Origin: Bdellovibrio sp.
GTDB taxonomy: Bacteria > Bdellovibrionota > Bdellovibrionia > Bdellovibrionales > Bdellovibrionaceae
Reading direction: 5' to 3'
Assembly (NCBI GenBank): GCA_036676395.1
Contig: JAKFCY010000003.1
Span: 538,330 to 602,329, forward strand
DNA length: 64,000 bases
Position 1 is the stretch's first letter, and each line of letters starts with the position of its first letter. Both the position numbers and the translations under genes were made by a program. Below are positions 1 to 64,000 of the stretch, piece by piece. The notes under the pieces were generated by a model, which had not been told where the DNA came from, made no database searches, and saw nothing but the letters and a program-made list of their open reading frames with translations.

Positions 1-991
1 CATAGCGAGCATCAATAGTTTCAGCAGGACGCCCTAAAGCTTTTAAGATCATTGGTTGGTTAACAATCTTCTTAAAATTTTCTCGGTCTTCAGACAAAGC
101 CAGCGAAATACTTGCTGCGGCCTGAAACGAATCTTGACCAGGGGTATAGTTTTTTAAATAAGTCTCAACACCGTTAGTTACATAGCCAAGTTTTTTTGCG
201 CGATCAAAAACATTATTTAAGGCAAAATCTACGAATTCAGGTTCGTTTAAAATTTTCTTAGAAACATATTTATGAATGAGCTGGTTTGAGTGATATAACT
301 CGCCAAGGGCAGCGCCGTCTAATTTAGCGTTAGGGCCTTTATCAGAAAACGCGATTTCGTAATCGATTTCAGATTCAGGTAATAGTGTGCGTACCGCAAC
401 CATGGCTTTTAAAACTGAACGGGCCATTGCGAAATATTTTTCAACTGAAGCTGCATCTACATAAGGACGATCAGGGTGATGCCAAAAATGTGCATGGCCT
501 AATTCAGCTACTGTACCTGCGTGAGCAAATGAATCTTCTAAGGTATGAAGACCCGCAGAGATCTTCATTAAGTTACCTTCCATTAAACCTTCAGTGAAAA
601 GTTCTGTCGCAAATTCATGATCTGCTTCTGTTTCTGTATAAGTATTTAATTCAATTCCAGAAGAGGGATCTTGTTTCAATAAACCCGCGAATCGGGTCAT
701 TGCATCTTGAGGATTTAGTTTATTTGCTAATGGATCTCCCGGAAAATGTAATAGGCGGCGTTTTTTAATACCTGTAGCAGGCAGAATAATCATACTTAAA
801 GGATCAGAAATATAAGACTCATCCATCCATTGTGCGCCTAAAGCCAGCTTAAGTGCCACATTGTGTTTGATGCCGGCAAAACGGGCCATCGAGTATGTTC
901 CATAAAAGTGAGTATCGACATCATAAGCTGATGCAGAAACTGAAACTAATAAGATCGCTGGCATTATCAATTTTTGAATAAGTTTTTTCAT
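1..991 (-). CDS. Secreted DUF6765-like / Zn-dependent phospholipase C-nuclease-like protein (3' end outside window)
   Basis: Not in the ORF track; translated by hand from ATG at 991: MKKLIQKLIMPAILLVSVSASA|YDVDTHFYGTYSMARFAG...WMDE...LHFPG...GLHTLEDSFAH. Signal peptide plus His/Asp metal-ligand motifs. Confidence 0.7.
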   Translation of the reverse strand, partial: MKKLIQKLIMPAILLVSVSASAYDVDTHFYGTYSMARFAGIKHNVALKLALGAQWMDESYISDPLSMIILPATGIKKRRLLHFPGDPLANKLNPQDAMTRFAGLLKQDPSSGIELNTYTETEADHEFATELFTEGLMEGNLMKISAGLHTLEDSFAHAGTVAELGHAHFWHHPDRPYVDAASVEKYFAMARSVLKAMVAVRTLLPESEIDYEIAFSDKGPNAKLDGAALGELYHSNQLIHKYVSKKILNEPEFVDFALNNVFDRAKKLGYVTNGVETYLKNYTPGQDSFQAAASISLALSEDRENFKKIVNQPMILKALGRPAETIDARY

Positions 992-1194
992 ATCCTGATA
1001 ATGTGCAAAATATAAACCCTTCTAGATCAATTACACCAGTTTTGGACTGTCAAAGATCTGAACAGAGCCGTTAGATTGTCATCGCCTGGGCGGCCCGTCT
1101 CAGAATGAGATTCAGATATTTTCGCAGGATATTAACATATGACAAGTCTAGCCAACCTGAACTAGCGTGGCTGGTATTAAGCCTTTGGGGGGTT

Positions 1195-1827
1195 ATGAAA
1201 TCATCATTAGTTATTGCCACATTCATTCTAACTTTCACTGCAGTTTTAAGTGCTTTTTCAGCTGATGATCAACGCGTAAGAGCCGGATTATTCGAAGTGC
1301 AAAGCGCGTACAGCCAAACACAAATTTTATTTAACGAAGTTACACCTCAACAAAAAGAACGTGTTCGTTATATCAGTCAAAAATTAGCGCTTGCTGAGAG
1401 CTATTTACAACAATCGCTAAATCAGCTTCCGCCAAATCCGCCGCATCAAGAAGCGAATGTAGAATTATTTCGTAGTGATTCATGTAGCAGTGATTTAGTC
1501 GCTGTTGTAAATTCGACGACAGATTGTTCGCGATTTAACGATACCGAATCAGTTTGGGCGATTCGGGTAAATAACAAATGCCAAGATATCGACGACACAA
1601 ATTTAATGATGGGCTGCCGGGCATTTAAGGCGATGAATTCACCCCGTGCCGTGAAGCTTTACCACTCGGATACTTGCCGTGATTCAATGATTGCGGCGAT
1701 TGATCATAACACCGCTTGCGAAAGCTTGACTGGCTTAGAAAATGTTTGGGCTATTCAAAGCAACGGACAATGCCAAGACGTCAGTGATCTTGATGTTGTG
1801 ACTGCTTGTAAGAGATTTAAGCCCTAA
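1195..1827 (+). CDS. Secreted Cys-rich protein with two ~60-aa internal repeats
   Basis: Signal peptide from ATG 1195. Repeats VELFRSDSC...VWAIRVNNKCQDIDD and VKLYHSDTC...VWAIQSNGQCQDVSD. Confidence 0.75.
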   Translation: MKSSLVIATFILTFTAVLSAFSADDQRVRAGLFEVQSAYSQTQILFNEVTPQQKERVRYISQKLALAESYLQQSLNQLPPNPPHQEANVELFRSDSCSSDLVAVVNSTTDCSRFNDTESVWAIRVNNKCQDIDDTNLMMGCRAFKAMNSPRAVKLYHSDTCRDSMIAAIDHNTACESLTGLENVWAIQSNGQCQDVSDLDVVTACKRFKP

Positions 1828-2000
1828 ATAAAATTTATCTCTAAATCTTAACAAAATTGCGCAAATCATTTGCGTGAATATGGGCATTTGGTCTAACCAT
1901 TGACATTATTATTAGTAAACTTACTCTAACCCCCAATTCAGGGGGTGACGCTCTCTCAAGTTGACCTCAGACTATATAAATAAAAAGGCGTCTAAATTGG

Positions 2001-2738
2001 ATGAAGATGCTCACCAAGAATGCTATAAAAGATAGCCTCCTGATGACAACTTTAAGAAAGAGTAGCTTGAAAACATTAGCTGAATTCGCACAGAGCATTT
2101 GCTTAGTCATAGAAGATAATACAACCCAATTTTTATCAAAAGTAGTGACCTCGGCCTTTCCGGGGATTTCTGTGCATTGTACACCTTCTATAAAAGAAGC
2201 TCAAAGCTGGTTACATGAGCGCACGACAAATACAAAACGGACTCCATTGTATTTAGCCTTAGTTGATTTGGGCTTGCCTGACGGATCCGGCTTAGAAGTG
2301 ATTCGTTTATTAAAAGAAAAAGAGCCACATACACAGTCTGTTGTTGTGACGATTTATGAACAAGATAAATATCTTTTCGAAGCCTTAAGTGCGGGAGCAG
2401 TTGGTTATCTACTTAAAAAAGATGATCCAAGTTTGTTATCGGATATTTTAAAACGCATTTTACATAACGAACCCCCATTATCACCATCGATTGCAAATCG
2501 TTTGATTGAATATTTTCGCGAACCTGAAAAACATAGCACAATTAAAACTGAGCTAACCATTCGTGAAAGTGAAACTTTAGCGCATTTAGCTAGGGGATTA
2601 ACCGTGGCCGAAGCAGCTGCACGCATGGGTTTAAGTGCGCAGACTGTAGCGGGTTATGTGAAAGTTATTTATCAAAAGTTACATGTCTCTAATCGCGCCG
2701 AAGCAACACGCGAAGCCATTCGTCGCGGCCTAGTCTAA
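2001..2738 (+). CDS. NarL/FixJ-family response regulator (REC + LuxR HTH); start may be 2043
   Basis: VIED, LVDLGLPDGSG and GAVGYLLK receiver motifs; LTIRESETL...GLSAQTV..Y...IYQKLHV LuxR HTH. Confidence 0.9.
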   Translation: MKMLTKNAIKDSLLMTTLRKSSLKTLAEFAQSICLVIEDNTTQFLSKVVTSAFPGISVHCTPSIKEAQSWLHERTTNTKRTPLYLALVDLGLPDGSGLEVIRLLKEKEPHTQSVVVTIYEQDKYLFEALSAGAVGYLLKKDDPSLLSDILKRILHNEPPLSPSIANRLIEYFREPEKHSTIKTELTIRESETLAHLARGLTVAEAAARMGLSAQTVAGYVKVIYQKLHVSNRAEATREAIRRGLV

Positions 2739-2817
2739 TATGCCATAGCGACCCCATTACGCCGGGACTTTTTTACCGGTAAATTCTGTTTTATGGAATA
2801 CGCCGCACAAGGCCTGA

Positions 2818-2833
2818 TGGCCCTGTGCTTGCT
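2818..2833 (+). promoter_or_regulatory. Putative sigma54 -24/-12 promoter
   Basis: TGGCCCTGTGCTTGCT (GG-N10-GC), about 50 nt upstream of ATG 2885. Confidence 0.55.
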
Positions 2834-2884
2834 CCTCTTTGTAAAATTAGGCAAAACACCTTTTACGAAAGACGGAGTTCTCGT

Positions 2885-4153
2885 ATGTTCAAATTATTTA
2901 AAAGATTTGTCGTGATCATAGCATCACTTTATTCAACCCAAGTTTTCGCTGATGCTGTGCCTGCTTGTTACGGCTTTACCGTCGCTGAAAGCCCAGAAGC
3001 TGATGCGGCAGTGGTCGAAAATAAAGAGATCTGGTGTTACCAGCAATTAAGTCATCCGCAAGGTATGCTTTTTGTTTTTAATGCTGATAGTGATACAATT
3101 AAGCCTGAATTGGCATTCACAGTAGATGCGGGCGGAGTCATGACTCATGCTTCGATGGTGCAAGGCCGGCGTTCGGTTCACAAAGTTTTAGTTAAAGAAT
3201 TTAATCCGTTTTCAATACCAGCGAATGAACCAAAAGGTTTGCCATCGCTTGCGCCACAATATTTAAATCACAAGATGCTAAGTTCAGCCAATGAAGCTTT
3301 ACGCGTGTTATCCACGTCACGCTCAACATTAGCATCGCTAGCAATCGACACAGGCACTATCGTTGAAGATGCTGATATTAAACCCTGGCGTGGATATTGG
3401 TGGGCTTACAACGGGCGTCGTTTATCTAACGGATCAAATTCTCCGATGGCCAAATATGATCGCTTTGTTAAAGCCAGAACTGGGTCAAACCCAGGGGCGC
3501 AGTCATGGGAAAATTCGCGTCATCGTTATCACGGCATTAATTGGGAGGGTCATTGTAATGGGTGGGCGGCAAGTTCAGTTTTACGCTCAGAACCTAAGGC
3601 TTCAAAAATTGATCAACAATCAGGAATGATTTTTTCGGTGTCTGATCAAAAGGGTTTATTAGCTGAAACTGATTACTGTGTAAAAATCGCATTTTTTGGT
3701 AATCGATATCGCGGCTCAAACAGCAATCGTCGCGATATTAATCCAGCGTTATTTCATAAAACTTTACGTTACTACATTGGTAATTTAAAAAAACCAGTTG
3801 CTGCAGATTACAAACAACTAGCCGAAGTGGATAATCATGTGATTTCTGGCTACACGATGACTATCAAACAAACCGGAGAAAATACTTATTCTGTGAAAAC
3901 CCAAATTCGTATTCACAAATATGATAAGGGCACTAGCTCAGTTCCTGGAGAAGCTCCCATGTATACGCGTACCTATTCGTATCGTTTGCGTGAAGCTGCA
4001 GATGGAAGTTTAACCGGTTCATGGATATCCACTAATCCAGACTTTTTATGGGTGCCGTTAGCCAGCGAAGATTGTAACAATAACAATCCACGTATTGATC
4101 ACGCCCGAATTCAGGAAATGTTAGATTTACCTGAAGTTACTTCTGATAATTAA
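2885..4153 (+). CDS. Secreted transglutaminase-elicitor (GP42)-like protein
   Basis: Signal peptide; PWRGYWW, SPMAKYD, WEGHCNGWAASS, DINPALFH and NPDFLW motifs. Confidence 0.7.
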   Translation: MFKLFKRFVVIIASLYSTQVFADAVPACYGFTVAESPEADAAVVENKEIWCYQQLSHPQGMLFVFNADSDTIKPELAFTVDAGGVMTHASMVQGRRSVHKVLVKEFNPFSIPANEPKGLPSLAPQYLNHKMLSSANEALRVLSTSRSTLASLAIDTGTIVEDADIKPWRGYWWAYNGRRLSNGSNSPMAKYDRFVKARTGSNPGAQSWENSRHRYHGINWEGHCNGWAASSVLRSEPKASKIDQQSGMIFSVSDQKGLLAETDYCVKIAFFGNRYRGSNSNRRDINPALFHKTLRYYIGNLKKPVAADYKQLAEVDNHVISGYTMTIKQTGENTYSVKTQIRIHKYDKGTSSVPGEAPMYTRTYSYRLREAADGSLTGSWISTNPDFLWVPLASEDCNNNNPRIDHARIQEMLDLPEVTSDN

Positions 4154-4178
4154 TATTTTATTTAGTATCTTTATATTT

Positions 4179-4212
4179 ATTGCTCCTTAGGGTTTCTGAG
4201 GAGCAATTTTTT
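4179..4212 (+). terminator. Intrinsic terminator
   Basis: ATTGCTCCT...AGGAGCAAT stem followed by a T-tract. Confidence 0.7.
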
Positions 4213-4270
4213 CGACTTTAGGCCAGCCCTAGACTTTGTCTTTCACTTTAAATTCTGCCAAAATTAATGA

Positions 4271-4837
4271 ATGGTAAAAAAAATAATTTCATTCTTATTC
4301 TGCACTGTTTTAGTCTCAATAGCTTCAGCCAAATCCGTAGTTGCAGAACTTGGATTATTTTATTTCACTGATGATTTATCTTCGACAAGCAGTTTATCTA
4401 CTTCACGCACAATCTATGATGTTTCAGTATTGATGACCTCTGAAGGCCGCAGACTTTTAGGTATCGGCTGGAATTACGTGGGTGTTTCTTCAGAAGAAAG
4501 TGCTGCGACAACGACTTCATATTCTTCAACCGAGACTGGCCCAAAATTCACCTACATGTTTGGTCGTGAACAAGATTGGTATGTGGGTTTAGCTTATAAC
4601 TTACTGGCGAAAGCTCAATTTTCAGATGCTAACGGCGAAGCCGAATGGCGCGGAACTTCACTTAAGGGTGAATTCGGATTTATACCTAAGATCAATAATC
4701 GTATAAATGCCGGGGTAAAGCTTGTTTACCACCAAGCTAGTTATAACGAGCAAATCACGAACACGACGACTTTGACTCAGACGACCAATACAAAAACCAT
4801 GATTTATCCAACATTTTCGCTGGTTTTTAAGTTTTAA
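4271..4837 (+). CDS. Outer-membrane beta-barrel protein
   Basis: Signal peptide, alternating amphipathic strands, C-terminal Phe (FSLVFKF). Confidence 0.75.
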   Translation: MVKKIISFLFCTVLVSIASAKSVVAELGLFYFTDDLSSTSSLSTSRTIYDVSVLMTSEGRRLLGIGWNYVGVSSEESAATTTSYSSTETGPKFTYMFGREQDWYVGLAYNLLAKAQFSDANGEAEWRGTSLKGEFGFIPKINNRINAGVKLVYHQASYNEQITNTTTLTQTTNTKTMIYPTFSLVFKF

Positions 4838-4959
4838 AAACGCCTTTAACGGCTACTCAGCTGTAAAATCTTCAATAGCAGTTTCTTAAAGGCTTTACGG
4901 TTTGCCTCTGGGCGCAGACTCCCTTATTTTTTGGGTTCGTTTTACTCGGGGGAGTTACT

Positions 4960-5634
4960 ATGATTAAGGCCTTTATTTTGACTTTCATTTTTGCGTTAAG
5001 CACCCAAGCCCAAGTGTGGGATCCTGCAGTTGATACCTTAACTATACCGACAGATTTTTCAGCGCGTGAATTTAACGAATCTGATTTTCAAAACTACCCG
5101 TGGTTAAAAGAATTTAAATTAGTTGTTGTGATTAATAAAGCCAACTCTGGTAACGACCGCCAAACATTACGTGTTTTTGAAAATCAAAAAATAATTATGC
5201 TTACAAAAATTTCTTCAGGCCGCGAAGAGTACGAAAAAGGCTGCAACCCTGGTCAAGATCCGAAAAAAGATCACTGTTCAAAACGCGCTTACTGGTCAAC
5301 AACCCCAGTAGGGTATTTTGACGTTGATACATTAGACGAAAATTATTTTTCTAACCTATGGCAAACTTGGATGCCGTATGCGGTATTTTTTGAATCAGGT
5401 ATAGCGACTCACCAAGCCCCGGCGGGTACCGAAGGTAAATTAGGCGGTCGTGCTTCTGGCGGTTGCGTAAGAATGCATCCAAATATGGCGCCGGTGTTAT
5501 TTAGTTATGTGCAAAAGGCTGGCAAAGGTTTAGTTCCGAAAGTAAATCGCGATGGCTCGGTGGCTAAAACTAAACAAGGTGACACAGTTCGCTGGCAAGG
5601 TTACAGAACTTTGGTTATTGTACAGAATAAATAA
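4960..5634 (+). CDS. L,D-transpeptidase (YkuD family)
   Basis: KISSG, TPVGYF, MPYAVFF, GIATH...GGRASGGCVRM catalytic His/Cys motif; signal peptide. Confidence 0.9.
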   Translation: MIKAFILTFIFALSTQAQVWDPAVDTLTIPTDFSAREFNESDFQNYPWLKEFKLVVVINKANSGNDRQTLRVFENQKIIMLTKISSGREEYEKGCNPGQDPKKDHCSKRAYWSTTPVGYFDVDTLDENYFSNLWQTWMPYAVFFESGIATHQAPAGTEGKLGGRASGGCVRMHPNMAPVLFSYVQKAGKGLVPKVNRDGSVAKTKQGDTVRWQGYRTLVIVQNK

Positions 5635-5651
5635 TTTTAGAGGATTGGCCG

Positions 5652-6341
5652 TTGAACTTACAAGAACACTTAAAAACTAAAGAGCAAGATCGCAATTTTA
5701 ACTGGGACGAAAAATTTTTTAAGTTGTTCAGTGAAGTCGAAATCGGTTTGGTGTCTAACGATCCACAACAAGGCCCAGATGGTTGGCCGTATTTAATTTG
5801 CCAAACATTAACCCCAAATAATCAAAGCCAGTTCGATGGCGATCGTATTGAACATTCGCAAAAAATCATGAAATGGTGTTCAACTAAAGGCATTGGTTTA
5901 GTGGTAAACCCACAACGTGAACCTTACCCTGATTACGTTTTTTCTTACGGCATGATTTGGTCATTTATTGAAACTGGATATTTCATGCGTCCTGATTTGG
6001 CGCAAGCTTCAGGAAAAGTAGAATACCGCAACGATAAGATCTTCAGCGGTGAGCCGACAGAGCAGTATCTTCCGTTATATGTACGTAAAGTTTTAAAAGA
6101 TTTTTTTAATGACCAGACGGTTTTTAATCCGAAAATTTTAATGATTTCTCCGGATGAAAAAAATTATGACTTAGCGTTCTCGCTTGAATCTCTTGGCAAC
6201 CCACCAGAAAATGAACACGCGGGCATTGCCGAAGCGATTTCATGGTTCTTACCACCGCATTACTCGGTGGTGCTGGTCAGTGAACAAGGTCTGCCAAAGT
6301 TTACTGAGCTATTAGGTAGCCCAGCTAAACTTATGAATTAG
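5652..6341 (+). CDS. Hypothetical protein (possibly SseB-like)
   Basis: 229-aa ORF, RBS GAGGA before TTG; GPDGWPY and WFLPPHY motifs. Confidence 0.6.
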   Translation: MNLQEHLKTKEQDRNFNWDEKFFKLFSEVEIGLVSNDPQQGPDGWPYLICQTLTPNNQSQFDGDRIEHSQKIMKWCSTKGIGLVVNPQREPYPDYVFSYGMIWSFIETGYFMRPDLAQASGKVEYRNDKIFSGEPTEQYLPLYVRKVLKDFFNDQTVFNPKILMISPDEKNYDLAFSLESLGNPPENEHAGIAEAISWFLPPHYSVVLVSEQGLPKFTELLGSPAKLMN

Positions 6342-6753
6342 GTAATAAATCAATTAAACATTCGCGCCAGTATTCAGGAGCATCAGTACTGTAATCTACA
6401 GCGACCTGAAATCCTTTTTTACCTAAGAACTTAGTGCGGGCGACTGTTCCTGAAATTTCAAGATCCATTTCATGAATCGTGAAATACACCTTATGGCCTA
6501 CTAAAGAATCTAAATTTAAATTTGCGCGTAATTCTTTTTTAATAAAGTCTTCACGCTTAAAATTAATTAGAATCCCTGAAGCAGAGGCTTCAATAATTTC
6601 GCCGTATTTTGCAATCTTTTCTAAACTTTCCAGCGAAGAAAAAGAATCCAGTGTTAATGGAGTAATTTCTTTGCGGGGAGCCTGTCTGATTTTTCTTTGT
6701 GTTGCACCCATAATTTTTGTCTGCTCAGCCTTAGGTTGAACATCCTTTCGCAT
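6331..6753 (-). CDS. Hypothetical protein, possibly PilZ-like beta-barrel
   Basis: RQAPR and EASASG resemble the PilZ RxxxR and D/NxSxxG motifs. Confidence 0.5.
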   Translation of the reverse strand: MRKDVQPKAEQTKIMGATQRKIRQAPRKEITPLTLDSFSSLESLEKIAKYGEIIEASASGILINFKREDFIKKELRANLNLDSLVGHKVYFTIHEMDLEISGTVARTKFLGKKGFQVAVDYSTDAPEYWRECLIDLLPNS

Positions 6754-6821
6754 AACTAACTCATCGGGGGATACTAGACCAAGGTTGAGGGACGGCTGAT
6801 TGAATTATTTTTAAAGGTCTA

Positions 6822-7400
6822 TTAGAAAAAAAAGATTGTCCAATTGTGATCCAAAATGCGCTGTGTATAGCCCACATTGTGTTTCAACTTGATACCATTT
6901 GGTGCTTTCGCATGGAATTTGAAAGTATCTGCAAAGGTGCAGGGTTGCCATTCACCAACAACGGCTTGTGACATCACTTCTAGTGATAAGGCTTTGAAGA
7001 CTGCTTCTTTAGCAGTCCACAGATAATCTGTGCCCGGAGCTTCTTGCATTTCGATTGCAGAAGATACGCGTTGAATAGTTTTAGTTAAAACTCGTTCGCT
7101 GCGTTCGATATCCATTCCGATAATTTGATCAGACTGAACATAGCCCCCAATTTTATCTGAATGTGAAATTGAAAAATTCCAATCAGCCGTTTTCGGGCGC
7201 TGATTTAAATCTAAAAGTAATTCGTTTTCTTTTGCCGTTAAAACATTACTTTCAACAATGCCCATACGAATATTTAATCTAAAGTTAGGATTTTTTGAAC
7301 TGAACTCTTCTAAAATTAAACCCGAAGCCATAAGGCCGCTGTCGCGTTCAACAAACGCCGCAAACTGATTAAATAAGTCAGTGAACGACGGATTAGCCAT
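6822..7400 (-). CDS. 4'-phosphopantetheinyl transferase (Sfp/EntD-like)
   Basis: FSISHS, IGMDIE and WTAKEAVFKA motifs. Confidence 0.9.
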   Translation of the reverse strand: MANPSFTDLFNQFAAFVERDSGLMASGLILEEFSSKNPNFRLNIRMGIVESNVLTAKENELLLDLNQRPKTADWNFSISHSDKIGGYVQSDQIIGMDIERSERVLTKTIQRVSSAIEMQEAPGTDYLWTAKEAVFKALSLEVMSQAVVGEWQPCTFADTFKFHAKAPNGIKLKHNVGYTQRILDHNWTIFFF

Positions 7401-8364
7401 TAAACTTTGCCGGCCATTCTACGGGTTGTTGGCTTGTGATCTTCATCATACGATCAAGTGATGCGTAAGCTTTTAAACGCAGATTTTCATCAAGCTTAAC
7501 TTCAGGTTTAAAATGCGTCAGGGCATGATGAATTTTTTGTAGATTATTTAATTTCATAAACGGGCAGTCATTGCACATGCAGTTTTCATCAACCACCGGG
7601 GCTTGAATTAATTCAGCATCCGGACGCAGTTTTTTCATTTGATGAAAAATTCCGGTTTCAGTGGCTACGATAAATTTATTAAATGATTTATTCTTTTCAA
7701 CTTCTTCTAATAAACGTGAAGTCGAACCAATAACGGTTGCATATTTTAAAATCTCATCATCACATTCAGGATGCGCGATCACTTGGGCATCAGGGTGTTC
7801 TTGAATAAGTTTTTTTAAGCGTTCGGCATTAAATAAAATATGCACCTGACAAGCTCCAGGCCATAAAATGAATTCGCGATTTAATTGTTTTGATAACCAT
7901 TTACCTAAATGCTGATCCGGCCCAAATAGAATGCGGCGATCTTTAGGAATTGATTCAACGATTTGTTTGGCGTTGCTTGAAGTAATAATCACATCAGAAA
8001 TTGATTTCACTTCAGCTGAAGAATTAATGTATGTTACACAAATCGCATCCGGGTACTGGTGGCGCCATGCTAAGTATTTATCATAAGGCGCACCTTCGAC
8101 TAACGAACAGCCTGCATTCAGGTCAGGAACAAGAACAGTTTTTTCAGGATTAAGAATTTTCACACTTTCAGCCATAAAAACAACGCCGGCTAAAAGAATA
8201 TTTTTATTGGGAACAGTTTGGCCCATTTTAGAAAGATAAAAACTATCACCCACATAATCAGCGATATCTTGAATCACACCATCTTCATAATAGTGCGCAA
8301 GTAGAGCTACATCTTTTTCTTTTTTAAGCTTTTGAATTTCAACGATCAATTGGGCATCGTTCAT
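7393..8364 (-). CDS. nadA: Quinolinate synthase
   Basis: LLAHYY, VGDSF, GVVFMAE, AGCSL, YINSSA, AHPEC and CPFMK motifs. Confidence 0.97.
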   Translation of the reverse strand: MNDAQLIVEIQKLKKEKDVALLAHYYEDGVIQDIADYVGDSFYLSKMGQTVPNKNILLAGVVFMAESVKILNPEKTVLVPDLNAGCSLVEGAPYDKYLAWRHQYPDAICVTYINSSAEVKSISDVIITSSNAKQIVESIPKDRRILFGPDQHLGKWLSKQLNREFILWPGACQVHILFNAERLKKLIQEHPDAQVIAHPECDDEILKYATVIGSTSRLLEEVEKNKSFNKFIVATETGIFHQMKKLRPDAELIQAPVVDENCMCNDCPFMKLNNLQKIHHALTHFKPEVKLDENLRLKAYASLDRMMKITSQQPVEWPAKFNG

Positions 8365-8378
8365 GTGGCTCCCGCAAC

Positions 8379-8972
8379 CTAAACTGTCGATCCACCCTTA
8401 AGAGTCTGGATAATCGATTTAGACATCATTTTGAAGCTCTCAAGTACACCTTTGCCTTCGAAGGCACAAGCTTCAATTTCCTGAGCGTTAAAACGATTTA
8501 AATGTTTGCGCAATTCGCTGATGGGTAACGCTGTAGGAAGATCACGTTTATTATACTGTAAAATTAAAGGAATATCTTTGATGTCATAACCCTGTTGGAT
8601 CAAGTTTTTCTCTAAATTATCAAGCGCTTGAAGATTTTCATCTAAACGATCAGCTTGTGAATCAGCCACGAAAATAATGCCATCAATGCCTTGAAGGATC
8701 AGCTTACGAGTCGCATCGTAAACAATCTGGCCTGGAACGCTGTAAACATGAAAACGTGTTTTAAAGCCACGAATTTCGCCGATATCCAGCGGTAAAAAAT
8801 CAAATAACAAAGTACGTTCAATTTCAGTGTTTAAAGCCATCAGCTTTGATTTCTGATCTTGCGCTAAAGATTGGTACATCCATTGGATGTTTGTCGTTTT
8901 ACCGCCCAGTGATGGCCCGTAATAAACGATCTTGCAGTGAATTTCTTTAGCATTGTAATTAAATAAAGACAT
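8379..8972 (-). CDS. mglA: Ras-like GTPase MglA
   Basis: KIVYYGPSLGGKTTN, R53-TLLFDF, VPGQ82 and NKRDL; lies directly downstream of recR. Confidence 0.95.
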   Translation of the reverse strand: MSLFNYNAKEIHCKIVYYGPSLGGKTTNIQWMYQSLAQDQKSKLMALNTEIERTLLFDFLPLDIGEIRGFKTRFHVYSVPGQIVYDATRKLILQGIDGIIFVADSQADRLDENLQALDNLEKNLIQQGYDIKDIPLILQYNKRDLPTALPISELRKHLNRFNAQEIEACAFEGKGVLESFKMMSKSIIQTLKGGSTV

Positions 8973-9587
8973 TTAGAGTTCAATCCTGTTCTCTAAGGCG
9001 CGACCCATAGTGCGATCGTCGATAAAATCAATATCTGAACCAATCGGAATTCCGTGTGCAATGCGTGAAAGCTTAATGCCTTTACCTTGAAATGTTTTAG
9101 CTAAGTATAAAGCTGTGGTGTCGCCTTCAAGATCTGCATCAAGAGCAAGAATAACTTCTTTAATAACTGGGCCATCGCCATCAACCCCTTTTTGGATTTT
9201 GGCCATGAGCTCTTTAATTTTTAAATCTTTTGCTGTGATTCCTTCTAACGGAGATATAACCCCGTGAAGCACATGATAGCGGCCGCGAAAAGCGCCCGAA
9301 GATTCAATACGAAAAATATCTGAAGGTTCTTCAACCAAACAAATTGAATCATTGCCGCGATGTGGGTCTTCACAAAATTTGCAAAGTTCACGATCGGTGT
9401 AGTTGTAACACTCAGGGCACGAATGCACTTCGGTTTGCACACGAAGCAAAGCTTCAGATAATTTTTCAGGAAACGAGTCTTTAGATTTTAAAATATAGAA
9501 CGCCAGACGTTGAGCGGTTTTGGGCCCAATGCCTGGTAAGCGTGAAAGCTCGTGAACTAATTTTTCTAAAGAAGCGATATGTAACAT
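8973..9587 (-). CDS. recR: Recombination mediator RecR
   Basis: LPGIGPKTAQRLAF HhH, C4 zinc finger, Toprim domain. Confidence 0.98.
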   Translation of the reverse strand: MLHIASLEKLVHELSRLPGIGPKTAQRLAFYILKSKDSFPEKLSEALLRVQTEVHSCPECYNYTDRELCKFCEDPHRGNDSICLVEEPSDIFRIESSGAFRGRYHVLHGVISPLEGITAKDLKIKELMAKIQKGVDGDGPVIKEVILALDADLEGDTTALYLAKTFQGKGIKLSRIAHGIPIGSDIDFIDDRTMGRALENRIEL

Positions 9588-9590
9588 CGA

Positions 9591-9929
9591 TTAGAACATT
9601 CCTGGAATATTCATGCCGCCAGTAATTTTAGACATCTCTTTTGCAGATTCATCTTTGGCAGTTTTTAAAGCATCATTAACAGCAGCAGTTACCAGATCTT
9701 GTAACATTTCTGTGTCGCCAGCTTTCATAACTTCAGGATTAATTGTTAACGCTAAAACTTTATTTTCGCCGTTAACTTTAGCTGTTACTGCGCCACCACC
9801 AGCTGTGCCAGTGTATTCACGAGTTGCTAGTTCTTCTTGAAGCTTTTTCATTTTCATTTGCATTTGGTTAGCTTGTTTCATTAAACCAGCCATACCGTTC
9901 ATTCCGCCGCCGCCGCCGAAACCTTTCAT
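9591..9929 (-). CDS. ybaB: YbaB/EbfC nucleoid-associated protein
   Basis: AGGGAV and LQDLVTAAVNDA motifs; located between dnaX and recR. Confidence 0.97.
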   Translation of the reverse strand: MKGFGGGGGMNGMAGLMKQANQMQMKMKKLQEELATREYTGTAGGGAVTAKVNGENKVLALTINPEVMKAGDTEMLQDLVTAAVNDALKTAKDESAKEMSKITGGMNIPGMF

Positions 9930-9932
9930 ACG

Positions 9933-11549
9933 TTACTCCTTGTTCGAAATAATCTTTGCCTGAGCTTTGAAGACTCGTTGTGCAGCTTGCACACGCGGAT
10001 CTTGCATAATCTCAGTCGTTAATTTGTCTTCAGATTCTTTTTCAATTTTTTGATTCATGCTTTTGCTAGAATCCCCTGAAGCGACTTTTGCTTTAACAAC
10101 TGTAAAAGTGTAGCCCTCTCCAAAGAACGAATCAATAAAACCTTGTAATTTTTGATGGGTTTCCCCTTGGCTCAGCTGCTCGGCTAAAAACGAAAATTGG
10201 GCAGCAGCTTCCAGGGTGAAATGCTTCTCATTTAGGCCAGCAAAAACGATGTTATCAAGTTTTGCGGCTAAGAATGCATTTTCTTGTTTAAGGTGAGATA
10301 CAAATTTCATCCAGCTCTCTGCATTTAGAGAGGGTTTGGCCACCACTTTCACCGGTTCTGGTTTAGGCGGCGTTGGAGCGGAAGCGGACTCTGATTTAGG
10401 GAGTCCCTGAAACTTTGGGATAGTTGGAGCACCCGAGAGTAAGTTTTGAATATCAGCAATGCGGGGTGCTTGTGCTATGCGAAGTAAACAAACTTCAAAA
10501 ACCATAAATGGATCAGTGGCGCGCACCAAATCAGATAATGATTTTAACGCCATATCAAAAAGCAGGTGTAAATCTGAATCTGATTGGGTCTTTGCAAATT
10601 CACGTAAGCTTTGAACTTCTTCAGCCGGTAAATCGATTAAAATTTCACTGTCTGGAGCCGTTTTTAAAACAATCGTATGTCGCAATAATTGAATCAACTC
10701 TTCAAAAAATAATGAAGGGCTTGTTCCCATCGTGTGAGCTTTTTCAAGATCAGCAACAACGGCTTTGGGATTGCGCTCTAGTAAGTGCGCATAGATATCA
10801 TAAATTAAGCCACGATCAGTTAAACCTAAAACACCAGCGACGTTTTGTTCAGTTAGCTGACCAGTCGTGAAATTTACGACTTGGTCTAATAAACTTAAGC
10901 TATCACGGGCAGAACCATCACCTTGGCGGGCGATCAACCATAACGCTTTATCTTCGGCTTCGATTTTTTCTAAATCACAGATCTTACGCAGTAAGCCGGC
11001 CATTTGTTTAAAAGGAATACGGCGTAAATCAAAACGTTGGCAACGCGATAAAATCGTTTGCGGAATTTTATGAACCTCGGTTGTGGCCATCATAAAAATC
11101 ACATGCGCTGGTGGTTCTTCTAATGTTTTTAGTAAAGCATTAAAAGCCGAAGTCGATAACATGTGAACTTCATCAATAATAAAAATTTTGTATTTGCCAG
11201 AAGTCGGCATAAACATCACGTTGTCGCGTAAATCACGAATTGCATCGACACCGTTGTTCGAAGCTCCATCGATTTCAATAATATCAACAGCGCGCCCACT
11301 GCTAGCTTCAACACATGAAGCGCAAACATTGCACGGAGAAAAATTAACTGGGTTTTCGCAACGAAGAGTTTTCGCTAAAATTCTGGCTGAAGTGGTTTTT
11401 CCGGTTCCACGTAAGCCTGTAAATAAAATTGCATGCGGAACACGGCCAGCTTTTAAAGCGTTAATCAGTGTTTGCGAAATATGACTTTGTCCAACCAGTT
11501 GGTCGAACGATTGCGGTCGATATTTACGGGCAAAAACTTGATACGACAA
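9933..11549 (-). CDS. dnaX: DNA polymerase III subunit gamma/tau
   Basis: ARKYRP, GLRGTGKT Walker A, EIDGASN, IIDEVHML, SRC. Confidence 0.98.
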   Translation of the reverse strand: MSYQVFARKYRPQSFDQLVGQSHISQTLINALKAGRVPHAILFTGLRGTGKTTSARILAKTLRCENPVNFSPCNVCASCVEASSGRAVDIIEIDGASNNGVDAIRDLRDNVMFMPTSGKYKIFIIDEVHMLSTSAFNALLKTLEEPPAHVIFMMATTEVHKIPQTILSRCQRFDLRRIPFKQMAGLLRKICDLEKIEAEDKALWLIARQGDGSARDSLSLLDQVVNFTTGQLTEQNVAGVLGLTDRGLIYDIYAHLLERNPKAVVADLEKAHTMGTSPSLFFEELIQLLRHTIVLKTAPDSEILIDLPAEEVQSLREFAKTQSDSDLHLLFDMALKSLSDLVRATDPFMVFEVCLLRIAQAPRIADIQNLLSGAPTIPKFQGLPKSESASAPTPPKPEPVKVVAKPSLNAESWMKFVSHLKQENAFLAAKLDNIVFAGLNEKHFTLEAAAQFSFLAEQLSQGETHQKLQGFIDSFFGEGYTFTVVKAKVASGDSSKSMNQKIEKESEDKLTTEIMQDPRVQAAQRVFKAQAKIISNKE

Positions 11550-11598
11550 CTGATCCCCTCGAGATACAAACTTAGCCTTCGGCTAAATAAAATAAAAA

Positions 11599-11695
11599 GA
11601 GCTGGGCACCCCATATCGCATAGCTCTTTAGACACCGTTGCTTCCTTCCGGACCTAGCGGAATTCACTAAAGAGTCTATCGTATGGGACCCAGCC
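11599..11695 (-). ncRNA. ffs: Signal recognition particle RNA (4.5S)
   Basis: Minus strand forms a long hairpin GGCTGGGTCCCAT...ATGGGGTGCCCAGCTC with the domain IV core AGGTCCGGAAGGAAGCAAC; upstream of dnaX. Confidence 0.95.
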
Positions 11696-11845
11696 ACTAT
11701 TGGGTGTAGCTGAAATAGGGGGGCCAATCAGTGATTAACACTCAGGGTCAGAGTAGATTGTTACATTGTCGACTTTGTCGTCAGCTTTTTGGGCTCAAAA
11801 TCGTTTATTTCACTCTGAATTTGGCTGGATTTTGGCAAATACGGC

Positions 11846-13363
11846 TTGGCGAGGACGTACACGGTGATAGCAAAATCAAAATTAGCTTATTTATTAGCCC
11901 TATTATTGGGCTTCTCAGTCGCAGCTGAAGCCTCAGCCGGCCGCGCCAAAACAGTTTGTACGATGACTTTTAATTCTGAGAACGAACGCACGGTTTTTAC
12001 GAAGAACTTGGCTCCGTTAGGTTACGACATCGTTGAATTAACTCCTGAAAGTAAAGATCCGAGCTGGTTTTCTCGCGCCTGTAATTCGCAAATTAAATGC
12101 GACATCGTTTTGATGTCAGGGCACTTTGGTGGATTATTTTTTGGTGAAGGCGGAAAAGCTTCAACACTTTCAGTTGCAGATTTAGTGGCAACACGTGAAG
12201 CGCGCACCTGCGGAAATATATTAGATGCACAAGCCGTTTACTTAATGGGTTGTAATACTTTAGCTTCAAAAATTAAAGATCACCGAACAATTGATCAATA
12301 TTTACGAGTGTTAATTAACGATGGTTTTCCGCTGAATATGGCAGAAAGTGTGGCGTCAGCCCGCTATTTAAATTTCGGTCAGAGCATGGGCGAAATCATG
12401 ACTCAAATTTTTTCAAATTCAAAAATGATTGCAGGTTTTGATTCAACAGGCCCTCTTGGCGCGCAAGCGGCGCCGCTATTACAAAAAGCTTTTGCCCATT
12501 CTACGCCAGAAGAAAAAATGTCGACAGGTATCGGGCAAAAAGCTTTAAAAGCTCAGTTTACAAAACACAATATGCGCGTGATTAATCCGACACAAATTGC
12601 TGTCGATGAAAATTTAAAGGCCGCTCTCACTTCTGATCCGATCGGGGCAACCAAGGCCTGGAAAAATATTTTAGCATCGCAGTCTTCGATCAGAAAATAC
12701 TGGGATTTTATCACTCGCCAGCAGTTAAATAGCTCGCTAGCACAAGTGATTATAAGTGAACCGACCATTCGTGCCCGTTTAGAACTAACGTTTGTTGAAA
12801 TTATTAAAACGGCTCAAGGCTTGTCTGCGATTCAGTTAAAATCATTAAACTTTTTAAAACGTTTTCAGGTGATCCAGCCAGAATCTCACACCGCTGCGGT
12901 TCTTAAGATCGTTGCTGGTATTCTATCAAAACAAATCGATTATGTCAGTGCTGATCAATTATGTGAAATCTTTAAAGAGCAAAAAAATTTAGTGTTGCCA
13001 GAAACTTCGAAGCAGAAAATTTCTCAAAGTATCTATTCTGAATTTTTAAATAAATGCCGTGGCGAAGTTAAACCCCTTGTCGGCACACCGGCTATGCGCT
13101 GTTTATATGGCGATGGTTCAAGACGCTCAGACTGGTCATGTTTAACAGATAACTGGATGCAATTAGATGTGCCGTCTTGCCAGTTAGCTAAATCCAGAAA
13201 TAACGATCCAGAAAATTCAGACGATATGTTGTGGTTCTGTTATTCAAAAATGTTAGATATGCGCCAGCTGAATCGCCCGGCTTGTTTAGAGCTCACCCAT
13301 AGCTTTTCGATCTTAAGTAATCAGCTGAAAATGAACTGGAATTGTTTGAATAGAGTGAATTAA
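11846..13363 (+). CDS. Secreted protein with a caspase/CHAT-like (clan CD) N-terminal domain and a Cys-rich C-terminus
   Basis: Signal peptide; IVLMSGHFGG and AVYLMGCNT candidate His-Cys dyad. Confidence 0.55.
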   Translation: MARTYTVIAKSKLAYLLALLLGFSVAAEASAGRAKTVCTMTFNSENERTVFTKNLAPLGYDIVELTPESKDPSWFSRACNSQIKCDIVLMSGHFGGLFFGEGGKASTLSVADLVATREARTCGNILDAQAVYLMGCNTLASKIKDHRTIDQYLRVLINDGFPLNMAESVASARYLNFGQSMGEIMTQIFSNSKMIAGFDSTGPLGAQAAPLLQKAFAHSTPEEKMSTGIGQKALKAQFTKHNMRVINPTQIAVDENLKAALTSDPIGATKAWKNILASQSSIRKYWDFITRQQLNSSLAQVIISEPTIRARLELTFVEIIKTAQGLSAIQLKSLNFLKRFQVIQPESHTAAVLKIVAGILSKQIDYVSADQLCEIFKEQKNLVLPETSKQKISQSIYSEFLNKCRGEVKPLVGTPAMRCLYGDGSRRSDWSCLTDNWMQLDVPSCQLAKSRNNDPENSDDMLWFCYSKMLDMRQLNRPACLELTHSFSILSNQLKMNWNCLNRVN

Positions 13364-13562
13364 ATCGAATACATTCCACCATTTTTGTTTCTGCCTGTTA
13401 GGAATCTAGACAGTTTCAGTGTTTCATTTTGAGAATTTCACTGTCTGAGCTGCAGTAAAACGCATTTTTAAATCTTAAAACGATTTTAACACGTTCTTGT
13501 CAGGTTGGACCAGATATTGAACTACTTCCTATTGTTACAAGTTTTAACTTTTAGGAGTATGT

Positions 13563-15143
13563 ATGAAAAAGTCTTTTGTTTTATTATCAGCTTTAGTTGT
13601 TACAACAACGTTTATCGTTAATTGTCAAAAAGCTCCGGATAAAAGACGCGTTCGCCCTACAGCAGGTGGCTCAGGTTCACCAACTGATGTAGTTGATAAA
13701 ACAAAACTTCCTACAAAAGTTTGCAGTGCTGAATTATTAAATAACTATAAATCATTTCATAAAAGCCAAGTTTTATTAAATAAAACTACGATCACAGCAT
13801 CTTCAACTGAAGCAGAAAAAGAATCGCAAAGAAAATTAGGCGTTGAGACGTTAGCAAAATGTGACGAAGTTATTGATAAATTAAAACTAGAAGACAACCA
13901 AGGTTGTTACATGGATAACGGCGTTAAAGATGTATCAAATGCTTTAATGGTTCCTAGCATGCAAAATATCTGTAATAAATTAGGTGCAAAATTAAAAGCA
14001 GAAGTTGAATTAGATAGTTCTTACGCTGATGCGGCAAAAGAAAACGAAAAAGCAAAACAAGAAGCTAAAAAAGTTCAAGAAAACTTTATCGGTAAAGATA
14101 AAACTTTTAAAATTTCAGAACAAGTTCTTGATATGATGTACGAAGGTAACACAAACCTTGGTATGTTCTTAACTGAAGGTGAAGTTAAATCTTCGAAATC
14201 TTCTTTAGAAACAGCTCTAGCAGCTTCTAAAACTGTTTGTACGGCGATCGGTGAAGGTATCACTAAAGATCAAACTTTAAAAGAGACTGTTTTGACTTTT
14301 ACTTCATTTGAAAATGCTGACAAATCGAACTTAGATGAATTAGCTATTGAATTTAAAGGCAAAGCTACAATGATTAACTTAGTTCTTCAATCTGAAGGCG
14401 AAATTACAACGGCAGGTAATTTACTTTGCTTAAACTTAGAGGTCGCAAAATTATCAGTAAATAAATTAACAGAAGTTTTCGGAAAAGGTATTACATCTGC
14501 TCCGGTAAAAGTATCAACTGAAGTAACAGGCGCAACATCTGAATCAACTCCAGCTGCGGCTTCAGCAACAGCTACTGCATCTGCTACGGCATTTACATCG
14601 CAAGATTTAGCTGCGAAACAACCTGCTGGTTCACCCCAAGATCAGCACTTAGCTTCAGGTACTGCGCAAATGATTGCTGATGCTAATAAAGAAGTTTCAC
14701 AAAAAGAAGCTAATCAAAAAGCTGCTGCTGACAAAGCGGCTGCAGAGAAAAAAGATAAAGAAGAAAAAGCAGCCGCAGATAAATTAGCTGCTGATAAAGC
14801 TGAAAAAGAAGAAGCCGCTAAAGAAGAAGCCGCTAAAGAAGAAGCTGCTAAAGTTACAGTGGTAACGACACCAGTTGCTTCTACTGGCGCCTCTGCAACA
14901 GCTGCTACAAAAGAACAAGCTGAAGATGCTGCTGGCCAATTAGCAATGTTAAAAGAAAAAGCTGAGCGTTTAGAAGCTGAAGCCGTTGCTGCTGAAGCTG
15001 ATGTTAAAAAATTAGAAGAAGCAAATGCTAAAGCTGAAGACGTTGACCAAGCAAAAGCAAAAGCCCGCATCACTCGTGAATCGGCAAATTCAGCAAAAGC
15101 AGACTACGATGCAGCTAACAAAACTGCAGTAGCTGCAAAATAA
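13563..15143 (+). CDS. Lipoprotein with an Ala/Lys/Glu-rich coiled-coil C-terminus
   Basis: RBS AGGAG; lipobox-like FIVNC; low-complexity A/K/E tail. Confidence 0.75.
   Translation: MKKSFVLLSALVVTTTFIVNCQKAPDKRRVRPTAGGSGSPTDVVDKTKLPTKVCSAELLNNYKSFHKSQVLLNKTTITASSTEAEKESQRKLGVETLAKCDEVIDKLKLEDNQGCYMDNGVKDVSNALMVPSMQNICNKLGAKLKAEVELDSSYADAAKENEKAKQEAKKVQENFIGKDKTFKISEQVLDMMYEGNTNLGMFLTEGEVKSSKSSLETALAASKTVCTAIGEGITKDQTLKETVLTFTSFENADKSNLDELAIEFKGKATMINLVLQSEGEITTAGNLLCLNLEVAKLSVNKLTEVFGKGITSAPVKVSTEVTGATSESTPAAASATATASATAFTSQDLAAKQPAGSPQDQHLASGTAQMIADANKEVSQKEANQKAAADKAAAEKKDKEEKAAADKLAADKAEKEEAAKEEAAKEEAAKVTVVTTPVASTGASATAATKEQAEDAAGQLAMLKEKAERLEAEAVAAEADVKKLEEANAKAEDVDQAKAKARITRESANSAKADYDAANKTAVAAK
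14805..14849 (+). repeat. 3 x 15-bp tandem repeat encoding KEEAA
   Basis: AAAGAAGAAGCCGCT twice, then AAAGAAGAAGCTGCT. Confidence 0.9.
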
Positions 15144-15144
15144 T

Positions 15145-16110
15145 TTAATCTTTAATGATCTTGCGGAGTGAATCAAATTCCTCCGCCCAATATCTGTAAG
15201 TGTTAAACTCAGGAAAAATTTTCGGAAAGCTTGGATCGTTCCAGCGATTTAAAATCCACCCCGCATAACAAATCACACGGTACGCGCGTAAATACGGAAC
15301 CAGCTCTAACTGCCGTTCATCAAATTTACGTAGAGTTTCATAACCTTTTAAAAATAATTCGAATTCTTTAGTTGGCGTAAATTCCTGATCAGGAAAGATC
15401 ATCCAGAAATCCTGCACCACCGGCCCATTGATAAAATCATCAAAATCGACAATGGTAATGTCGTTCTGGCCGTTATCTAATAAATTACCGCGGTGAAGAT
15501 CGCCGTGAATGCGTATAAAGCCCTGGGGATCAAGTTTGTTATCAAGGGTTTCGAACACGTGCTCGGCTAAATCCATGTACTGGTGATGAATCTCGGGCGC
15601 AATAACCGTATCTAGTTGATCAAGTAAAAACCATTTGTTGTCTTGGCTAGGCCCGAAGAAATTGCGATGAAGTGCTTCTTTTTTTTCGCCGGTATTATGT
15701 AATTGCGCAGTTAGGGATCCCAGTTTTTCAAATTGGTTTAACAGCACTTCTTGCATCATGCGGCCGCGCACTTTTTCATAAAAGCAGTATAAAATGCCGT
15801 TAGCCTCAAAAACCGTTTCTTGATTTTTCGCGCGTAAGGGTAAGCCCACCGACAAGCCATCATTGTGCAGGTCAAAACAGAATTCATGTTCGTCGGCGAT
15901 GGTTTCTTTTGACCAGCGCCCAGGGCGAAAGAACTTAGCAATCACTGATTGGCTGTCTTCTAATTTGATTTCGAAAACGCGGTTTTCATAAGAATTTAAT
16001 TGGTGAATTTCACCAGTGGGTTTATAGCCATTAAGATCGGCGCACTGAAGAATCAGGTGCGGGTCTAAATTAAAAAACTGGTCTGTTTGAACCTTAGAAT
16101 TCACTGTCAT
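15145..16110 (-). CDS. srkA: Stress-response Ser/Thr kinase SrkA (RdoA/YihE)
   Basis: LNSYENRV, AKFFRPGRWS, RIHGDLHRGN, DFDD, RWNDPSFP. Confidence 0.93.
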   Translation of the reverse strand: MTVNSKVQTDQFFNLDPHLILQCADLNGYKPTGEIHQLNSYENRVFEIKLEDSQSVIAKFFRPGRWSKETIADEHEFCFDLHNDGLSVGLPLRAKNQETVFEANGILYCFYEKVRGRMMQEVLLNQFEKLGSLTAQLHNTGEKKEALHRNFFGPSQDNKWFLLDQLDTVIAPEIHHQYMDLAEHVFETLDNKLDPQGFIRIHGDLHRGNLLDNGQNDITIVDFDDFINGPVVQDFWMIFPDQEFTPTKEFELFLKGYETLRKFDERQLELVPYLRAYRVICYAGWILNRWNDPSFPKIFPEFNTYRYWAEEFDSLRKIIKD

Positions 16111-16199
16111 TGAACAAATCACCCTTGCATATCTTACAATGAAAAACTACCGATTGTGCCCTACAGTAGCGGTATATTCGTTTTAAGGCTAGTCATTTG

Positions 16200-16215
16200 T
16201 GGCTCTTGGCTTGCT
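16200..16215 (+). promoter_or_regulatory. Putative sigma54 -24/-12 promoter
   Basis: TGGCTCTTGGCTTGCT (GG-N10-GC) upstream of ATG 16262. Confidence 0.55.
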
Positions 16216-16261
16216 TAGTTTCTATCTTGATAGTTTTTAATTTAGGACTTCGGAGGCTTGC

Positions 16262-17557
16262 ATGTTGAACCAAAAATCACTTTTATTATCAGTAGCAGTA
16301 CTTGCTGCATTTACTTTAACAACAACAGGTTGTGGTAAAAGCAAAGAAACGCGTTCAGATGTGCGCGGCACCACGACAACACAAGAGCAAGCCGATGTAG
16401 AAAACCTTGATATCGTCGATGCCGATGGTCAAGGGGCTCCTTTACCTACTTCTGCAAGTGGTACGGCATTACCGGGTTTACCACCATCGGTTGATTCAAA
16501 TGATGCGGGCACATTAAATCCATTACCTAATTCAAATGGCAGTAACTCTGATGATGGCGGTGCTGATACTTTACCGCAATCTGGTAAAACTAAAAAATCA
16601 AACGGAGCGGTAAACGCTAAATTTGATGAAGCTGAAGCGGTAAAAACCGGCGGTAAGCTGGATACATTAAATTACACATCATCTTCTGCTGATGGTTTGA
16701 TGGCTGAATTTCGTGGTTACAATAATAAAGTAAACGCTGAACAAAAAACGATGAATTTAAATTTAGCTAAAGCTGTGATTAACGCTAAACTTAAACGTTC
16801 TACGGGTTCAGGCGATATGTTAGTTGATTTAACATTAGATGAATCATTAAACGGCGTTAAAAAGATTACGTCATACAGATTACAAGCTACCCAAGCAGGT
16901 GATAAATATTCATTAACTAAAATTAATTCAAATGGTGATCTAGAAGTTCAAGGTGGATTTTTAAAATGCACTGATGCTGACGGCGGTTGTGAGAATGCTT
17001 ACATCAAAGTTAAAATGTCTGGTGCTTATGTTCGTGTAATTTTTAGAAAATCATATGCAGATCGTTTCTTTATTTTAGAAGAAGGTTCTGCAGGTTCTTC
17101 TTTTGAAATGTGGAAATCATATTTAACAAACACAGTGAACTTTGCTTCAACGTCGCAAAAATTAGATTACATTCAAACTTCATCATTTGAAGTTGTTAAC
17201 GGTCGCGCTGCCATGGGTGTGTTGATTGCGACTGAAGATAAAGAAGTTGTTGGTTTAGGTGTTCAGTTATTAGCGGCTGACAAAGGCACTGTTGCCGGAT
17301 CAAGTATTGCTAAAGTAGCTGACCTATCAAAAAATTATGACTTACAATCGAACAGCAATGCTTCACAAAATTTAGCGCAAGCTATTAAAGACGCAAAACT
17401 TGTGAACAACAATGGTAAAGGCCAGGTGCGCATTCGTTTAGATTTATCATCAGGTTCACAAAAAGCCGCGATGTGGTTAACTTTATCGAATATTCAAAAA
17501 GCTTCGATGTCGATTGCTGAAATTCAAGGCTTCGAGAACAAGCTTTCTAAGTTTTAA
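16262..17557 (+). CDS. Lipoprotein of unknown function
   Basis: RBS GGAGG, lipobox TTGC, disordered linker followed by a beta-rich domain. Confidence 0.75.
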   Translation: MLNQKSLLLSVAVLAAFTLTTTGCGKSKETRSDVRGTTTTQEQADVENLDIVDADGQGAPLPTSASGTALPGLPPSVDSNDAGTLNPLPNSNGSNSDDGGADTLPQSGKTKKSNGAVNAKFDEAEAVKTGGKLDTLNYTSSSADGLMAEFRGYNNKVNAEQKTMNLNLAKAVINAKLKRSTGSGDMLVDLTLDESLNGVKKITSYRLQATQAGDKYSLTKINSNGDLEVQGGFLKCTDADGGCENAYIKVKMSGAYVRVIFRKSYADRFFILEEGSAGSSFEMWKSYLTNTVNFASTSQKLDYIQTSSFEVVNGRAAMGVLIATEDKEVVGLGVQLLAADKGTVAGSSIAKVADLSKNYDLQSNSNASQNLAQAIKDAKLVNNNGKGQVRIRLDLSSGSQKAAMWLTLSNIQKASMSIAEIQGFENKLSKF

Positions 17558-17633
17558 TATAAAGTTTTAAACTAACCAGTTCTTTTCAATAAGTTGTCTA
17601 CTATAAATCGGGCTATTTTTGGCCCTGATTTTT

Positions 17634-17649
17634 CGGCCCGCGCTTTGCT
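17634..17649 (+). promoter_or_regulatory. Putative sigma54 -24/-12 promoter
   Basis: CGGCCCGCGCTTTGCT (GG-N10-GC) upstream of ATG 17684. Confidence 0.5.
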
Positions 17650-17683
17650 TTATACCCCTTGTGTACAAATAACAGGGGGACAA

Positions 17684-18634
17684 ATGTTATCAAAATCATT
17701 CAAATTAACGTTATTAGCGATTTTAGCAACTGCATCGGTGTCAAATGCGCAATTCGGTATTCAACCGGGCGATGGCTTTGACGATGGTGATCACCATTCA
17801 ATGTGTGACAATCCATATGATCCAGATTGTTCAACTCAGCCAGGTTATCCGGGCCAGCCAGATTTTCCAGACTATAATGATGACCAATCTTCTGATGTTA
17901 AATCGATCTCGATCTATCGTTCAGTAAGAAACGAAGTTTTAGACTTGCGTAGATTAGCAGGTTTAGGCGTTCAATACCGTGGCTACGAAGTAGTATCGGT
18001 TCGCGCAAGAACTCGCCCTGATTCTCCATACACTACAACGGTTCAGTTATTAGCTGATAACCGCAACGTAGCGACTCAAGTTAATCCAGGTAAACGTATT
18101 AACTTAGTTCCAAATCAACGTTTAGTTTTAGGATCTTCAGTACGTGAACTTGAAATGTATGTTAACGGTTCTACTTACATCGAAGAAATCGTGATTGAAA
18201 TTCGCCGCACTGGTGGTCAACAACCTCCGCAATATCCTGGTCACCCACCACATGAACCACCCCCATACCCAGGTCATCCAGGTAACCCAGGAAATCCAGG
18301 TTACGATGATCAACGTGTAGAGCTTTACATTAACCGTTCAACATACAGCAACGACCGCATTGATTTAGGCAACTACTTCAGCATGCAACAATACCGTGGC
18401 TACCGTATTGAACAAGTTATCGTAACTGCGAACGCACACAACAACGTGGCTTTAGCAGATTTATTAGTGAACGGTTTTAACGCTGGAACTACACAGTTTG
18501 ATCGTTACACAAGTTCACAATCTTTATACTTACATAACCGTCCAGATATCGGTGGAGCAGCTAGCAGCTTAGTGCTTTACACTCGTGGCAATATGACAGT
18601 TCAACGTGTAACGTTAGTTCTTAGCAGATACTAA
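17684..18634 (+). CDS. Secreted protein with two related beta-sandwich domains and Pro/Gly-rich linkers
   Basis: Signal peptide; duplicated I.RS..N...DL...QYRGY....V.V.A domain; PGYPGQP and PGHPGNPGNPG linkers. Confidence 0.75.
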   Translation: MLSKSFKLTLLAILATASVSNAQFGIQPGDGFDDGDHHSMCDNPYDPDCSTQPGYPGQPDFPDYNDDQSSDVKSISIYRSVRNEVLDLRRLAGLGVQYRGYEVVSVRARTRPDSPYTTTVQLLADNRNVATQVNPGKRINLVPNQRLVLGSSVRELEMYVNGSTYIEEIVIEIRRTGGQQPPQYPGHPPHEPPPYPGHPGNPGNPGYDDQRVELYINRSTYSNDRIDLGNYFSMQQYRGYRIEQVIVTANAHNNVALADLLVNGFNAGTTQFDRYTSSQSLYLHNRPDIGGAASSLVLYTRGNMTVQRVTLVLSRY

Positions 18635-18664
18635 GTTTTTCGCGAAAAATAATTGTCAAAAATA

Positions 18665-18701
18665 GGGCCGCATGAGATTAATTTCTTGCGGCCTTTTTTT
18701 T
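18665..18701 (+). terminator. Intrinsic terminator
   Basis: GGCCGCA...TGCGGCC stem plus T-tract; makes ATG 18711 the likelier start of the next gene. Confidence 0.7.
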
Positions 18702-18710
18702 AGGAGAAAT

Positions 18711-19637
18711 ATGGAAAATCAGCACATTCAGTTAAATCAAAATCCTGCAATTTCAGCTACTTCGGTTTTGGCTCCAACGTTATCAGATTACATGGATTTT
18801 CGTTTGTTTTTGGCTGATTTTTACCAGTTTAAAAAAGAATCTACTAAGCGCTCTTTGCGCCCTTACAACTACGCGATTTTCTCGGCAGCCGCAGATATTA
18901 AGTCTCCGAATTATTTAAAAATGATCATCGAAGGCAAACGTAATCTATCAATGGATATGGTTGCAAAATTTGCCAGAGCCTGCAGTCTTAATAAAGCGCA
19001 AAGCGATGAATTTAAATTGTTAGTCACTTTCAACCAAGCTGATGATCCTGCAGACCGTAACTATGCCTTAAAACAATTATCTGAATACCGCGTGCAACAA
19101 AAACTTAAGCTTGGTGAATTTGATCGTAAAGTTTTTGATAAAGTTCCGAACTGGATTGGTTGGATCATTTACGCTCTTGTCGACCAAGAGGGTGTTACTT
19201 TTGAGACCAGCAAACTAAAAGACTTACTTCGTGGTAAGGCGTCTGAATCTGAAATTGATCAAGCTCTAAAAAATCTTTTAATGAGTGGTGAATTACAAAA
19301 AGATTCAGCTACAGGAATCATTTCAAAAGGTAAATCTTCTGAAGCTCCTGAAGAAATTCCGTCAGCGTTAATTCGTCAGTTACAAATGCAGTTAATGTAT
19401 TTAGGCTTAGAGTCTTTATATCAAGATGCGCCGACCGAGCGTGAATTCGGGTCTTTAACGTTATCGTTATCGCAAGCTGAGTTTGAAGAGCTGAAGTTTA
19501 AGTTACGCCAAATGCGCAAATCGCTTCATAAAGAGAACAATATTGCCCGCATGAGTGGTAAAGGTGAGCGCGTGTATCAGCTAAATCTGCAACTTTTTCC
19601 TGTAAGTAACGTATCTAAAAAAGAGGCACTTACATAA
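18711..19637 (+). CDS. TIGR02147 family protein (HTH + DUF4423)
   Basis: DYMDFRLFL..FY, SPNYLKMIIEGKRNLS, REFGSLT, VYQLNLQLFP; RBS AGGAG. Confidence 0.9.
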   Translation: MENQHIQLNQNPAISATSVLAPTLSDYMDFRLFLADFYQFKKESTKRSLRPYNYAIFSAAADIKSPNYLKMIIEGKRNLSMDMVAKFARACSLNKAQSDEFKLLVTFNQADDPADRNYALKQLSEYRVQQKLKLGEFDRKVFDKVPNWIGWIIYALVDQEGVTFETSKLKDLLRGKASESEIDQALKNLLMSGELQKDSATGIISKGKSSEAPEEIPSALIRQLQMQLMYLGLESLYQDAPTEREFGSLTLSLSQAEFEELKFKLRQMRKSLHKENNIARMSGKGERVYQLNLQLFPVSNVSKKEALT

Positions 19638-20065
19638 ATTTTATTGAGGTCGTGAGTACTGGTTTTACGCAACTAGACCAGTACAGTTTTCGTAACAGAA
19701 ACCTTCGCTGCTCAAAATTTACTCCCTAGAATTAAATTCTGAAATAATCTGAAATCTATTTTTCGGGGTCACATTGACGCTGAAAAAACCTGTGTGTTGT
19801 GGAAAAGTCTGTGGATTTGGTTGATAACTCCCTCTCAAAATCAAATATATAACTAAAGAGCTGTTTACGCGCACAGATAATATTGCGTCGCGTGATACCT
19901 CGGGGTCTGTACGACACCATGACAGTTGCGATCAAAAAACAGCTAAAAAGTGAAATTGCATGACAGATTTAGAGCTAAAACTTTAGTGATTTTTGGGTCC
20001 GTATTTTTGCCACAACACTTTGTTGATTGGGGAGAATGTGTTTGTGACGGGATGCTGATTTGGTG

Positions 20066-20099
20066 TTTTAGGTGCGTCCATCAATTGAACGCACCTAAA
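20066..20099 (-). terminator. Hairpin terminator downstream of the lipase
   Basis: TTTAGGTGCGT...ACGCACCTAAA inverted repeat. Confidence 0.65.
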
Positions 20100-20104
20100 G
20101 TATT

Positions 20105-21010
20105 TTAACTTAGTGTGTTGTTATGATCGTCAGCTGAGTTTGGGGTCTCTTCGCTTGTGGTGATAGCTGAAGTGAATTCAATGATTTGTGGCAGATTCGT
20201 TAGGATATTTTTTTCGTAAAGTCTCATGTCGTGATTTTTTGCCAGTTCTTTTGCATTAAATTTATTTGCAAACTTCATACGTAAAGATGTGATGGCTAGC
20301 ATGAAAAGACGAACCATCAAATTTTTTTCATAATTATCGTTGTATGGTGTGACTGAATTAAAATTAAGTAGGAAGCCTTTACCAGCGTGACTCCAGCTGC
20401 TTTTTCCATACGGTGGCGGTACATCAGTGACATAGTCACCGTCATTTACGAAGCGGAAGTAAGGAATATTTAGGCTATTGTAAAAGTTAATAAACTCTAA
20501 ATTTCCGCAACGTGGTTGGCCGAATGTAATTAGATTTTTAACCGAAAGCTGAGGCGTCTTGGTTTGTAACAAAAAGCAATAAAGCATTGCCATCGCACCA
20601 CCTAATGAGTGGCCGGTAATAACAACATTTAAATTCGGATTTTTGGCTACCTCAGATTGAATATGAGTTCCAATTTCTTTAAAACTTAGCGTGCAAGCAT
20701 GCATAAAGCCTAGGTGATAATGTCCTGTCCCTGCAGGGTTTGGCGTGAGCTCAAGAATGGCATTCGTAATCCAGTCGGCAGTTGATTGTGACCCTTGAAA
20801 TACAATATATAAATTAGTTTTGTCTTTAACGATAAAAGCTTGTGTGTCAGTAGCTGTAATATTGAACCACGTTAATTCTGACTCAGAGTCGAAAAATAAA
20901 TTCTCAATCTTTTGTTTTGTTGCCTCAGCGTTATCAGAAAATTCATAAATCAATTGGCAAAGTTTAGCGCTGGTAACGATGTGTTCTACGGTCGGGTATG
21001 ATGTTTTCAT
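20105..21010 (-). CDS. Lipase class 3 family protein
   Basis: IVFQGS, H.GF, ITGHSLGGA, TFGQPR.GN, D.V.DVP. Confidence 0.93.
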   Translation of the reverse strand: MKTSYPTVEHIVTSAKLCQLIYEFSDNAEATKQKIENLFFDSESELTWFNITATDTQAFIVKDKTNLYIVFQGSQSTADWITNAILELTPNPAGTGHYHLGFMHACTLSFKEIGTHIQSEVAKNPNLNVVITGHSLGGAMAMLYCFLLQTKTPQLSVKNLITFGQPRCGNLEFINFYNSLNIPYFRFVNDGDYVTDVPPPYGKSSWSHAGKGFLLNFNSVTPYNDNYEKNLMVRLFMLAITSLRMKFANKFNAKELAKNHDMRLYEKNILTNLPQIIEFTSAITTSEETPNSADDHNNTLS

Positions 21011-21209
21011 CTGTTCTCCTCTTTAAAGTGGATGTTCACCACGAACATCCCGCAACTTAAGCATAGTACGGTCTAGTCGAGAGTTAAGAAGTATTACTGG
21101 TTCCAGACTGAAACTGGGCAATGGTCTAGTTTATGCGGCTCAGAGCCAATAGGATTTTTAATAGGTACTTGCAGGGAATAGGAGTACAATTACTGAGTAC
21201 AAACTTAAT

Positions 21210-21562
21210 GGGGGTGTACTGGCTTCGACGTGGGTCGTGAAGCAAAGGGAGCATACCGGGGCGCATGTGGACCTCGATAAAAACGTGCATATTACAATTG
21301 CTAACAACAATTATCAATTAGCAGCTTAGTTCTGTTAACGGATTTGGCGTAGGTCGACGGTGTCGATGCCTGATCCGACGATAATGCCGTCTCGGACTTC
21401 ACTGGTTTCTCTGGAGTGAAGTCTTAATAGTTATCCAGGGGATTGGTGTTCAGAATTTTGTTTGTGGAAGTCTGAGCACCTTAATTAAAACATAAACTAA
21501 GTATGTAGCGCCTTTTCGTGGATCTCTTGCGGACCCGGGTTCAATTCCCGGCACCTCCACCA
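21210..21562 (+). ncRNA. ssrA: tmRNA
   Basis: 5' GGGGGTG pairs with 3' CACCTCC-A-CCA (G3:U alanine determinant); T-arm CCGGG-TTCAATT-CCCGG; tag ORF GCT AAC AAC AAT TAT CAA TTA GCA GCT TAG (ANNNYQLAA) at 21300-21329. Confidence 0.98.
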
Positions 21563-21580
21563 ATTTTTTAGTTAGAACCC
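21552..21580 (+). repeat. attL-like copy of a 29-bp direct repeat (tmRNA 3' end)
   Basis: CACCTCCACCAATTTTTTAGTTAGAACCC, identical at 27616-27644. Confidence 0.92.
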
Positions 21581-21616
21581 GAACGTCCACGTAGGATTTT
21601 CGGGTTTTTCTTTTTT
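21574..21616 (+). terminator. ssrA terminator
   Basis: AACCCGAA...TTCGGGTT stem plus T-tract. Confidence 0.75.
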
Positions 21617-21631
21617 AAAATACTATTTTGA

Positions 21632-21691
21632 TAAGTTATATTAACTGTATATGGAGGTTATTAGAAATCGAACCCTCAGAGCACTCATTTT
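21632..21691 (+). pseudogene. 5' remnant of a ybaN-like gene (upstream region + MEVIRNRTLRALI)
   Basis: 54/60 nt identical to 47040-47099, the start of intact ybaN. Confidence 0.85.
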
Positions 21692-22661
21692 ATTCTTTAG
21701 CGTTATCGTTATCACCTGGTAGATTTTCTGGATTTTGCGGAGCTGTTAATAGCAATACTTCTTTGGTTGATTCGAGAAGTTTCTTTGATTGATCTTCTAC
21801 TTGAGCACTACAAGCTACTTCAATTTTTTTCGTAATAAGTGGAATTTCGAGGTCAGAGCCACGTTCAAATAAATCACTTAAAGCCTCAAGTGATTTATTA
21901 TATCTAATCAAAGCTTCATTCCCGTCTGGTGTGCCCAGAATTCCATACTCCTGGGCTAATGATACTGAGAGTCTTTGTTTCAAATAGGAATTTTTAAGTT
22001 TGTTGGTTTCAGTTAAAGATTTAATATACTCAGTTGTGGCTTCGGTTAACTGAGTAGTTGATTCTACGCCTTTGGTTTTTGCGATTTCAGTTTTTAATTT
22101 TTGATTCTCATTGGCAATTTCCATTGCACCTTTTACGACGTCTAGAAAAGTTTTTAAACCGTCTCCAATTATTTTAAGAATTAGCCAATCTGTTCCGGTA
22201 TCGACTCCACGAAATTCAATTTGAGGAGCCTTAGCGTTGCCGGAAAATAATTGAGAGAAGCTCTTCTCCAAAATATCTATATCTTCTTTTAAATCACTTA
22301 AATTTCGCTCTTGAGGCAATTTGAAATATACGAAGCCTTTTTCGGGTTTTTTAACCGCTTGATCTAGAATTTGATTCGCTTGATTCGCGAGTGATATTAA
22401 GATGTTTGTTCTGTTTTGAATAGTTTTATGTAATTCGCTTGAAACATTATCGAGCATTTTATCGTCTTTTACGACAGGCAGACTTGCAATTAATTGCATG
22501 GCTGCAATTTTAAGTGCGGCAATTTGTGATAAATTTTCTGCAGCTGACTTTAACGTTAGCAAACCAGAAATAGCAAAGCTATTACCTAAACTGTTTTGTG
22601 ATTTCAAGATAATTTTATCTAAGTTGTTAATGATAATTTCTTGCATCTTGGATAATCGCAT
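21690..22661 (-). CDS. Hypothetical helical / coiled-coil island protein
   Basis: Long ORF; RBS AGGTGG before ATG 22661. Confidence 0.75.
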   Translation of the reverse strand: MRLSKMQEIIINNLDKIILKSQNSLGNSFAISGLLTLKSAAENLSQIAALKIAAMQLIASLPVVKDDKMLDNVSSELHKTIQNRTNILISLANQANQILDQAVKKPEKGFVYFKLPQERNLSDLKEDIDILEKSFSQLFSGNAKAPQIEFRGVDTGTDWLILKIIGDGLKTFLDVVKGAMEIANENQKLKTEIAKTKGVESTTQLTEATTEYIKSLTETNKLKNSYLKQRLSVSLAQEYGILGTPDGNEALIRYNKSLEALSDLFERGSDLEIPLITKKIEVACSAQVEDQSKKLLESTKEVLLLTAPQNPENLPGDNDNAKE

Positions 22662-22816
22662 AAGGCCACCTTGTGTAAATAAAAACATATCGACATAAAA
22701 AAGTAAAAGTTTAGAAAATCCTTTATATCCAATTGTTCATTTCTGAGATTAAATCCGAACGATTGGAACATAATAAATTTTAGTTTAGTAATTTTGAATC
22801 CGAATAGCTTCATACA

Positions 22817-22855
22817 AAGAAAATCAGCACATTTGAAGTATGTGCTGATTTTCTT
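22817..22855. promoter_or_regulatory. Perfect 16-bp inverted repeat between divergent island genes
   Basis: AAGAAAATCAGCACAT-ttgaagt-ATGTGCTGATTTTCTT. Confidence 0.6.
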
Positions 22856-22909
22856 ATTCATGAGTGCCACTAAATATTAAAATTTTCGATTCACTCACTT
22901 GGGAGCAAT

Positions 22910-23605
22910 ATGAAAAACGCTACTAAGTCAGATCTTGCGAAGATTTTCCTGACGGCAATTCATAATGAAGAAATTGGTTTATCACGTCTAAATGTCTTAC
23001 ATGCGGCTACTCAAAGTTTGAATGGGATAGCTTCTGATCTATTACAGATTGGTACTTCTCGGCAAGATACGTTGATCTTATCTTGTGCACTTTTATCCCG
23101 TCTTGCCACTGAGTTAATTGATGGAATTTTTACGATGTTTAAACAAGGAAATGAATATTCGGCAGCATGTCTGCTTCGGCAACTGGTCGAAATTGAATAT
23201 TTATTTTTTCTTGGCTATTCAAATCCACAAAACTTAAATAAATGGTATAATGCTAGCCCTGAAGAACTCCGAAAGAAATTTACTCCCCAAAAAATGCGAA
23301 AAGAAGCTGATGGATTATTTAGCGATCAAGAATATTGGCATCATTGCGAAGTCGGTGGACACCCCCATCCCAACTCAATAGTAATGTTGCGAGAATATGC
23401 TGGAGGCGGAGTTCCAGCAGCATTCCTTCATCCTGATTCGGCTCATCATGTAAGACGATTATGGACATCTTTGCGCCTATTATTACCAAAAATAGATTGT
23501 GCTGCAGTACTCGATAAACACAAAGATCCATTGGTTGAAGCTATAAGGGATTGGGAGACTAAGGAAGATCCGACGATTTTGAAGATAGATGGCCTTAATC
23601 ATTAA
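22910..23605 (+). CDS. DUF5677-like (HEPN-like) helical protein
   Basis: SAACLLRQLVE and YWHHCEVGGHP motifs; RBS GGGAG. Confidence 0.6.
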   Translation: MKNATKSDLAKIFLTAIHNEEIGLSRLNVLHAATQSLNGIASDLLQIGTSRQDTLILSCALLSRLATELIDGIFTMFKQGNEYSAACLLRQLVEIEYLFFLGYSNPQNLNKWYNASPEELRKKFTPQKMRKEADGLFSDQEYWHHCEVGGHPHPNSIVMLREYAGGGVPAAFLHPDSAHHVRRLWTSLRLLLPKIDCAAVLDKHKDPLVEAIRDWETKEDPTILKIDGLNH

Positions 23606-23708
23606 ATATAAGTGTTTGCTCCTCGGCTACTGTTCTATTCTGGACTACCCCTTTTTTATAAATAAATTAATATTTGTTCTTGAGCTTAAAATGATTCAAG
23701 GTGGGCTT

Positions 23709-24806
23709 GTGAGCGATTACGAAGAAAAAGAAGAGAAAGTACGTCGAGATAAGATAGAACTTTCGGAAGAAGAATTTGAAAAAGGTAGGCAGGAAATTCT
23801 TTTTGCCGTCAATTCAGCTAGAAATAATAAACTACAAGATAGAGTTGCTTGGATACTTAATCATTACCCAGCAGCTAGAGATTCAGACATAACACTTAGT
23901 TTAAGTTACTGGGAGCAATTTGAACCTGAATTTTTAGATGGTGAGGTAATTAAGAAGTTAAATCTTTTTAAACTTACTAAAACTAATTCATTAACTCGAG
24001 AACGAGCGCGTATTCAAAATGTCTATAAATTGTATTTAGCAAGTGATAAAGTTCGAAAGCATCGTGGAAAATTAGAAGAAGATCAGTATGCGGCGGCGAT
24101 ATCGGAGCAGCCTAATTTTCCTGTATCAGTAGTTTATGCGGACGAAAGTGGTAAGAATGATAAGTTTTTAATTGTCGGCAGTCTTTGGATTCTTAATGGT
24201 CGCGAAGCCTTTCGCCTTCAGCAGCAAATTGAGGCCTGGAAAATTCAAAAATGTATAACTTATGAGTTTCATTTTGCGGAATTAAAAAAACAGCAATTAG
24301 AAGAATACAAAGAGCTAGTTGATCTTTTGCATGCGGAATCTGCTTTACTAGGTTTCAAAGGAATGTTTGTAGAACGTGCGGGGACAGGGCATCAGTCTGA
24401 AGTATATGGCGATCTATTTTATCACTTAATTGTAAAAGGTATCGAACATGACCATGGTAAAAATAGGGCGCCACTGCCCAGAACTATTCAATTTTTGAAA
24501 GATCAAGAGAGTACGGGTGGCGATAAGCTTCTATTGGCTAATTTAAAAGATCGATTGCAACAGGTTTCTGTAAATAAATTCGATAAAAAATTATACATAG
24601 ACCAGATTGAAGCGATGGACTCAAAGGCATTGATACATCTGCAGCTCACAGATTTATTTACTGGTTCAGTTAATCGACATTTAAATCATAATAACGATGT
24701 TAAGAATCATAAAGATGAATTTGCGGATTATTTTATAGATAAATTTCGCATCAAAAGAAAAAAGCTTTCTGGTGAAGATGTTACTGCCTTACTTAGTTTT
24801 GATTAA
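23709..24806 (+). CDS. DUF3800 domain protein with an N-terminal extension (start 23691 or 23709)
   Basis: VYADESG, EFHF and LQLTDL motifs typical of DUF3800. Confidence 0.85.
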   Translation: MSDYEEKEEKVRRDKIELSEEEFEKGRQEILFAVNSARNNKLQDRVAWILNHYPAARDSDITLSLSYWEQFEPEFLDGEVIKKLNLFKLTKTNSLTRERARIQNVYKLYLASDKVRKHRGKLEEDQYAAAISEQPNFPVSVVYADESGKNDKFLIVGSLWILNGREAFRLQQQIEAWKIQKCITYEFHFAELKKQQLEEYKELVDLLHAESALLGFKGMFVERAGTGHQSEVYGDLFYHLIVKGIEHDHGKNRAPLPRTIQFLKDQESTGGDKLLLANLKDRLQQVSVNKFDKKLYIDQIEAMDSKALIHLQLTDLFTGSVNRHLNHNNDVKNHKDEFADYFIDKFRIKRKKLSGEDVTALLSFD

Positions 24807-24942
24807 AGCTACTAGTTGATTAAGGTAACGCATTAGCAAGTGAGATAGTCTAACAAAGCAGAAGGCCGAGCGAAGTTAAGTGATTAAGTCACTTATTCGA
24901 ATCTATGTAGAAGTTTTTTATTTGTAGGGTAAGGTATATTAT

Positions 24943-25806
24943 ATGGAAGAAATAAAAAGGTCTCGAAAAGCGCTTATTCTTTTTCCTCAGTCTAAGCTAG
25001 GAAAAATAATTTTGTACCTAATCTTGGGTGCTAAAGTTTTGATGTATGTGGTCAGGGCATTTACGCTGCCGGATAAAACTCTGACGGCTGATCCTAGCCT
25101 GCTGTCTTTGATTGGTATGTTAATAGATATTATAAGTGTTGTTAGTGTTGATCTTATTATCATGTGGATTGCGCGCTGGATACTTGTAAAAACTAAAATA
25201 TTGGAAGTGCAGAATACTGATAAGACTGAGTTTAGCCGTCTCTTTGCGGCGATAGTTGGTATCATTCTTATCAGTTCAATTGCTATTCCGATTTTCGTTA
25301 GTGGCGGTTTTCCGTTAAAGAAGACGTCATCTCCTACTTCTAATGTCGATAATCTTTCTTCTGAAGAAAAGGCAAGATTTCGGGAGATTATGACTGCTGT
25401 AATACAATCTAATGAGAATTTGACAGCAGAAATTCATTCTGAGTTTTGGATATTGTTGCGAAAAATGGGAGTTCGCGAAGAAGGACAAATCGCACAGCTT
25501 AAGGACGTAATGACAGGCGCTTCTGGAAAATATCAAAGATATGTTTGGGAAGATGCGCAGAAATCATTGCGAGAAGGTCGCGTATTCAAATCACCAGAAC
25601 GAGAAGCATATGAAAAATATCTTCAGTCAATTGGTATGACCGAAGATCGTCGCATTCAGAACGATGAGTTCATAAAGAAAATAGCAAATAAGATTGCGAT
25701 CCCAATTCAAGGAGAAAATGTGGTTATGAACGAAGAAATGATTAAGGAAATACTTTCTAATCTTGCTAGTGCGACTGCGAGAATAGACAAACTTTTTACC
25801 CCTTAA
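24943..25806 (+). CDS. Hypothetical membrane protein (3 TM + helical domain)
   Basis: Three hydrophobic segments in the N-terminal third. Confidence 0.7.
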   Translation: MEEIKRSRKALILFPQSKLGKIILYLILGAKVLMYVVRAFTLPDKTLTADPSLLSLIGMLIDIISVVSVDLIIMWIARWILVKTKILEVQNTDKTEFSRLFAAIVGIILISSIAIPIFVSGGFPLKKTSSPTSNVDNLSSEEKARFREIMTAVIQSNENLTAEIHSEFWILLRKMGVREEGQIAQLKDVMTGASGKYQRYVWEDAQKSLREGRVFKSPEREAYEKYLQSIGMTEDRRIQNDEFIKKIANKIAIPIQGENVVMNEEMIKEILSNLASATARIDKLFTP

Positions 25807-25962
25807 GTGATTTGTAGAAATAGAAATTCATGAGCAGTATTTTTCATCAGGTAAAGAGTTTTATAGATCAGACATTGTTGAGAGATTTAAAAATTATTTT
25901 TTGGTTATGTAAGCCATACATATATTTTGGCGATTACAAAGATTAAGAGAGGGATAAGGTTT

Positions 25963-26091
25963 ATGAAAGGTATTGTTGCGAATATCAATCAATGTCGTGG
26001 AATGGTTGCAGTAAAAACTAACAAGTATATGATTTTTGTGATTCAAGATTCATCAGTAATGAAAGCTCCGATATTGAGAGATGAAATTTAA
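25963..26091 (+). pseudogene. Small ORF or gene fragment (42 aa, MKGIVANINQCRGMVAVKT...)
   Basis: RBS-like GGGATAAGG; its stop codon abuts the ATG at 26092. Confidence 0.45.
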
Positions 26092-26652
26092 ATGGATTTG
26101 ACTTCAATAGTTAACATCATTTCTGCGATTGTAATTGGCATTCTTACTTTCTTGATATGGAGAGCAACACAAGCTCAGGCAGAGACTACAGATGCGTTGC
26201 GTGCAATAGAAACTCAGCGTGACTTCGCAGAAGATCCAAGAGTATTTATTTGCATCGATGGTTATCATCCAGACACCCAGGTAGCTAGTTTTGTCATGCA
26301 AAACTCAGGCAAGAAGAGTCTGTTTCTTCGGTCCTTGCAAATTTACTCTTCTGGAATGGAAGTAGAAATGTTTAACATGGAAATGGGATCTAAAAATGAT
26401 CGAATGATGGTCCCAAGACAAGAAATTCGTGATTTAGTTATTACACCAGATAAAACCGAAAAATTTTATTTCAAACTTAACGGCAGTGGCCAGCACTTCG
26501 AGTTATTGGCTCAACTTTATACCGGCAATCCGGTTCGCCTTAAAATGAACCCATCCTACTATAACGGATATGAATTGCGCGCTATAGGCGGAACTGAACT
26601 TAAAGCCTACTTTAAGGGTAGGGAGTTAAATAAAAACGGTGATGCTAGTTAA
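26092..26652 (+). CDS. Membrane-anchored hypothetical protein
   Basis: N-terminal TM helix followed by a beta-rich domain. Confidence 0.7.
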   Translation: MDLTSIVNIISAIVIGILTFLIWRATQAQAETTDALRAIETQRDFAEDPRVFICIDGYHPDTQVASFVMQNSGKKSLFLRSLQIYSSGMEVEMFNMEMGSKNDRMMVPRQEIRDLVITPDKTEKFYFKLNGSGQHFELLAQLYTGNPVRLKMNPSYYNGYELRAIGGTELKAYFKGRELNKNGDAS

Positions 26653-26685
26653 TTAGATTAGTCAGAAAAATAAATAGGAGCGATT

Positions 26686-26889
26686 ATGGATTCTAAAAAA
26701 GAAAATACTCAACGAATTACTGTGGGAGAGTTGATTGACCACTTAAAAGTTTTTGATAAAGATTCGGAAGTGATTTTTGGTAATGAGGAAATAAGTTTTT
26801 ATCGAACGAAGTATAGGGGAGAAAAACTTGTTCAGATTGAGTTTAATGAAATAATACTTGATGGAAAGATTACTAGACTCACGGAATAG
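26686..26889 (+). CDS. Small hypothetical protein
   Basis: RBS AGGAG; ITVGELIDHLKVFD N-terminus. Confidence 0.65.
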   Translation: MDSKKENTQRITVGELIDHLKVFDKDSEVIFGNEEISFYRTKYRGEKLVQIEFNEIILDGKITRLTE

Positions 26890-26963
26890 AAGACTCATTA
26901 TAAAAGTACGTATGATGCAGGGTGGTTTGAAGTTACCCATTCTAACCTAAAAGGAGAGTTGGC

Positions 26964-27520
26964 GTGGATCAAAAAAAGTTAAAAATTGCGTACCATGAAA
27001 CAGGTCATGCGGTTATGGCATTGATTTGTGGCCAAGATATACAGAAGGTTTCGCTTAGAGAAATGGACTCGCCTTTAGGAACAGATAAGTATCTTGCGTC
27101 TGCGTCACTTGAACCCTTCAGGCAAGAGCCGACTATTACGATTAACGAATCTAATCGGAGAATCATGATCTGGTTGGCAGGCTTTACAGGAGATGGATTA
27201 TTTTCTGAGGGCGTAATCAGTAATTTCGGCGGTGACGACTTAATGAGGGCAACACGTTGGATTGAAAATATGTTAGAAAACGAAATGTTTAGAAGTTTCG
27301 CAGAGCAGTTACCAGACCCCGCACCAGGTACATTAGATTTGATTGAGAACCTTCTGGTTAGACGATACATCGACTATATGATGCAAAAGTGCTTTGAGAC
27401 ACTGGGGCCGCTAAAACCGACAATTAAGGAATAGCTGAAGAATTGTATCGACGTGAGGAACTCACAGGAGATGAGATCTCTGCCCTTTTCAATTCTTTTA
27501 TGCAGTCGCGCCTATATTAA
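26964..27520 (+). pseudogene. Peptidase M41 (FtsH protease domain)-like gene, frameshifted at ~27430
   Basis: IAYHETGHA zinc motif and GGDD. The frame stops at 27434, but IAEELYRREELTGDEI continues in another frame (27431-27520). Confidence 0.8.
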
Positions 27521-27584
27521 GTTTAAGCTATTTCAAAAGCCTTGAAATTAGGCTAGAATAGCCAGGTACACAAAAGAAGTGGGC

Positions 27585-27680
27585 TGCGGACATCATGGTT
27601 CGGCAATCGAGTCTCCACCTCCACCAATTTTTTAGTTAGAACCCAGATGTCCGCAAAGGATTTCTGCGTTCTCTTTTTTC
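27585..27680 (+). repeat. attR-like copy of the tmRNA 3' end with a degenerate terminator
   Basis: TGCGGACA..., exact 29-mer at 27616-27644, then AGATGTCCGCAAAGGATTTCTGCGTTCT resembling the ssrA terminator. Confidence 0.9.
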
Positions 27681-27719
27681 AGACGTCAACGTCGCACGAT
27701 GAACTAATCTCTATTTTTT

Positions 27720-28226
27720 TCAGACATATCGATGCATTCTTTTCTCCTGCAATTCAGTCTTGAGGTCGCAACTTGTCAGTCGAAGCATTAAGATTGAACT
27801 CGAAATGCATTTTGTGTCGTGGATATCGCCGGGCAAGTAAACCCGACTTTCACCCGCCGTCATTCGGTACTTTTCACGTCGAACTATTTCGATGTTACCT
27901 TGCCGCTCAGTGCGCCCATAGGTTCCCATTTCAATTTCGCCTCGTTGAACAGCGTAGATGACCCATCCGTTTCCATGATCATGAGGGTGTCGATACAACC
28001 CCTCGTTTTCTGTGTGCGCTAAAAGAATGAATCCATGTTCGGGATCTCGATACAGTTCGCGGCTTTCATCAAGATCTTCTTTTAGAGCTGCTAGCCACGG
28101 TTCAGAAATGGGTGCATGTACAAGATCTTCGAGCAAAGCCTGGGTTTTTATAACCAGTTTTGAATCTAATGGTCCCCATATTTTTCGAATCTCTTCGATG
28201 AATTTAGTTAGCGAATCTTTTTTCAT
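27720..28226 (-). CDS. Cupin / cysteine-dioxygenase-like protein
   Basis: LYRDPEHGF, PHDHG.GWVIY and GDIH metal ligands. Confidence 0.8.
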   Translation of the reverse strand: MKKDSLTKFIEEIRKIWGPLDSKLVIKTQALLEDLVHAPISEPWLAALKEDLDESRELYRDPEHGFILLAHTENEGLYRHPHDHGNGWVIYAVQRGEIEMGTYGRTERQGNIEIVRREKYRMTAGESRVYLPGDIHDTKCISSSILMLRLTSCDLKTELQEKRMHRYV

Positions 28227-29425
28227 AAGTTCTCCTTTTTTGAGTGTTTGAGTTGATTGATTAGCAGAATGACGATCAAGAAGGCCGCCATCGAGAAAGT
28301 GATTTGTAATCCAACTGAAATGTTTTTCTCAGCCGCATCGGAGACGCTTCCCATTAAGTAAGTGCCAGCGATCAAGCCCAAGTTGCGCGAAAGATTTAGT
28401 GCGCCTGCTGCGATCCCGCGATGTTCGGTGCGAGCGTTTTGCATGAAGCTGTTTGAATTAGCGGATAAAAAAAGTTGGTAACCAAAACTTAGAAGAACTG
28501 CAGAGATTACAAATCCTAAAGATCCAAACTGCTTCGGTAAAAAAATAAATGAGATGCTTCCAACTAATACCTGCATAAATCCAAATTTAATAATGAGGCT
28601 GTAACCGAACCGATCGACGGCGTAACCAGCAACTATTCCAGAAAGAATTGATGTGATGGGACCCGCCGACATAACAAGACCCATGTGGCCAGGATCAAGG
28701 TGCAAAGCATGAGTCAGATAAAAGGGGCCTATGATCAAAGTTGAAACCATAACGGCCGATACCGCAAAATTTGAAAACAGATGCATTCTAAACGAAGAGT
28801 CAGAGCAGAATGATTTGGCCGTATCGAAAAAGTTACTCTGTTGTTTGTTATGGCTTGAACTTTCACTAAGCCGAACGAACTTGAAAATTAATAAAAGAGT
28901 AAAAATTCCAAGCGCCACCATCGCAGAAAATATCGTGCGCCAGCCAAACTCTGCGATAAGCAATCCGCTGATCAATGGACCTGTCGCGGTTCCTACGGCC
29001 GACATCGTAGCAAGAAATCCGATGGCCCGACCCATTTTCTGATCAGGCAAAGTATCTGTTATGATGGCGATGGGAAGTACGGCAAGTGCTGCGGCGCCAA
29101 TTCCTTGTATCACTCGACCGAAGATCAAGGCTGAGAATGAAAATGAAAAACTGGAAATAAACGTTCCGGCGCTAAACATGGCCGCTCCTAATAGAAGAAT
29201 ATTTCGTCGTCCGTTTAGGTCTGCGAGCCTACCTGCGACAAGACTAAATAATGTGATTGCCAATAGATACGAGAGAACGATCCATCGTACGGCCGAAAAA
29301 GAAAGTGAGAATTCCTCGGCGATAGACGGTAATGCAAGATTAGCCATGCTTGTGCCGGCCGAGACAAGAAGAGCCGATAAGGCCAGAGTTCCTACCAATA
29401 AGTTTTGTTTGCATCGTAATCTCAT
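28223..29425 (-). CDS. MFS efflux transporter
   Basis: GRLADLNGRR motif A; GRVIQGIGAA; multiple TM helices. Confidence 0.93.
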   Translation of the reverse strand: MRLRCKQNLLVGTLALSALLVSAGTSMANLALPSIAEEFSLSFSAVRWIVLSYLLAITLFSLVAGRLADLNGRRNILLLGAAMFSAGTFISSFSFSFSALIFGRVIQGIGAAALAVLPIAIITDTLPDQKMGRAIGFLATMSAVGTATGPLISGLLIAEFGWRTIFSAMVALGIFTLLLIFKFVRLSESSSHNKQQSNFFDTAKSFCSDSSFRMHLFSNFAVSAVMVSTLIIGPFYLTHALHLDPGHMGLVMSAGPITSILSGIVAGYAVDRFGYSLIIKFGFMQVLVGSISFIFLPKQFGSLGFVISAVLLSFGYQLFLSANSNSFMQNARTEHRGIAAGALNLSRNLGLIAGTYLMGSVSDAAEKNISVGLQITFSMAAFLIVILLINQLKHSKKENL

Positions 29426-29431
29426 GATCCC

Positions 29432-29462
29432 AGTGTGCAACCTCAAGTGAACTTGAGTTCAA
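29432..29462 (-). promoter_or_regulatory. MerR-type promoter with a 19-bp spacer and a SoxR-box-like operator
   Basis: Minus strand TTGAAC-N19-CACACT; palindrome CTCAAGTGAACTTGAG within the spacer. Confidence 0.8.
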
Positions 29463-29522
29463 GTCTATTCTGGCAAAAATAGACTTTTTATTGGCTTTTA
29501 TAGGTGTTTGCCTTAACCTGAG

Positions 29523-29542
29523 ACCTCAAGTTCAATTGAGGT
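29523..29542. promoter_or_regulatory. Second MerR operator (autoregulatory)
   Basis: ACCTCAAGTTCAATTGAGGT immediately upstream of the merR ATG. Confidence 0.75.
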
Positions 29543-29547
29543 TAGAC

Positions 29548-29973
29548 ATGAAATCGAATTCTATAAATAAAACGCTCGATATTGGTGACGTAGTTCAGTT
29601 GTCAGGGGTGCCCCCTTCGACACTTCGCTTTTATGAAGAGAAGGGTTTAATCCGATCAACGGGCCGTCATGGGCTAAGAAGGCTTTTCAATGCTCATGTC
29701 TTACAGCAGCTAGAATTTATTGCGCTGGGAAGACACGCTGGTCTAACTTTAGAAGATATTGCTTCGATGTTTACGACCGAAGGCGAACTTCAGGTCAGCA
29801 GAGAGTTTCTTTTCGAGAAGGCCAATGAAATGGAAAAGAGCATTCGCAAGCTTACTGCAGTTCGTAGCACTCTTTTGCATGTAGCCAAGTGTTCTGCGCC
29901 AAACCATATGGAATGTCCTAAATTTCAACGCTTACTGCGAGTCGCCGGTAAAAAGAAACATTCCCGCAGGTAG
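29548..29973 (+). CDS. MerR-family transcriptional regulator
   Basis: LDIGDV...STLRFYEEKGLI HTH; C-terminal CSAPNHMECPKF. Confidence 0.93.
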   Translation: MKSNSINKTLDIGDVVQLSGVPPSTLRFYEEKGLIRSTGRHGLRRLFNAHVLQQLEFIALGRHAGLTLEDIASMFTTEGELQVSREFLFEKANEMEKSIRKLTAVRSTLLHVAKCSAPNHMECPKFQRLLRVAGKKKHSRR

Positions 29974-29984
29974 GTTGAGAAAGC

Positions 29985-30422
29985 TTAAAACATTGTATTA
30001 TCGTTAGCGGCTTTTTCTGGAACCTCTTGAACGACATCCCAATGTTCGACTAGTTTTCCATTTTTGAGCCGGAAGATGTCCATGATAGCAAGTCCACGAG
30101 TTTTGTCATTTACCTTCCCATGAGCGTGCACGACGACCAAATCACCTTTTGCGATAATTCTTTTAATCACAATTTTAGAGTCGGGATTTTTTTTGAACAG
30201 AGGTTCAAAAAATGCCACGAAGGCATCTGCTCCATTGGCAACAGAGGGATTATGCTGAATATAACTTTCTCCAAAATACTTCTGAGTTGCTTCGCGTGGC
30301 TTATGCTTGTTGAAGGCAAGTTCAAAGAAAGCGATAACGACTTTCTTGTTGGTTTCTTCAAGCTCACTGGCAAAGGAAATTTGAGAGAATGCAACCACGG
30401 CGATCGCTAAAATCATTTTCAT
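29985..30422 (-). CDS. Secreted SnoaL-like / NTF2 protein
   Basis: YIQHNP, GDLVVVH, DIFRL..GKLVEHWDV; signal peptide. Confidence 0.9.
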   Translation of the reverse strand: MKMILAIAVVAFSQISFASELEETNKKVVIAFFELAFNKHKPREATQKYFGESYIQHNPSVANGADAFVAFFEPLFKKNPDSKIVIKRIIAKGDLVVVHAHGKVNDKTRGLAIMDIFRLKNGKLVEHWDVVQEVPEKAANDNTMF

Positions 30423-30486
30423 TTTTATCTCCAACCTGGGAAATGTCCCAAAAAATTAATCCGAATAAGAATAAAAAAATATAAGA

Positions 30487-31257
30487 TCATTTTGCTTCAG
30501 CCTTTAGCGCTTTTGCAACAGCTTCTCCAAAAGGCTTTGCCGATGGAGGATTCTGACCAGTAATCAGACGTCCATCGATTACGACTTTACTTTTTAAGAT
30601 AGGTGCTTTTTCGAAAATAGCTCCAGCTTTTCTAAGAGCAGTTTCAAGATCAAATGGAATTAGTTTTTCATATTTGAGAGAGATTTCTTCTTCTTTAGTG
30701 AATGCTGTCAGTTTTTTGCCAGCAATAAGACTTTCACCATTGCTAAGTTTTACCTTAAGAAATCCAGCGGGACCATGGCATACGGCACTCACAATTCCAT
30801 TGTTTTCGTAAATGACACGTATGATGTTTTGCAGATCAACGTTGTCGACGAAATCAAACATGGGCCCATGTCCACCAACCAGTTGAATAGCATCATATTT
30901 TGTAGGGTCGATATCCGAAAGTTTTAGAGTGTTACCGAGTTTGTTTCGATATTTTGGATTAGTCCAAAACCATAAATTCGCTTCATCTTTTAAATCAAAA
31001 CCATCGAAGGGTGAAAGTCCTCCTTTAGGACTGACTATGTCGATATCAAAGCCAGCTTTATCATAAACCTGAACAGGATGAGTTAGTTCAGGAAACCAGA
31101 ATCCCGCTACTAGGCCTTCGCCTTTCTTGTCTTGGCTTGATACCACTATGAGAATTTTCCTATTCTTATTTTCAGTACTTTTAGCCATTGAGATAGTTGA
31201 GAAAGATAAGAACATTGAGATGATGGCTGTTGTTATTGCAATTGAGTGCTTATTCAT
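30487..31257 (-). CDS. DJ-1/PfpI (type 1 glutamine amidotransferase-like) protein
   Basis: GFWFPELTHP, GGHGPMFD, SAVCHGPA, ITGQNP; signal peptide. Confidence 0.93.
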   Translation of the reverse strand: MNKHSIAITTAIISMFLSFSTISMAKSTENKNRKILIVVSSQDKKGEGLVAGFWFPELTHPVQVYDKAGFDIDIVSPKGGLSPFDGFDLKDEANLWFWTNPKYRNKLGNTLKLSDIDPTKYDAIQLVGGHGPMFDFVDNVDLQNIIRVIYENNGIVSAVCHGPAGFLKVKLSNGESLIAGKKLTAFTKEEEISLKYEKLIPFDLETALRKAGAIFEKAPILKSKVVIDGRLITGQNPPSAKPFGEAVAKALKAEAK

Positions 31258-31384
31258 TTTTTCTCCTAGTGATAAATTACAGTGCTCATTATATATTGAA
31301 AAGTATTGCTTAAGAATCCCATCTTATCTAAACTGGCTGTTTAGATAAATTAAACAATGCCCTTTTTTTAAAAATGGACTAAGT

Positions 31385-32291
31385 ATGTCAAATAATGATC
31401 CTTTTAGTTATTTAAGTGTTTTTTTTTGAGGTCGCTAAACAACAAAGTTTTCGTGCAGCTGCGCGTTCTTTAGAATTAACACCGGGAGCGATTAGCCAAG
31501 CAATCTCAAGCTTAGAAAAGCGATTAGGTCGCTCACTATTTCATCGAACAACCAGAAAAGTTGCATTAACAGAAGATGGGCAAGCATTCTTAAACGAAAC
31601 GCTGTCTGCTGCAGAAAAAATTGGATCTGCAGTTAAGACATTTAAGGAAAATGGAGGCACAGTCACCGGGACGCTACGGCTAATTGTGGAGCCAGTTGCA
31701 GCCACGCATGTTATAGAGACCATTCTTCCTGTTTTACGATCTCAATGGCCGGACATCTCTGTTGAGGTGGCGGTGGAAGATGTTCATACGAATTTTATTT
31801 CATCTGGATTTGACGCCGGTATAAGAATTGGATCTTATATCGCCCCCGACATGATCGCGATAAAAGTTTCTAAAAAATTCAAATGGATTATTTTAGGAGC
31901 ACCTTCTTATTTTAAAAAATATGGAAAACCTGTAACTCCGAATGATCTATTAAAACACCAGTGCCTTGGGTTAAGACGTCTCGAAAAAAGCGACGTTTAC
32001 CATTGGGAGCTTGTCGATGGAAATAAAACAATTCGAATTAATCCAGGCAGAAGAGTTGTGGTCAACAATGGCAGGCTAATGCGTCGTCTTGCCGCAAGAG
32101 GAATGGGTTTGATTTACACTTCAATGTTACATGCTTCGGAAGAATTGGAATCAGGAGAACTTGTGCCAGTTCTACAGTCTTATATGCCGACCAATGCTGA
32201 GTCGCTTTATTTATACTTTACAAAAACAAATAGAAACCAACCGAAGCTAAGAGCCCTTATAGAATGTTGTAAATCGCTGCACTCAATATAA
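31385..32291 (+). pseudogene. LysR-family regulator with a +1 frameshift in a T9 tract (31419-31427)
   Basis: ATG 31385 reads MSNNDPFSYLSVFF then TGA; removing one T joins it to EVAKQQSFRAAARSL...LFHRTTR. Confidence 0.8.
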
Positions 32292-32302
32292 ACTTTTGCC
32301 CA

Positions 32303-32341
32303 GGACATAGCTCGACTGACTCGTTCTCAAGCGCTCCACCT
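32303..32341 (+). repeat. Degenerate attR-like site
   Basis: GGACA-N26-CTCCACC, same spacing as the copies at 27588 and 36435. Confidence 0.5.
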
Positions 32342-32459
32342 CTTAAGATGAAGGTGAGTTTGTGTTTACCCTTTGAGTCTTCTGGCCCTACTCAAACTCG
32401 TCAGCCCAGAAATCGCTGCTTGAACCTGCTGTAAAATTTGAGGTCGATGTCGGTGCCAC

Positions 32460-32475
32460 TGGCATGCTCCCTGCT
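32460..32475 (+). promoter_or_regulatory. Putative sigma54 promoter
   Basis: TGGCATGCTCCCTGCT (GG-N10-GC). Confidence 0.45.
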
Positions 32476-32590
32476 AGTATGGAGTACTTATGATTTTTAT
32501 CTTGCTGTTCATGAAGTTGAGAGATCGCGATGAGACAAAGTGGCTCAATCAACAGACTCAGCCGGTCATTTTGTCAGAAGGTTATTTGTT

Positions 32591-35308
32591 ATGAACAAGC
32601 CGAGGGCGTGGCACTCACTTGATTCTGATGAATGTATTAGATGGCTAAGTACTGACGCGATACATGGCCTCTCTCAAAGGGTTGCAGCCGAGCGTCTGCA
32701 ACAATTCGGATCGAATGAATTACCAGAACCAAAGCGCCGTTCTCTTCTATCTATTGCTCTTCATCAATTTCTAAGTCCTCTTATCTATCTTTTGCTAGTT
32801 GCGGCCGGCATCGCATTTTTTATCGGTGAAGCCCGCGATGCCATTGTCATCCTGGTCGTGGTTTTTTTTAATGCTATCATAGGTGCATTTCAAGAAGGGC
32901 GCGCGGAACAGTCGCTCGCCGCACTCCGGAAACTATCAAAGTTAAAAGCTCGTGTGATACGTGGCGGACAAGAGCAACTCATCGAAGCGGGCGATGTCGT
33001 CCCCGGTGATATCCTGCTTCTTAGCTCGGGAGAAGCAGTTGCCGCTGATGCGAGACTCGTTGAGGCCTCATCAATTGCAGTCGCTGAGGCTGCTCTTAGC
33101 GGCGAGTCCTTACCCGTGCGCAAGTTCGTTGAGCCACTTGTGGAAAATACGGTTCTCGCTGATCGACATAATATGATTTATGCTGGCACTCACATTACAG
33201 CGGGACGAGGACTTGCCGTTGTGATCTCAACAGGTGTGAACAATGAGATTGGTAAAATCGCAAACCTCGCGACCACGACTTTGCAGCCAAAGACCCAGCT
33301 GGAATTGCGAATCAGACAATTTGGAAAATACCTTGTCTTTGCGGCACTTGTTGTTTTTGGGCTTGTCGTTGCAATTGGCCTCTGGCGCAATATCGCCTTC
33401 TCGCAGATTTTTATGATCGCCATCAGTCAAATGGTGTCACTCGTACCAGAAGGCTTGCCGGTGGCAATGACCATTGCGCTCGCGGTTGGCGTTCAGCGTA
33501 TGGCTCGCCGAGGAACAATTGTCCGAAGACTCGCTGCAGTTGAAACCCTGGGTTCAACGACTGTTATATGTAGCGATAAAACCGGAACACTCACTCGCAA
33601 TGAAATGGCAGTGACCGCCATTTATTTACCATCCAAGAAACGAGAAATTACCGTCGCAGGAGTCGGGTATGCCCCAGAGGGATATTTCGAGGAAAGTGGG
33701 CATAAACTTACGACTCAACTTGATGAAACATTACAGAAGCTTTTTGTCGCGAGTGTTTTGTGCAATGATGCTCAGCTGCTTGGCCCTGACGCCTTAGCTA
33801 ATCAATGGCGGATTGTTGGCGACCCGACAGAGGGAGCGCTTCTTACGATGGCTGCAAAAGGTGGAGCTGACATAACCTCCCTTAAAAGACAATATCAAAG
33901 AAAAGCAGAGCTGCCGTTCGACTCAGATACTAAAATGATGGCAACCCAGCACACGATAAATACCAATAGCATAGTATTTATTAAAGGAGCTCCAGAGACG
34001 TTACTAAGATACTGTGGCTCAGTATTTCACGATGGATGCATCGAGAAATTTGATGAGACGATTCTTGCCGAAGTTCAAAAAGCTTCCGAAAAAATGGCGA
34101 ATTCGGCTCTTCGATTATTAGCGATCGGGCTTGTTGAAAATGCTTTCATTGATGGTTCGAAAGGTTTTGAGCCCTTTATGGGAAAGATCACATTAATTGG
34201 TTTGATTGGCGAACTTGATCCACCAAGAACCGAAGTGGCGGATTCGATCAGGGAATGTAAGGTCGCTGGAGTTAAACCTGTTATGGTTACCGGTGATCAT
34301 AAAGCCACCGGGCTCGCCATAGCACGTGCGCTTGGCATCAGTCGAGATAATGATCTGGCGATTGATGGTCAAGAGCTTGATTTGTTATCGGATGCCGATC
34401 TTGCAGAAAAAATAAGTCGCATCAGTGTCTTTGCGCGCGTGCATCCTTCGCAAAAATTACGGATCGTCGAAGCCTTTCAAAAGCGAGGTGAAATAGTGGC
34501 AATGACCGGAGATGGCGTCAACGATGCCCCTGCTCTGGTGCGTGCAAATGTCGGAGTCGCTATGGGCATCACAGGAACTGAAGTCGCCAAAGAAGCCGCG
34601 AAAATAGTAATCACCGACGATAACTTTTCAACCATAGTAACTGCTATTTCGGAAGGTCGGCTTGTCTATCAGAATATTAAAAAGTTAATTCTCTTTCTAT
34701 TTGTAACCTCGATCGATGAAGTCGCAATACTTTTTTTGGCATTGATTCTTGGCTATCCGCCCCCGTTAGCGGCTGTTCAAATTCTATGGATCAATTTGGT
34801 GGCGGAAGGCACTTTAACCGTCAATCTTATCATGGAGCCAGCAGAGGGTGATGAGATGAAGCGGGCACCAATCCCAGTGACACAATTACTATTAGATCGC
34901 GCCCTTCTATCACGGATTCCGCTGCTGGTAATTACAACCGTAATTTCTACGTTCGGGTGGTTTACCTATCGGATTTCGATGGGAGTTTCCCCGGATGTCG
35001 TGCAAAGCGAAACCTTTACGATACTTGTTGTATGTCAATGGTTCAACGTACTCAACTGCCGCTCAGCTACACACTCAGCATTGACTTGGGATATTCTTAA
35101 GAATCCTTGGCTCTTGGGTGGATTAGTCATTAGCAATCTTCTTCAGGCTGCTGTCATCTATTGGCCGCCGCTAAGCCAGTTCTTTCATACGGTGCCAATC
35201 GATACAGCTCAGTTCTTTGCTATCGGAGCTGTGGCAAGTCTTGTTCTTTGGGCTGAAGAGGCACGAAAATTTATTGTAAGAAATAACATTTTTAACAGGT
35301 TCGCTTAG
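32591..35308 (+). CDS. Cation-transporting P-type ATPase (P2A, Ca2+-like)
   Basis: SGES, PEGLP, DKTGTLT, KGAPE, TGD, GDGVND. Confidence 0.97.
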   Translation: MNKPRAWHSLDSDECIRWLSTDAIHGLSQRVAAERLQQFGSNELPEPKRRSLLSIALHQFLSPLIYLLLVAAGIAFFIGEARDAIVILVVVFFNAIIGAFQEGRAEQSLAALRKLSKLKARVIRGGQEQLIEAGDVVPGDILLLSSGEAVAADARLVEASSIAVAEAALSGESLPVRKFVEPLVENTVLADRHNMIYAGTHITAGRGLAVVISTGVNNEIGKIANLATTTLQPKTQLELRIRQFGKYLVFAALVVFGLVVAIGLWRNIAFSQIFMIAISQMVSLVPEGLPVAMTIALAVGVQRMARRGTIVRRLAAVETLGSTTVICSDKTGTLTRNEMAVTAIYLPSKKREITVAGVGYAPEGYFEESGHKLTTQLDETLQKLFVASVLCNDAQLLGPDALANQWRIVGDPTEGALLTMAAKGGADITSLKRQYQRKAELPFDSDTKMMATQHTINTNSIVFIKGAPETLLRYCGSVFHDGCIEKFDETILAEVQKASEKMANSALRLLAIGLVENAFIDGSKGFEPFMGKITLIGLIGELDPPRTEVADSIRECKVAGVKPVMVTGDHKATGLAIARALGISRDNDLAIDGQELDLLSDADLAEKISRISVFARVHPSQKLRIVEAFQKRGEIVAMTGDGVNDAPALVRANVGVAMGITGTEVAKEAAKIVITDDNFSTIVTAISEGRLVYQNIKKLILFLFVTSIDEVAILFLALILGYPPPLAAVQILWINLVAEGTLTVNLIMEPAEGDEMKRAPIPVTQLLLDRALLSRIPLLVITTVISTFGWFTYRISMGVSPDVVQSETFTILVVCQWFNVLNCRSATHSALTWDILKNPWLLGGLVISNLLQAAVIYWPPLSQFFHTVPIDTAQFFAIGAVASLVLWAEEARKFIVRNNIFNRFA

Positions 35309-35340
35309 CGATCATATTAACGTTTCTGGAGGAATAATAA

Positions 35341-36009
35341 ATGACGAAAGTACCTAAAAAATCAGACTCCAATTTGAAATCTGAAGAAAAGCTTGAAGGC
35401 GTCGAAGGCACGAAGTCAGAACGACCGCCGCATTACTCATGGTCTACTCGCCATCTTCTTCTTGTGGTAGCGCTGTTGATTACTGTTGCTTTAGTGATCG
35501 TTCTCTCTACAGCCCCATTTGCCGCAATTCTAGGACCAAGCCACCATGCTTTGGCGGCAGCACTGCACGGGCTGTTCTCTTTTCTGTTTTTGGTCGTATC
35601 CACAGTGGGTCTCTATCTTGCCTTTCGACTTTTTACAGGAAGGATCCGTTCGTTTCCCGATCTTCAACTGGCTTCAACGACGATGGCGGTACTATCGCTG
35701 ATCACAATCGTCTTTGGTAATTGGATTTACATCGCCTACCGTGCCAAAGATCCGAAAGCCCCGCGAACTTATTTTCTAGAGAACATGCCCGAAGTTCACA
35801 AAGTGTTCTTCGAGTTTAAGGAATTCGCGGCCCTCTTTACGTTACCGCTTTCAGTGGCGGCAGCATTTATTCTCTGGCGATATGGCAGTGAAATCCTAGA
35901 CAAGACGTGGACGCGCAAGGCGGTTTCAATCCTGATCGCGCTAAACTTTTTTTATCTCATGATTGCTTTTGGCCTGGGGGCCGCTGTGGCTAAGCTCAAG
36001 GGCATTTAA
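35341..36009 (+). CDS. Multi-pass membrane protein, His-containing
   Basis: RBS GGAGG; about 5 TM segments; LHG, GNWIY..YRA and HKVFFEFKE motifs. Confidence 0.8.
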   Translation: MTKVPKKSDSNLKSEEKLEGVEGTKSERPPHYSWSTRHLLLVVALLITVALVIVLSTAPFAAILGPSHHALAAALHGLFSFLFLVVSTVGLYLAFRLFTGRIRSFPDLQLASTTMAVLSLITIVFGNWIYIAYRAKDPKAPRTYFLENMPEVHKVFFEFKEFAALFTLPLSVAAAFILWRYGSEILDKTWTRKAVSILIALNFFYLMIAFGLGAAVAKLKGI

Positions 36010-36028
36010 CAAAGAAAGGGGACTGCTT

Positions 36029-36406
36029 ATGTCTAATCAAGTAAAAACGACTTCATCTCAGAGGATCCCAAATGGGGCCGCGATCGCAGCCTATCTCTCG
36101 GCCATGATCGGTCTCTTGGTGCTTTCCCTTTCTGCTTTATTATCGGAAATCTCAGAGCCCATGAAGAATTGGATTCACGAAGTTGGTAAACTTTGGATTC
36201 TAGGAGCAGAAGGCATTGGTCCTTATTCCGGAAAAGAAACGCTTGGTCTTGTCGGGTGGCTTTTCAGTTGGCTCATTCTCAATAAGGTTCTGCGAAAAAA
36301 AGAACTGAGTGGCGGTTTTTGGCTAGTAATATTTCTGGTTGGAATCGGTATTGCGACTACGCTGATATGGCCACCTATCTGGGCGATTTTCGGGGCTACG
36401 CACTGA
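36029..36406 (+). CDS. Small multi-pass membrane protein
   Basis: RBS AGGGG; PNGAAIAA and GIGPYSGK motifs; 3 TM segments. Confidence 0.8.
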   Translation: MSNQVKTTSSQRIPNGAAIAAYLSAMIGLLVLSLSALLSEISEPMKNWIHEVGKLWILGAEGIGPYSGKETLGLVGWLFSWLILNKVLRKKELSGGFWLVIFLVGIGIATTLIWPPIWAIFGATH

Positions 36407-36431
36407 GTTGGCAGATCAAATATTGGGAGGA

Positions 36432-36479
36432 TGCGGACAGCAGGGTTCGACAATTGAAATTTCTCTACCACCAATTTTT
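36432..36479 (+). repeat. Degenerate attR-like copy of the tmRNA 3' end
   Basis: TGCGGACAGCAGGGTTCGACAATTGAAATTTCTCTACCACCAATTTTT; shares TGCGGACA.CA.GGTTCG.CAAT.GA and CCACCAATTTTT with the 27.6 kb copy. Confidence 0.75.
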
Positions 36480-36565
36480 GCGAACTAGTAATTGCAATTG
36501 CTTGCGCTGACTTTAGATCTGGCTCAAGCTATGCTTCGGGACCAGATCAATAAAGGAAAGTTTCT

Positions 36566-37252
36566 ATGTTTAATAGCCCAGTTACCGAAAGCCAGCTTCA
36601 CAGGCTGATGTCTGTTCAGCCAAAGTCAGCGATCGACATTGGCTGCGGAGATGGCTCGCTTTTAAATTGGTTGAGTGGGCAGTTTTCGACATCAGGAATG
36701 GGTGTTGATAAAGACGAAGCTGAAATCGCAAACGCGAATTCTAACTCTTCTGGCAAACAGCTTCAGTTCTTGGCTCGCTCATTTGATGTTAATGACTTTA
36801 AGGATAAAAAATTTCAGCTCGCTGCGTGTATCGGTTCAACTCACATATTCGCAGAGGGAGAACTAGCCCTAAAGATGGCTCTTGAAGGAATGAAGCCTCT
36901 TACCGAAAACGGTGGCTTTATCTTGATTGGCGACTGCTACTGGCGAAAAGAACCTTCTTCTGAATATCTTAAAATTTTTGGTGGCTCGCCTCCAGCCTAT
37001 CGAAGTCACCAGGATAATATCGAACTTATTCATCAAGCAGGCTTGAAACTGATCTCATCGGATGAATGCTCGACCGAGCAGTGGGATGATTTCGAAAGTC
37101 GTCATCAAAAAAAACTCAAAGCTCGTTTTTCACAAATCTCGGATAACGAAGAAAGAGCAAAAAAAGAGAAATTTTTAGAACTTTGGAATCACCATTATGA
37201 AAAATGGGGACGAGAGACTTTAGGTTTCGGGCTTTATCTAGCTCGCACTTGA
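36566..37252 (+). CDS. Class I SAM-dependent methyltransferase
   Basis: IDIGCGDG, CIGSTH, GRETLGF. Confidence 0.9.
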   Translation: MFNSPVTESQLHRLMSVQPKSAIDIGCGDGSLLNWLSGQFSTSGMGVDKDEAEIANANSNSSGKQLQFLARSFDVNDFKDKKFQLAACIGSTHIFAEGELALKMALEGMKPLTENGGFILIGDCYWRKEPSSEYLKIFGGSPPAYRSHQDNIELIHQAGLKLISSDECSTEQWDDFESRHQKKLKARFSQISDNEERAKKEKFLELWNHHYEKWGRETLGFGLYLART

Positions 37253-37267
37253 TTGAAGCCGCAGTTA

Positions 37268-37714
37268 TTACTTTGGAATAATCAATTGTAAATCTTGTAA
37301 TCGTACAGACTTTCCTTTTTTAGAAACCATCTTAGTCTGGATAGAAACATCAGACTGATCTCTAGCATCGACTAATCTTACGCATTTTTCATTGGGTTTA
37401 AAAAGGTGCCGCGTACTCCATTCTCGGATGAGTATAAGAGCTGGTAAAAGCTCTACACCATTTGGTGTAAGTGCGTATTCATGTCTACGCGCAGTCTCAG
37501 ACACTAAGCGTTTTTCAAGAATACCAAACTCTACCAGCTTAGTCAGACGCTGGGTCAGGGTATTTCTGGGGATTCCCAGATTAAGATGAAAATCATCAAA
37601 TCGCGTGACCCCCGCAAAAGCTTCTCGAAGGATCAATAATGACCACCATTCTCCGATGACATCGAGTCCACGGGCCAAAGGACAACTTTCTTTATTTAAG
37701 TTCGTACGTTGCAT
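37268..37714 (-). CDS. HxlR-family winged-helix regulator
   Basis: CPLARGLDVIGEWWSLLILRE and EYALT..G motifs. Confidence 0.93.
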   Translation of the reverse strand: MQRTNLNKESCPLARGLDVIGEWWSLLILREAFAGVTRFDDFHLNLGIPRNTLTQRLTKLVEFGILEKRLVSETARRHEYALTPNGVELLPALILIREWSTRHLFKPNEKCVRLVDARDQSDVSIQTKMVSKKGKSVRLQDLQLIIPK

Positions 37715-37730
37715 AATAACAGCATAGCAC

Positions 37731-37798
37731 AAATTAGTTGCTTTAATAAACTAATTTATGCTACCTTTAAATAAGTTCAATTATTAAACTTATTTAAA
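37731..37798. promoter_or_regulatory. Two inverted-repeat operators in the divergent HxlR/oxidoreductase promoter
   Basis: AAATTAGTT-N9-AACTAATTT (37731-37757) and TTTAAATAAGTT-N9-AACTTATTTAAA (37766-37798). Confidence 0.7.
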
Positions 37799-37822
37799 AT
37801 GAGTAAATTTAAGGAAGTTAAA

Positions 37823-38836
37823 ATGCGTGCAGTCGTATTGTCTGGATATGGTGATGAAAACAAGATTCAATTTCGTGAAATGCCAGTTCCTGTTATCAAG
37901 GATTTTGAGATTCTAGTAGAGGTATATGCAGCAGCAATTAATCCTGTAGATATTAAGATTCTAAAAAAGCAAATGTGGCCCATTTTAAGATTTAAATTTC
38001 CATTGATTCTTGGAACAGATTTATCAGGAAAAGTAATTAAGATTGGATCGAAAGTTACGAAGTTCAAGGTGGGTGATGAAGTATTTGCCAGCATCAGTAC
38101 TTATCAATTGGGTGCTTTTGCTGAGATGGTTGCAATTCGGGAAATCGATGCTTCTTTAAAACCGAAAAATCTTAGCTTTGAGGAAGCCGCTTCTATTCCT
38201 CTTGTTGGTCTTACAGTTTATCAGGCTTTAAAATCAACTGCTCAACTTGCGAAAGATCAAAAAGTATTTATTAAAGCCGGCAGTGGTGGAATCGGAACCT
38301 TTGCCATTCAGTTTGCAAAAACGCTTGGGGCCGAGGTGGCCACAACCACAAGTTCAAAAAATACTGATTGGGTTAAGGCTTTAGGTGCTGACCACGTTAT
38401 CGATTATCATGCGCAAAAATTCGAAGACGTTTTAAAAAATTACGATGTCGTTCTGGATTCTGTGGATGGAGATGACATTAGTCGCGGCTTTAAGATTTTA
38501 AAAAAAGGAGGACATCTTTTATCGATTATTGGTCCTCCGAATTCAGAATTTGCAAAAAGGCTTAATATAGGTTTTCCGCTTAGTTTTGTGATGTCTTTAA
38601 TCGGAAGAAAAGTAACAAATCTTGCTAAAAAATACGGTGTCCATTTCACCTTTGTATTTGTAGAGCCTTCAGGGGCCCAGCTCAATGAGATCAAAGATCT
38701 TATTGAAGACGAAAAAATTAAACCAGTCATCGACCGTGTTTTTCCTATTGAAAAAGTGCGCGAAGCTTTTGCTTACGTGGCCCAAGGCAGAAGTAAAGGT
38801 AAAGTAATTCTAAATCTAACAAAGGATATTTTATGA
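37823..38836 (+). CDS. NADP-dependent oxidoreductase (MDR family)
   Basis: AINPVD, LGTDLSG, AGSGGIG, KGKVIL. Confidence 0.93.
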   Translation: MRAVVLSGYGDENKIQFREMPVPVIKDFEILVEVYAAAINPVDIKILKKQMWPILRFKFPLILGTDLSGKVIKIGSKVTKFKVGDEVFASISTYQLGAFAEMVAIREIDASLKPKNLSFEEAASIPLVGLTVYQALKSTAQLAKDQKVFIKAGSGGIGTFAIQFAKTLGAEVATTTSSKNTDWVKALGADHVIDYHAQKFEDVLKNYDVVLDSVDGDDISRGFKILKKGGHLLSIIGPPNSEFAKRLNIGFPLSFVMSLIGRKVTNLAKKYGVHFTFVFVEPSGAQLNEIKDLIEDEKIKPVIDRVFPIEKVREAFAYVAQGRSKGKVILNLTKDIL

Positions 38837-39630
38837 ATAAAAAAGTTGTGATAGTGACGGGTTCCTCTTCAGGAATTGGATTTACGACGGCCATGCTTTT
38901 TGCTAAAAAAGGCTATCAGGTTTATGGCTTGTCTCGCCGAAAAATTGAGGATGCTCCATTTATTCAGATTCAGGCAGATGTTAATAGTGACTCTTCGGTA
39001 AATGCAGCCGTTGCAGAAGTCTTAAAGCAAGCCGGTCGCATAGATATTTTATTTAACAATGCAGGTTTTGCGATGGTCGGAGCTACAGAAGAAAGTTCGA
39101 TGGATCAAATCAAGTCAATGTTTGAAACAAATTTTTTCGGAGCAATTAGAGTTGCAAATGCGGTTCTGCCGACAATGCGAAAACAACGATCTGGTCGTAT
39201 TTTACATACAAGCTCTATCGCCGGATTAATACCATTTCCATATATGAGCTATTACTCTGCTTCGAAGCATGCTCTTGATGCTTACTCAGAGTCTTTGGAT
39301 CATGAAATCAGAAATTTTGGAATTAGAAGTATTTTGATTGAACCAAGTTTCATGAAAACCTCAATTAATGCTCATCAATTCAAAGTCGATGTTCCGGTTT
39401 CAGAGTACGTGTCGATTCGTGAAAAAGTTGAAAACCTTGTTGCAAAGGGAATAGAAATTTCTCCGAGCCCAGACCTCGTGGCAGAGAAAGTGGTAGAAGT
39501 TGCTGAGCTAGTTAAGCCTCGCCTACGCTATCTTGTAGGCAAGGATGCAAAAATTCTTTCTTTTATGAGACGATTTTCGTCGAGTTCATTTTTTGATAAG
39601 AGAATGCGTTCACAATTAAAGCTTAGCTGA
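38833..39630 (+). CDS. SDR oxidoreductase
   Basis: TGSSSGIG, NNAG, YSASK. Confidence 0.95.
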   Translation: MNKKVVIVTGSSSGIGFTTAMLFAKKGYQVYGLSRRKIEDAPFIQIQADVNSDSSVNAAVAEVLKQAGRIDILFNNAGFAMVGATEESSMDQIKSMFETNFFGAIRVANAVLPTMRKQRSGRILHTSSIAGLIPFPYMSYYSASKHALDAYSESLDHEIRNFGIRSILIEPSFMKTSINAHQFKVDVPVSEYVSIREKVENLVAKGIEISPSPDLVAEKVVEVAELVKPRLRYLVGKDAKILSFMRRFSSSSFFDKRMRSQLKLS

Positions 39631-40123
39631 TATTTGCAGTAAGTATTTCACGTGGGCTAAGGGCTTCGATCGCTATGCTGTGAATTGCTTCACTAACGGT
39701 TGCGCAAGCATCTGCTACAATCGACACTTTATACTTTTCAGCTTTCTTAGAAAGAGCGGTGTGGGTCACGCAGTTTTGGGTCATCATTCCACACAGTACA
39801 ATGTGTTCAACACCGAGCTTATCTAAGACAGCTTCAAGTTCGGTTTTGTGAAATGAGTCGGCGTACTGTTTGTTGATCACCGGCGCACCCAGAGCTGCAT
39901 CAAGAATTTTTTGGTGTGTCATGGCGCCGTTGCTTCCAGGGGTAAAGAGTGGAGCATCTGCACCAAGAACATGTTGAATCAGCACAACGGGAATATTCTG
40001 TTTTTTAGCTAGGTCTATAAGTTCCAGCGTTTTATCTAATGCCTTTTCTGGATTCCACAATGGAAACTTTCCACCAGAGAAATATTCGTTTTGAATATCA
40101 ATGACGACTAAAGCTTTTTTCAT
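39623..40123 (-). CDS. Isochorismatase-like cysteine hydrolase
   Basis: ALVVIDIQNEY, K..ADSF, GMMTQNCV. Confidence 0.92.
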   Translation of the reverse strand: MKKALVVIDIQNEYFSGGKFPLWNPEKALDKTLELIDLAKKQNIPVVLIQHVLGADAPLFTPGSNGAMTHQKILDAALGAPVINKQYADSFHKTELEAVLDKLGVEHIVLCGMMTQNCVTHTALSKKAEKYKVSIVADACATVSEAIHSIAIEALSPREILTANIS

Positions 40124-40521
40124 TGTCGACCCCAAAAATTATTCTCGGCCTCTTGATCTTCAGAGAAAAGCCAAACTTCTTTTATTTTTTCATTTTGAAT
40201 TTTTAATAGATCAACTCCGGCCATAGACATGCTTGTTCCTTCTCGTTGAGCTGAAAACTGGATGATGACAGAGACTAAGTCTCCGTTTGCCATAATGTGT
40301 TTCGGCTCAAGTTTTAAAGTTCCTTGAGAAATTTGCATCATTTTTCCTAAGTGTGGAAATAGCTCTTGTTTGCCTTTGTAAGTTCCTGAGGCCTGATGGT
40401 TTCCTGGCTGGTGCCAGATGATATCATCAGCCAGGAGTTGTCCGACTTGCTCCATTTCGCCTTTGGCCAAGTGATCGAAATAAGATTTAATAACCTTTAA
40501 GTTTTTTTGGTCTGTATTCAT
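40120..40521 (-). CDS. SnoaL-like / NTF2 protein
   Basis: LADDIIWHQPG...SGTYKG motif. Confidence 0.88.
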   Translation of the reverse strand: MNTDQKNLKVIKSYFDHLAKGEMEQVGQLLADDIIWHQPGNHQASGTYKGKQELFPHLGKMMQISQGTLKLEPKHIMANGDLVSVIIQFSAQREGTSMSMAGVDLLKIQNEKIKEVWLFSEDQEAENNFWGRQ

Positions 40522-40602
40522 AGACAGCTCCTTTTTTATAACTATATTAAGCTAAATTAATCTGCTACCATAGTGGCATAAATGCCATTTATGGGGTTGA
40601 TT

Positions 40603-41556
40603 ATGACAAAGCGTAAAATTGTAAATATTGGGGTACTAGTCCATAATAGATCAGCCCTTGGGGTAACTCTTTTGATTAAAGAGATTTTTGAAGCCGCGAA
40701 CTATGTCTTAGGAGCTGAGACTTATAAGTTAGATTTTATGAGTTATAAGAAACGAATCTTAAAAAACGACATTTTTCAAATGCAATTGCAGAAGAGCAAA
40801 GAGACATACGATTATGTGATAGTTAGCCCTTCGCAAGGAAGATATGAAAATCAGCTTCTTGAATGGGATGAAGAGATTGAACTTCTTAAATCATTACACA
40901 AGAATAACGCCGTGATCGCATCATCGTGTCTGGGAGTTCTGCTTTTGGCCAGCACTGGAATACTTGATGGTAAGCAAGCAACAACTCACTGGGCCTGCGA
41001 GAGCTTTGTAAAAAAGAATTTTCCCAAAGTTCAGTGGGATATGCAGAAAATACTTTGTGAGACTGCGTCTGTCATCACTGCTGGGGGCTACCTTGCCATT
41101 GTTGACCTAACTCTTAATATTATCTCAAAATCAAGTGGCAAGAAGATGACCCAAGAAATCGGAAAACTTCTGCTCGCCGACAGCACCAGAGAAAAACAAT
41201 CTATTTATGCGGCAGAGCTAATAGTGAACACTCAAGAAGTAGATCAGTTTAAAGTTTTAGAAAAATGGATCGATTTGAATATTCACAAAAATATTTCAAT
41301 TCAGGAAATGGCAGACCATTGTGGTATGAGTTTGCGTAGTTTTCAAAGAAAGATCATTTCATCTTATGGCCACCCACCAAAGAAGTTTCTTCAGTTAAAA
41401 CGGGTTCAGAAAGCGCGTTTATTACTAGGTAATTCAAAATTAAGTATCGAAGATGTCGTATCACAAGTCGGCATGAGTGATGTTTCATCGTTCAGAAAAA
41501 TCTTTCTGCGAGAGTTTGGAATGTCGTTGTCTGAATATCGAAGACGAATATTCTAG
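40603..41556 (+). CDS. GlxA-type AraC regulator (DJ-1 domain + HTH)
   Basis: SSCLG, GILDGKQATTHW, C-terminal AraC HTH. Confidence 0.92.
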   Translation: MTKRKIVNIGVLVHNRSALGVTLLIKEIFEAANYVLGAETYKLDFMSYKKRILKNDIFQMQLQKSKETYDYVIVSPSQGRYENQLLEWDEEIELLKSLHKNNAVIASSCLGVLLLASTGILDGKQATTHWACESFVKKNFPKVQWDMQKILCETASVITAGGYLAIVDLTLNIISKSSGKKMTQEIGKLLLADSTREKQSIYAAELIVNTQEVDQFKVLEKWIDLNIHKNISIQEMADHCGMSLRSFQRKIISSYGHPPKKFLQLKRVQKARLLLGNSKLSIEDVVSQVGMSDVSSFRKIFLREFGMSLSEYRRRIF

Positions 41557-41598
41557 TTATGCACGACTTAGAGAAACCATCGTGCGTACCTAGGCTAA

Positions 41599-42582
41599 TC
41601 AGCGGCGATCAATTGTAATATAAACGAAAGTTTGATTCAACAACATGTAGGCAATTTCACCGAAGGTCATAGCGCTGACGATGTCTCCAGATTTTTTTCC
41701 TTCAAGATTTGCATAGAGAAAATTAAGAATACAATTGCACGCAAATAGAGGCGAATCGATTTGCTGGCTTTTTAAAGCAGATTCAAATTTTTTCTCGTAA
41801 TTATCGAAAGGCTTGGCCAGTTTATAGGTAACGCCAGGAAAAACCGGCGCGTAGAATCTTACTTTTTTAGTGAGAGGATCTACGTCTCGAAAGCTTACGT
41901 TAATCATCGCGCCCATATAGTCTGCGACCAGCGGCAATTGTAGATCAATTTTATTTTCTTCGATATAAGACGATAATGATACTTGTTTTCCGTTTACAAA
42001 TGCTGACTCAGTTTCAAATCCAGTATTTTCAAAGGTAATTGAGTCGCCATTATTTTGTTCGAAAATATTAATTATATTTGCTGAAACTGAAAATTCTTTA
42101 GATAACTGAGCGTGCATAACAAGCGCTCTATCTGAAATCAATTCTCCAGTTTTTCCATTCATAACTTTTGGAGTATCCGACGAAATACTTAAGTCAGTTC
42201 CGGTAATCCAGCCAACCAATGGCTGATTGAATACACCTGACCAAGTTGAACACTCTTTCGCGAATTTTAGGTGTACATCAGAAAATGCAGGTATAACAAT
42301 CAAACTAAAACCATTATCAAAATAATTTGACGGTATCTCAGGTAAAGTACTTTCACTGTAGGAAACAATCGAGATTTTTTCAATTTGTTCAGGAAGCCGA
42401 GTGACAAGAATTTTTTCATGTGAAATTATTCCACCAGCCTCTGTCATAAAATAAGGGATGGTTCCACCTATCCAGTTTCCCTTAGGAAGTTGTGATAAAC
42501 ATTGTTCACTTCCTGCAATATAAAGATTAGTTCCGCTTAGAATTAAAGTAGATACTTCAGCTAAGGTTAACATTTTAGTCAT
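41599..42582 (-). CDS. DUF6976 / FIST-like protein
   Basis: LPKGNWIGGTIPYFM, PLVADY.GAMINVS, FYAPVF, CNCILNFLY, TFGEIAYMLLNQT. Confidence 0.8.
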   Translation of the reverse strand: MTKMLTLAEVSTLILSGTNLYIAGSEQCLSQLPKGNWIGGTIPYFMTEAGGIISHEKILVTRLPEQIEKISIVSYSESTLPEIPSNYFDNGFSLIVIPAFSDVHLKFAKECSTWSGVFNQPLVGWITGTDLSISSDTPKVMNGKTGELISDRALVMHAQLSKEFSVSANIINIFEQNNGDSITFENTGFETESAFVNGKQVSLSSYIEENKIDLQLPLVADYMGAMINVSFRDVDPLTKKVRFYAPVFPGVTYKLAKPFDNYEKKFESALKSQQIDSPLFACNCILNFLYANLEGKKSGDIVSAMTFGEIAYMLLNQTFVYITIDRR

Positions 42583-42875
42583 AATTCACCTTCAGTAGGC
42601 TTTCCAAACAGAAGAACTATGTCATTACATACAACATTAGAATTTTTCGAAAAAAAATCATGAGCAACTTTAATTGCTTCTTCAATTTTTTGCGGAGTTT
42701 TATCTCTTGCTAAAATTCTTACTCGCATCATGAGCATTTTTGTAGGTAAAGCTTGAAAATTTAAAGCATCATCCCCCAGAACTATTTGTTTCCAACGAGG
42801 ATCTGACTTTGGAGGCACCATTTTTATCTCCGATCGACCAGTATGCATTTTCTGATCAAAATGAGACATTTTCAA
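42579..42875 (-). CDS. Small hypothetical protein (start uncertain)
   Basis: Stop overlaps the DUF6976 start (ATGA coupling). Confidence 0.65.
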   Translation of the reverse strand: MKMSHFDQKMHTGRSEIKMVPPKSDPRWKQIVLGDDALNFQALPTKMLMMRVRILARDKTPQKIEEAIKVAHDFFSKNSNVVCNDIVLLFGKPTEGEL

Positions 42876-42958
42876 AATTATTTTTCATTTAAAGCAAAAA
42901 TCAAGACTAACGCCCTCTAAAACATCTTAATTCGGTAGTAGCCTAGCCGATATGATAA

Positions 42959-44281
42959 ATGGAGAGCTACATGCCTAATACGAAAGATTTAAAAGATATA
43001 CTCAACAAAATAATGATGAGTGAATTATCGCCAGACTCCAGCGAATGGTTAACTTTAAAAAAAGAGTTATCTGATAAATGCAAACAACATATTGAAAATT
43101 ACGAAATGTTGCAAAAAACTCTTGAACTTGGTTATCAAGAAATGCAAAAAATGTTAGAGCTATTTGAACAGCGTGATTTACTGAAACAATCTATTTTTGA
43201 CGCTTCTCAAGATATCATTCTTACTCTAGATGACAGTGGTCAAGTTATCGAATTCAATCGTGCTACCGAAACTTTGCTAAAATTAGACGCTCAATCGATT
43301 ATGGGTCAGAAACTTACATCTCTGCTTCCAGATTGTTCATTCAGGCAAGATCTTAACAATCTATTTTCACAATCTGCGGATTTTGATACAAATTCATTAT
43401 TAGAAAAATCCTACGAAAGTACTCTTTTTGATAGTGCAGGTAACATGCTCATTGTTCTCGTTTCAATGAGTCGTATTGAAAATCATGAAAGTGTTGTTTA
43501 TCCAGTTTATATCAAAGACCTTTCTAGTGAAAAAGCAGCGGCCCAGGAACTCGAGGAAAGTCGAGCTCAGCTTATGTCGACATCAAAAATGTCAGCCTTA
43601 GGCGAAATGGCGGGAGGAGTGGCTCACGAAATTAATACTCCTTTGGCCGTCATTCAAATGAGGTCAGAACAGTTATTTGAAGATGTAACTGATGGTTCTG
43701 CAGATAAAGAATCAATTTTAGATGCAGTTAAGGTCATTGATATCACGGTTAAAAGAATTGCAAAAATTATTTCTGGCCTTAGATCTTTTTCAAGAGATGG
43801 AAGAAAAGATCCCATGATGAGTTGTTCAGTTTATCAAATCGTCGAAGATACTTTTAGTCTTTGTCGAGAAAAGTTTTTGTCAAATGGGGTAGAACTCGAA
43901 TTTATCAAAAGTGCTGACGCTGAAATTGAATGTCGCCCAAGTGAAATAGCCCAAGTGTTATTAAACATGCTCAATAATGCTTTTGATGCTATTCAGCCAT
44001 TATCGAATAAGTGGGTAAGAGTCGAGCTTGAACAAAAGCAAAACTTACTTTCTTTGAAAGTGACTGACAGTGGAAAAGGTATTCCAATCGATGTCCAAGA
44101 AAAGATGATGCAGCCCTTTTTCACGACTAAAGAAATTGGCAAAGGCACAGGTCTGGGTTTAAGTATTTCTAAAGGATTGATCGAAAGCCATGGCGGGTCT
44201 ATTTTTATAGATAATTCGTCAGCTAACACTTGCTTGGTTATCTCGTTACCAAGAAAAGGTATAGGTTCACTGGCCGCGTAG
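42959..44281 (+). CDS. Cytoplasmic PAS-domain histidine kinase (NtrB-like)
   Basis: PAS domain; LGEMAGGVAHEINTPL H-box; N, G1, F and G2 boxes. Confidence 0.95.
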   Translation: MESYMPNTKDLKDILNKIMMSELSPDSSEWLTLKKELSDKCKQHIENYEMLQKTLELGYQEMQKMLELFEQRDLLKQSIFDASQDIILTLDDSGQVIEFNRATETLLKLDAQSIMGQKLTSLLPDCSFRQDLNNLFSQSADFDTNSLLEKSYESTLFDSAGNMLIVLVSMSRIENHESVVYPVYIKDLSSEKAAAQELEESRAQLMSTSKMSALGEMAGGVAHEINTPLAVIQMRSEQLFEDVTDGSADKESILDAVKVIDITVKRIAKIISGLRSFSRDGRKDPMMSCSVYQIVEDTFSLCREKFLSNGVELEFIKSADAEIECRPSEIAQVLLNMLNNAFDAIQPLSNKWVRVELEQKQNLLSLKVTDSGKGIPIDVQEKMMQPFFTTKEIGKGTGLGLSISKGLIESHGGSIFIDNSSANTCLVISLPRKGIGSLAA

Positions 44282-45334
44282 GGCTTCCAACGCAAGTGCG
44301 CCAGAACCGCGAAAGACTAATGTCACCTGACGGCGAGTCAGGCTATTCTGATAAATGGGGTCGTAATAATAAACCAAAAGTTTTTCGATCCACTGAAGGT
44401 TGCGGGTAAGATCACCGCTGGTGCAGTAATCAGTTTTGCTATGTTCAATCAGTTCAAGAATTTCTTTACTGCGTAAGCCACCTAATTTAGGTGTTATCGA
44501 AAGCACTGCTTTTTTATATTGATCAAACATTGAAACCGAAGCCGCTTTTAGAATGTAATCTTCAAAAATATTTTCGACTCGTTTTTCAAGGGGCTCTTCA
44601 AGCCAAATCACTTCTGCAGAACGCAGGGCTGTAAATAAAACTGGTGGCAAAGCACATCTTCCGACCAGACGACTTTCATCTTCGATCAGAACTGTCTGTT
44701 TGGGGTTTGCTGCGATTTTTAAGCATTCTGTGCTTAGTAAAATTTCAAACTGAGCTTGCGAAGGTTGCGGTTCGGGAAGTGCGCCAAAAGCTGATCCGCG
44801 GTGATTTGCTAAACCTTCTAGGTCAATGATGCCTTGATGCTTTAGCTTAAGTGCGTTTTGTAAAAATCGTGTTTTTCCACAACCGGTCATGCCCGAGACA
44901 GTCAGAAAATGAGTATTGCGACAAAATTTTTGCAGCTCTAAATCTAAGTGTCGGCGTGCGCCTTTGTATCCTGTTTGCAAGATTGGACGTTCGATGCCTA
45001 ACTCTTGTAACCACTTTTGCGTAATTTGCGAACGTTGGCCACCACGAAAACAGTAAATCACCGCACTAGGATAGCGCTGAATAAATTCAATCCACGCAGC
45101 CATGCGCTCAGCTTTTACTGCACCAGAAATTAATTGATGCCCTAAGACCATAGCAGCTTCACGGCCCTGACGTTTGTAAACAGTGCCGACTTCGCTGCGT
45201 TCGTGATTATTCAGAATGGGTAAGTTCACCGCGCCCGGAAGATGACCGTGTGCAAATTCGACTTCGGCACGAACATCAATAAACGGAGTGTTTGTAATCA
45301 GTAGGTCATTCAAAAATTCTTCGCCAATTTTCAT
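44267..45334 (-). CDS. mnmH: tRNA 2-selenouridine synthase
   Basis: Rhodanese IDVR...YCFRGGQRS; GMTGCGKT; DLEGLANHRGSAFG; EDES. Confidence 0.96.
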   Translation of the reverse strand: MKIGEEFLNDLLITNTPFIDVRAEVEFAHGHLPGAVNLPILNNHERSEVGTVYKRQGREAAMVLGHQLISGAVKAERMAAWIEFIQRYPSAVIYCFRGGQRSQITQKWLQELGIERPILQTGYKGARRHLDLELQKFCRNTHFLTVSGMTGCGKTRFLQNALKLKHQGIIDLEGLANHRGSAFGALPEPQPSQAQFEILLSTECLKIAANPKQTVLIEDESRLVGRCALPPVLFTALRSAEVIWLEEPLEKRVENIFEDYILKAASVSMFDQYKKAVLSITPKLGGLRSKEILELIEHSKTDYCTSGDLTRNLQWIEKLLVYYYDPIYQNSLTRRQVTLVFRGSGALALEALRGQ

Positions 45335-46384
45335 TTACTTGAAAGTGATAGTCGCTGTTTGCCGACTTATCACTTCTCCGATGCGCGCAGCCTGAGGAAA
45401 ACATTTTTTTAGAGCGGATAAGATGGCATCGCTGGCTTCAGGTGCAATCGAAAGAAGTAATCCACCGCTGGTCTGAGGATCATGCAGCAGTTGAGTTTGA
45501 ATTTCGTCAAGACGGGAAACATCTAACGAAGCTGAAGTGTATTCTGCATTCGTACGATGGGCTTTTGTTAAAAACCCGCGTTCTAAACAATGCAAAGCTT
45601 TTGAAAAAATAGGAAGCTGGCCGAATTCGATTTCTAAGCTGACCTGGCTGGCGTTAGCTAACTGCATGCTGTGCCCAGAAATTCCAAATCCTGTGATATC
45701 AGTGGCTGCGTGAATATTTAGTGCCTGATCGGTGCTAAGTTCATCAATCACGTTGTTCAATGTAGACATGCTAGTTATAGCGTCGGCGATATCTGACTCG
45801 GTCAGTTCACGGCGTTTTAATCCTGCAGTCATGGTGCCTGTGCCCAGGGGTTTTGTTAAAATTAAATGATCACCGGGTTTTGCACCAGCATTTGTCCAGA
45901 TACGTTTCGGGTGTACGTATCCGGTTACAGAAAGACCAAATTTCAAACTGTCATCATCGATGGAATGCCCACCCACGAAGTTAGCGCCAGCCTGTGCGAT
46001 TTTATCACTAGCCCCTTGCATGACATCGACAATCACAGATTCACTCATGGTCATCAGCGGAAAAGCTAAAATTCCCATAGCTGTTTTCGGTCTTCCGCCC
46101 ATGGCGTAAATATCACTTAAAGCATTGGCTGCGGCCACGGCACCAAAAAGTTTTGGTGTATCAAGAATCGGTGTGAAAAAATCTAACGTTTGCACTAAAG
46201 CGACTTCATCAGTGACTTGATAAATAGCCGCATCATCAAAAAGACGTCCATCGACTAAAAGTTCGGGATGCGGTTGGGGAAACCGAACTTGGTTCAGAAT
46301 TTTACGCAACTCTTGCGCTGCGATTTTGGCGGCGCAACCACCTTTTTGTACTGTCTGCGTAAGAGGAACAAATTCTTTTATCAT
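45335..46384 (-). CDS. selD: Selenophosphate synthetase (Cys form)
   Basis: GGCAAK, DDAA, DFFTP, NALSDIYAMGG, TDITGFG, DPQTSGGLL. Confidence 0.97.
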   Translation of the reverse strand: MIKEFVPLTQTVQKGGCAAKIAAQELRKILNQVRFPQPHPELLVDGRLFDDAAIYQVTDEVALVQTLDFFTPILDTPKLFGAVAAANALSDIYAMGGRPKTAMGILAFPLMTMSESVIVDVMQGASDKIAQAGANFVGGHSIDDDSLKFGLSVTGYVHPKRIWTNAGAKPGDHLILTKPLGTGTMTAGLKRRELTESDIADAITSMSTLNNVIDELSTDQALNIHAATDITGFGISGHSMQLANASQVSLEIEFGQLPIFSKALHCLERGFLTKAHRTNAEYTSASLDVSRLDEIQTQLLHDPQTSGGLLLSIAPEASDAILSALKKCFPQAARIGEVISRQTATITFK

Positions 46385-46440
46385 GTTCGAGATATAGCCG
46401 AAAAGACAGAGGCAAGCAAAACAAATGCTTTACAATGTAG

Positions 46441-46827
46441 TTAAAGGCTTTGAAATACATGAATTTGTCTAAAGAAGGCACGACCGCGATCAAGCATCTG
46501 CGCTTCAGTCAAAAAAGGAATTTTTTGTACTGATAAAACTCTATGGCTTAATTTCGGATGGTGTTTTTTTAGATGATTCATAAAGTGGTCAGGCCCAGGC
46601 CCTGATCCTAAGATCAGCCACTCCTGCGCAGAAACTTTTTCAAGTTTATGGCAAACAGTGTGATAAAGCCTTTCTTCATCAGTCTCGTGAATAGGATGGT
46701 TTTTGGCGGCTGTTTCAACTGGGTGTTTTGGGCCTTTTAGAAATATTTTTTGTGTTGTTAGCCCATTGGGATCCAAATGATATAAACGCGCTTCTTGGGT
46801 ATTAATAAATAGTATAAGTGAAGACAT
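46441..46827 (-). CDS. eRF1 domain-2 / host-attachment-like small protein
   Basis: LFINTQEARL and LILGSGPG...F...L...H pattern. Confidence 0.6.
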   Translation of the reverse strand: MSSLILFINTQEARLYHLDPNGLTTQKIFLKGPKHPVETAAKNHPIHETDEERLYHTVCHKLEKVSAQEWLILGSGPGPDHFMNHLKKHHPKLSHRVLSVQKIPFLTEAQMLDRGRAFFRQIHVFQSL

Positions 46828-47058
46828 GATTTTTGCTCTCTTTCTTTCTTAATTGTTTAATACAAAAGGCAAGACTGTGGCCAATGTGGGGCTGTTGACG
46901 AAAAAAAGAGTAATTGTGAAAAAAAACAATAAGTTAGAGCTTATTGAGCTCTTACCGATAGAGTCAGTTTCTGCCAGGCTGTCATGTTTGAAGAATATAT
47001 CGGCAGACAATTTGTCACATCTTGAGCGTCGGCAGTAAGTAAGTTATATTAAATATAT

Positions 47059-47439
47059 ATGGCAGTTATTAGAAATCGAACCCTTAGAGCATTCATTTTT
47101 GTAAGTGGATGTAGCTCTGTGATATTAGGTATAATAGGAATATTTCTGCCGCTGCTTCCTACAACTCCATTTGTTCTTTTTGCGGCATGGTGTTTTCTTA
47201 GAAGTTCTGAGGGCGCTCACAAATGGATTTATCGCCAACCAGTCATGGGCAAAGCTTTGAAAAATTGGGAAAAAAACCGAAGTATTTCCAGAGCAACTAA
47301 GAAAGTCGCAATAACTACAATTTTAATTTCAGCAGTTTTAATCTGGTTTAATGTAGCTAACTTTTGGATTAATATTCCAGTAACGCTTCTACTGCTTGGT
47401 GTTTCTATTTTTATTTTCATTCAAAAAGAAAATTTTTAG
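47059..47439 (+). CDS. ybaN: YbaN (DUF454) membrane protein
   Basis: LGIIGIFLPLLPTTPFVL.AAWCF.RSS signature. Confidence 0.93.
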   Translation: MAVIRNRTLRAFIFVSGCSSVILGIIGIFLPLLPTTPFVLFAAWCFLRSSEGAHKWIYRQPVMGKALKNWEKNRSISRATKKVAITTILISAVLIWFNVANFWINIPVTLLLLGVSIFIFIQKENF

Positions 47440-47442
47440 GCC

Positions 47443-47880
47443 TCAGTCAAATTTGCGCATAATCTCGGTAAGCTGTTTTGCCTCTTGCGCCGTTAAAAAA
47501 CGGCCGAAATGTTCTTCGATAGCGGCTTCGTAATGCGGCCAGGTTTCAGCAAGAGCCTTAAGACCTTTCGGTGTAATCGCGGCAAACTGGCTTCGCCCAT
47601 CATCTGGCGATTTTTCTTTAATTAAAAATCCGAGCTTTTCAAGCTTTTCGACAGAGCGACTTAGGGCGCTTTTTGATGTCACGATTTCTTCGGCAACATC
47701 AATTAAACGCAGTTTTTTATCAGGAGAATTTTTTAGTGCAAGAAGAACGTCATAGTGGTGAAGCGGTAATAAGCCTTCATTACTTTCAAGTGCACGCTCG
47801 ATTCGCCCAAATATTTTTGAGTGACGAGTAATTAGATACGCCCAGGCTGTATGTTGGGCCGACCCCAGCTTTTTTCTCAT
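47443..47880 (-). CDS. MarR-family regulator
   Basis: YDVLLAL, SKSALSR, DGR...ITPKG. Confidence 0.92.
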   Translation of the reverse strand: MRKKLGSAQHTAWAYLITRHSKIFGRIERALESNEGLLPLHHYDVLLALKNSPDKKLRLIDVAEEIVTSKSALSRSVEKLEKLGFLIKEKSPDDGRSQFAAITPKGLKALAETWPHYEAAIEEHFGRFLTAQEAKQLTEIMRKFD

Positions 47881-47900
47881 AAAAATACAATAGCCGAATT

Positions 47901-47956
47901 TAGTTGCACGAGCAACTATTATCTGGCAACTTGTGAATAGTTGCATGTGCAACTAT
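47901..47956. promoter_or_regulatory. Two palindromic MarR operators
   Basis: TAGTTGCACGAGCAACTA (47901-47918) and ATAGTTGCATGTGCAACTAT (47937-47956). Confidence 0.8.
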
Positions 47957-47972
47957 ATTTAGGAGAAACAAT

Positions 47973-48434
47973 ATGAAATCAACTATTTTAAGATTATTTA
48001 ACACCGAGAACGACTTCGCTCTGACTGTGCTTCGTGTGAGCTTGGGCATTATGATTTTGCCTCACGGTTTGCAAAAAATGTTTGGACTATTTGGTGGTTT
48101 TGGATTTTCGGGCACGATGGAATTTTTCACTGCAACAATGGGCATTCCCTGGATCTTTGCTGCTGCTGCGATCTTGGCCGAGTCACTGGGAGGTGTCGCA
48201 CTTATATTTGGAGTAGGTACAAGATTGGCCGCATTTGGAGTAGGTGTGACGATGCTGGTCGCGGCCCTTATCTCACACATGCAGCATGGCTTTTTTATGA
48301 ACTGGTTTGGTCATCAAAAAGGTGAAGGTGTAGAATTTTTTATACTTGCAGTTGGCATTGCCATCGCGCTGATCTTTCGTGGTGGCGGTGCACTCTCTGT
48401 AGACAAGCTTCTAAGTCAATTGAACGGTAAATAG
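47973..48434 (+). CDS. DoxX family membrane protein
   Basis: LRVSLG...PHGLQKMFG, GFFMNW, GGGALSVD. Confidence 0.93.
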   Translation: MKSTILRLFNTENDFALTVLRVSLGIMILPHGLQKMFGLFGGFGFSGTMEFFTATMGIPWIFAAAAILAESLGGVALIFGVGTRLAAFGVGVTMLVAALISHMQHGFFMNWFGHQKGEGVEFFILAVGIAIALIFRGGGALSVDKLLSQLNGK

Positions 48435-48483
48435 CAGTGGCAAAAATGAATATTTTGTTCGCTTTTTAACAGACTCAAAAAAC

Positions 48484-48500
48484 TGGGAATCATCCTTGCA
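48484..48500 (+). promoter_or_regulatory. Putative sigma54 promoter
   Basis: GGAATCATCCTTGCA (GG-N10-GC) upstream of ATG 48551. Confidence 0.45.
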
Positions 48501-48550
48501 TATTTATGTGGTCGTCAGTAATTATGTGCCACATATTTTAAGGAGTTCCC

Positions 48551-48997
48551 ATGAAAAAGTTATTCGCAGTATTTTGTTTTTCAATGATTTCTTTTACTTC
48601 GGCTTTTGCGCAAGAGGGTTATCCAATGACTTGTGTGTTTGACGGTATTCAAACAGTGGGCATCAAAACAAGCCCATTAGATGCTAGAAAATTAATTGTA
48701 AGTTTTGGTTTTAAACGCGCGACGAAGCCGGCGACACAAGGCGTAGACCCTGGCACATGTGCATGGAACGATCGCGGCCTTTATCAAGATGAACCGACAA
48801 TTATGTCGCAAGTTGTAGAAAATGTTTACTCTTACCGTGAAGTTATATTTGCTGGTAAATCTCAGTTAGCACTTGTTCCGGGTAATGCTTTCTGGGCGCC
48901 ACAGATGATGACTCGTGGATACACGTTAAAAGTTAAAGTCTACAACTCTGCTCCTGACCACGGTAACGCGACAAACTTTTTTAAAATAATCAATTAG
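48551..48997 (+). CDS. Secreted hypothetical protein
   Basis: RBS AGGAG, signal peptide, PGTCAWNDRG motif. Confidence 0.75.
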   Translation: MKKLFAVFCFSMISFTSAFAQEGYPMTCVFDGIQTVGIKTSPLDARKLIVSFGFKRATKPATQGVDPGTCAWNDRGLYQDEPTIMSQVVENVYSYREVIFAGKSQLALVPGNAFWAPQMMTRGYTLKVKVYNSAPDHGNATNFFKIIN

Positions 48998-49006
48998 TAC
49001 GTTTCT

Positions 49007-50164
49007 TTATGCAAACGTGGCTTTGATCTTTTCAAGCCCTTGAACAAGCAGTGTTCGAGGGCATCCGATATTAATACGAATAAAACCTTCACCGTCTTCA
49101 CCGTATAGATTGCCATGAGTAATCCAAAGATTTTCTTTTTCTAACAGAAGACGCGCAAACTCTGCAGAACTAAGCCCCGCTGCAGTTATATCAATCCACA
49201 CAAGATAAGTGCCTTCAAGTGGCAGAACTTTGAATTTTGAAAGATTTTTTTCAAAAAATATTTTTAGGTAATTATAGTTTTCGAAAAGATAGTCATTAAG
49301 AGCATTAAGCCATTCTTCGCTTTCGTTGTAAGCTGCTATTAAACCCTCGACGGCGAAAGGATTTAGTTCGTAAAGTTCACTGACCTTTAAGGCTGTTTCG
49401 ATTTTATTTCTAAGTTCTGCTTTTGCAGCGACGATGTTGGCCATTTGTAAACCAGCCAAATTAAAACTTTTACTTGGTGAAATGCATGTCACTGAATTTT
49501 CAAGAAAAGTTTGATTGATTGAAGCAAAAGAAATGTGTTTATGACCTGCATGAATTAAATCGCAGTGAATTTCGTCAGAGACTACAGTTACGCCGTGTTT
49601 AAAACATATATCGCCAATGCGAATAAGTTCTTCTTTGCTGAATACGCGCCCAGAGGGATTATGCGGATTACAAAGTAGAAGTACTTTAGATAAAGGATGT
49701 GCTGCCTTTTTTTCTAGATCATCAAAGTCGATACTGTATTTGCCATCACGGTAAAGCAGTTCGTTTTTTACGGCTTTGCATTTGGCATTGGTGATGACAG
49801 AAAAAAAGCGATTATAGACAGGTGTTTGAATAATGACCTGATCGCCGGGTTCAGTTAAAGACTTGATGACAGCTGATATCGCGGGCACAACTCCGGCTGA
49901 AACCAGCAGCCACTCTTTTTCAATATGAAACTGATGTCGCCGTTGAAACCAACTGATAATGGCAGCGAAATACTGTGGCGGAACCTTCGTGTAACCAAAA
50001 ATGCCGTGCTGAACTCGTTTTGCTAAAGCTGCAATGACCGGGGGCGCTGCGCGAAAATCCATATCGGCGACCCACATCGGAAGAATACTTTCGTTCGTGT
50101 TATAATCCCATTTATACGAATGGCTTCCTTTTCTAGGAATGATTTCATTAAAGTCGTATTTCAT
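49007..50164 (-). CDS. patB: MalY/PatB PLP-dependent cystathionine beta-lyase
   Basis: LPMWVADMDF, LCNPHNP, SDEIH, SPSKSFN, RINIGC. Confidence 0.93.
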   Translation of the reverse strand: MKYDFNEIIPRKGSHSYKWDYNTNESILPMWVADMDFRAAPPVIAALAKRVQHGIFGYTKVPPQYFAAIISWFQRRHQFHIEKEWLLVSAGVVPAISAVIKSLTEPGDQVIIQTPVYNRFFSVITNAKCKAVKNELLYRDGKYSIDFDDLEKKAAHPLSKVLLLCNPHNPSGRVFSKEELIRIGDICFKHGVTVVSDEIHCDLIHAGHKHISFASINQTFLENSVTCISPSKSFNLAGLQMANIVAAKAELRNKIETALKVSELYELNPFAVEGLIAAYNESEEWLNALNDYLFENYNYLKIFFEKNLSKFKVLPLEGTYLVWIDITAAGLSSAEFARLLLEKENLWITHGNLYGEDGEGFIRINIGCPRTLLVQGLEKIKATFA

Positions 50165-50254
50165 TTTTAACTCCGATTTTCAATCCATGGTAACAGATAA
50201 CTTTCTTGACGTCTGCTTCTATCAGGAGTCAGATAAAGTTTTGCAGGAGATTTT

Positions 50255-50761
50255 ATGATTTACGAAATAACGGTTCCACAGTTTACGAAAATGTTAAAAA
50301 ATTTAGACGCAATTTTAGAAAAAGCGATTCCTTTTGCTGAAGCTAAAAAAATCGAAATCGATGTGTTATTAAATTCACGTTTAGCGCCAGATCAATTTAA
50401 CTTAATTCGTCAGATTCAAATTGCGTGTGATACTGCAAAACTAGGTGTAGCAAAGTTAACTGGCAAAGATGCCCCAGTGCATGACGATAAAGAAACAACC
50501 CTACCTCAAATCCGAACTCGCATTGCAGAGACAGTGGCTTTTTTAAGTTCTGTTACTGAAAAAGACTTTGCCGGAGCACTTGAAAGAAAAATTAATAATC
50601 CACGTTGGGGTGACAAATATTTATTGGGTCATGAATATGTAACTCAGCATACGATTCCAAATATTTACTTTCATATCACTGTGGCTTATGAAATTTTACG
50701 CCATAATGGTGTTGAGATCGGTAAAAAAGATTATTTAGGGGCAATGCCTTATCATACGTAG
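50255..50761 (+). CDS. DUF1993 family protein
   Basis: RLAPDQF and PNIYFHITVAYEILRHNGV.IGKKDY. Confidence 0.92.
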   Translation: MIYEITVPQFTKMLKNLDAILEKAIPFAEAKKIEIDVLLNSRLAPDQFNLIRQIQIACDTAKLGVAKLTGKDAPVHDDKETTLPQIRTRIAETVAFLSSVTEKDFAGALERKINNPRWGDKYLLGHEYVTQHTIPNIYFHITVAYEILRHNGVEIGKKDYLGAMPYHT

Positions 50762-50811
50762 CAAGACCAAGAAGGATTAAGATGCTCGCAATATTCTTTC
50801 AAAAATATAAA

Positions 50812-51216
50812 ATGAAAAAAACTATATTAGTTTTATCTCTAAGTTTGTTACCTGTGATAAGCTTGGCTAAAAGATTAGCTCCTGCTGTGATAACACCAGT
50901 TATTAGCGAAGGTAGTGAATTTACTTATCGAGTTGAGAAGACTTCATGTAAAAAAAGCACTAACTGCGGTATGCAGGTATTTCTAATCTCTAAGAATGTA
51001 GCTTCAGGAAAAGTAAATTGGGAGCGAGAGCTTTATCAAAAAGCCTTCGATCCTAAAATGGAAACTGATGTGCAAACCATTTATCCGAAATCACTGAAGT
51101 TAAAAGAAAAAAATGTGATTGCGATAGATGAAAAAGGTTCAAAGTATATTGTGAAATCTGCAACTGGGGATTTAGTTATACCCCTTAAATCTATTATTTA
51201 TCCGGCGCACAAGTAA
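50812..51216 (+). CDS. Secreted hypothetical protein
   Basis: Signal peptide, AKRLAP, ETDVQ. Confidence 0.7.
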   Translation: MKKTILVLSLSLLPVISLAKRLAPAVITPVISEGSEFTYRVEKTSCKKSTNCGMQVFLISKNVASGKVNWERELYQKAFDPKMETDVQTIYPKSLKLKEKNVIAIDEKGSKYIVKSATGDLVIPLKSIIYPAHK

Positions 51217-51259
51217 GCAAGTCGCGTGCAACTTAACATCACACGCGATTTTTTAAAAA

Positions 51260-51745
51260 TTACTGACAGTAATAATTAGATACCGGAGAACCTTGATTCA
51301 TTGCAATTCCCTGCGGCGTGTATTGGTAACAACGAGTGTAGCCATCTTGACCGCGGCCCCATGAATAATATGATGGGCGTGTGCGCTCACAACTGTAGTT
51401 AGATACCGGAGAACCTTCATTCATCGCCACTCCGTAAGGTGTGCGTTGATAGCAATAGCCATATCCATTTTGTGCACGACCCCAGTCAAAATAAGATGGG
51501 CGATTTTGTTCGCAATTGTAATTCGATACCGGGCTTCCGCCATTTAATACAGCTCCGTTATTGGCCCATTGATAACAATAACCGAAACCGTTTTGAGCTG
51601 TGCCCCAATCAAAGTATGAGCCGATAGCTTCGGTCACTTGATGTGGATGCATCTGAACTGCTGATTGCGTACCCGATAGAATTTGCGCGTTAGCCAAAGA
51701 ACCTACCGCGACTAAAACGATAAAGATTAATTTTTTCACTGTCAT
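51260..51745 (-). CDS. Secreted protein with three ~40-aa Cys-containing repeats
   Basis: SY..WG..Q.G...CYQ....G...N.GSPVSNY.C three times; RBS AAGGGAG. Confidence 0.85.
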   Translation of the reverse strand: MTVKKLIFIVLVAVGSLANAQILSGTQSAVQMHPHQVTEAIGSYFDWGTAQNGFGYCYQWANNGAVLNGGSPVSNYNCEQNRPSYFDWGRAQNGYGYCYQRTPYGVAMNEGSPVSNYSCERTRPSYYSWGRGQDGYTRCYQYTPQGIAMNQGSPVSNYYCQ

Positions 51746-51878
51746 CTCCCTTGATGGTTTTTTATTTCGTACATATATGGTTTTACGATTATTGAAAAAA
51801 CTCAAAGGTTAAAAAAATTAGACCGCTCGCAAGGTGCAAAGTGCATCTGCTTTAAGTTTGCGGTCACTGCGAGTGGTG

Positions 51879-52580
51879 TCACTTTGCTTTAAAAGGATTT
51901 TCCATTTCGATAGGAATCAAAAAATGTAACATAGCATATTGGCCTTTCATATTCCATGCGCTTTCATCGCCGTAAAATTTCTGCTTGATGTAAATATCAC
52001 CCACGCCGCCAACTTCAAGTTGTAGGTATTTAGTAAATAGTGGCACTTTGGCGAAAACAGTTCCTCTTAGTCCAGGTCTGAAAAAGTGAATGGTTTTTGT
52101 TTCGCGATCATCGTTGTAATTCAGGTAAGTTAGAATTGGTCCGCCTGAAACACCTAAGTCGAAAAACCAAATATTTGCCGAGATCTTTGGAATCCATCCC
52201 CAGGTTGCCCCGTAAGCTTGAATGTGGTCTTTGCGTGGGCTGATAAACAGAGTGTCAGGAATGTAAATCGATGTGATCGCGAATTCATTTAGTTTTAAAG
52301 CGTGGTCGCGGGCATTTTCAGGAATTTTTTCTTTGAAACGGTGAATCGTTTCTTTTTCAACCATCGCACTAAGGTTAAATTGGGTTCCGTAAATTTTAGC
52401 ATTCTCATTGGTGCTATTAGGGCCAAGGTTATAGACATCATAGATTTCATATTCGGCAATACCAAATCCGATATCTAAAAAGACTGGAACGTTATCTGAA
52501 GTCTGCGAACTGGCTTGAGCTTGAGCCAATGAAAAAGATCCGGTTAAACCAATGACAAAGATTAAAATAATTTTATTCAT
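51879..52580 (-). CDS. Secreted / outer-membrane hypothetical protein
   Basis: Signal peptide; beta-strand-rich. Confidence 0.65.
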   Translation of the reverse strand: MNKIILIFVIGLTGSFSLAQAQASSQTSDNVPVFLDIGFGIAEYEIYDVYNLGPNSTNENAKIYGTQFNLSAMVEKETIHRFKEKIPENARDHALKLNEFAITSIYIPDTLFISPRKDHIQAYGATWGWIPKISANIWFFDLGVSGGPILTYLNYNDDRETKTIHFFRPGLRGTVFAKVPLFTKYLQLEVGGVGDIYIKQKFYGDESAWNMKGQYAMLHFLIPIEMENPFKAK

Positions 52581-52593
52581 ACGAGTATTATGA

Positions 52594-53082
52594 TTAGGCT
52601 TTTGCTTCGCTAGCAATCTTTTTCATGTAAGCTGAAAATTCAGGATCTTCACCGTCTAATAGATCAGGCAATGACATGCGAAAATCATTTCGCATTGTCC
52701 AGAAGCGGATGTAGTCTTCCCATGTCGCCCAGAGACGCTGATTTTGTTTCGACATGTCTTCTTCATAAACTAAGATATAAGCTCGCTCGAATAGCGACAC
52801 TAATAGATCAAAAATAATCGTTTTTCTTTCGCGCTGCTCATCGGTCATGTCAGCATCGCGAACATAGCCTGAAATTAATCGCAGATCGGCATTTTTAAGA
52901 AGCAGCTGTTGAAACTCAGCATATTCGTCAGCCAAGCGTTGGTATAATTCTTCATCTTCATTTTGGCGCTCTTTACGCTGCTCAAGTAGGTAGACGATAA
53001 TACCAAAAGGCAGGGCTATGACGGTCACCACGTAGCTAGAGATTTCCCAAAATTCAAGGCTCATTAGATATTCAAAACTCAT
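52594..53082 (-). CDS. Membrane-anchored hypothetical protein
   Basis: N-terminal TM helix; SLFERAY and W..WEDY motifs. Confidence 0.7.
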   Translation of the reverse strand: MSFEYLMSLEFWEISSYVVTVIALPFGIIVYLLEQRKERQNEDEELYQRLADEYAEFQQLLLKNADLRLISGYVRDADMTDEQRERKTIIFDLLVSLFERAYILVYEEDMSKQNQRLWATWEDYIRFWTMRNDFRMSLPDLLDGEDPEFSAYMKKIASEAKA

Positions 53083-53123
53083 ACATGAAAGCGTAAATGA
53101 GTTAGGCCTGCGTGCCAAGAAAT

Positions 53124-53153
53124 AAAAAAAGCCCGGTTATACCGAGCTTTTTT
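53124..53153 (-). terminator. Intrinsic (bidirectional) terminator
   Basis: A-tract-GCCCGGT-tat-ACCGAGC-T-tract. Confidence 0.75.
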
Positions 53154-53178
53154 CTATTCCGAATTTATCGAGCATTCT

Positions 53179-53250
53179 CTATTGAGGGGGTGCGGTTCCG
53201 GGGAGATTTTTTAATTCCAATCTAACATAATGTCTTCGGATAATATTCAT
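53179..53250 (-). CDS. Putative 23-aa small ORF MNIIRRHYVRLELKNLPGTAPPQ
   Basis: Strong RBS GGAGGGA upstream of the ATG; terminator just downstream. Confidence 0.45.
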   Translation of the reverse strand: MNIIRRHYVRLELKNLPGTAPPQ

Positions 53251-53518
53251 GACAACGTCCCTCCATATAGTGTTTATCTGCAAGAGTTTCGAACCTCTTA
53301 ACCCCAGCCTTCAATTCAATGAAGTTACCAGCGGCAGATACTAACTATTCGGACTAAATTGTAATAGCTTAATTAGCCAATTTGAGATTTCAGTTTATTC
53401 TCAAGCTGAGACTTGCTAAGTTATTGAAAAGTGCTGACGTTTTTAAGACTAAAATAAATATTTTTTTCAATATTGATTTTGGGCTTTGTTTACAGAATGC
53501 CAGCAGGGGGAGTCAGTG

Positions 53519-54406
53519 ATGGTGTGGCAACAAGCAGAAAAAGAAAACTGGTACAAACAGCAAAACATCAAACGTTCGTATCAAGATGACGTTGTTCGTA
53601 AGATTCAAGAGTTGAAGTCTGACTTTGACATTACCCAGTACGGGGCCCTTTCAGAAAATCCAGAACGTTATCCACTTTTTATTATTCGTTCGAAAAACTT
53701 TGCTGCAGCTAAAAAAACAGTCTTAATCACCGGCGGGGTGCACGGTTATGAAACTAGTGGCGTTCACGGGGCTTTGGGATTTTTAAAAACATTAGCTAAA
53801 TCTTACGAAAGTAATTTTAATTTTGTCTGTACGCCTTGCATTAGCCCGTGGTCTTACGAAACGATCAACCGCTGGAATTCTAAAGCCATTGACCCCAATC
53901 GTTCGTTTTGTGAAAATAGTCCTGCTGAAGAGTGCGAGTTATTTTTAAAAGCGACGGCTGGTTTAAATCCATTTATACATTTTGATTTACATGAAACTAC
54001 CGACACAGATAACACGATTTTTCGGCCAGCTCTTGAAAATCGTGATGGTATTATTATTCCGTTTTCTCCGATTCCTGATGGATTCTATTTAGTTGGAGAC
54101 ACCGATAACCCTCAGCCCGAATTTCAAAAGGCCATAATCGATGCGGTTCGAAAAGTAACCCACATTGCTTTGCCAGATGAAAGGGGTTTGCTTCTTGATG
54201 ACAAGGTTGAGCAAGAGGGGGTAATTAATTACCCCGTAAAGAAATTGTTTTTGTGCGCTGGAACTTTTAGCCCACAATACTGTACAACGACAGAGGTTTA
54301 CCCAGATAGCCCGAAGGCGAGTGATGCCATTTGTGTTGAGGCCCAGATTGCTGTGATCAAGGCTGGGTTAGATTTTGTTTATTCTTCGTCGTATTCTTCT
54401 TCTTGA
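53519..54406 (+). CDS. M14 metallocarboxypeptidase (AstE/AspA-like)
   Basis: GGVHGYE, NRWN, DPNRSF, DLHET, TTTEVYP. Confidence 0.92.
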   Translation: MVWQQAEKENWYKQQNIKRSYQDDVVRKIQELKSDFDITQYGALSENPERYPLFIIRSKNFAAAKKTVLITGGVHGYETSGVHGALGFLKTLAKSYESNFNFVCTPCISPWSYETINRWNSKAIDPNRSFCENSPAEECELFLKATAGLNPFIHFDLHETTDTDNTIFRPALENRDGIIIPFSPIPDGFYLVGDTDNPQPEFQKAIIDAVRKVTHIALPDERGLLLDDKVEQEGVINYPVKKLFLCAGTFSPQYCTTTEVYPDSPKASDAICVEAQIAVIKAGLDFVYSSSYSSS

Positions 54407-54705
54407 GCTGCGGCACGAACCCGTTTTTTTGCGTGGACTCCGGCCTTAGCAAGAATTTCTATATAAACTGATGGTGCGTTTTGCAATGCAACTTCATCGA
54501 TCGACTTACTAATTTCGTTACTGTGAACTGCCTTGGCAGAAGTATCCTGAGCACCGACTTTGCACTGAAAATCCCAATAGTCTACGCCCTCGGGTAGGGT
54601 TTTACGACGTTCGCGCGCAAGGTATTTATTAACTTCGTATTTGATAGCTTCAACTACGCGGTCTGGTTTTTTATTTGTTTCTGATAGGCTAAAATTTTTC
54701 TTCAT
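54379..54705 (-). CDS. DUF6172-like protein
   Basis: KYLARERRKTLPEGVDYWDF.CKVG and YIEILAK. Confidence 0.8.
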   Translation of the reverse strand: MKKNFSLSETNKKPDRVVEAIKYEVNKYLARERRKTLPEGVDYWDFQCKVGAQDTSAKAVHSNEISKSIDEVALQNAPSVYIEILAKAGVHAKKRVRAAAQEEEYDEE

Positions 54706-54795
54706 AGGATAAAACTTTACCACAAAACTAAGTCTGTAGTATAAATAAAACTATGGAACATAGAATTTACCCGGTGTAATTTTAAGGAGTTCGAA

Positions 54796-55371
54796 ATGAG
54801 TGCAAAAGTAGACCAATTTATTAAAAAATTAAAAATTTGGCAGGATGAAGTTATTCAGCTTCGTAAAATTTTGCAATCAACGAAATTGGTTGAAGATTTT
54901 AAATGGAATTACCCTTGTTATACTTATAATGAAAGTAATATTGTTATCATTCAGCCGTTTAAATCTTATCTTGGGCTTATGTTTTTTAAAGGCACATTGT
55001 TAAAAGACGTGAAAAAAATTTTGATTGCTAACGGGCCAAACTCGCAACACACGAAAAGATTTGAATTCGAATCGGTCGTCGAAATCAAAAAATTAGCTCC
55101 TACAATTAAGGCTTATATCAAAGAAGCTATGGCTATTGAAGATTCAGGTCAAAAAGTAGAAGTAAAAAAAACAGCCATCGAAATGCCTGCAGAACTAAAA
55201 AAAGCTTTCGCTAAGAATGCTAAACTGAAGAAAGCCTTTAACGAGCTGACTCCTGGGCGTCAAAGAGCTTATCTTTTCTTTTTTGCTGGCGCAAAACAAC
55301 CAGCAACGCGTGAAGCGCGCATTCAAAAATGTGCGTCCAAAATTCTTCAGGGTAAAGGTTTAAATGATTAG
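54796..55371 (+). CDS. YdeI/OmpD-associated (DUF1801) protein
   Basis: KWNYPCY, FFKGTLL, LTPGRQRAY, AKQ..TR..R. Confidence 0.92.
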   Translation: MSAKVDQFIKKLKIWQDEVIQLRKILQSTKLVEDFKWNYPCYTYNESNIVIIQPFKSYLGLMFFKGTLLKDVKKILIANGPNSQHTKRFEFESVVEIKKLAPTIKAYIKEAMAIEDSGQKVEVKKTAIEMPAELKKAFAKNAKLKKAFNELTPGRQRAYLFFFAGAKQPATREARIQKCASKILQGKGLND

Positions 55372-56164
55372 GATTTTTTTCACTTTAATCGTGCTAATTC
55401 TTGTAATATTAGCGCTAATTTACTTTTATCAATCAAAGCTTCTGTTTTTTCCGACAAAACTGCAAAAAGATTTTACTTTCAAATTTTCATTCCCACATGA
55501 AGAAAAATTTATTTCTTATAACAACGAGGTTGTGCATGGGGTAATGTTTAAGGCAAAAAAGCCCAGAGCTCGCATTATCTATTTTCATGGAAACCGTGGA
55601 TCGCTACAAACTTGGGGACAAGTTGGTGCGGATCTGAGCGATAAATTAAATTCTGATGTTTTAGCTTTAGATTATCCAGGCTATGGCAAATCCACAGGTA
55701 GACTACCTTTAAGCGAAAAGGCGTTGTATGAAAGTGCTGATGCAGCTTTCGACGAATTTATTGCGACAACGGATAAAACACTTCCCATAATTGTTTACGG
55801 ACGTAGTCTTGGATCTGCTGTGGCATCGTATTTAGCGGCAAAGAAAACCGTACAAGCTTTGATCTTAGAAACCCCGTACACGAGTATGAAGGCTATGGCC
55901 AGTCATGTGTTTCCGTATTTGCCCTCATTTTTAGGCCGTTATGATTTGGATAACGTAAAAAATATTAAAGAATTAAATATTCCCATTTTAATTATGCATG
56001 GCACTCAGGATGTGGTTGTTCCGTTCACGCAAGGAAACGCATTGGCGACGCAAAAATCGAATGTTGAATTTGTTTCGATTGAAGGTGGAGGTCATAATGA
56101 TTTATCCACTTTTCCATTATACTGGAACGCAGTAGAAAAATTTGTAGCCAAAGTATCGTTATAA
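55364..56164 (+). CDS. Alpha/beta hydrolase (Bem46/ABHD-like)
   Basis: YFHGN, DYPGYG.S, GRSLG, HGTQD, GGGHND. Confidence 0.93.
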   Translation: MIRIFFTLIVLILVILALIYFYQSKLLFFPTKLQKDFTFKFSFPHEEKFISYNNEVVHGVMFKAKKPRARIIYFHGNRGSLQTWGQVGADLSDKLNSDVLALDYPGYGKSTGRLPLSEKALYESADAAFDEFIATTDKTLPIIVYGRSLGSAVASYLAAKKTVQALILETPYTSMKAMASHVFPYLPSFLGRYDLDNVKNIKELNIPILIMHGTQDVVVPFTQGNALATQKSNVEFVSIEGGGHNDLSTFPLYWNAVEKFVAKVSL

Positions 56165-57301
56165 ATCAAAAAACTTTAAGATTTCGGGCGAACGGTTCAT
56201 CGTATCTTCATGCCCAGTTTTAATAAGTGAGCTTAAATATTCTGGTTCAAAAGCCAGATAACTTAAAAGATCAGAGCCTTTATTTTCTGAAACCCCAATT
56301 CCGCGCAGCAGATATGCAAATGTCGTTGGCATTCGCGAAAGTTCACCCGCCGGCGGGCGTACAAGTTCATTCTGCGGAGCTAAATGTAAAATAGGAATTT
56401 CTCTAAGTTTATCAGGCTGACTGGCCTTTGCTTCTGGGCTCATGACGGCAACACCGCGATTGACTCGGGCTATGCGTTCAAGATCGCCATCCAGTGAATC
56501 TAAAAAAAGGCCGCTAAGTATTGTACCCAGGATTTCTCCTAAAGTGATGCCATCGTTTGCCGGGCGAGGTATTGGCGAGCTTGGAGTTGTTCGGCGATTA
56601 CCTATGACAAGCAATTTGTCTGCGCCTAAGTGAATGGCCGAGCTTAAAGGACTATTTAAACGAACTACGCCATCACCGAAATAAGATTCACCGATGCGAA
56701 CCGGTGGAAAAAAAACGGGTATAGCCGATGAGGCCATCACATGTTCGGGCCCGATTTCTGTACGTAAACTTTTTCGATTGAGGATGTTCCAATCTTTAAT
56801 GTCTTCGTCGCCATTATAAAAGGCGATCGACTGTCCGCTGCGATAGTCAGTCGCGCAAACACAAATAGCATGAAAAAGTTTATTTCGGATATTTTCATTG
56901 AGCGCTTTGAAATTAATTTTATTTTGAATAAGTTCGGCTAAAGGAGTTGTGTCGAGCAAGTAAGTGATTTGATTTTTTTTCAATCCGCCCGAGCTGCGGT
57001 CGCGCAGCCAGCGATAAGCGATTTTACTTAGTGACAGTGGTCCTACTTTGAAAACGCTATCGGCGGTTAATGACGACCAGGTTTCAACCATGCGTCGCGT
57101 GACGGCTTCAAAATTTTCGCTTTGGCTGGCTAGCCAAGTTCCATTTAATGCCCCAGCAGAAAACCCCGAAATAATGGCAAAAGGATTTTTTTCAAAACCC
57201 GTAATTTCAGCGATCGCGCGCAATACACCCACTTGATAGGCCGCTCGTGCGCCGCCACCCGTAAGAACTAACGCCAATTTTTTTTCATTTATAGGGTTCA
57301 C
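56159..57301 (-). CDS. Patatin-like phospholipase
   Basis: GGGARAAYQ, GFSAG, ASSAIP, GDG. Confidence 0.93.
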   Translation of the reverse strand: MNPINEKKLALVLTGGGARAAYQVGVLRAIAEITGFEKNPFAIISGFSAGALNGTWLASQSENFEAVTRRMVETWSSLTADSVFKVGPLSLSKIAYRWLRDRSSGGLKKNQITYLLDTTPLAELIQNKINFKALNENIRNKLFHAICVCATDYRSGQSIAFYNGDEDIKDWNILNRKSLRTEIGPEHVMASSAIPVFFPPVRIGESYFGDGVVRLNSPLSSAIHLGADKLLVIGNRRTTPSSPIPRPANDGITLGEILGTILSGLFLDSLDGDLERIARVNRGVAVMSPEAKASQPDKLREIPILHLAPQNELVRPPAGELSRMPTTFAYLLRGIGVSENKGSDLLSYLAFEPEYLSSLIKTGHEDTMNRSPEILKFFDL

Positions 57302-57472
57302 GTTGTATAAGAAGCAACAGACATACCAGTATGCGCTCGGTCATTCGATAGCATCACTGTCAAAAAGTTTAACGATTGCTAGCGTCACATTGTCTGATAT
57401 TTGGCCAGTGCTCTGTCCTCAATTCGAATAACAGCAGTTTAGACTGAGCACCCGTTTGCAAGACTGGTATTC

Positions 57473-57916
57473 ATGAATAAATTAATACTTGGACTCTTAG
57501 TTTTCACAGCTCTTAATTCTCAAGCATTTACCGAACAAGTGTTCATCAAAGATGGTGACCAAGTGATTGTAAAAATTGATAACTGCGCCGAAGGTACAAC
57601 TCCTACTCTGACTTTAAAAAAAGATAGGGTTATTGGTCAGTGCGTGGCCGATATCATTTTCTGTGAAGCAAAAATCGGTAATCTTATTCCTGATAAATGG
57701 GTTACTAGTTATTATAAATACACTAAGAATGCAGCTGGTATTTCAAAGAGGGAACTCATCAAAAAGGCCCGCCCAGAGCATGTGTATGCTCCAGCCGTTT
57801 ATTCTGATGTTGCGTATGAATTGAAACAATTGATTAAACAGGGATTTTGCAGCAAAGGGATTTATAAAAAATCTTCATTAGCAGGGCACACGACTGAAGT
57901 GATCGTTGAACAGTAA
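57473..57916 (+). CDS. Secreted hypothetical protein
   Basis: Signal peptide; 4 Cys. Confidence 0.7.
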   Translation: MNKLILGLLVFTALNSQAFTEQVFIKDGDQVIVKIDNCAEGTTPTLTLKKDRVIGQCVADIIFCEAKIGNLIPDKWVTSYYKYTKNAAGISKRELIKKARPEHVYAPAVYSDVAYELKQLIKQGFCSKGIYKKSSLAGHTTEVIVEQ

Positions 57917-57917
57917 A

Positions 57918-59432
57918 CTACCGACTCATCTTTAAGTAGTCAGGGTTTGAACAAAAGTCAGCGCCTTTGCCGTTAGCCACGAACAATTCACGAATCTGAG
58001 TGTTTTTCTTTGCTAAGAAATTGATATATCCAGGTGACCCTAACACGCGAAATTCTTCTGTGATCGTTCCGCCGATTTCGCTAAGATTAGTCTGATGATA
58101 AATCAAATGTTCAGGAAAACTTAATTTATAAGACGAATCAATTTTTTGCTGTAATAATTTAGTACGTTTAATTTTTAAAGCTTTACCCGCTGCAGTTGCA
58201 GGCGCTGTAAACGGAGCTATCACAAAAGAGCGGGCGATAGATAAAACATCTTTTTCAACCCCATCAATGTCAGCCGCTGTCGCCGCGGCGTAAAAATCAA
58301 AATCACGAGCCGATAATGTTAATCCTGCTTTTTCGCGTTTTTCTACATAATTAACTAAGGCATTATACGGTGGGTTTAATCCTGCATTGTAAGCGGCTAA
58401 GGCTAAAGCTTCGGTTAAATTATCAATATTGATATTCTGAAAGCCTAATTGTTTAATACGCGATTCTAATTTTGCAGCTTCGATTCTTAATTTCATTTCT
58501 TTGTAGTTTTGTTTGTTCAGAATCGCCGAGTAGACAAAACTGCGTAACGGGTTTTCTACCGGATAGATAAATTCGCAGCGTTCAGCTTTTTGTGAACTAG
58601 CCATTGTTAATAAACTTAAGTGTTTTACTAAACGGGCACAAGCTGGGTTTTTCGTTGCATTTTGTTTAACTTCTTCGATGTAGGCATCATATTCTTTATT
58701 TACTAGTTCGATACCTGTAATCGTGAACTGGGCAACGCCTGCATCAAAACCTTTTCCAAGTGTATTGATGGTAAAACCACTTTCGTTAAAAAGTTTTGGC
58801 ATGATATTTTTGGGATTAAATCCAAAGCACTGTAAAACATCGATGTAAGAATTGTAAGTGGTATTCACTAGGTTTTTCGAAACACAGGGTTTATTGCCGC
58901 CGGCCGCGGGTAAACTTTTTAATCCGCCTGGGCATTTTCCGTAACTGACGCTTTTAAAATTTGTAACATTCATGGTGTAGGTTAAACACTGACGTGGTAA
59001 GGCCGTTGATTCAGTTCTTTCTTCGCGTAATTCTTTAAGGGCGTCAGTTTGCGAAATAATTTTTTCAACTGATAAGCGGGCAGGGCCGCAGGTTGTGGTG
59101 CTTTCGTATTTTAGTAATACGTCATCAATGGGTGTTTCAACTTCTGCAGTTAACTTTGCTTCGTCTTGGGCGATTTGTTCCGGCGTTAATACGAAAGCTT
59201 GGCGTGTTGATTCGTTAGCTGATTCTTGTCTCCACTGCGCATCGATTTCTTCTAGTTCTTGTTCAACCATTTGATCGCTAAGCTGAGCACTGTAGGAATT
59301 TAATTCGTATGAATAAAGACTTGCCGCTGCCATTGAAGATAAATCAGTTTCTTGGGTTTGCGTCATGTGAAATATTGAAAATGCTGCGCCAAAGAAGAAT
59401 ACAAATACTAAAGCTGGGGTTAAAAATCGCAT
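57918..59432 (-). CDS. Exported lytic-transglycosylase (SLT)-like protein
   Basis: NESGF, GVAQFT and ALAAYNAG match SLT motifs I, II and IV. Confidence 0.7.
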   Translation of the reverse strand: MRFLTPALVFVFFFGAAFSIFHMTQTQETDLSSMAAASLYSYELNSYSAQLSDQMVEQELEEIDAQWRQESANESTRQAFVLTPEQIAQDEAKLTAEVETPIDDVLLKYESTTTCGPARLSVEKIISQTDALKELREERTESTALPRQCLTYTMNVTNFKSVSYGKCPGGLKSLPAAGGNKPCVSKNLVNTTYNSYIDVLQCFGFNPKNIMPKLFNESGFTINTLGKGFDAGVAQFTITGIELVNKEYDAYIEEVKQNATKNPACARLVKHLSLLTMASSQKAERCEFIYPVENPLRSFVYSAILNKQNYKEMKLRIEAAKLESRIKQLGFQNINIDNLTEALALAAYNAGLNPPYNALVNYVEKREKAGLTLSARDFDFYAAATAADIDGVEKDVLSIARSFVIAPFTAPATAAGKALKIKRTKLLQQKIDSSYKLSFPEHLIYHQTNLSEIGGTITEEFRVLGSPGYINFLAKKNTQIRELFVANGKGADFCSNPDYLKMSR

Positions 59433-59570
59433 AGGTCTCCAATAAAAATGGGTTACTTTTATTATAGACTTTCAAAGCGCGATAAAAACAGAGACCGGCT
59501 TAAAACTAAGCCGTAAGTATTGCTCCTAGACCCGTTTTCTATTAGCCTAAGTGGGTAAAAGGAGAATCCT

Positions 59571-59918
59571 ATGAAACACACCGGTGGCTGCCATTGCGGT
59601 AAAGTTAAATTTGAAGTTGAATTAGAAATCGGAAAACCGATTGCTTGTAACTGTTCAATTTGTCAGAAAAAAGGAACATTGTTATCGTTTGCACCTGCGG
59701 CTCAGTTTAAACTACTTCAAGGTGAAGACTCTTTAAGTAATTACCAGTTTAATAAAAATGTAATTCATCATCTTTTTTGCAAAAACTGCGGCGTAACTTC
59801 TTTTGCCAAAGGCACAGCTCCTGATGGTTCAGATGTAAGAGCCATCAATGTTCGTTGTCTTGATGGCGTTGATATTGAAAAACTGGAATTGATCAAATAC
59901 GACGGACGCTCAATTTAG
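59571..59918 (+). CDS. GFA family protein
   Basis: GGCHCG, CNCSIC, FCKNCG, INVRCL. Confidence 0.95.
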   Translation: MKHTGGCHCGKVKFEVELEIGKPIACNCSICQKKGTLLSFAPAAQFKLLQGEDSLSNYQFNKNVIHHLFCKNCGVTSFAKGTAPDGSDVRAINVRCLDGVDIEKLELIKYDGRSI

Positions 59919-60272
59919 CGGATTTTCAGAGTGAAAGGCGCAAACCCACTTATCGCCTTCGCGAATCCAAGTAGATACATCTAACATTTTCATGCCTTTC
60001 ATTTCGGTTGAATAAGAAATGAGGGCTGTGTTTTCATTTAAAATATCAATGTGTGGGTCTTTGATCTCGATATCTTTATATTGATAACCCTGATTGGCTT
60101 GCATCATTTCGCGGTATTGATCTTTATTAATTCGATGTGCGCCTGTTGGGCCAGCAACAGTGCAGGGAAATTTTGTCAGTGCGACGGCGGTATCTACGTC
60201 ATCATTTTTCATGGCATCCCAGTATTTTTTTTCTAGTTTGAAGATGTCTTGTTTGGTTGGAACGGCATTCAT
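59910..60272 (-). CDS. DUF4440 / NTF2-like protein
   Basis: STWIRE...WVCAFHSE; RBS GGAGG. Confidence 0.85.
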   Translation of the reverse strand: MNAVPTKQDIFKLEKKYWDAMKNDDVDTAVALTKFPCTVAGPTGAHRINKDQYREMMQANQGYQYKDIEIKDPHIDILNENTALISYSTEMKGMKMLDVSTWIREGDKWVCAFHSENPLN

Positions 60273-60471
60273 AAATCCTCCTTCAATAACTTCTAAATTT
60301 TTGGATGCAAGTGTCTGACCGAGGAGGATTGCCCTCTATTGTGTATATTCAACGTGCAATTATATAAACTTAAAACACATTAATGAAAATGTCTGTGAGG
60401 ATTTTTGCCCCGTAATTTAACTGAAATTTATTTTTCTGGTAACGGCTCTGATACGAAGTTAGAAGCGATTT

Positions 60472-61077
60472 ATGACAAATTTAAAAAAAGTTAACGAACA
60501 ATCTATTTTAGTAAAAACTGTTCTTTCATTAGATACTCACTTTCAAAGTCTTGAACGTTTGAGTACGCGTATTGGTGAATCAGAATTAAAATCTGAATTT
60601 GATTACAGTCAAATTCGTCGTTTGATGTTGGCTTTTGCTGAAAGCGCCCACTCGGTGTCGACTGAATTTGTAGAATTACTGACAGTAATTAGCGAAGCAA
60701 AAAATCGTGCTGAAGCTGCAGCTCAAGTTGTAGCTGCAAAAGCGGACCAATTAAAAGAACGCCAGGATAATGAACAAATACAAGCTGAAGCGTTTCGTAG
60801 TTTGACTGAAAAAGTAAGTCTTCTAAATTCAGAGATGAAGCTTTTACAGCGACCAGCAGGTGAAACTTTATCTGAAGAAGATAAAGCTGTGCTGACTGAG
60901 CAGTTGGCGAAATTAGACTTACAACTGCGTCCGTTGATTGAAGAAGCTGTACATTTAAAAAAAGAAGCTAGAACTTCAGGTTTAAAAACTTTAGAGCAAA
61001 ATGCAGATGCATTAGGTCAAAGTTTGGCTGCTGCAAGTCACAAGCTTTCGAACCATGTTCAATCGCAAACTATGTAA
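60472..61077 (+). CDS. Coiled-coil hypothetical protein
   Basis: All-helical heptad pattern. Confidence 0.7.
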   Translation: MTNLKKVNEQSILVKTVLSLDTHFQSLERLSTRIGESELKSEFDYSQIRRLMLAFAESAHSVSTEFVELLTVISEAKNRAEAAAQVVAAKADQLKERQDNEQIQAEAFRSLTEKVSLLNSEMKLLQRPAGETLSEEDKAVLTEQLAKLDLQLRPLIEEAVHLKKEARTSGLKTLEQNADALGQSLAAASHKLSNHVQSQTM

Positions 61078-61111
61078 ACGTTCGTTTTTATTTCTGAATA
61101 TTTAAATTTTT

Positions 61112-61147
61112 AAAAGCGAATGAAGTCATTTTCATTCGCTTTTTTTT
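61112..61147 (+). terminator. Intrinsic terminator
   Basis: AAAAGCGAATGAA...TTCATTCGCTTTT plus T-tract. Confidence 0.8.
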
Positions 61148-61273
61148 AAAACTTGCTCTGGGGCAGGCCGTCTAAGGCGGGGAAAATTTCCACGTGAAAA
61201 AATAAATTCTTAATATTCATGACAAAGTTTTCGTTTTTTAAAATAGTACGCAATTAGGTGGGGGAAAAGTTTT

Positions 61274-64000
61274 ATGCAAAAGTCATTAAGCACAGAAGCT
61301 AAGAAAAAAGCTAACGCTGCAAATGCAGCTTCTGTTTCTAAAAATTCGGCTCTAGTAAAAAATTCTAAATTTCAATTAAAAGCAAAAGTCGATTCACCAG
61401 AACAGACTTTTGCTTATAACAAACCAACCGATCAGTTGCGCCAGTTGTTGTTCACAGTAAAAGCTGTGCGCCGCGGAGACTTCAGTGTACGTCTGCCTTT
61501 CGGGCAAGAGGGTATTATCGCCGAAATAGGTGAAGTGCTAAATGATATTATCGAATTAAATGAAAACATGGCGACAGAGTTCGTTCGCGTAAGAAGTACG
61601 GTAGGTCAAGAAGGTAAGATGACTGAACGTGTTTCGATGGGTTCAGTTAAAGGTGCTTGGGCCACATCAGTAGATTCAGTAAATTTATTAATCGGGGATC
61701 TGGTTCAACCAACGACAGAAGCAGGTCGTGTTATCACCTCGGTGGCTAAGGGCGATTTATCGCAAAAGATGTCATTAGAAATTGATGGCCGTACAGTAAA
61801 AGGAGAATTCTTTCGTATCGGCACCACAGTAAATGCCATGGTGGATCAGTTAAATTCATTTGCTTCCGAGGTAACCCGTGTGGCCAAAGAGGTGGGTACC
61901 GAAGGTAAACTTGGCGGACAAGCAGACGTACGTGGAGCTTCGGGTATCTGGAAAGATTTAACAGATAACGTAAACGGCTTAGCAGGAAATTTAACGGATC
62001 AGGTACGTAATATCGCGAAAGTAACAACTGCGGTTGCCAAAGGCGATTTATCACAAAAAATTACAGTTGATGCCAAAGGCGAAATCTTCGAATTAAAAAA
62101 TACAATCAACGTCATGGTGGATCAGCTAAATTCATTCGCTGCCGAAGTAACGCGTGTTGCGAAAGAGGTAGGAACAGAAGGTCGCTTAGGCGGTCAGGCT
62201 GATGTAAAAGGTGTATCTGGTACATGGAAAGACTTAACAGATAATGTAAATGGACTTGCGAACAATCTTACAGCTCAGGTTCGTAATATCGCAAAAGTAA
62301 CAACAGCGGTTGCCAAAGGCGATTTATCGCAAAAAATTACAGTTGATGCCAAAGGCGAAATCTTCGAATTAAAAAATACAATCAATGTCATGGTTGATCA
62401 GTTAAATTCATTCGCAGCAGAGGTCACTCGTGTGGCGAAAGAAGTTGGTACTGAAGGAAAACTTGGCGGACAAGCAGATGTAAAAGGCGTATCTGGTACA
62501 TGGAAAGACTTAACTGATAATGTTAACGGTCTAGCCGGAAACTTAACTGACCAAGTACGTAATATCGCAAAAGTAACAACAGCCGTAGCCAATGGTGACT
62601 TATCTCAAAAAATCACAGTTGATGCCAAAGGCGAGATCTTAGAATTAAAAAATACAATTAACGTCATGGTTGATCAGTTAAATTCATTCGCAGCCGAGGT
62701 AACTCGCGTGGCGAAAGAAGTTGGTACTGAAGGAAAACTTGGCGGACAAGCAGACGTAAAAGGTGTATCTGGAACTTGGAAAGATTTAACAGATAACGTA
62801 AACGGTCTAGCCGGAAATTTAACTGACCAAGTACGTAATATCGCAAAAGTAACAACAGCGGTTGCGAAAGGCGATTTATCACAAAAAATTACAGTTGATG
62901 CCAAAGGTGAGATCTTCGAATTAAAAGATACCATCAATACAATGGTTGATACCCTTCGTTCATTCGCAGCAGAGGTAACTCGTGTTGCTAAGGAGGTGGG
63001 TACCGAAGGAAAACTTGGCGGACAAGCAGACGTAAAAGGTGTATCTGGAACTTGGAAAGATTTAACAGATAACGTTAACGGTCTAGCCGGAAATTTAACT
63101 GACCAAGTACGTAATATCGCAAAAGTAACAACAGCGGTTGCAAAAGGTGACTTATCACAAAAAATCACAGTTGATGCCAAAGGCGAAATCTTCGAATTAA
63201 AAAATACAATCAACGTCATGGTGGATCAGTTATCATCGTTTGCAGCAGAGGTAACTCGTGTTGCTAAAGAGGTGGGTACTGAAGGTCGCTTAGGCGGTCA
63301 GGCCGATGTAAAAGGTGTATCTGGTACTTGGAAAGATTTAACAGATAACGTAAACGGCTTAGCGAATAATTTAACAGCGCAAGTACGTAACATCGCCAAA
63401 GTAACAACAGCGGTTGCCAAAGGTGACTTATCACAAAAAATCACAGTTGACGCCAAAGGCGAAATCTTCGAATTAAAAAATACAATCAACGTCATGGTTG
63501 ATCAGCTAAATTCATTCGCTGCCGAAGTAACTCGTGTGGCAAAAGAGGTTGGTACTGAAGGAAAACTTGGCGGACAAGCCGATGTAAAAGGTGTATCTGG
63601 TACTTGGAAAGATCTTACAGATAACGTAAACGGCTTAGCGGGTAACTTAACAGCTCAGGTACGTAACATCGCAAAAGTAACAACAGCGGTTGCCAACGGG
63701 GATTTATCACAAAAAATCACAGTTGATGCCAAAGGTGAAATCTTAGAATTAAAAAATACAATCAACGTCATGGTTGATCAGTTAAATTCATTCGCAGCAG
63801 AGGTAACTCGTGTGGCGAAAGAAGTGGGAACCGAAGGCCGTCTTGGCGGTCAGGCAGACGTAAAAGGTGTTTCTGGTACATGGAAAGATTTAACAGATAA
63901 CGTAAATTTCATGGCTTCGAATTTAACAAAACAAGTTCGCGGTATCGTAAAAGTCGTAACTGCGGTTGCGAATGGCGATTTAAATCAAAAATTCGTATTA
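61274..64000 (+). CDS. Poly-HAMP sensor protein (Nik1/group III-like hybrid kinase N-terminus), runs off the window
   Basis: Not in the ORF track. ATG at 61274; repeating [40 protein letters not shown]...[28 protein letters not shown]. Confidence 0.93.
61840..64000 (+). repeat. 276-bp (92-aa) tandem HAMP repeats, at least 8 copies
   Basis: GTEG codons start at 61895, 62171, 62447, 62723, 62999, 63275, 63551 and 63827. Confidence 0.95.

Follow-up and report, generated by a model that had tools for sequence, protein, structure and literature searches.

What has assembled a row of unrelated gene blocks directly behind the tmRNA gene (ssrA) of a Bdellovibrio-like soil bacterium with a genome of 3.40 Mb? 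The window, as the whole analysed stretch of 64,000 nucleotides is called here, contains an intact, full-length tmRNA gene at one end of the stack, as identified by ARAGORN and the Rfam model RF00023 (Table 1). An annotation made from the DNA letters alone (the sequence-only reading) had proposed that blocks acquired by horizontal transfer are stacked in tandem behind ssrA, and this proposal holds. The blocks have distinct ends, which are conserved around unrelated cargo; the insertion site is empty in a relative, and no recombinase is encoded here. The explanation that we prefer, with a probability of about two in three, is that the blocks are tandem ssrA-specific islands of a large serine recombinase (LSR) family, which here lack a recombinase and are stranded or mobilisable only in trans. 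Two islands of one family, defined by their ends, would occupy the segments 21.6-27.6 kb (island A) and 27.6-36.5 kb (island B).

Structure of the island ends

Att-type joints are present at 27585-27680 and 36432-36479; each consists of an island right end and, directly adjoining it, a repeat of the tip of the tmRNA 3' end. The right end is a conserved arm of 36 nt with the pattern GCGGAC-N5-GGTTC-N19-CCACCA (GCGGAC-N5-GGTTC-N18 up to the crossover). The segments 27582-27632 and 36429-36479 are 76% alike, and the motif TGCGGACA..GGTTCG.CAAT.GA, which the sequence-only reading had noticed at both joints, is exclusive to these two places in the whole genome. The exact 29-bp copy (21552-21580 and 27616-27644) and the spacing of 31 nt at the sites versus 24 nt in the native tmRNA, both given in the sequence-only reading, are likewise correct. 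The similarity continues past the 29 bp, with 81% identity between 21552-21615 and 27616-27679 over 64 nt. The Rfam tmRNA model has no match at 27.6 or 36.4 kb, and at the latter site only CCACCAATTTTT is common with ssrA; the remainder is island DNA and not a tmRNA fragment.

The left end is a hairpin followed by a T-run, which would restore a terminator for the tmRNA gene. The motif GAACC-N5-GTCCAC in the left end of island A mirrors that of the right end. The second hairpin had been described as a decayed terminator; however, it still folds with a predicted energy close to that of the hairpin beside the tmRNA gene (Table 1), and the differences between the stems of versions v1 and v2 are paired changes. 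A simple terminator scan missed both hairpins because its loop limit was too tight, whereas folding detected them. The same hairpin design is found 3' of the tmRNA genes of three relatives (G016, G067, and G219) and at the displaced tmRNA 3' end of a fourth (G018), and the v2 sequence GAACCCAGATGTCCGCA recurs at the tmRNA junction of G219. The spacing from CCACCA to GAACC in left ends varies from 18 to 21 nt. Folds calculated with RNA parameters contain a long inverted repeat at the 27.6-kb site (z -2.55) and none at the 36.4-kb site (z -0.13).

The distance between GGTTC and CCACCA is 19 nt in five of five right-end arms and 14 nt in six of six tabulated tmRNA ends, the former value being partly a product of construction for L066, L067, and the order matches, as the search pattern fixed the spacing; three of the five arms were found in this way. 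In the part of the LSR literature drawn on here, the zinc-ribbon motif of attB lies 5 bp closer to the centre than that of attP (PMC3783163). The GGTTC motif, 5 bp farther from the crossover in the island arm than in its tmRNA counterpart, repeats this published offset as a sequence pattern. GGTTC may thus be the motif of the LSR zinc-ribbon domain, which would make the island arm the attP type and the tmRNA the attB type. The varying left-end spacing speaks against an LSR, as do motifs up to 34 bp from the centre, outside the 40-50 bp given as the usual LSR site in the consulted part of a recent preprint (10.1101/2025.05.02.651858). The right-end arm imitates the tmRNA T-arm with a shift of 5+2 nt.

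Table 1. Coordinates of the tmRNA gene, island ends, and cargo in the window
Feature	Position	Strand	Basis
tmRNA gene (ssrA), integration target; tag ANNNYQLAA	21210..21562	+	ARAGORN; Rfam RF00023, 180.5 bits
29-bp block at left junction (final 11 nt of tmRNA, next 18 nt), exact repeat of 27616-27644	21552..21580	+	repeat comparison
Left end (P') of island A: hairpin + T-run, version v1, predicted tmRNA terminator	21574..21616	+	predicted fold -18.3 kcal/mol, z -4.4
Island A cargo, GC 35-38%, without recombinase	21617..27584		ORF, family, and GC scans
60-bp segment, 90% identical to the promoter and start of the DUF454 coding sequence at 47040-47099	21632..21691	+	sequence comparison
ORF (332 aa) adjoining tmRNA	21690..22688	-	island A
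Island A ORF	22910..23605
Island A ORF, DUF3800 / PADLOC PDC-M04A	23589..24806
Island A ORF	24943..25806
Island A ORF	26092..26652
Island A ORF, stand-alone M41-type peptidase domain	26964..27434
Right end (P arm) of island A: TGCGGAC-N5-GGTTCG..CAAT.GA-N-T	27585..27620	+	repeat, pattern, and profile searches
Displaced copy of tmRNA tip + downstream, 29 bp exact	27616..27644	+	comparison with 21552-21580
Left-end hairpin (P', version v2) of island B	27638..27680	+	predicted fold -15.8 kcal/mol, z -4.2
Island B, conserved part: 168-aa protein (-), MFS transporter (-), MerR-family regulator (+)	27720..29973		family scan, G018 comparison
SnoaL-like (-), DJ-1/PfpI (-), LysR (+) genes; GC 38-40%	29985..32291		family scan, GC
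Second site of the sequence-only reading, not att by sequence	32303..32340	+	profile search, genome-wide scoring
P-type cation ATPase (922 aa) + two membrane proteins	32540..36406	+	family scan
Right end (P arm, 36432-36467) + tmRNA-tip remnant CCACCAATTTTT (36468-36479)	36432..36479	+	repeat, pattern, and profile searches
Rest of hotspot	36480..48550		family scan, comparison with relatives

Presence and absence of the blocks in relatives

In the complete genome of G062, the tmRNA gene is followed after ~127 bp by the homologue of the window gene at 48551, which represents an empty site. The region 21.6-48.5 kb is therefore one hypervariable hotspot. In G016 (contig C3), the right end with CCTCCACCAATT joins exactly the native flank seen in G062, which is a clean insertion at the core; the comparison places the crossover within CCTCCACCAATT, the acceptor stem/CCA repeat common to both genomes. 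By analogy, the crossover in the window probably falls within the 29-bp block, around T21556 and CCACCA, and the right-end arm would run up to it in the acceptor-stem/CCA tip of the tmRNA. The sequence 3' of CCACCA varies among 28 tmRNA loci of relatives, and at least three further kinds of left end occur behind tmRNA within the genus.

Island A is missing from the two closest relatives, G018 and the related strain of run X5 (the X5 strain), and a contig of the latter joins 21619 to 27726; the suggestion that the newest block lies nearest to ssrA agrees with this. The breakpoints, 21616-21619 and 27720-27726, are just outside the hairpins and not at the crossover core. Furthermore, the v1 hairpin, which is beside the tmRNA gene here, is 99% identical to the G018 hairpin that adjoins the homologue of the gene for the 168-aa protein. 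An event at the core predicts the reverse arrangement, and the placement of v1 therefore speaks against clean integration or excision there. Neither the 332-aa ORF next to the tmRNA gene (unmatched in Pfam, NCBIfam, PHROGs, and PADLOC) nor the 168-aa protein (27720-28226, minus strand; no match in the family scan) could be assigned.

The conserved part of island B (27720-29973) is 91% identical to DNA of G018, where it lies directly 3' of the displaced tmRNA end. Similarity to G018 breaks at 29983, right 3' of the MerR-family regulator gene, where G018 carries a right-end remnant, fused to a left end without a core; G012 also breaks at 29983. The genes in 29985-32291 are missing from G018 and present in the X5 strain, whereas the block 32540-36406 is missing from both. 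Of that block, the P-type ATPase alone has a homologue (77% amino acid identity), on another contig of G023. The X5 strain breaks at 32303 and 37275, and the 36.4-kb site thus lies within a variable block, the ends of which (32304-37274) have as their only repeat a 9-nt direct repeat (32267 and 37286) off the breakpoints. All breakpoints relative to G018 and X5 (21616-21619, 27720-27726, 29983, 32303, 37160, and 37275) avoid the crossover core. Runs X3 and X4 consist of thin, patchy contigs of the same strain, and parts left uncovered in any run are uninformative.

The sequence-only reading had outlined blocks of 4-6 kb with a site at the end of each, and the breaks do not bear out such cassettes; one of the predicted module boundaries is recovered, at 32303 in X5. 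Nor does the array end at 36.4 kb, as the variable region extends to ~48.5 kb. The genes in 36480-48550 encode a methyltransferase, HxlR, dehydrogenases, an isochorismatase, AraC, DUF6976, a PAS kinase, a rhodanese, a SelD-like protein, DUF454, MarR, and DoxX. They are partly common to G018, whereas in G062, G016, and G067 they do not occur in the interval from the tmRNA gene to the homologue of 48551; a search of this segment with the right-end profile found no att-type site. Later homologous or illegitimate recombination may have reshuffled the stack, moving blocks in or out at 29983, 32303, and 37275 and producing the present state around island A.

Recombinases of islands with the same ends

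None of the 37 ORFs of the window matches a recombinase in Pfam. A six-frame search of the genome gave seven PF00589 matches and one PF00239 match, all outside the window, and tblastn with nine recombinases for remnants in the window gave a best E of 0.029. These searches agree with the earlier statement that the window lacks a recombinase, and with none present, an enzyme that acts in trans or has since been lost is required, as had also been proposed. Searches of the genome with two LSR queries found no LSR. The sole PF00239 match is a 183-aa frame on contig C9; this small resolvase was rejected as a helper, as it is 33% identical to the small recombinase of G016 and is not an LSR.

The right-end pattern, with at most one mismatch, occurs in 2 of 52 genomes of the genus and 18 of 384 genomes of the order, and has no match among the viral contigs searched. 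The same right end is found in seven other genomes of the order and two metagenome contigs. The extended arm of the GGTTCGAC type has nine matches in eight genomes (two in G000, and one each in G016, G219, G312, G187, G199, G088, and G144). Approximately 36 nt are conserved around unrelated cargo in four families of the order. The arm of G187 is identical to that of G199, and exactly at CCACCA the two pass into different flanks.

In two relatives, G016 and G219, the island is assembled from the tmRNA gene to the right end, and both islands carry an LSR; a look for a recombinase beside the same motif had been suggested in the sequence-only reading. The G016 island (~14.9 kb; its contigs were connected through 10 overlapping nt and a reading frame open across them) encodes an LSR of 620 aa together with a small serine recombinase. 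The island of G219, from another family of the order, spans ~14.4 kb; its LSR, 73% identical to that of G016, is the only recombinase common to the two complete islands, and in G219 two LSR islands are arranged in tandem behind the tmRNA gene. In both genomes the LSR gene is internal and points towards the right end, at a distance of 2.5 to 5.5 kb; an LSR gene away from the island ends counts against its assignment as the integrase of these ends. The integrase of the whole family is probably an LSR of this kind, as suggested by these islands. The other arms are 1.6 to 4.5 kb from contig ends, which puts the content of most islands out of view; no recombinase is encoded within 10 kb upstream of the arm of L067.

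A more distant LSR homologue in G057 (34% identical, E 3e-102) terminates inside the tmRNA tip, into which its reading frame extends 23 nt. G057 has a pair of large and small serine recombinases, as does G016, whereas the G219 island has only the LSR of such a pair. Among 18 LSR loci of the order, five have a tRNA-type gene within 1.5 kb. Could the right-end arm be the 3' coding part of a recombinase gene that extends across the att site? It encodes conserved peptides in more than one frame; the left-end hairpin of the window has stops in two frames, and the third is open for only 17 codons.

Origin of the stack and related systems

The sequence-only reading had placed a third site at 32303, so that three equal att sites (27588, 32303, and 36435) would punctuate an integron-like array of three cassettes. 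All three are intergenic, as it had said. The pattern GGAC-N27-(CT/TA)CCACC has three matches on both strands of the whole genome, all at these sites, and GGAC-N29-CCACC has nine genome-wide, three of them in this region; moreover, the similarity of the X5 strain to the window stops exactly at 32303, from where the GC content rises to 45-47% rightward. However, of the three supposed recurrences of the ssrA 3' end, only those at 27.6 and 36.4 kb stand. At 32303, 14 of 39 conserved positions are matched, a background score that is equalled or exceeded at 581,462 of 6,802,300 genome positions (8.5%). A profile of three real sites has no match there even at E<=10. Since the supposed arm starts exactly at the X5 break, it would open the right-hand block and not close the left one; for G018 and G012 the break is at 29983, and the window has no PF00589 gene as a candidate integron integrase. 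A common att family thus unites two of the joints and excludes the third, and the array of three equal sites is highly improbable, its claim for 32303 being largely refuted.

Islands in tRNA and tmRNA genes usually derive from tyrosine integrases, according to the consulted part of PMC4383910, and the stack could consist of such classical islands with deleted integrase genes, the LSRs of relatives being cargo or parts of other elements. Two tyrosine recombinases encoded 4-7 kb behind the tmRNA gene of G052, a 201-aa tyrosine recombinase on the G219 island, those of this genome on contigs C2 and C4, and direct repeats of 12-29 bp, longer than an LSR needs, fit this origin. It is nevertheless quite unlikely: the ORFs of at least 90 aa on the G016 island include no tyrosine recombinase, the LSR is what both complete islands share, tblastn detected no integrase remnant in the window, and the 5-bp offset has a meaning known for LSRs in the cited part of PMC3783163. 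The junction of G052, with its different left end, belongs to another island family. Also unlikely is a plasticity zone remodelled by homologous or illegitimate recombination, in which the att-like sequences are passive relics and which would neither contain nor require an active site-specific element. The breakpoints away from the core, the gene-start fragment duplicated at 21632 and 47040, the coreless fused remnant in G018, the patchy GC content, and a window without a recombinase favour such remodelling, whereas the clean core insertion in G016 versus G062, the arms of G187 and G199, and the ~36 nt kept around unrelated cargo in four families argue against it as a full account. It explains the recent reshuffling and not the origin of the ends, and is complementary to the interpretation as LSR islands.

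The order of the islands also counts against the LSR-island interpretation. Because an LSR acts on pairs of attP and attB and on no others, it should not insert a further island of its family at the attL-type site ahead of a resident island. The stack may have been built instead by recombination between hairpin copies. With no LSR in the window and none found in the genome, islands A and B would be either stranded remnants or elements moved only with a helper LSR island. Several units that begin with a left-end hairpin and finish with a right-end arm are short: G018 has one of 2.3 kb and G067 one of 2.7 kb, and those of the window measure 6 and 8.9 kb. It is conceivable, though doubtful, that they are not wrecks but a standing pool of recombinase-free cargo modules, which related LSR islands pick up and deliver at tmRNA in four or more families of this order. 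Such a pool would be a serine-recombinase counterpart of a gene-cassette system, with a left end that also acts as the tmRNA terminator and an attP-type imitation of the T-arm as the right end.

The nearest known system, and a better comparison than the integron, is the set of ssrA-specific islands of Dehalococcoides (serine recombinases DsiB/DsiA), many of which, in the part of McMurdie et al. 2011 drawn on here, lack an integration module and were proposed to be cis-mobilisable (PMC3146451). As described there, several tandem islands follow a single-copy tmRNA gene, a conserved motif that cannot be aligned to ssrA precedes each repeat, a large and a small serine recombinase occur together (as in G016 and G057), and a variable region free of repeats lies beyond the array. 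Here too, ssrA 3'-end repeats, two of them in the window, separate tandem islands. The differences are the phylum; the crossover, described in the T-loop there and placed in the acceptor-stem/CCA tip (CCTCCACCAATT repeat) here; the terminator hairpin supplied by the island here; and the LSR gene, on the reverse strand beside the left junction there and in G057, and internal, towards the right end, in G016 and G219. The module of large and small serine recombinases is missing from the window altogether. The LSRs of relatives have matches to generic LSR domains only, and a kinship with DsiB would be putative. Stacking of islands behind tmRNA is thus already known in other bacteria. Serine-recombinase tmRNA islands, detailed for Dehalococcoides, would also shape predatory Bdellovibrio-like genomes, with defence-type, stress, or transport genes as cargo.

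Islands A and B are att-flanked and have no integrase or transfer genes. They resemble in this, and in their tandem position with or beside related elements, the cis-mobilisable elements (CIMEs) known alongside site-specific accretion with integrative elements (concept as given in the consulted part of PMC3146451). They are mobility candidates judged from sequence, with no helper in the genome. For streptococcal CIMEs, mobilisation has been demonstrated experimentally, via tyrosine integrases. Like the stack, integrons are arrays in which recombination sites link promoter-poor cargo units, the newest nearest the anchor; however, the units here are multi-gene islands of 2-15 kb with tmRNA-derived sites, no attC-type folded sites were seen, and PF00589 genes are absent from the window.

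Several island families compete for one tmRNA gene here, as among tRNA/tmRNA islands of tyrosine integrases, and Williams reportedly described islands in this gene in 2003 under the title 'Traffic at the tmRNA gene'. Such islands regenerate their target and displace its 3' fragment to the far end, as outlined in the cited part of the Islander/TIGER work (PMC4383910). The end family here differs in having no association with a tyrosine integrase, and ORF, PF00589/PF00239, and tblastn searches found no integrase gene, expected of a tRNA/tmRNA genomic island, within islands A and B.

For annotation, the locus advises caution, as two of three 'sites' are real and most strain-level breakpoints are off att cores. 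The tmRNA arm and the island arm, with the same motif shifted by 5 bp, would be a natural site pair that follows the attB/attP rule of phage integrases, read from genome comparison, and G016 and G219 provide candidate LSR/att pairs. In SCCmec, the LSRs CcrA/CcrB likewise target a single conserved gene, present in one copy, and integrate islands with cargo at its 3' end, and composite SCC arrays are known. The target gene is different, and the LSRs of G016 and G057 have only weak CcrB and XisF matches in NCBIfam, at 55-60 bits versus a cut-off of 900.

Repeats of the tmRNA end and definition of the island family

The sequence-only reading described three recurrences of the tmRNA (ssrA) 3' end behind the gene, at 27588, 32303 and 36435, and regarded them as att-like sites. 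Its observation was confirmed in part, and its interpretation is partly supported. Repeat finding in the window recovered the recurrences at 27.6 and 36.4 kb: the segments 21552-21615 and 27616-27679 are 81% alike and agree exactly over their first 29 bp, and 27582-27632 and 36429-36479 are 76% alike. In a genome-wide count, TGCGGACA.CA.GGTTCG.CAAT.GA was found in two places, which are the 27.6- and 36.4-kb sites only. The sequence CCACCAATTTTT occurs four times in the genome, three of them in the window, and all three genomic occurrences of GGAC-N27-(CT/TA)CCACC are within the window. The spacing of 31 nt at the sites versus 24 nt in tmRNA was stated correctly; the difference is composed of 2 nt between GGAC and GGTTC and 5 nt between GGTTC and CCACCA.

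The recurrence at 32303 did not stand. The two real sites agree at 39 positions; 32303 shares 14 of these, a score that 581,462 of the 6,802,300 genome positions (8.5%) equal or exceed. An nhmmer profile built from three real sites and run on the genome with a threshold of E<=10 matched the two window sites (E of 9e-24 and 3e-18) and, with an E of 5e-4, the tmRNA end, but had no match at 32303. Because of the background-level score and the absence from the profile matches, 32303 was ruled out by sequence as a member of the att family.

The tmRNA loci of 40 relatives part ways immediately after CCACCA. In the complete genome of the relative G062, about 127 bp separate the tmRNA from a homologue of the window gene 48551-48997, and therefore the whole of 21.6-48.5 kb is extra in the window. 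In another relative, G016, a hairpin like that of the window opens an island behind the tmRNA. The end of this island is on another contig, where homologues of 26092-26652 and of the M41-like gene of the window are followed by the same 36-nt arm, CCTCCACCAATT, and the G062-type flank. The G016 island is approximately 14.9 kb long, with the two contigs joined by a 10-nt overlap and an ORF reading across. The comparison defines an island family with a left end P', formed of a hairpin and a T-run, a right end P, formed of the arm, and a crossover in the tip of the acceptor stem and CCA. In the related genome G067, a hairpin of this kind and a decayed arm flank a 2.7-kb unit, which consists of two HSP20 genes and a broken aminotransferase gene.

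Two other left ends were observed. The second type, GGAACC..GGTTCTAAG .. CAGGTTCC..GGTTC, is conserved behind CCACCA in several genomes, one of which (G052) has two tyrosine recombinases near it. The third type, with GATATC repeats, is located behind the tmRNA in the relatives G012 and G015 and behind the arm in G187.

Coordinates of features in the window and in related genomes (L, extracted locus; C, contig)
Feature	Location	Strand	Remark
tmRNA gene, full-length	21210-21562	+	
Small SRP RNA	11597-11695	-	Rfam RF00169, 56.5 bits
Fused right-end/hairpin remnant of G018	G018:C1 ~333,150-333,200 (joined region 23025-23075)		Exactly at the similarity stop, window 29983
Large serine recombinase of G057	L074:12417-14183	-	
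Second left-end type	G052 junction (L053); G013:C159; right of arms in L067 and G312		
M41-type domain	Window 26964-27434; L059:2519-3070; L067:3648-4214; G088:C35; G013:C159		Beside arm in G088:C35

Site geometry and recombinases of the islands

Around the crossover, GCGGAC-N5-GGTTC-N18 in the arm is mirrored by N18-GAACC-N5-GTCC(A/G)C in the hairpin; at the left end, the spacing ranges between 18 and 21 nt. The GGTTC of the tmRNA T-arm is 5 bp nearer to the crossover than that of the arm: counted from the central T, GGTTCG occupies positions 19-24 in the arm and 14-19 in tmRNA. For large serine recombinases (LSRs), Rutherford et al. placed the zinc-ribbon motif at positions 16-24 of the half-site in attP and 5 bp closer to the centre in attB (PMC3783163). 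Judged from the sequence pattern, the shift between arm and tmRNA would match this attP/attB rule. The hairpins adjoining tmRNA (v1) and at 27.6 kb (v2) are both predicted to form stable folds, and the changes between them are paired, which fits a role as the tmRNA terminator.

As the sequence-only reading had claimed, the window is devoid of a recombinase in the searches performed. Pfam identified none in the 19 + 18 ORFs from 16-50 kb of the window, none of the seven PF00589 matches and one PF00239 match from six-frame searches of the whole genome is in the window, and tblastn, for which nine recombinases of this genome and its relatives served as queries, gave a best E of 0.029. The G016 island encodes a 620-residue LSR with Resolvase, Recombinase, and Zn_ribbon_recom domains (PHROG 'integrase') and, beside it, a 181-residue resolvase, but no tyrosine recombinase.

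The right-end pattern, with at most one mismatch, was detected in 18 of the 384 genomes of the order, and a reversed control pattern had two matches. The extended arm has nine matches in 8 genomes of the order; the other 10 look unrelated. G219 belongs to a different family of the order. The stretch of about 14.4 kb from its tmRNA to the arm contains, in this order, a v2-like hairpin, HTH genes, the genes of a 201-residue tyrosine recombinase and a DnaB-like helicase, an LSR gene whose product shares 73% identity with the G016 enzyme, and a kinase gene. Directly at the junction, a second LSR is encoded on the reverse strand. The LSR of G057 is 34% identical, and a small resolvase is encoded 2 kb further on. 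The G057 LSR reading frame crosses the left end of the island and stops 23 nt inside the tmRNA tip, so that the C-terminal residues of the enzyme are determined by integration. The arms of G187 and G199 are identical and have different neighbours. In the locus L067, no recombinase was found within 10 kb upstream of the arm; the remaining arms are 1.6 to 4.5 kb from contig ends, which limits the view of their islands.

This group of LSRs seems to have tRNA-type genes in general as its target. Among the 18 LSR loci of the order, one adjoins tmRNA, two tRNA-His, and one tRNA-Ser, and one is located 1.3 kb from tRNA-Lys/Glu. 

LSR homologues in the loci L081, L090, and L082 (G131, G219:C123, and G366) end 60-200 bp from a tRNA 3' end, in convergent orientation, at tRNA-His twice and at tRNA-Ser once.

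A known parallel to the tandem tmRNA islands of the window is provided by Dehalococcoides. Its tandem ssrA islands, described by McMurdie et al., have repeats of 20 bp, each preceded by a motif that is not from ssrA, and the LSR DsiB together with the small DsiA; many of the islands are without the recombinase module and were proposed to be mobilisable in cis (PMC3146451).

Polymorphism and assembly of the stack

Two close relatives differ from the window behind tmRNA. The tmRNA of G018 is 97% identical to that of the window; the island behind it is a different one, 10.3 kb long and with a 55-bp repeat. Past this island, a displaced tmRNA end and hairpin, 99% identical to window 21522-21616, run directly into homologues of 27715-29983 (91%). 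Right past the gene of the MerR-family regulator, the right-end motif GGTTCGACAATCGA and a left-end-type hairpin are fused without the core of about 31 bp. G018 is without 29984-37159 and retains a 49-bp piece of the methyltransferase gene. The outer part of a G018-type fused remnant is also present in G012, behind the remnant of a MerR-family gene.

The other relative is a strain 95-98% alike, represented by contigs only, in a public soil metagenome from another study (X5). One contig joins 21619 to 27726, and island A (21.6-27.6 kb) is therefore absent. Another contig tracks the window up to 32303 and is then unlike it until similarity returns at 37275. The left one of these breaks coincides to the base with the discarded site at 32303 and is a poor fit to the island model. 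The block 32304-37274, with the ATPase, two membrane proteins, the 36.4-kb att site, and the methyltransferase, is replaced by other DNA in the X5 strain.

Because it is absent in these relatives, island A is polymorphic, and the stack has further breakpoints that are not att cores.

Clean integration of island A before island B (27.6-36.5 kb) predicts the old hairpin of B at 27.6 kb and that of A next to tmRNA. Against this prediction, it is the tmRNA-side hairpin of the window that is found next to the homologue of 27720-28226 in G018 and X5. The polymorphism of island A also takes in the 27.6-kb site and 41 further bp. Recombination of attP with an attL-type site is not expected for LSRs. 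Because of this expectation and the misfit of the hairpins, either a deletion between T-runs removed island A in the relatives, or recombination between hairpin copies gave rise to the stack.

Cargo and surroundings of the islands

Most of what island A encodes has no family assignment; only a DUF3800 protein (PADLOC PDC-M04A) and a stand-alone M41-type peptidase domain have one. Such FtsH-like domains with an HExxH motif, 156-188 residues long, are found again and again on islands with these ends. The domain is encoded directly upstream of the right end in three of its islands and may be a regulator of the element.

A 332-residue helical protein without family is encoded at 21690-22688 on the reverse strand of the window. 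Its 53%-identical homologue in the relative G010 (L044:10393-11355, reverse strand) is in the same place, directly after tmRNA, at an otherwise different junction. The segment 21632-21691 is a 60-bp copy (90%) of 47040-47099, which comprises the promoter of the DUF454 gene and its first 14 codons. The copy begins 16 bp past the tmRNA terminator hairpin, which hints that the hairpin once adjoined the DUF454 gene.

Upstream of tmRNA, at 19622-21196, the window carries a class-3 lipase gene (20105-21010) and G018 an 8-kb cbb3-oxidase/FixG/Crp cluster (Pfam). In G016 and G062, a similar-sized gap is present where G018 carries the cluster, and a ccoN/O homologue, 77% identical, is located elsewhere in the genome of the window (contig C2, ~2.06 Mb). 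The GC content is uneven along the stack: 35-38% in island A, 43% between 27 and 30 kb, 38-40% from there to 32 kb, and 45-47% between 32 and 36.5 kb.
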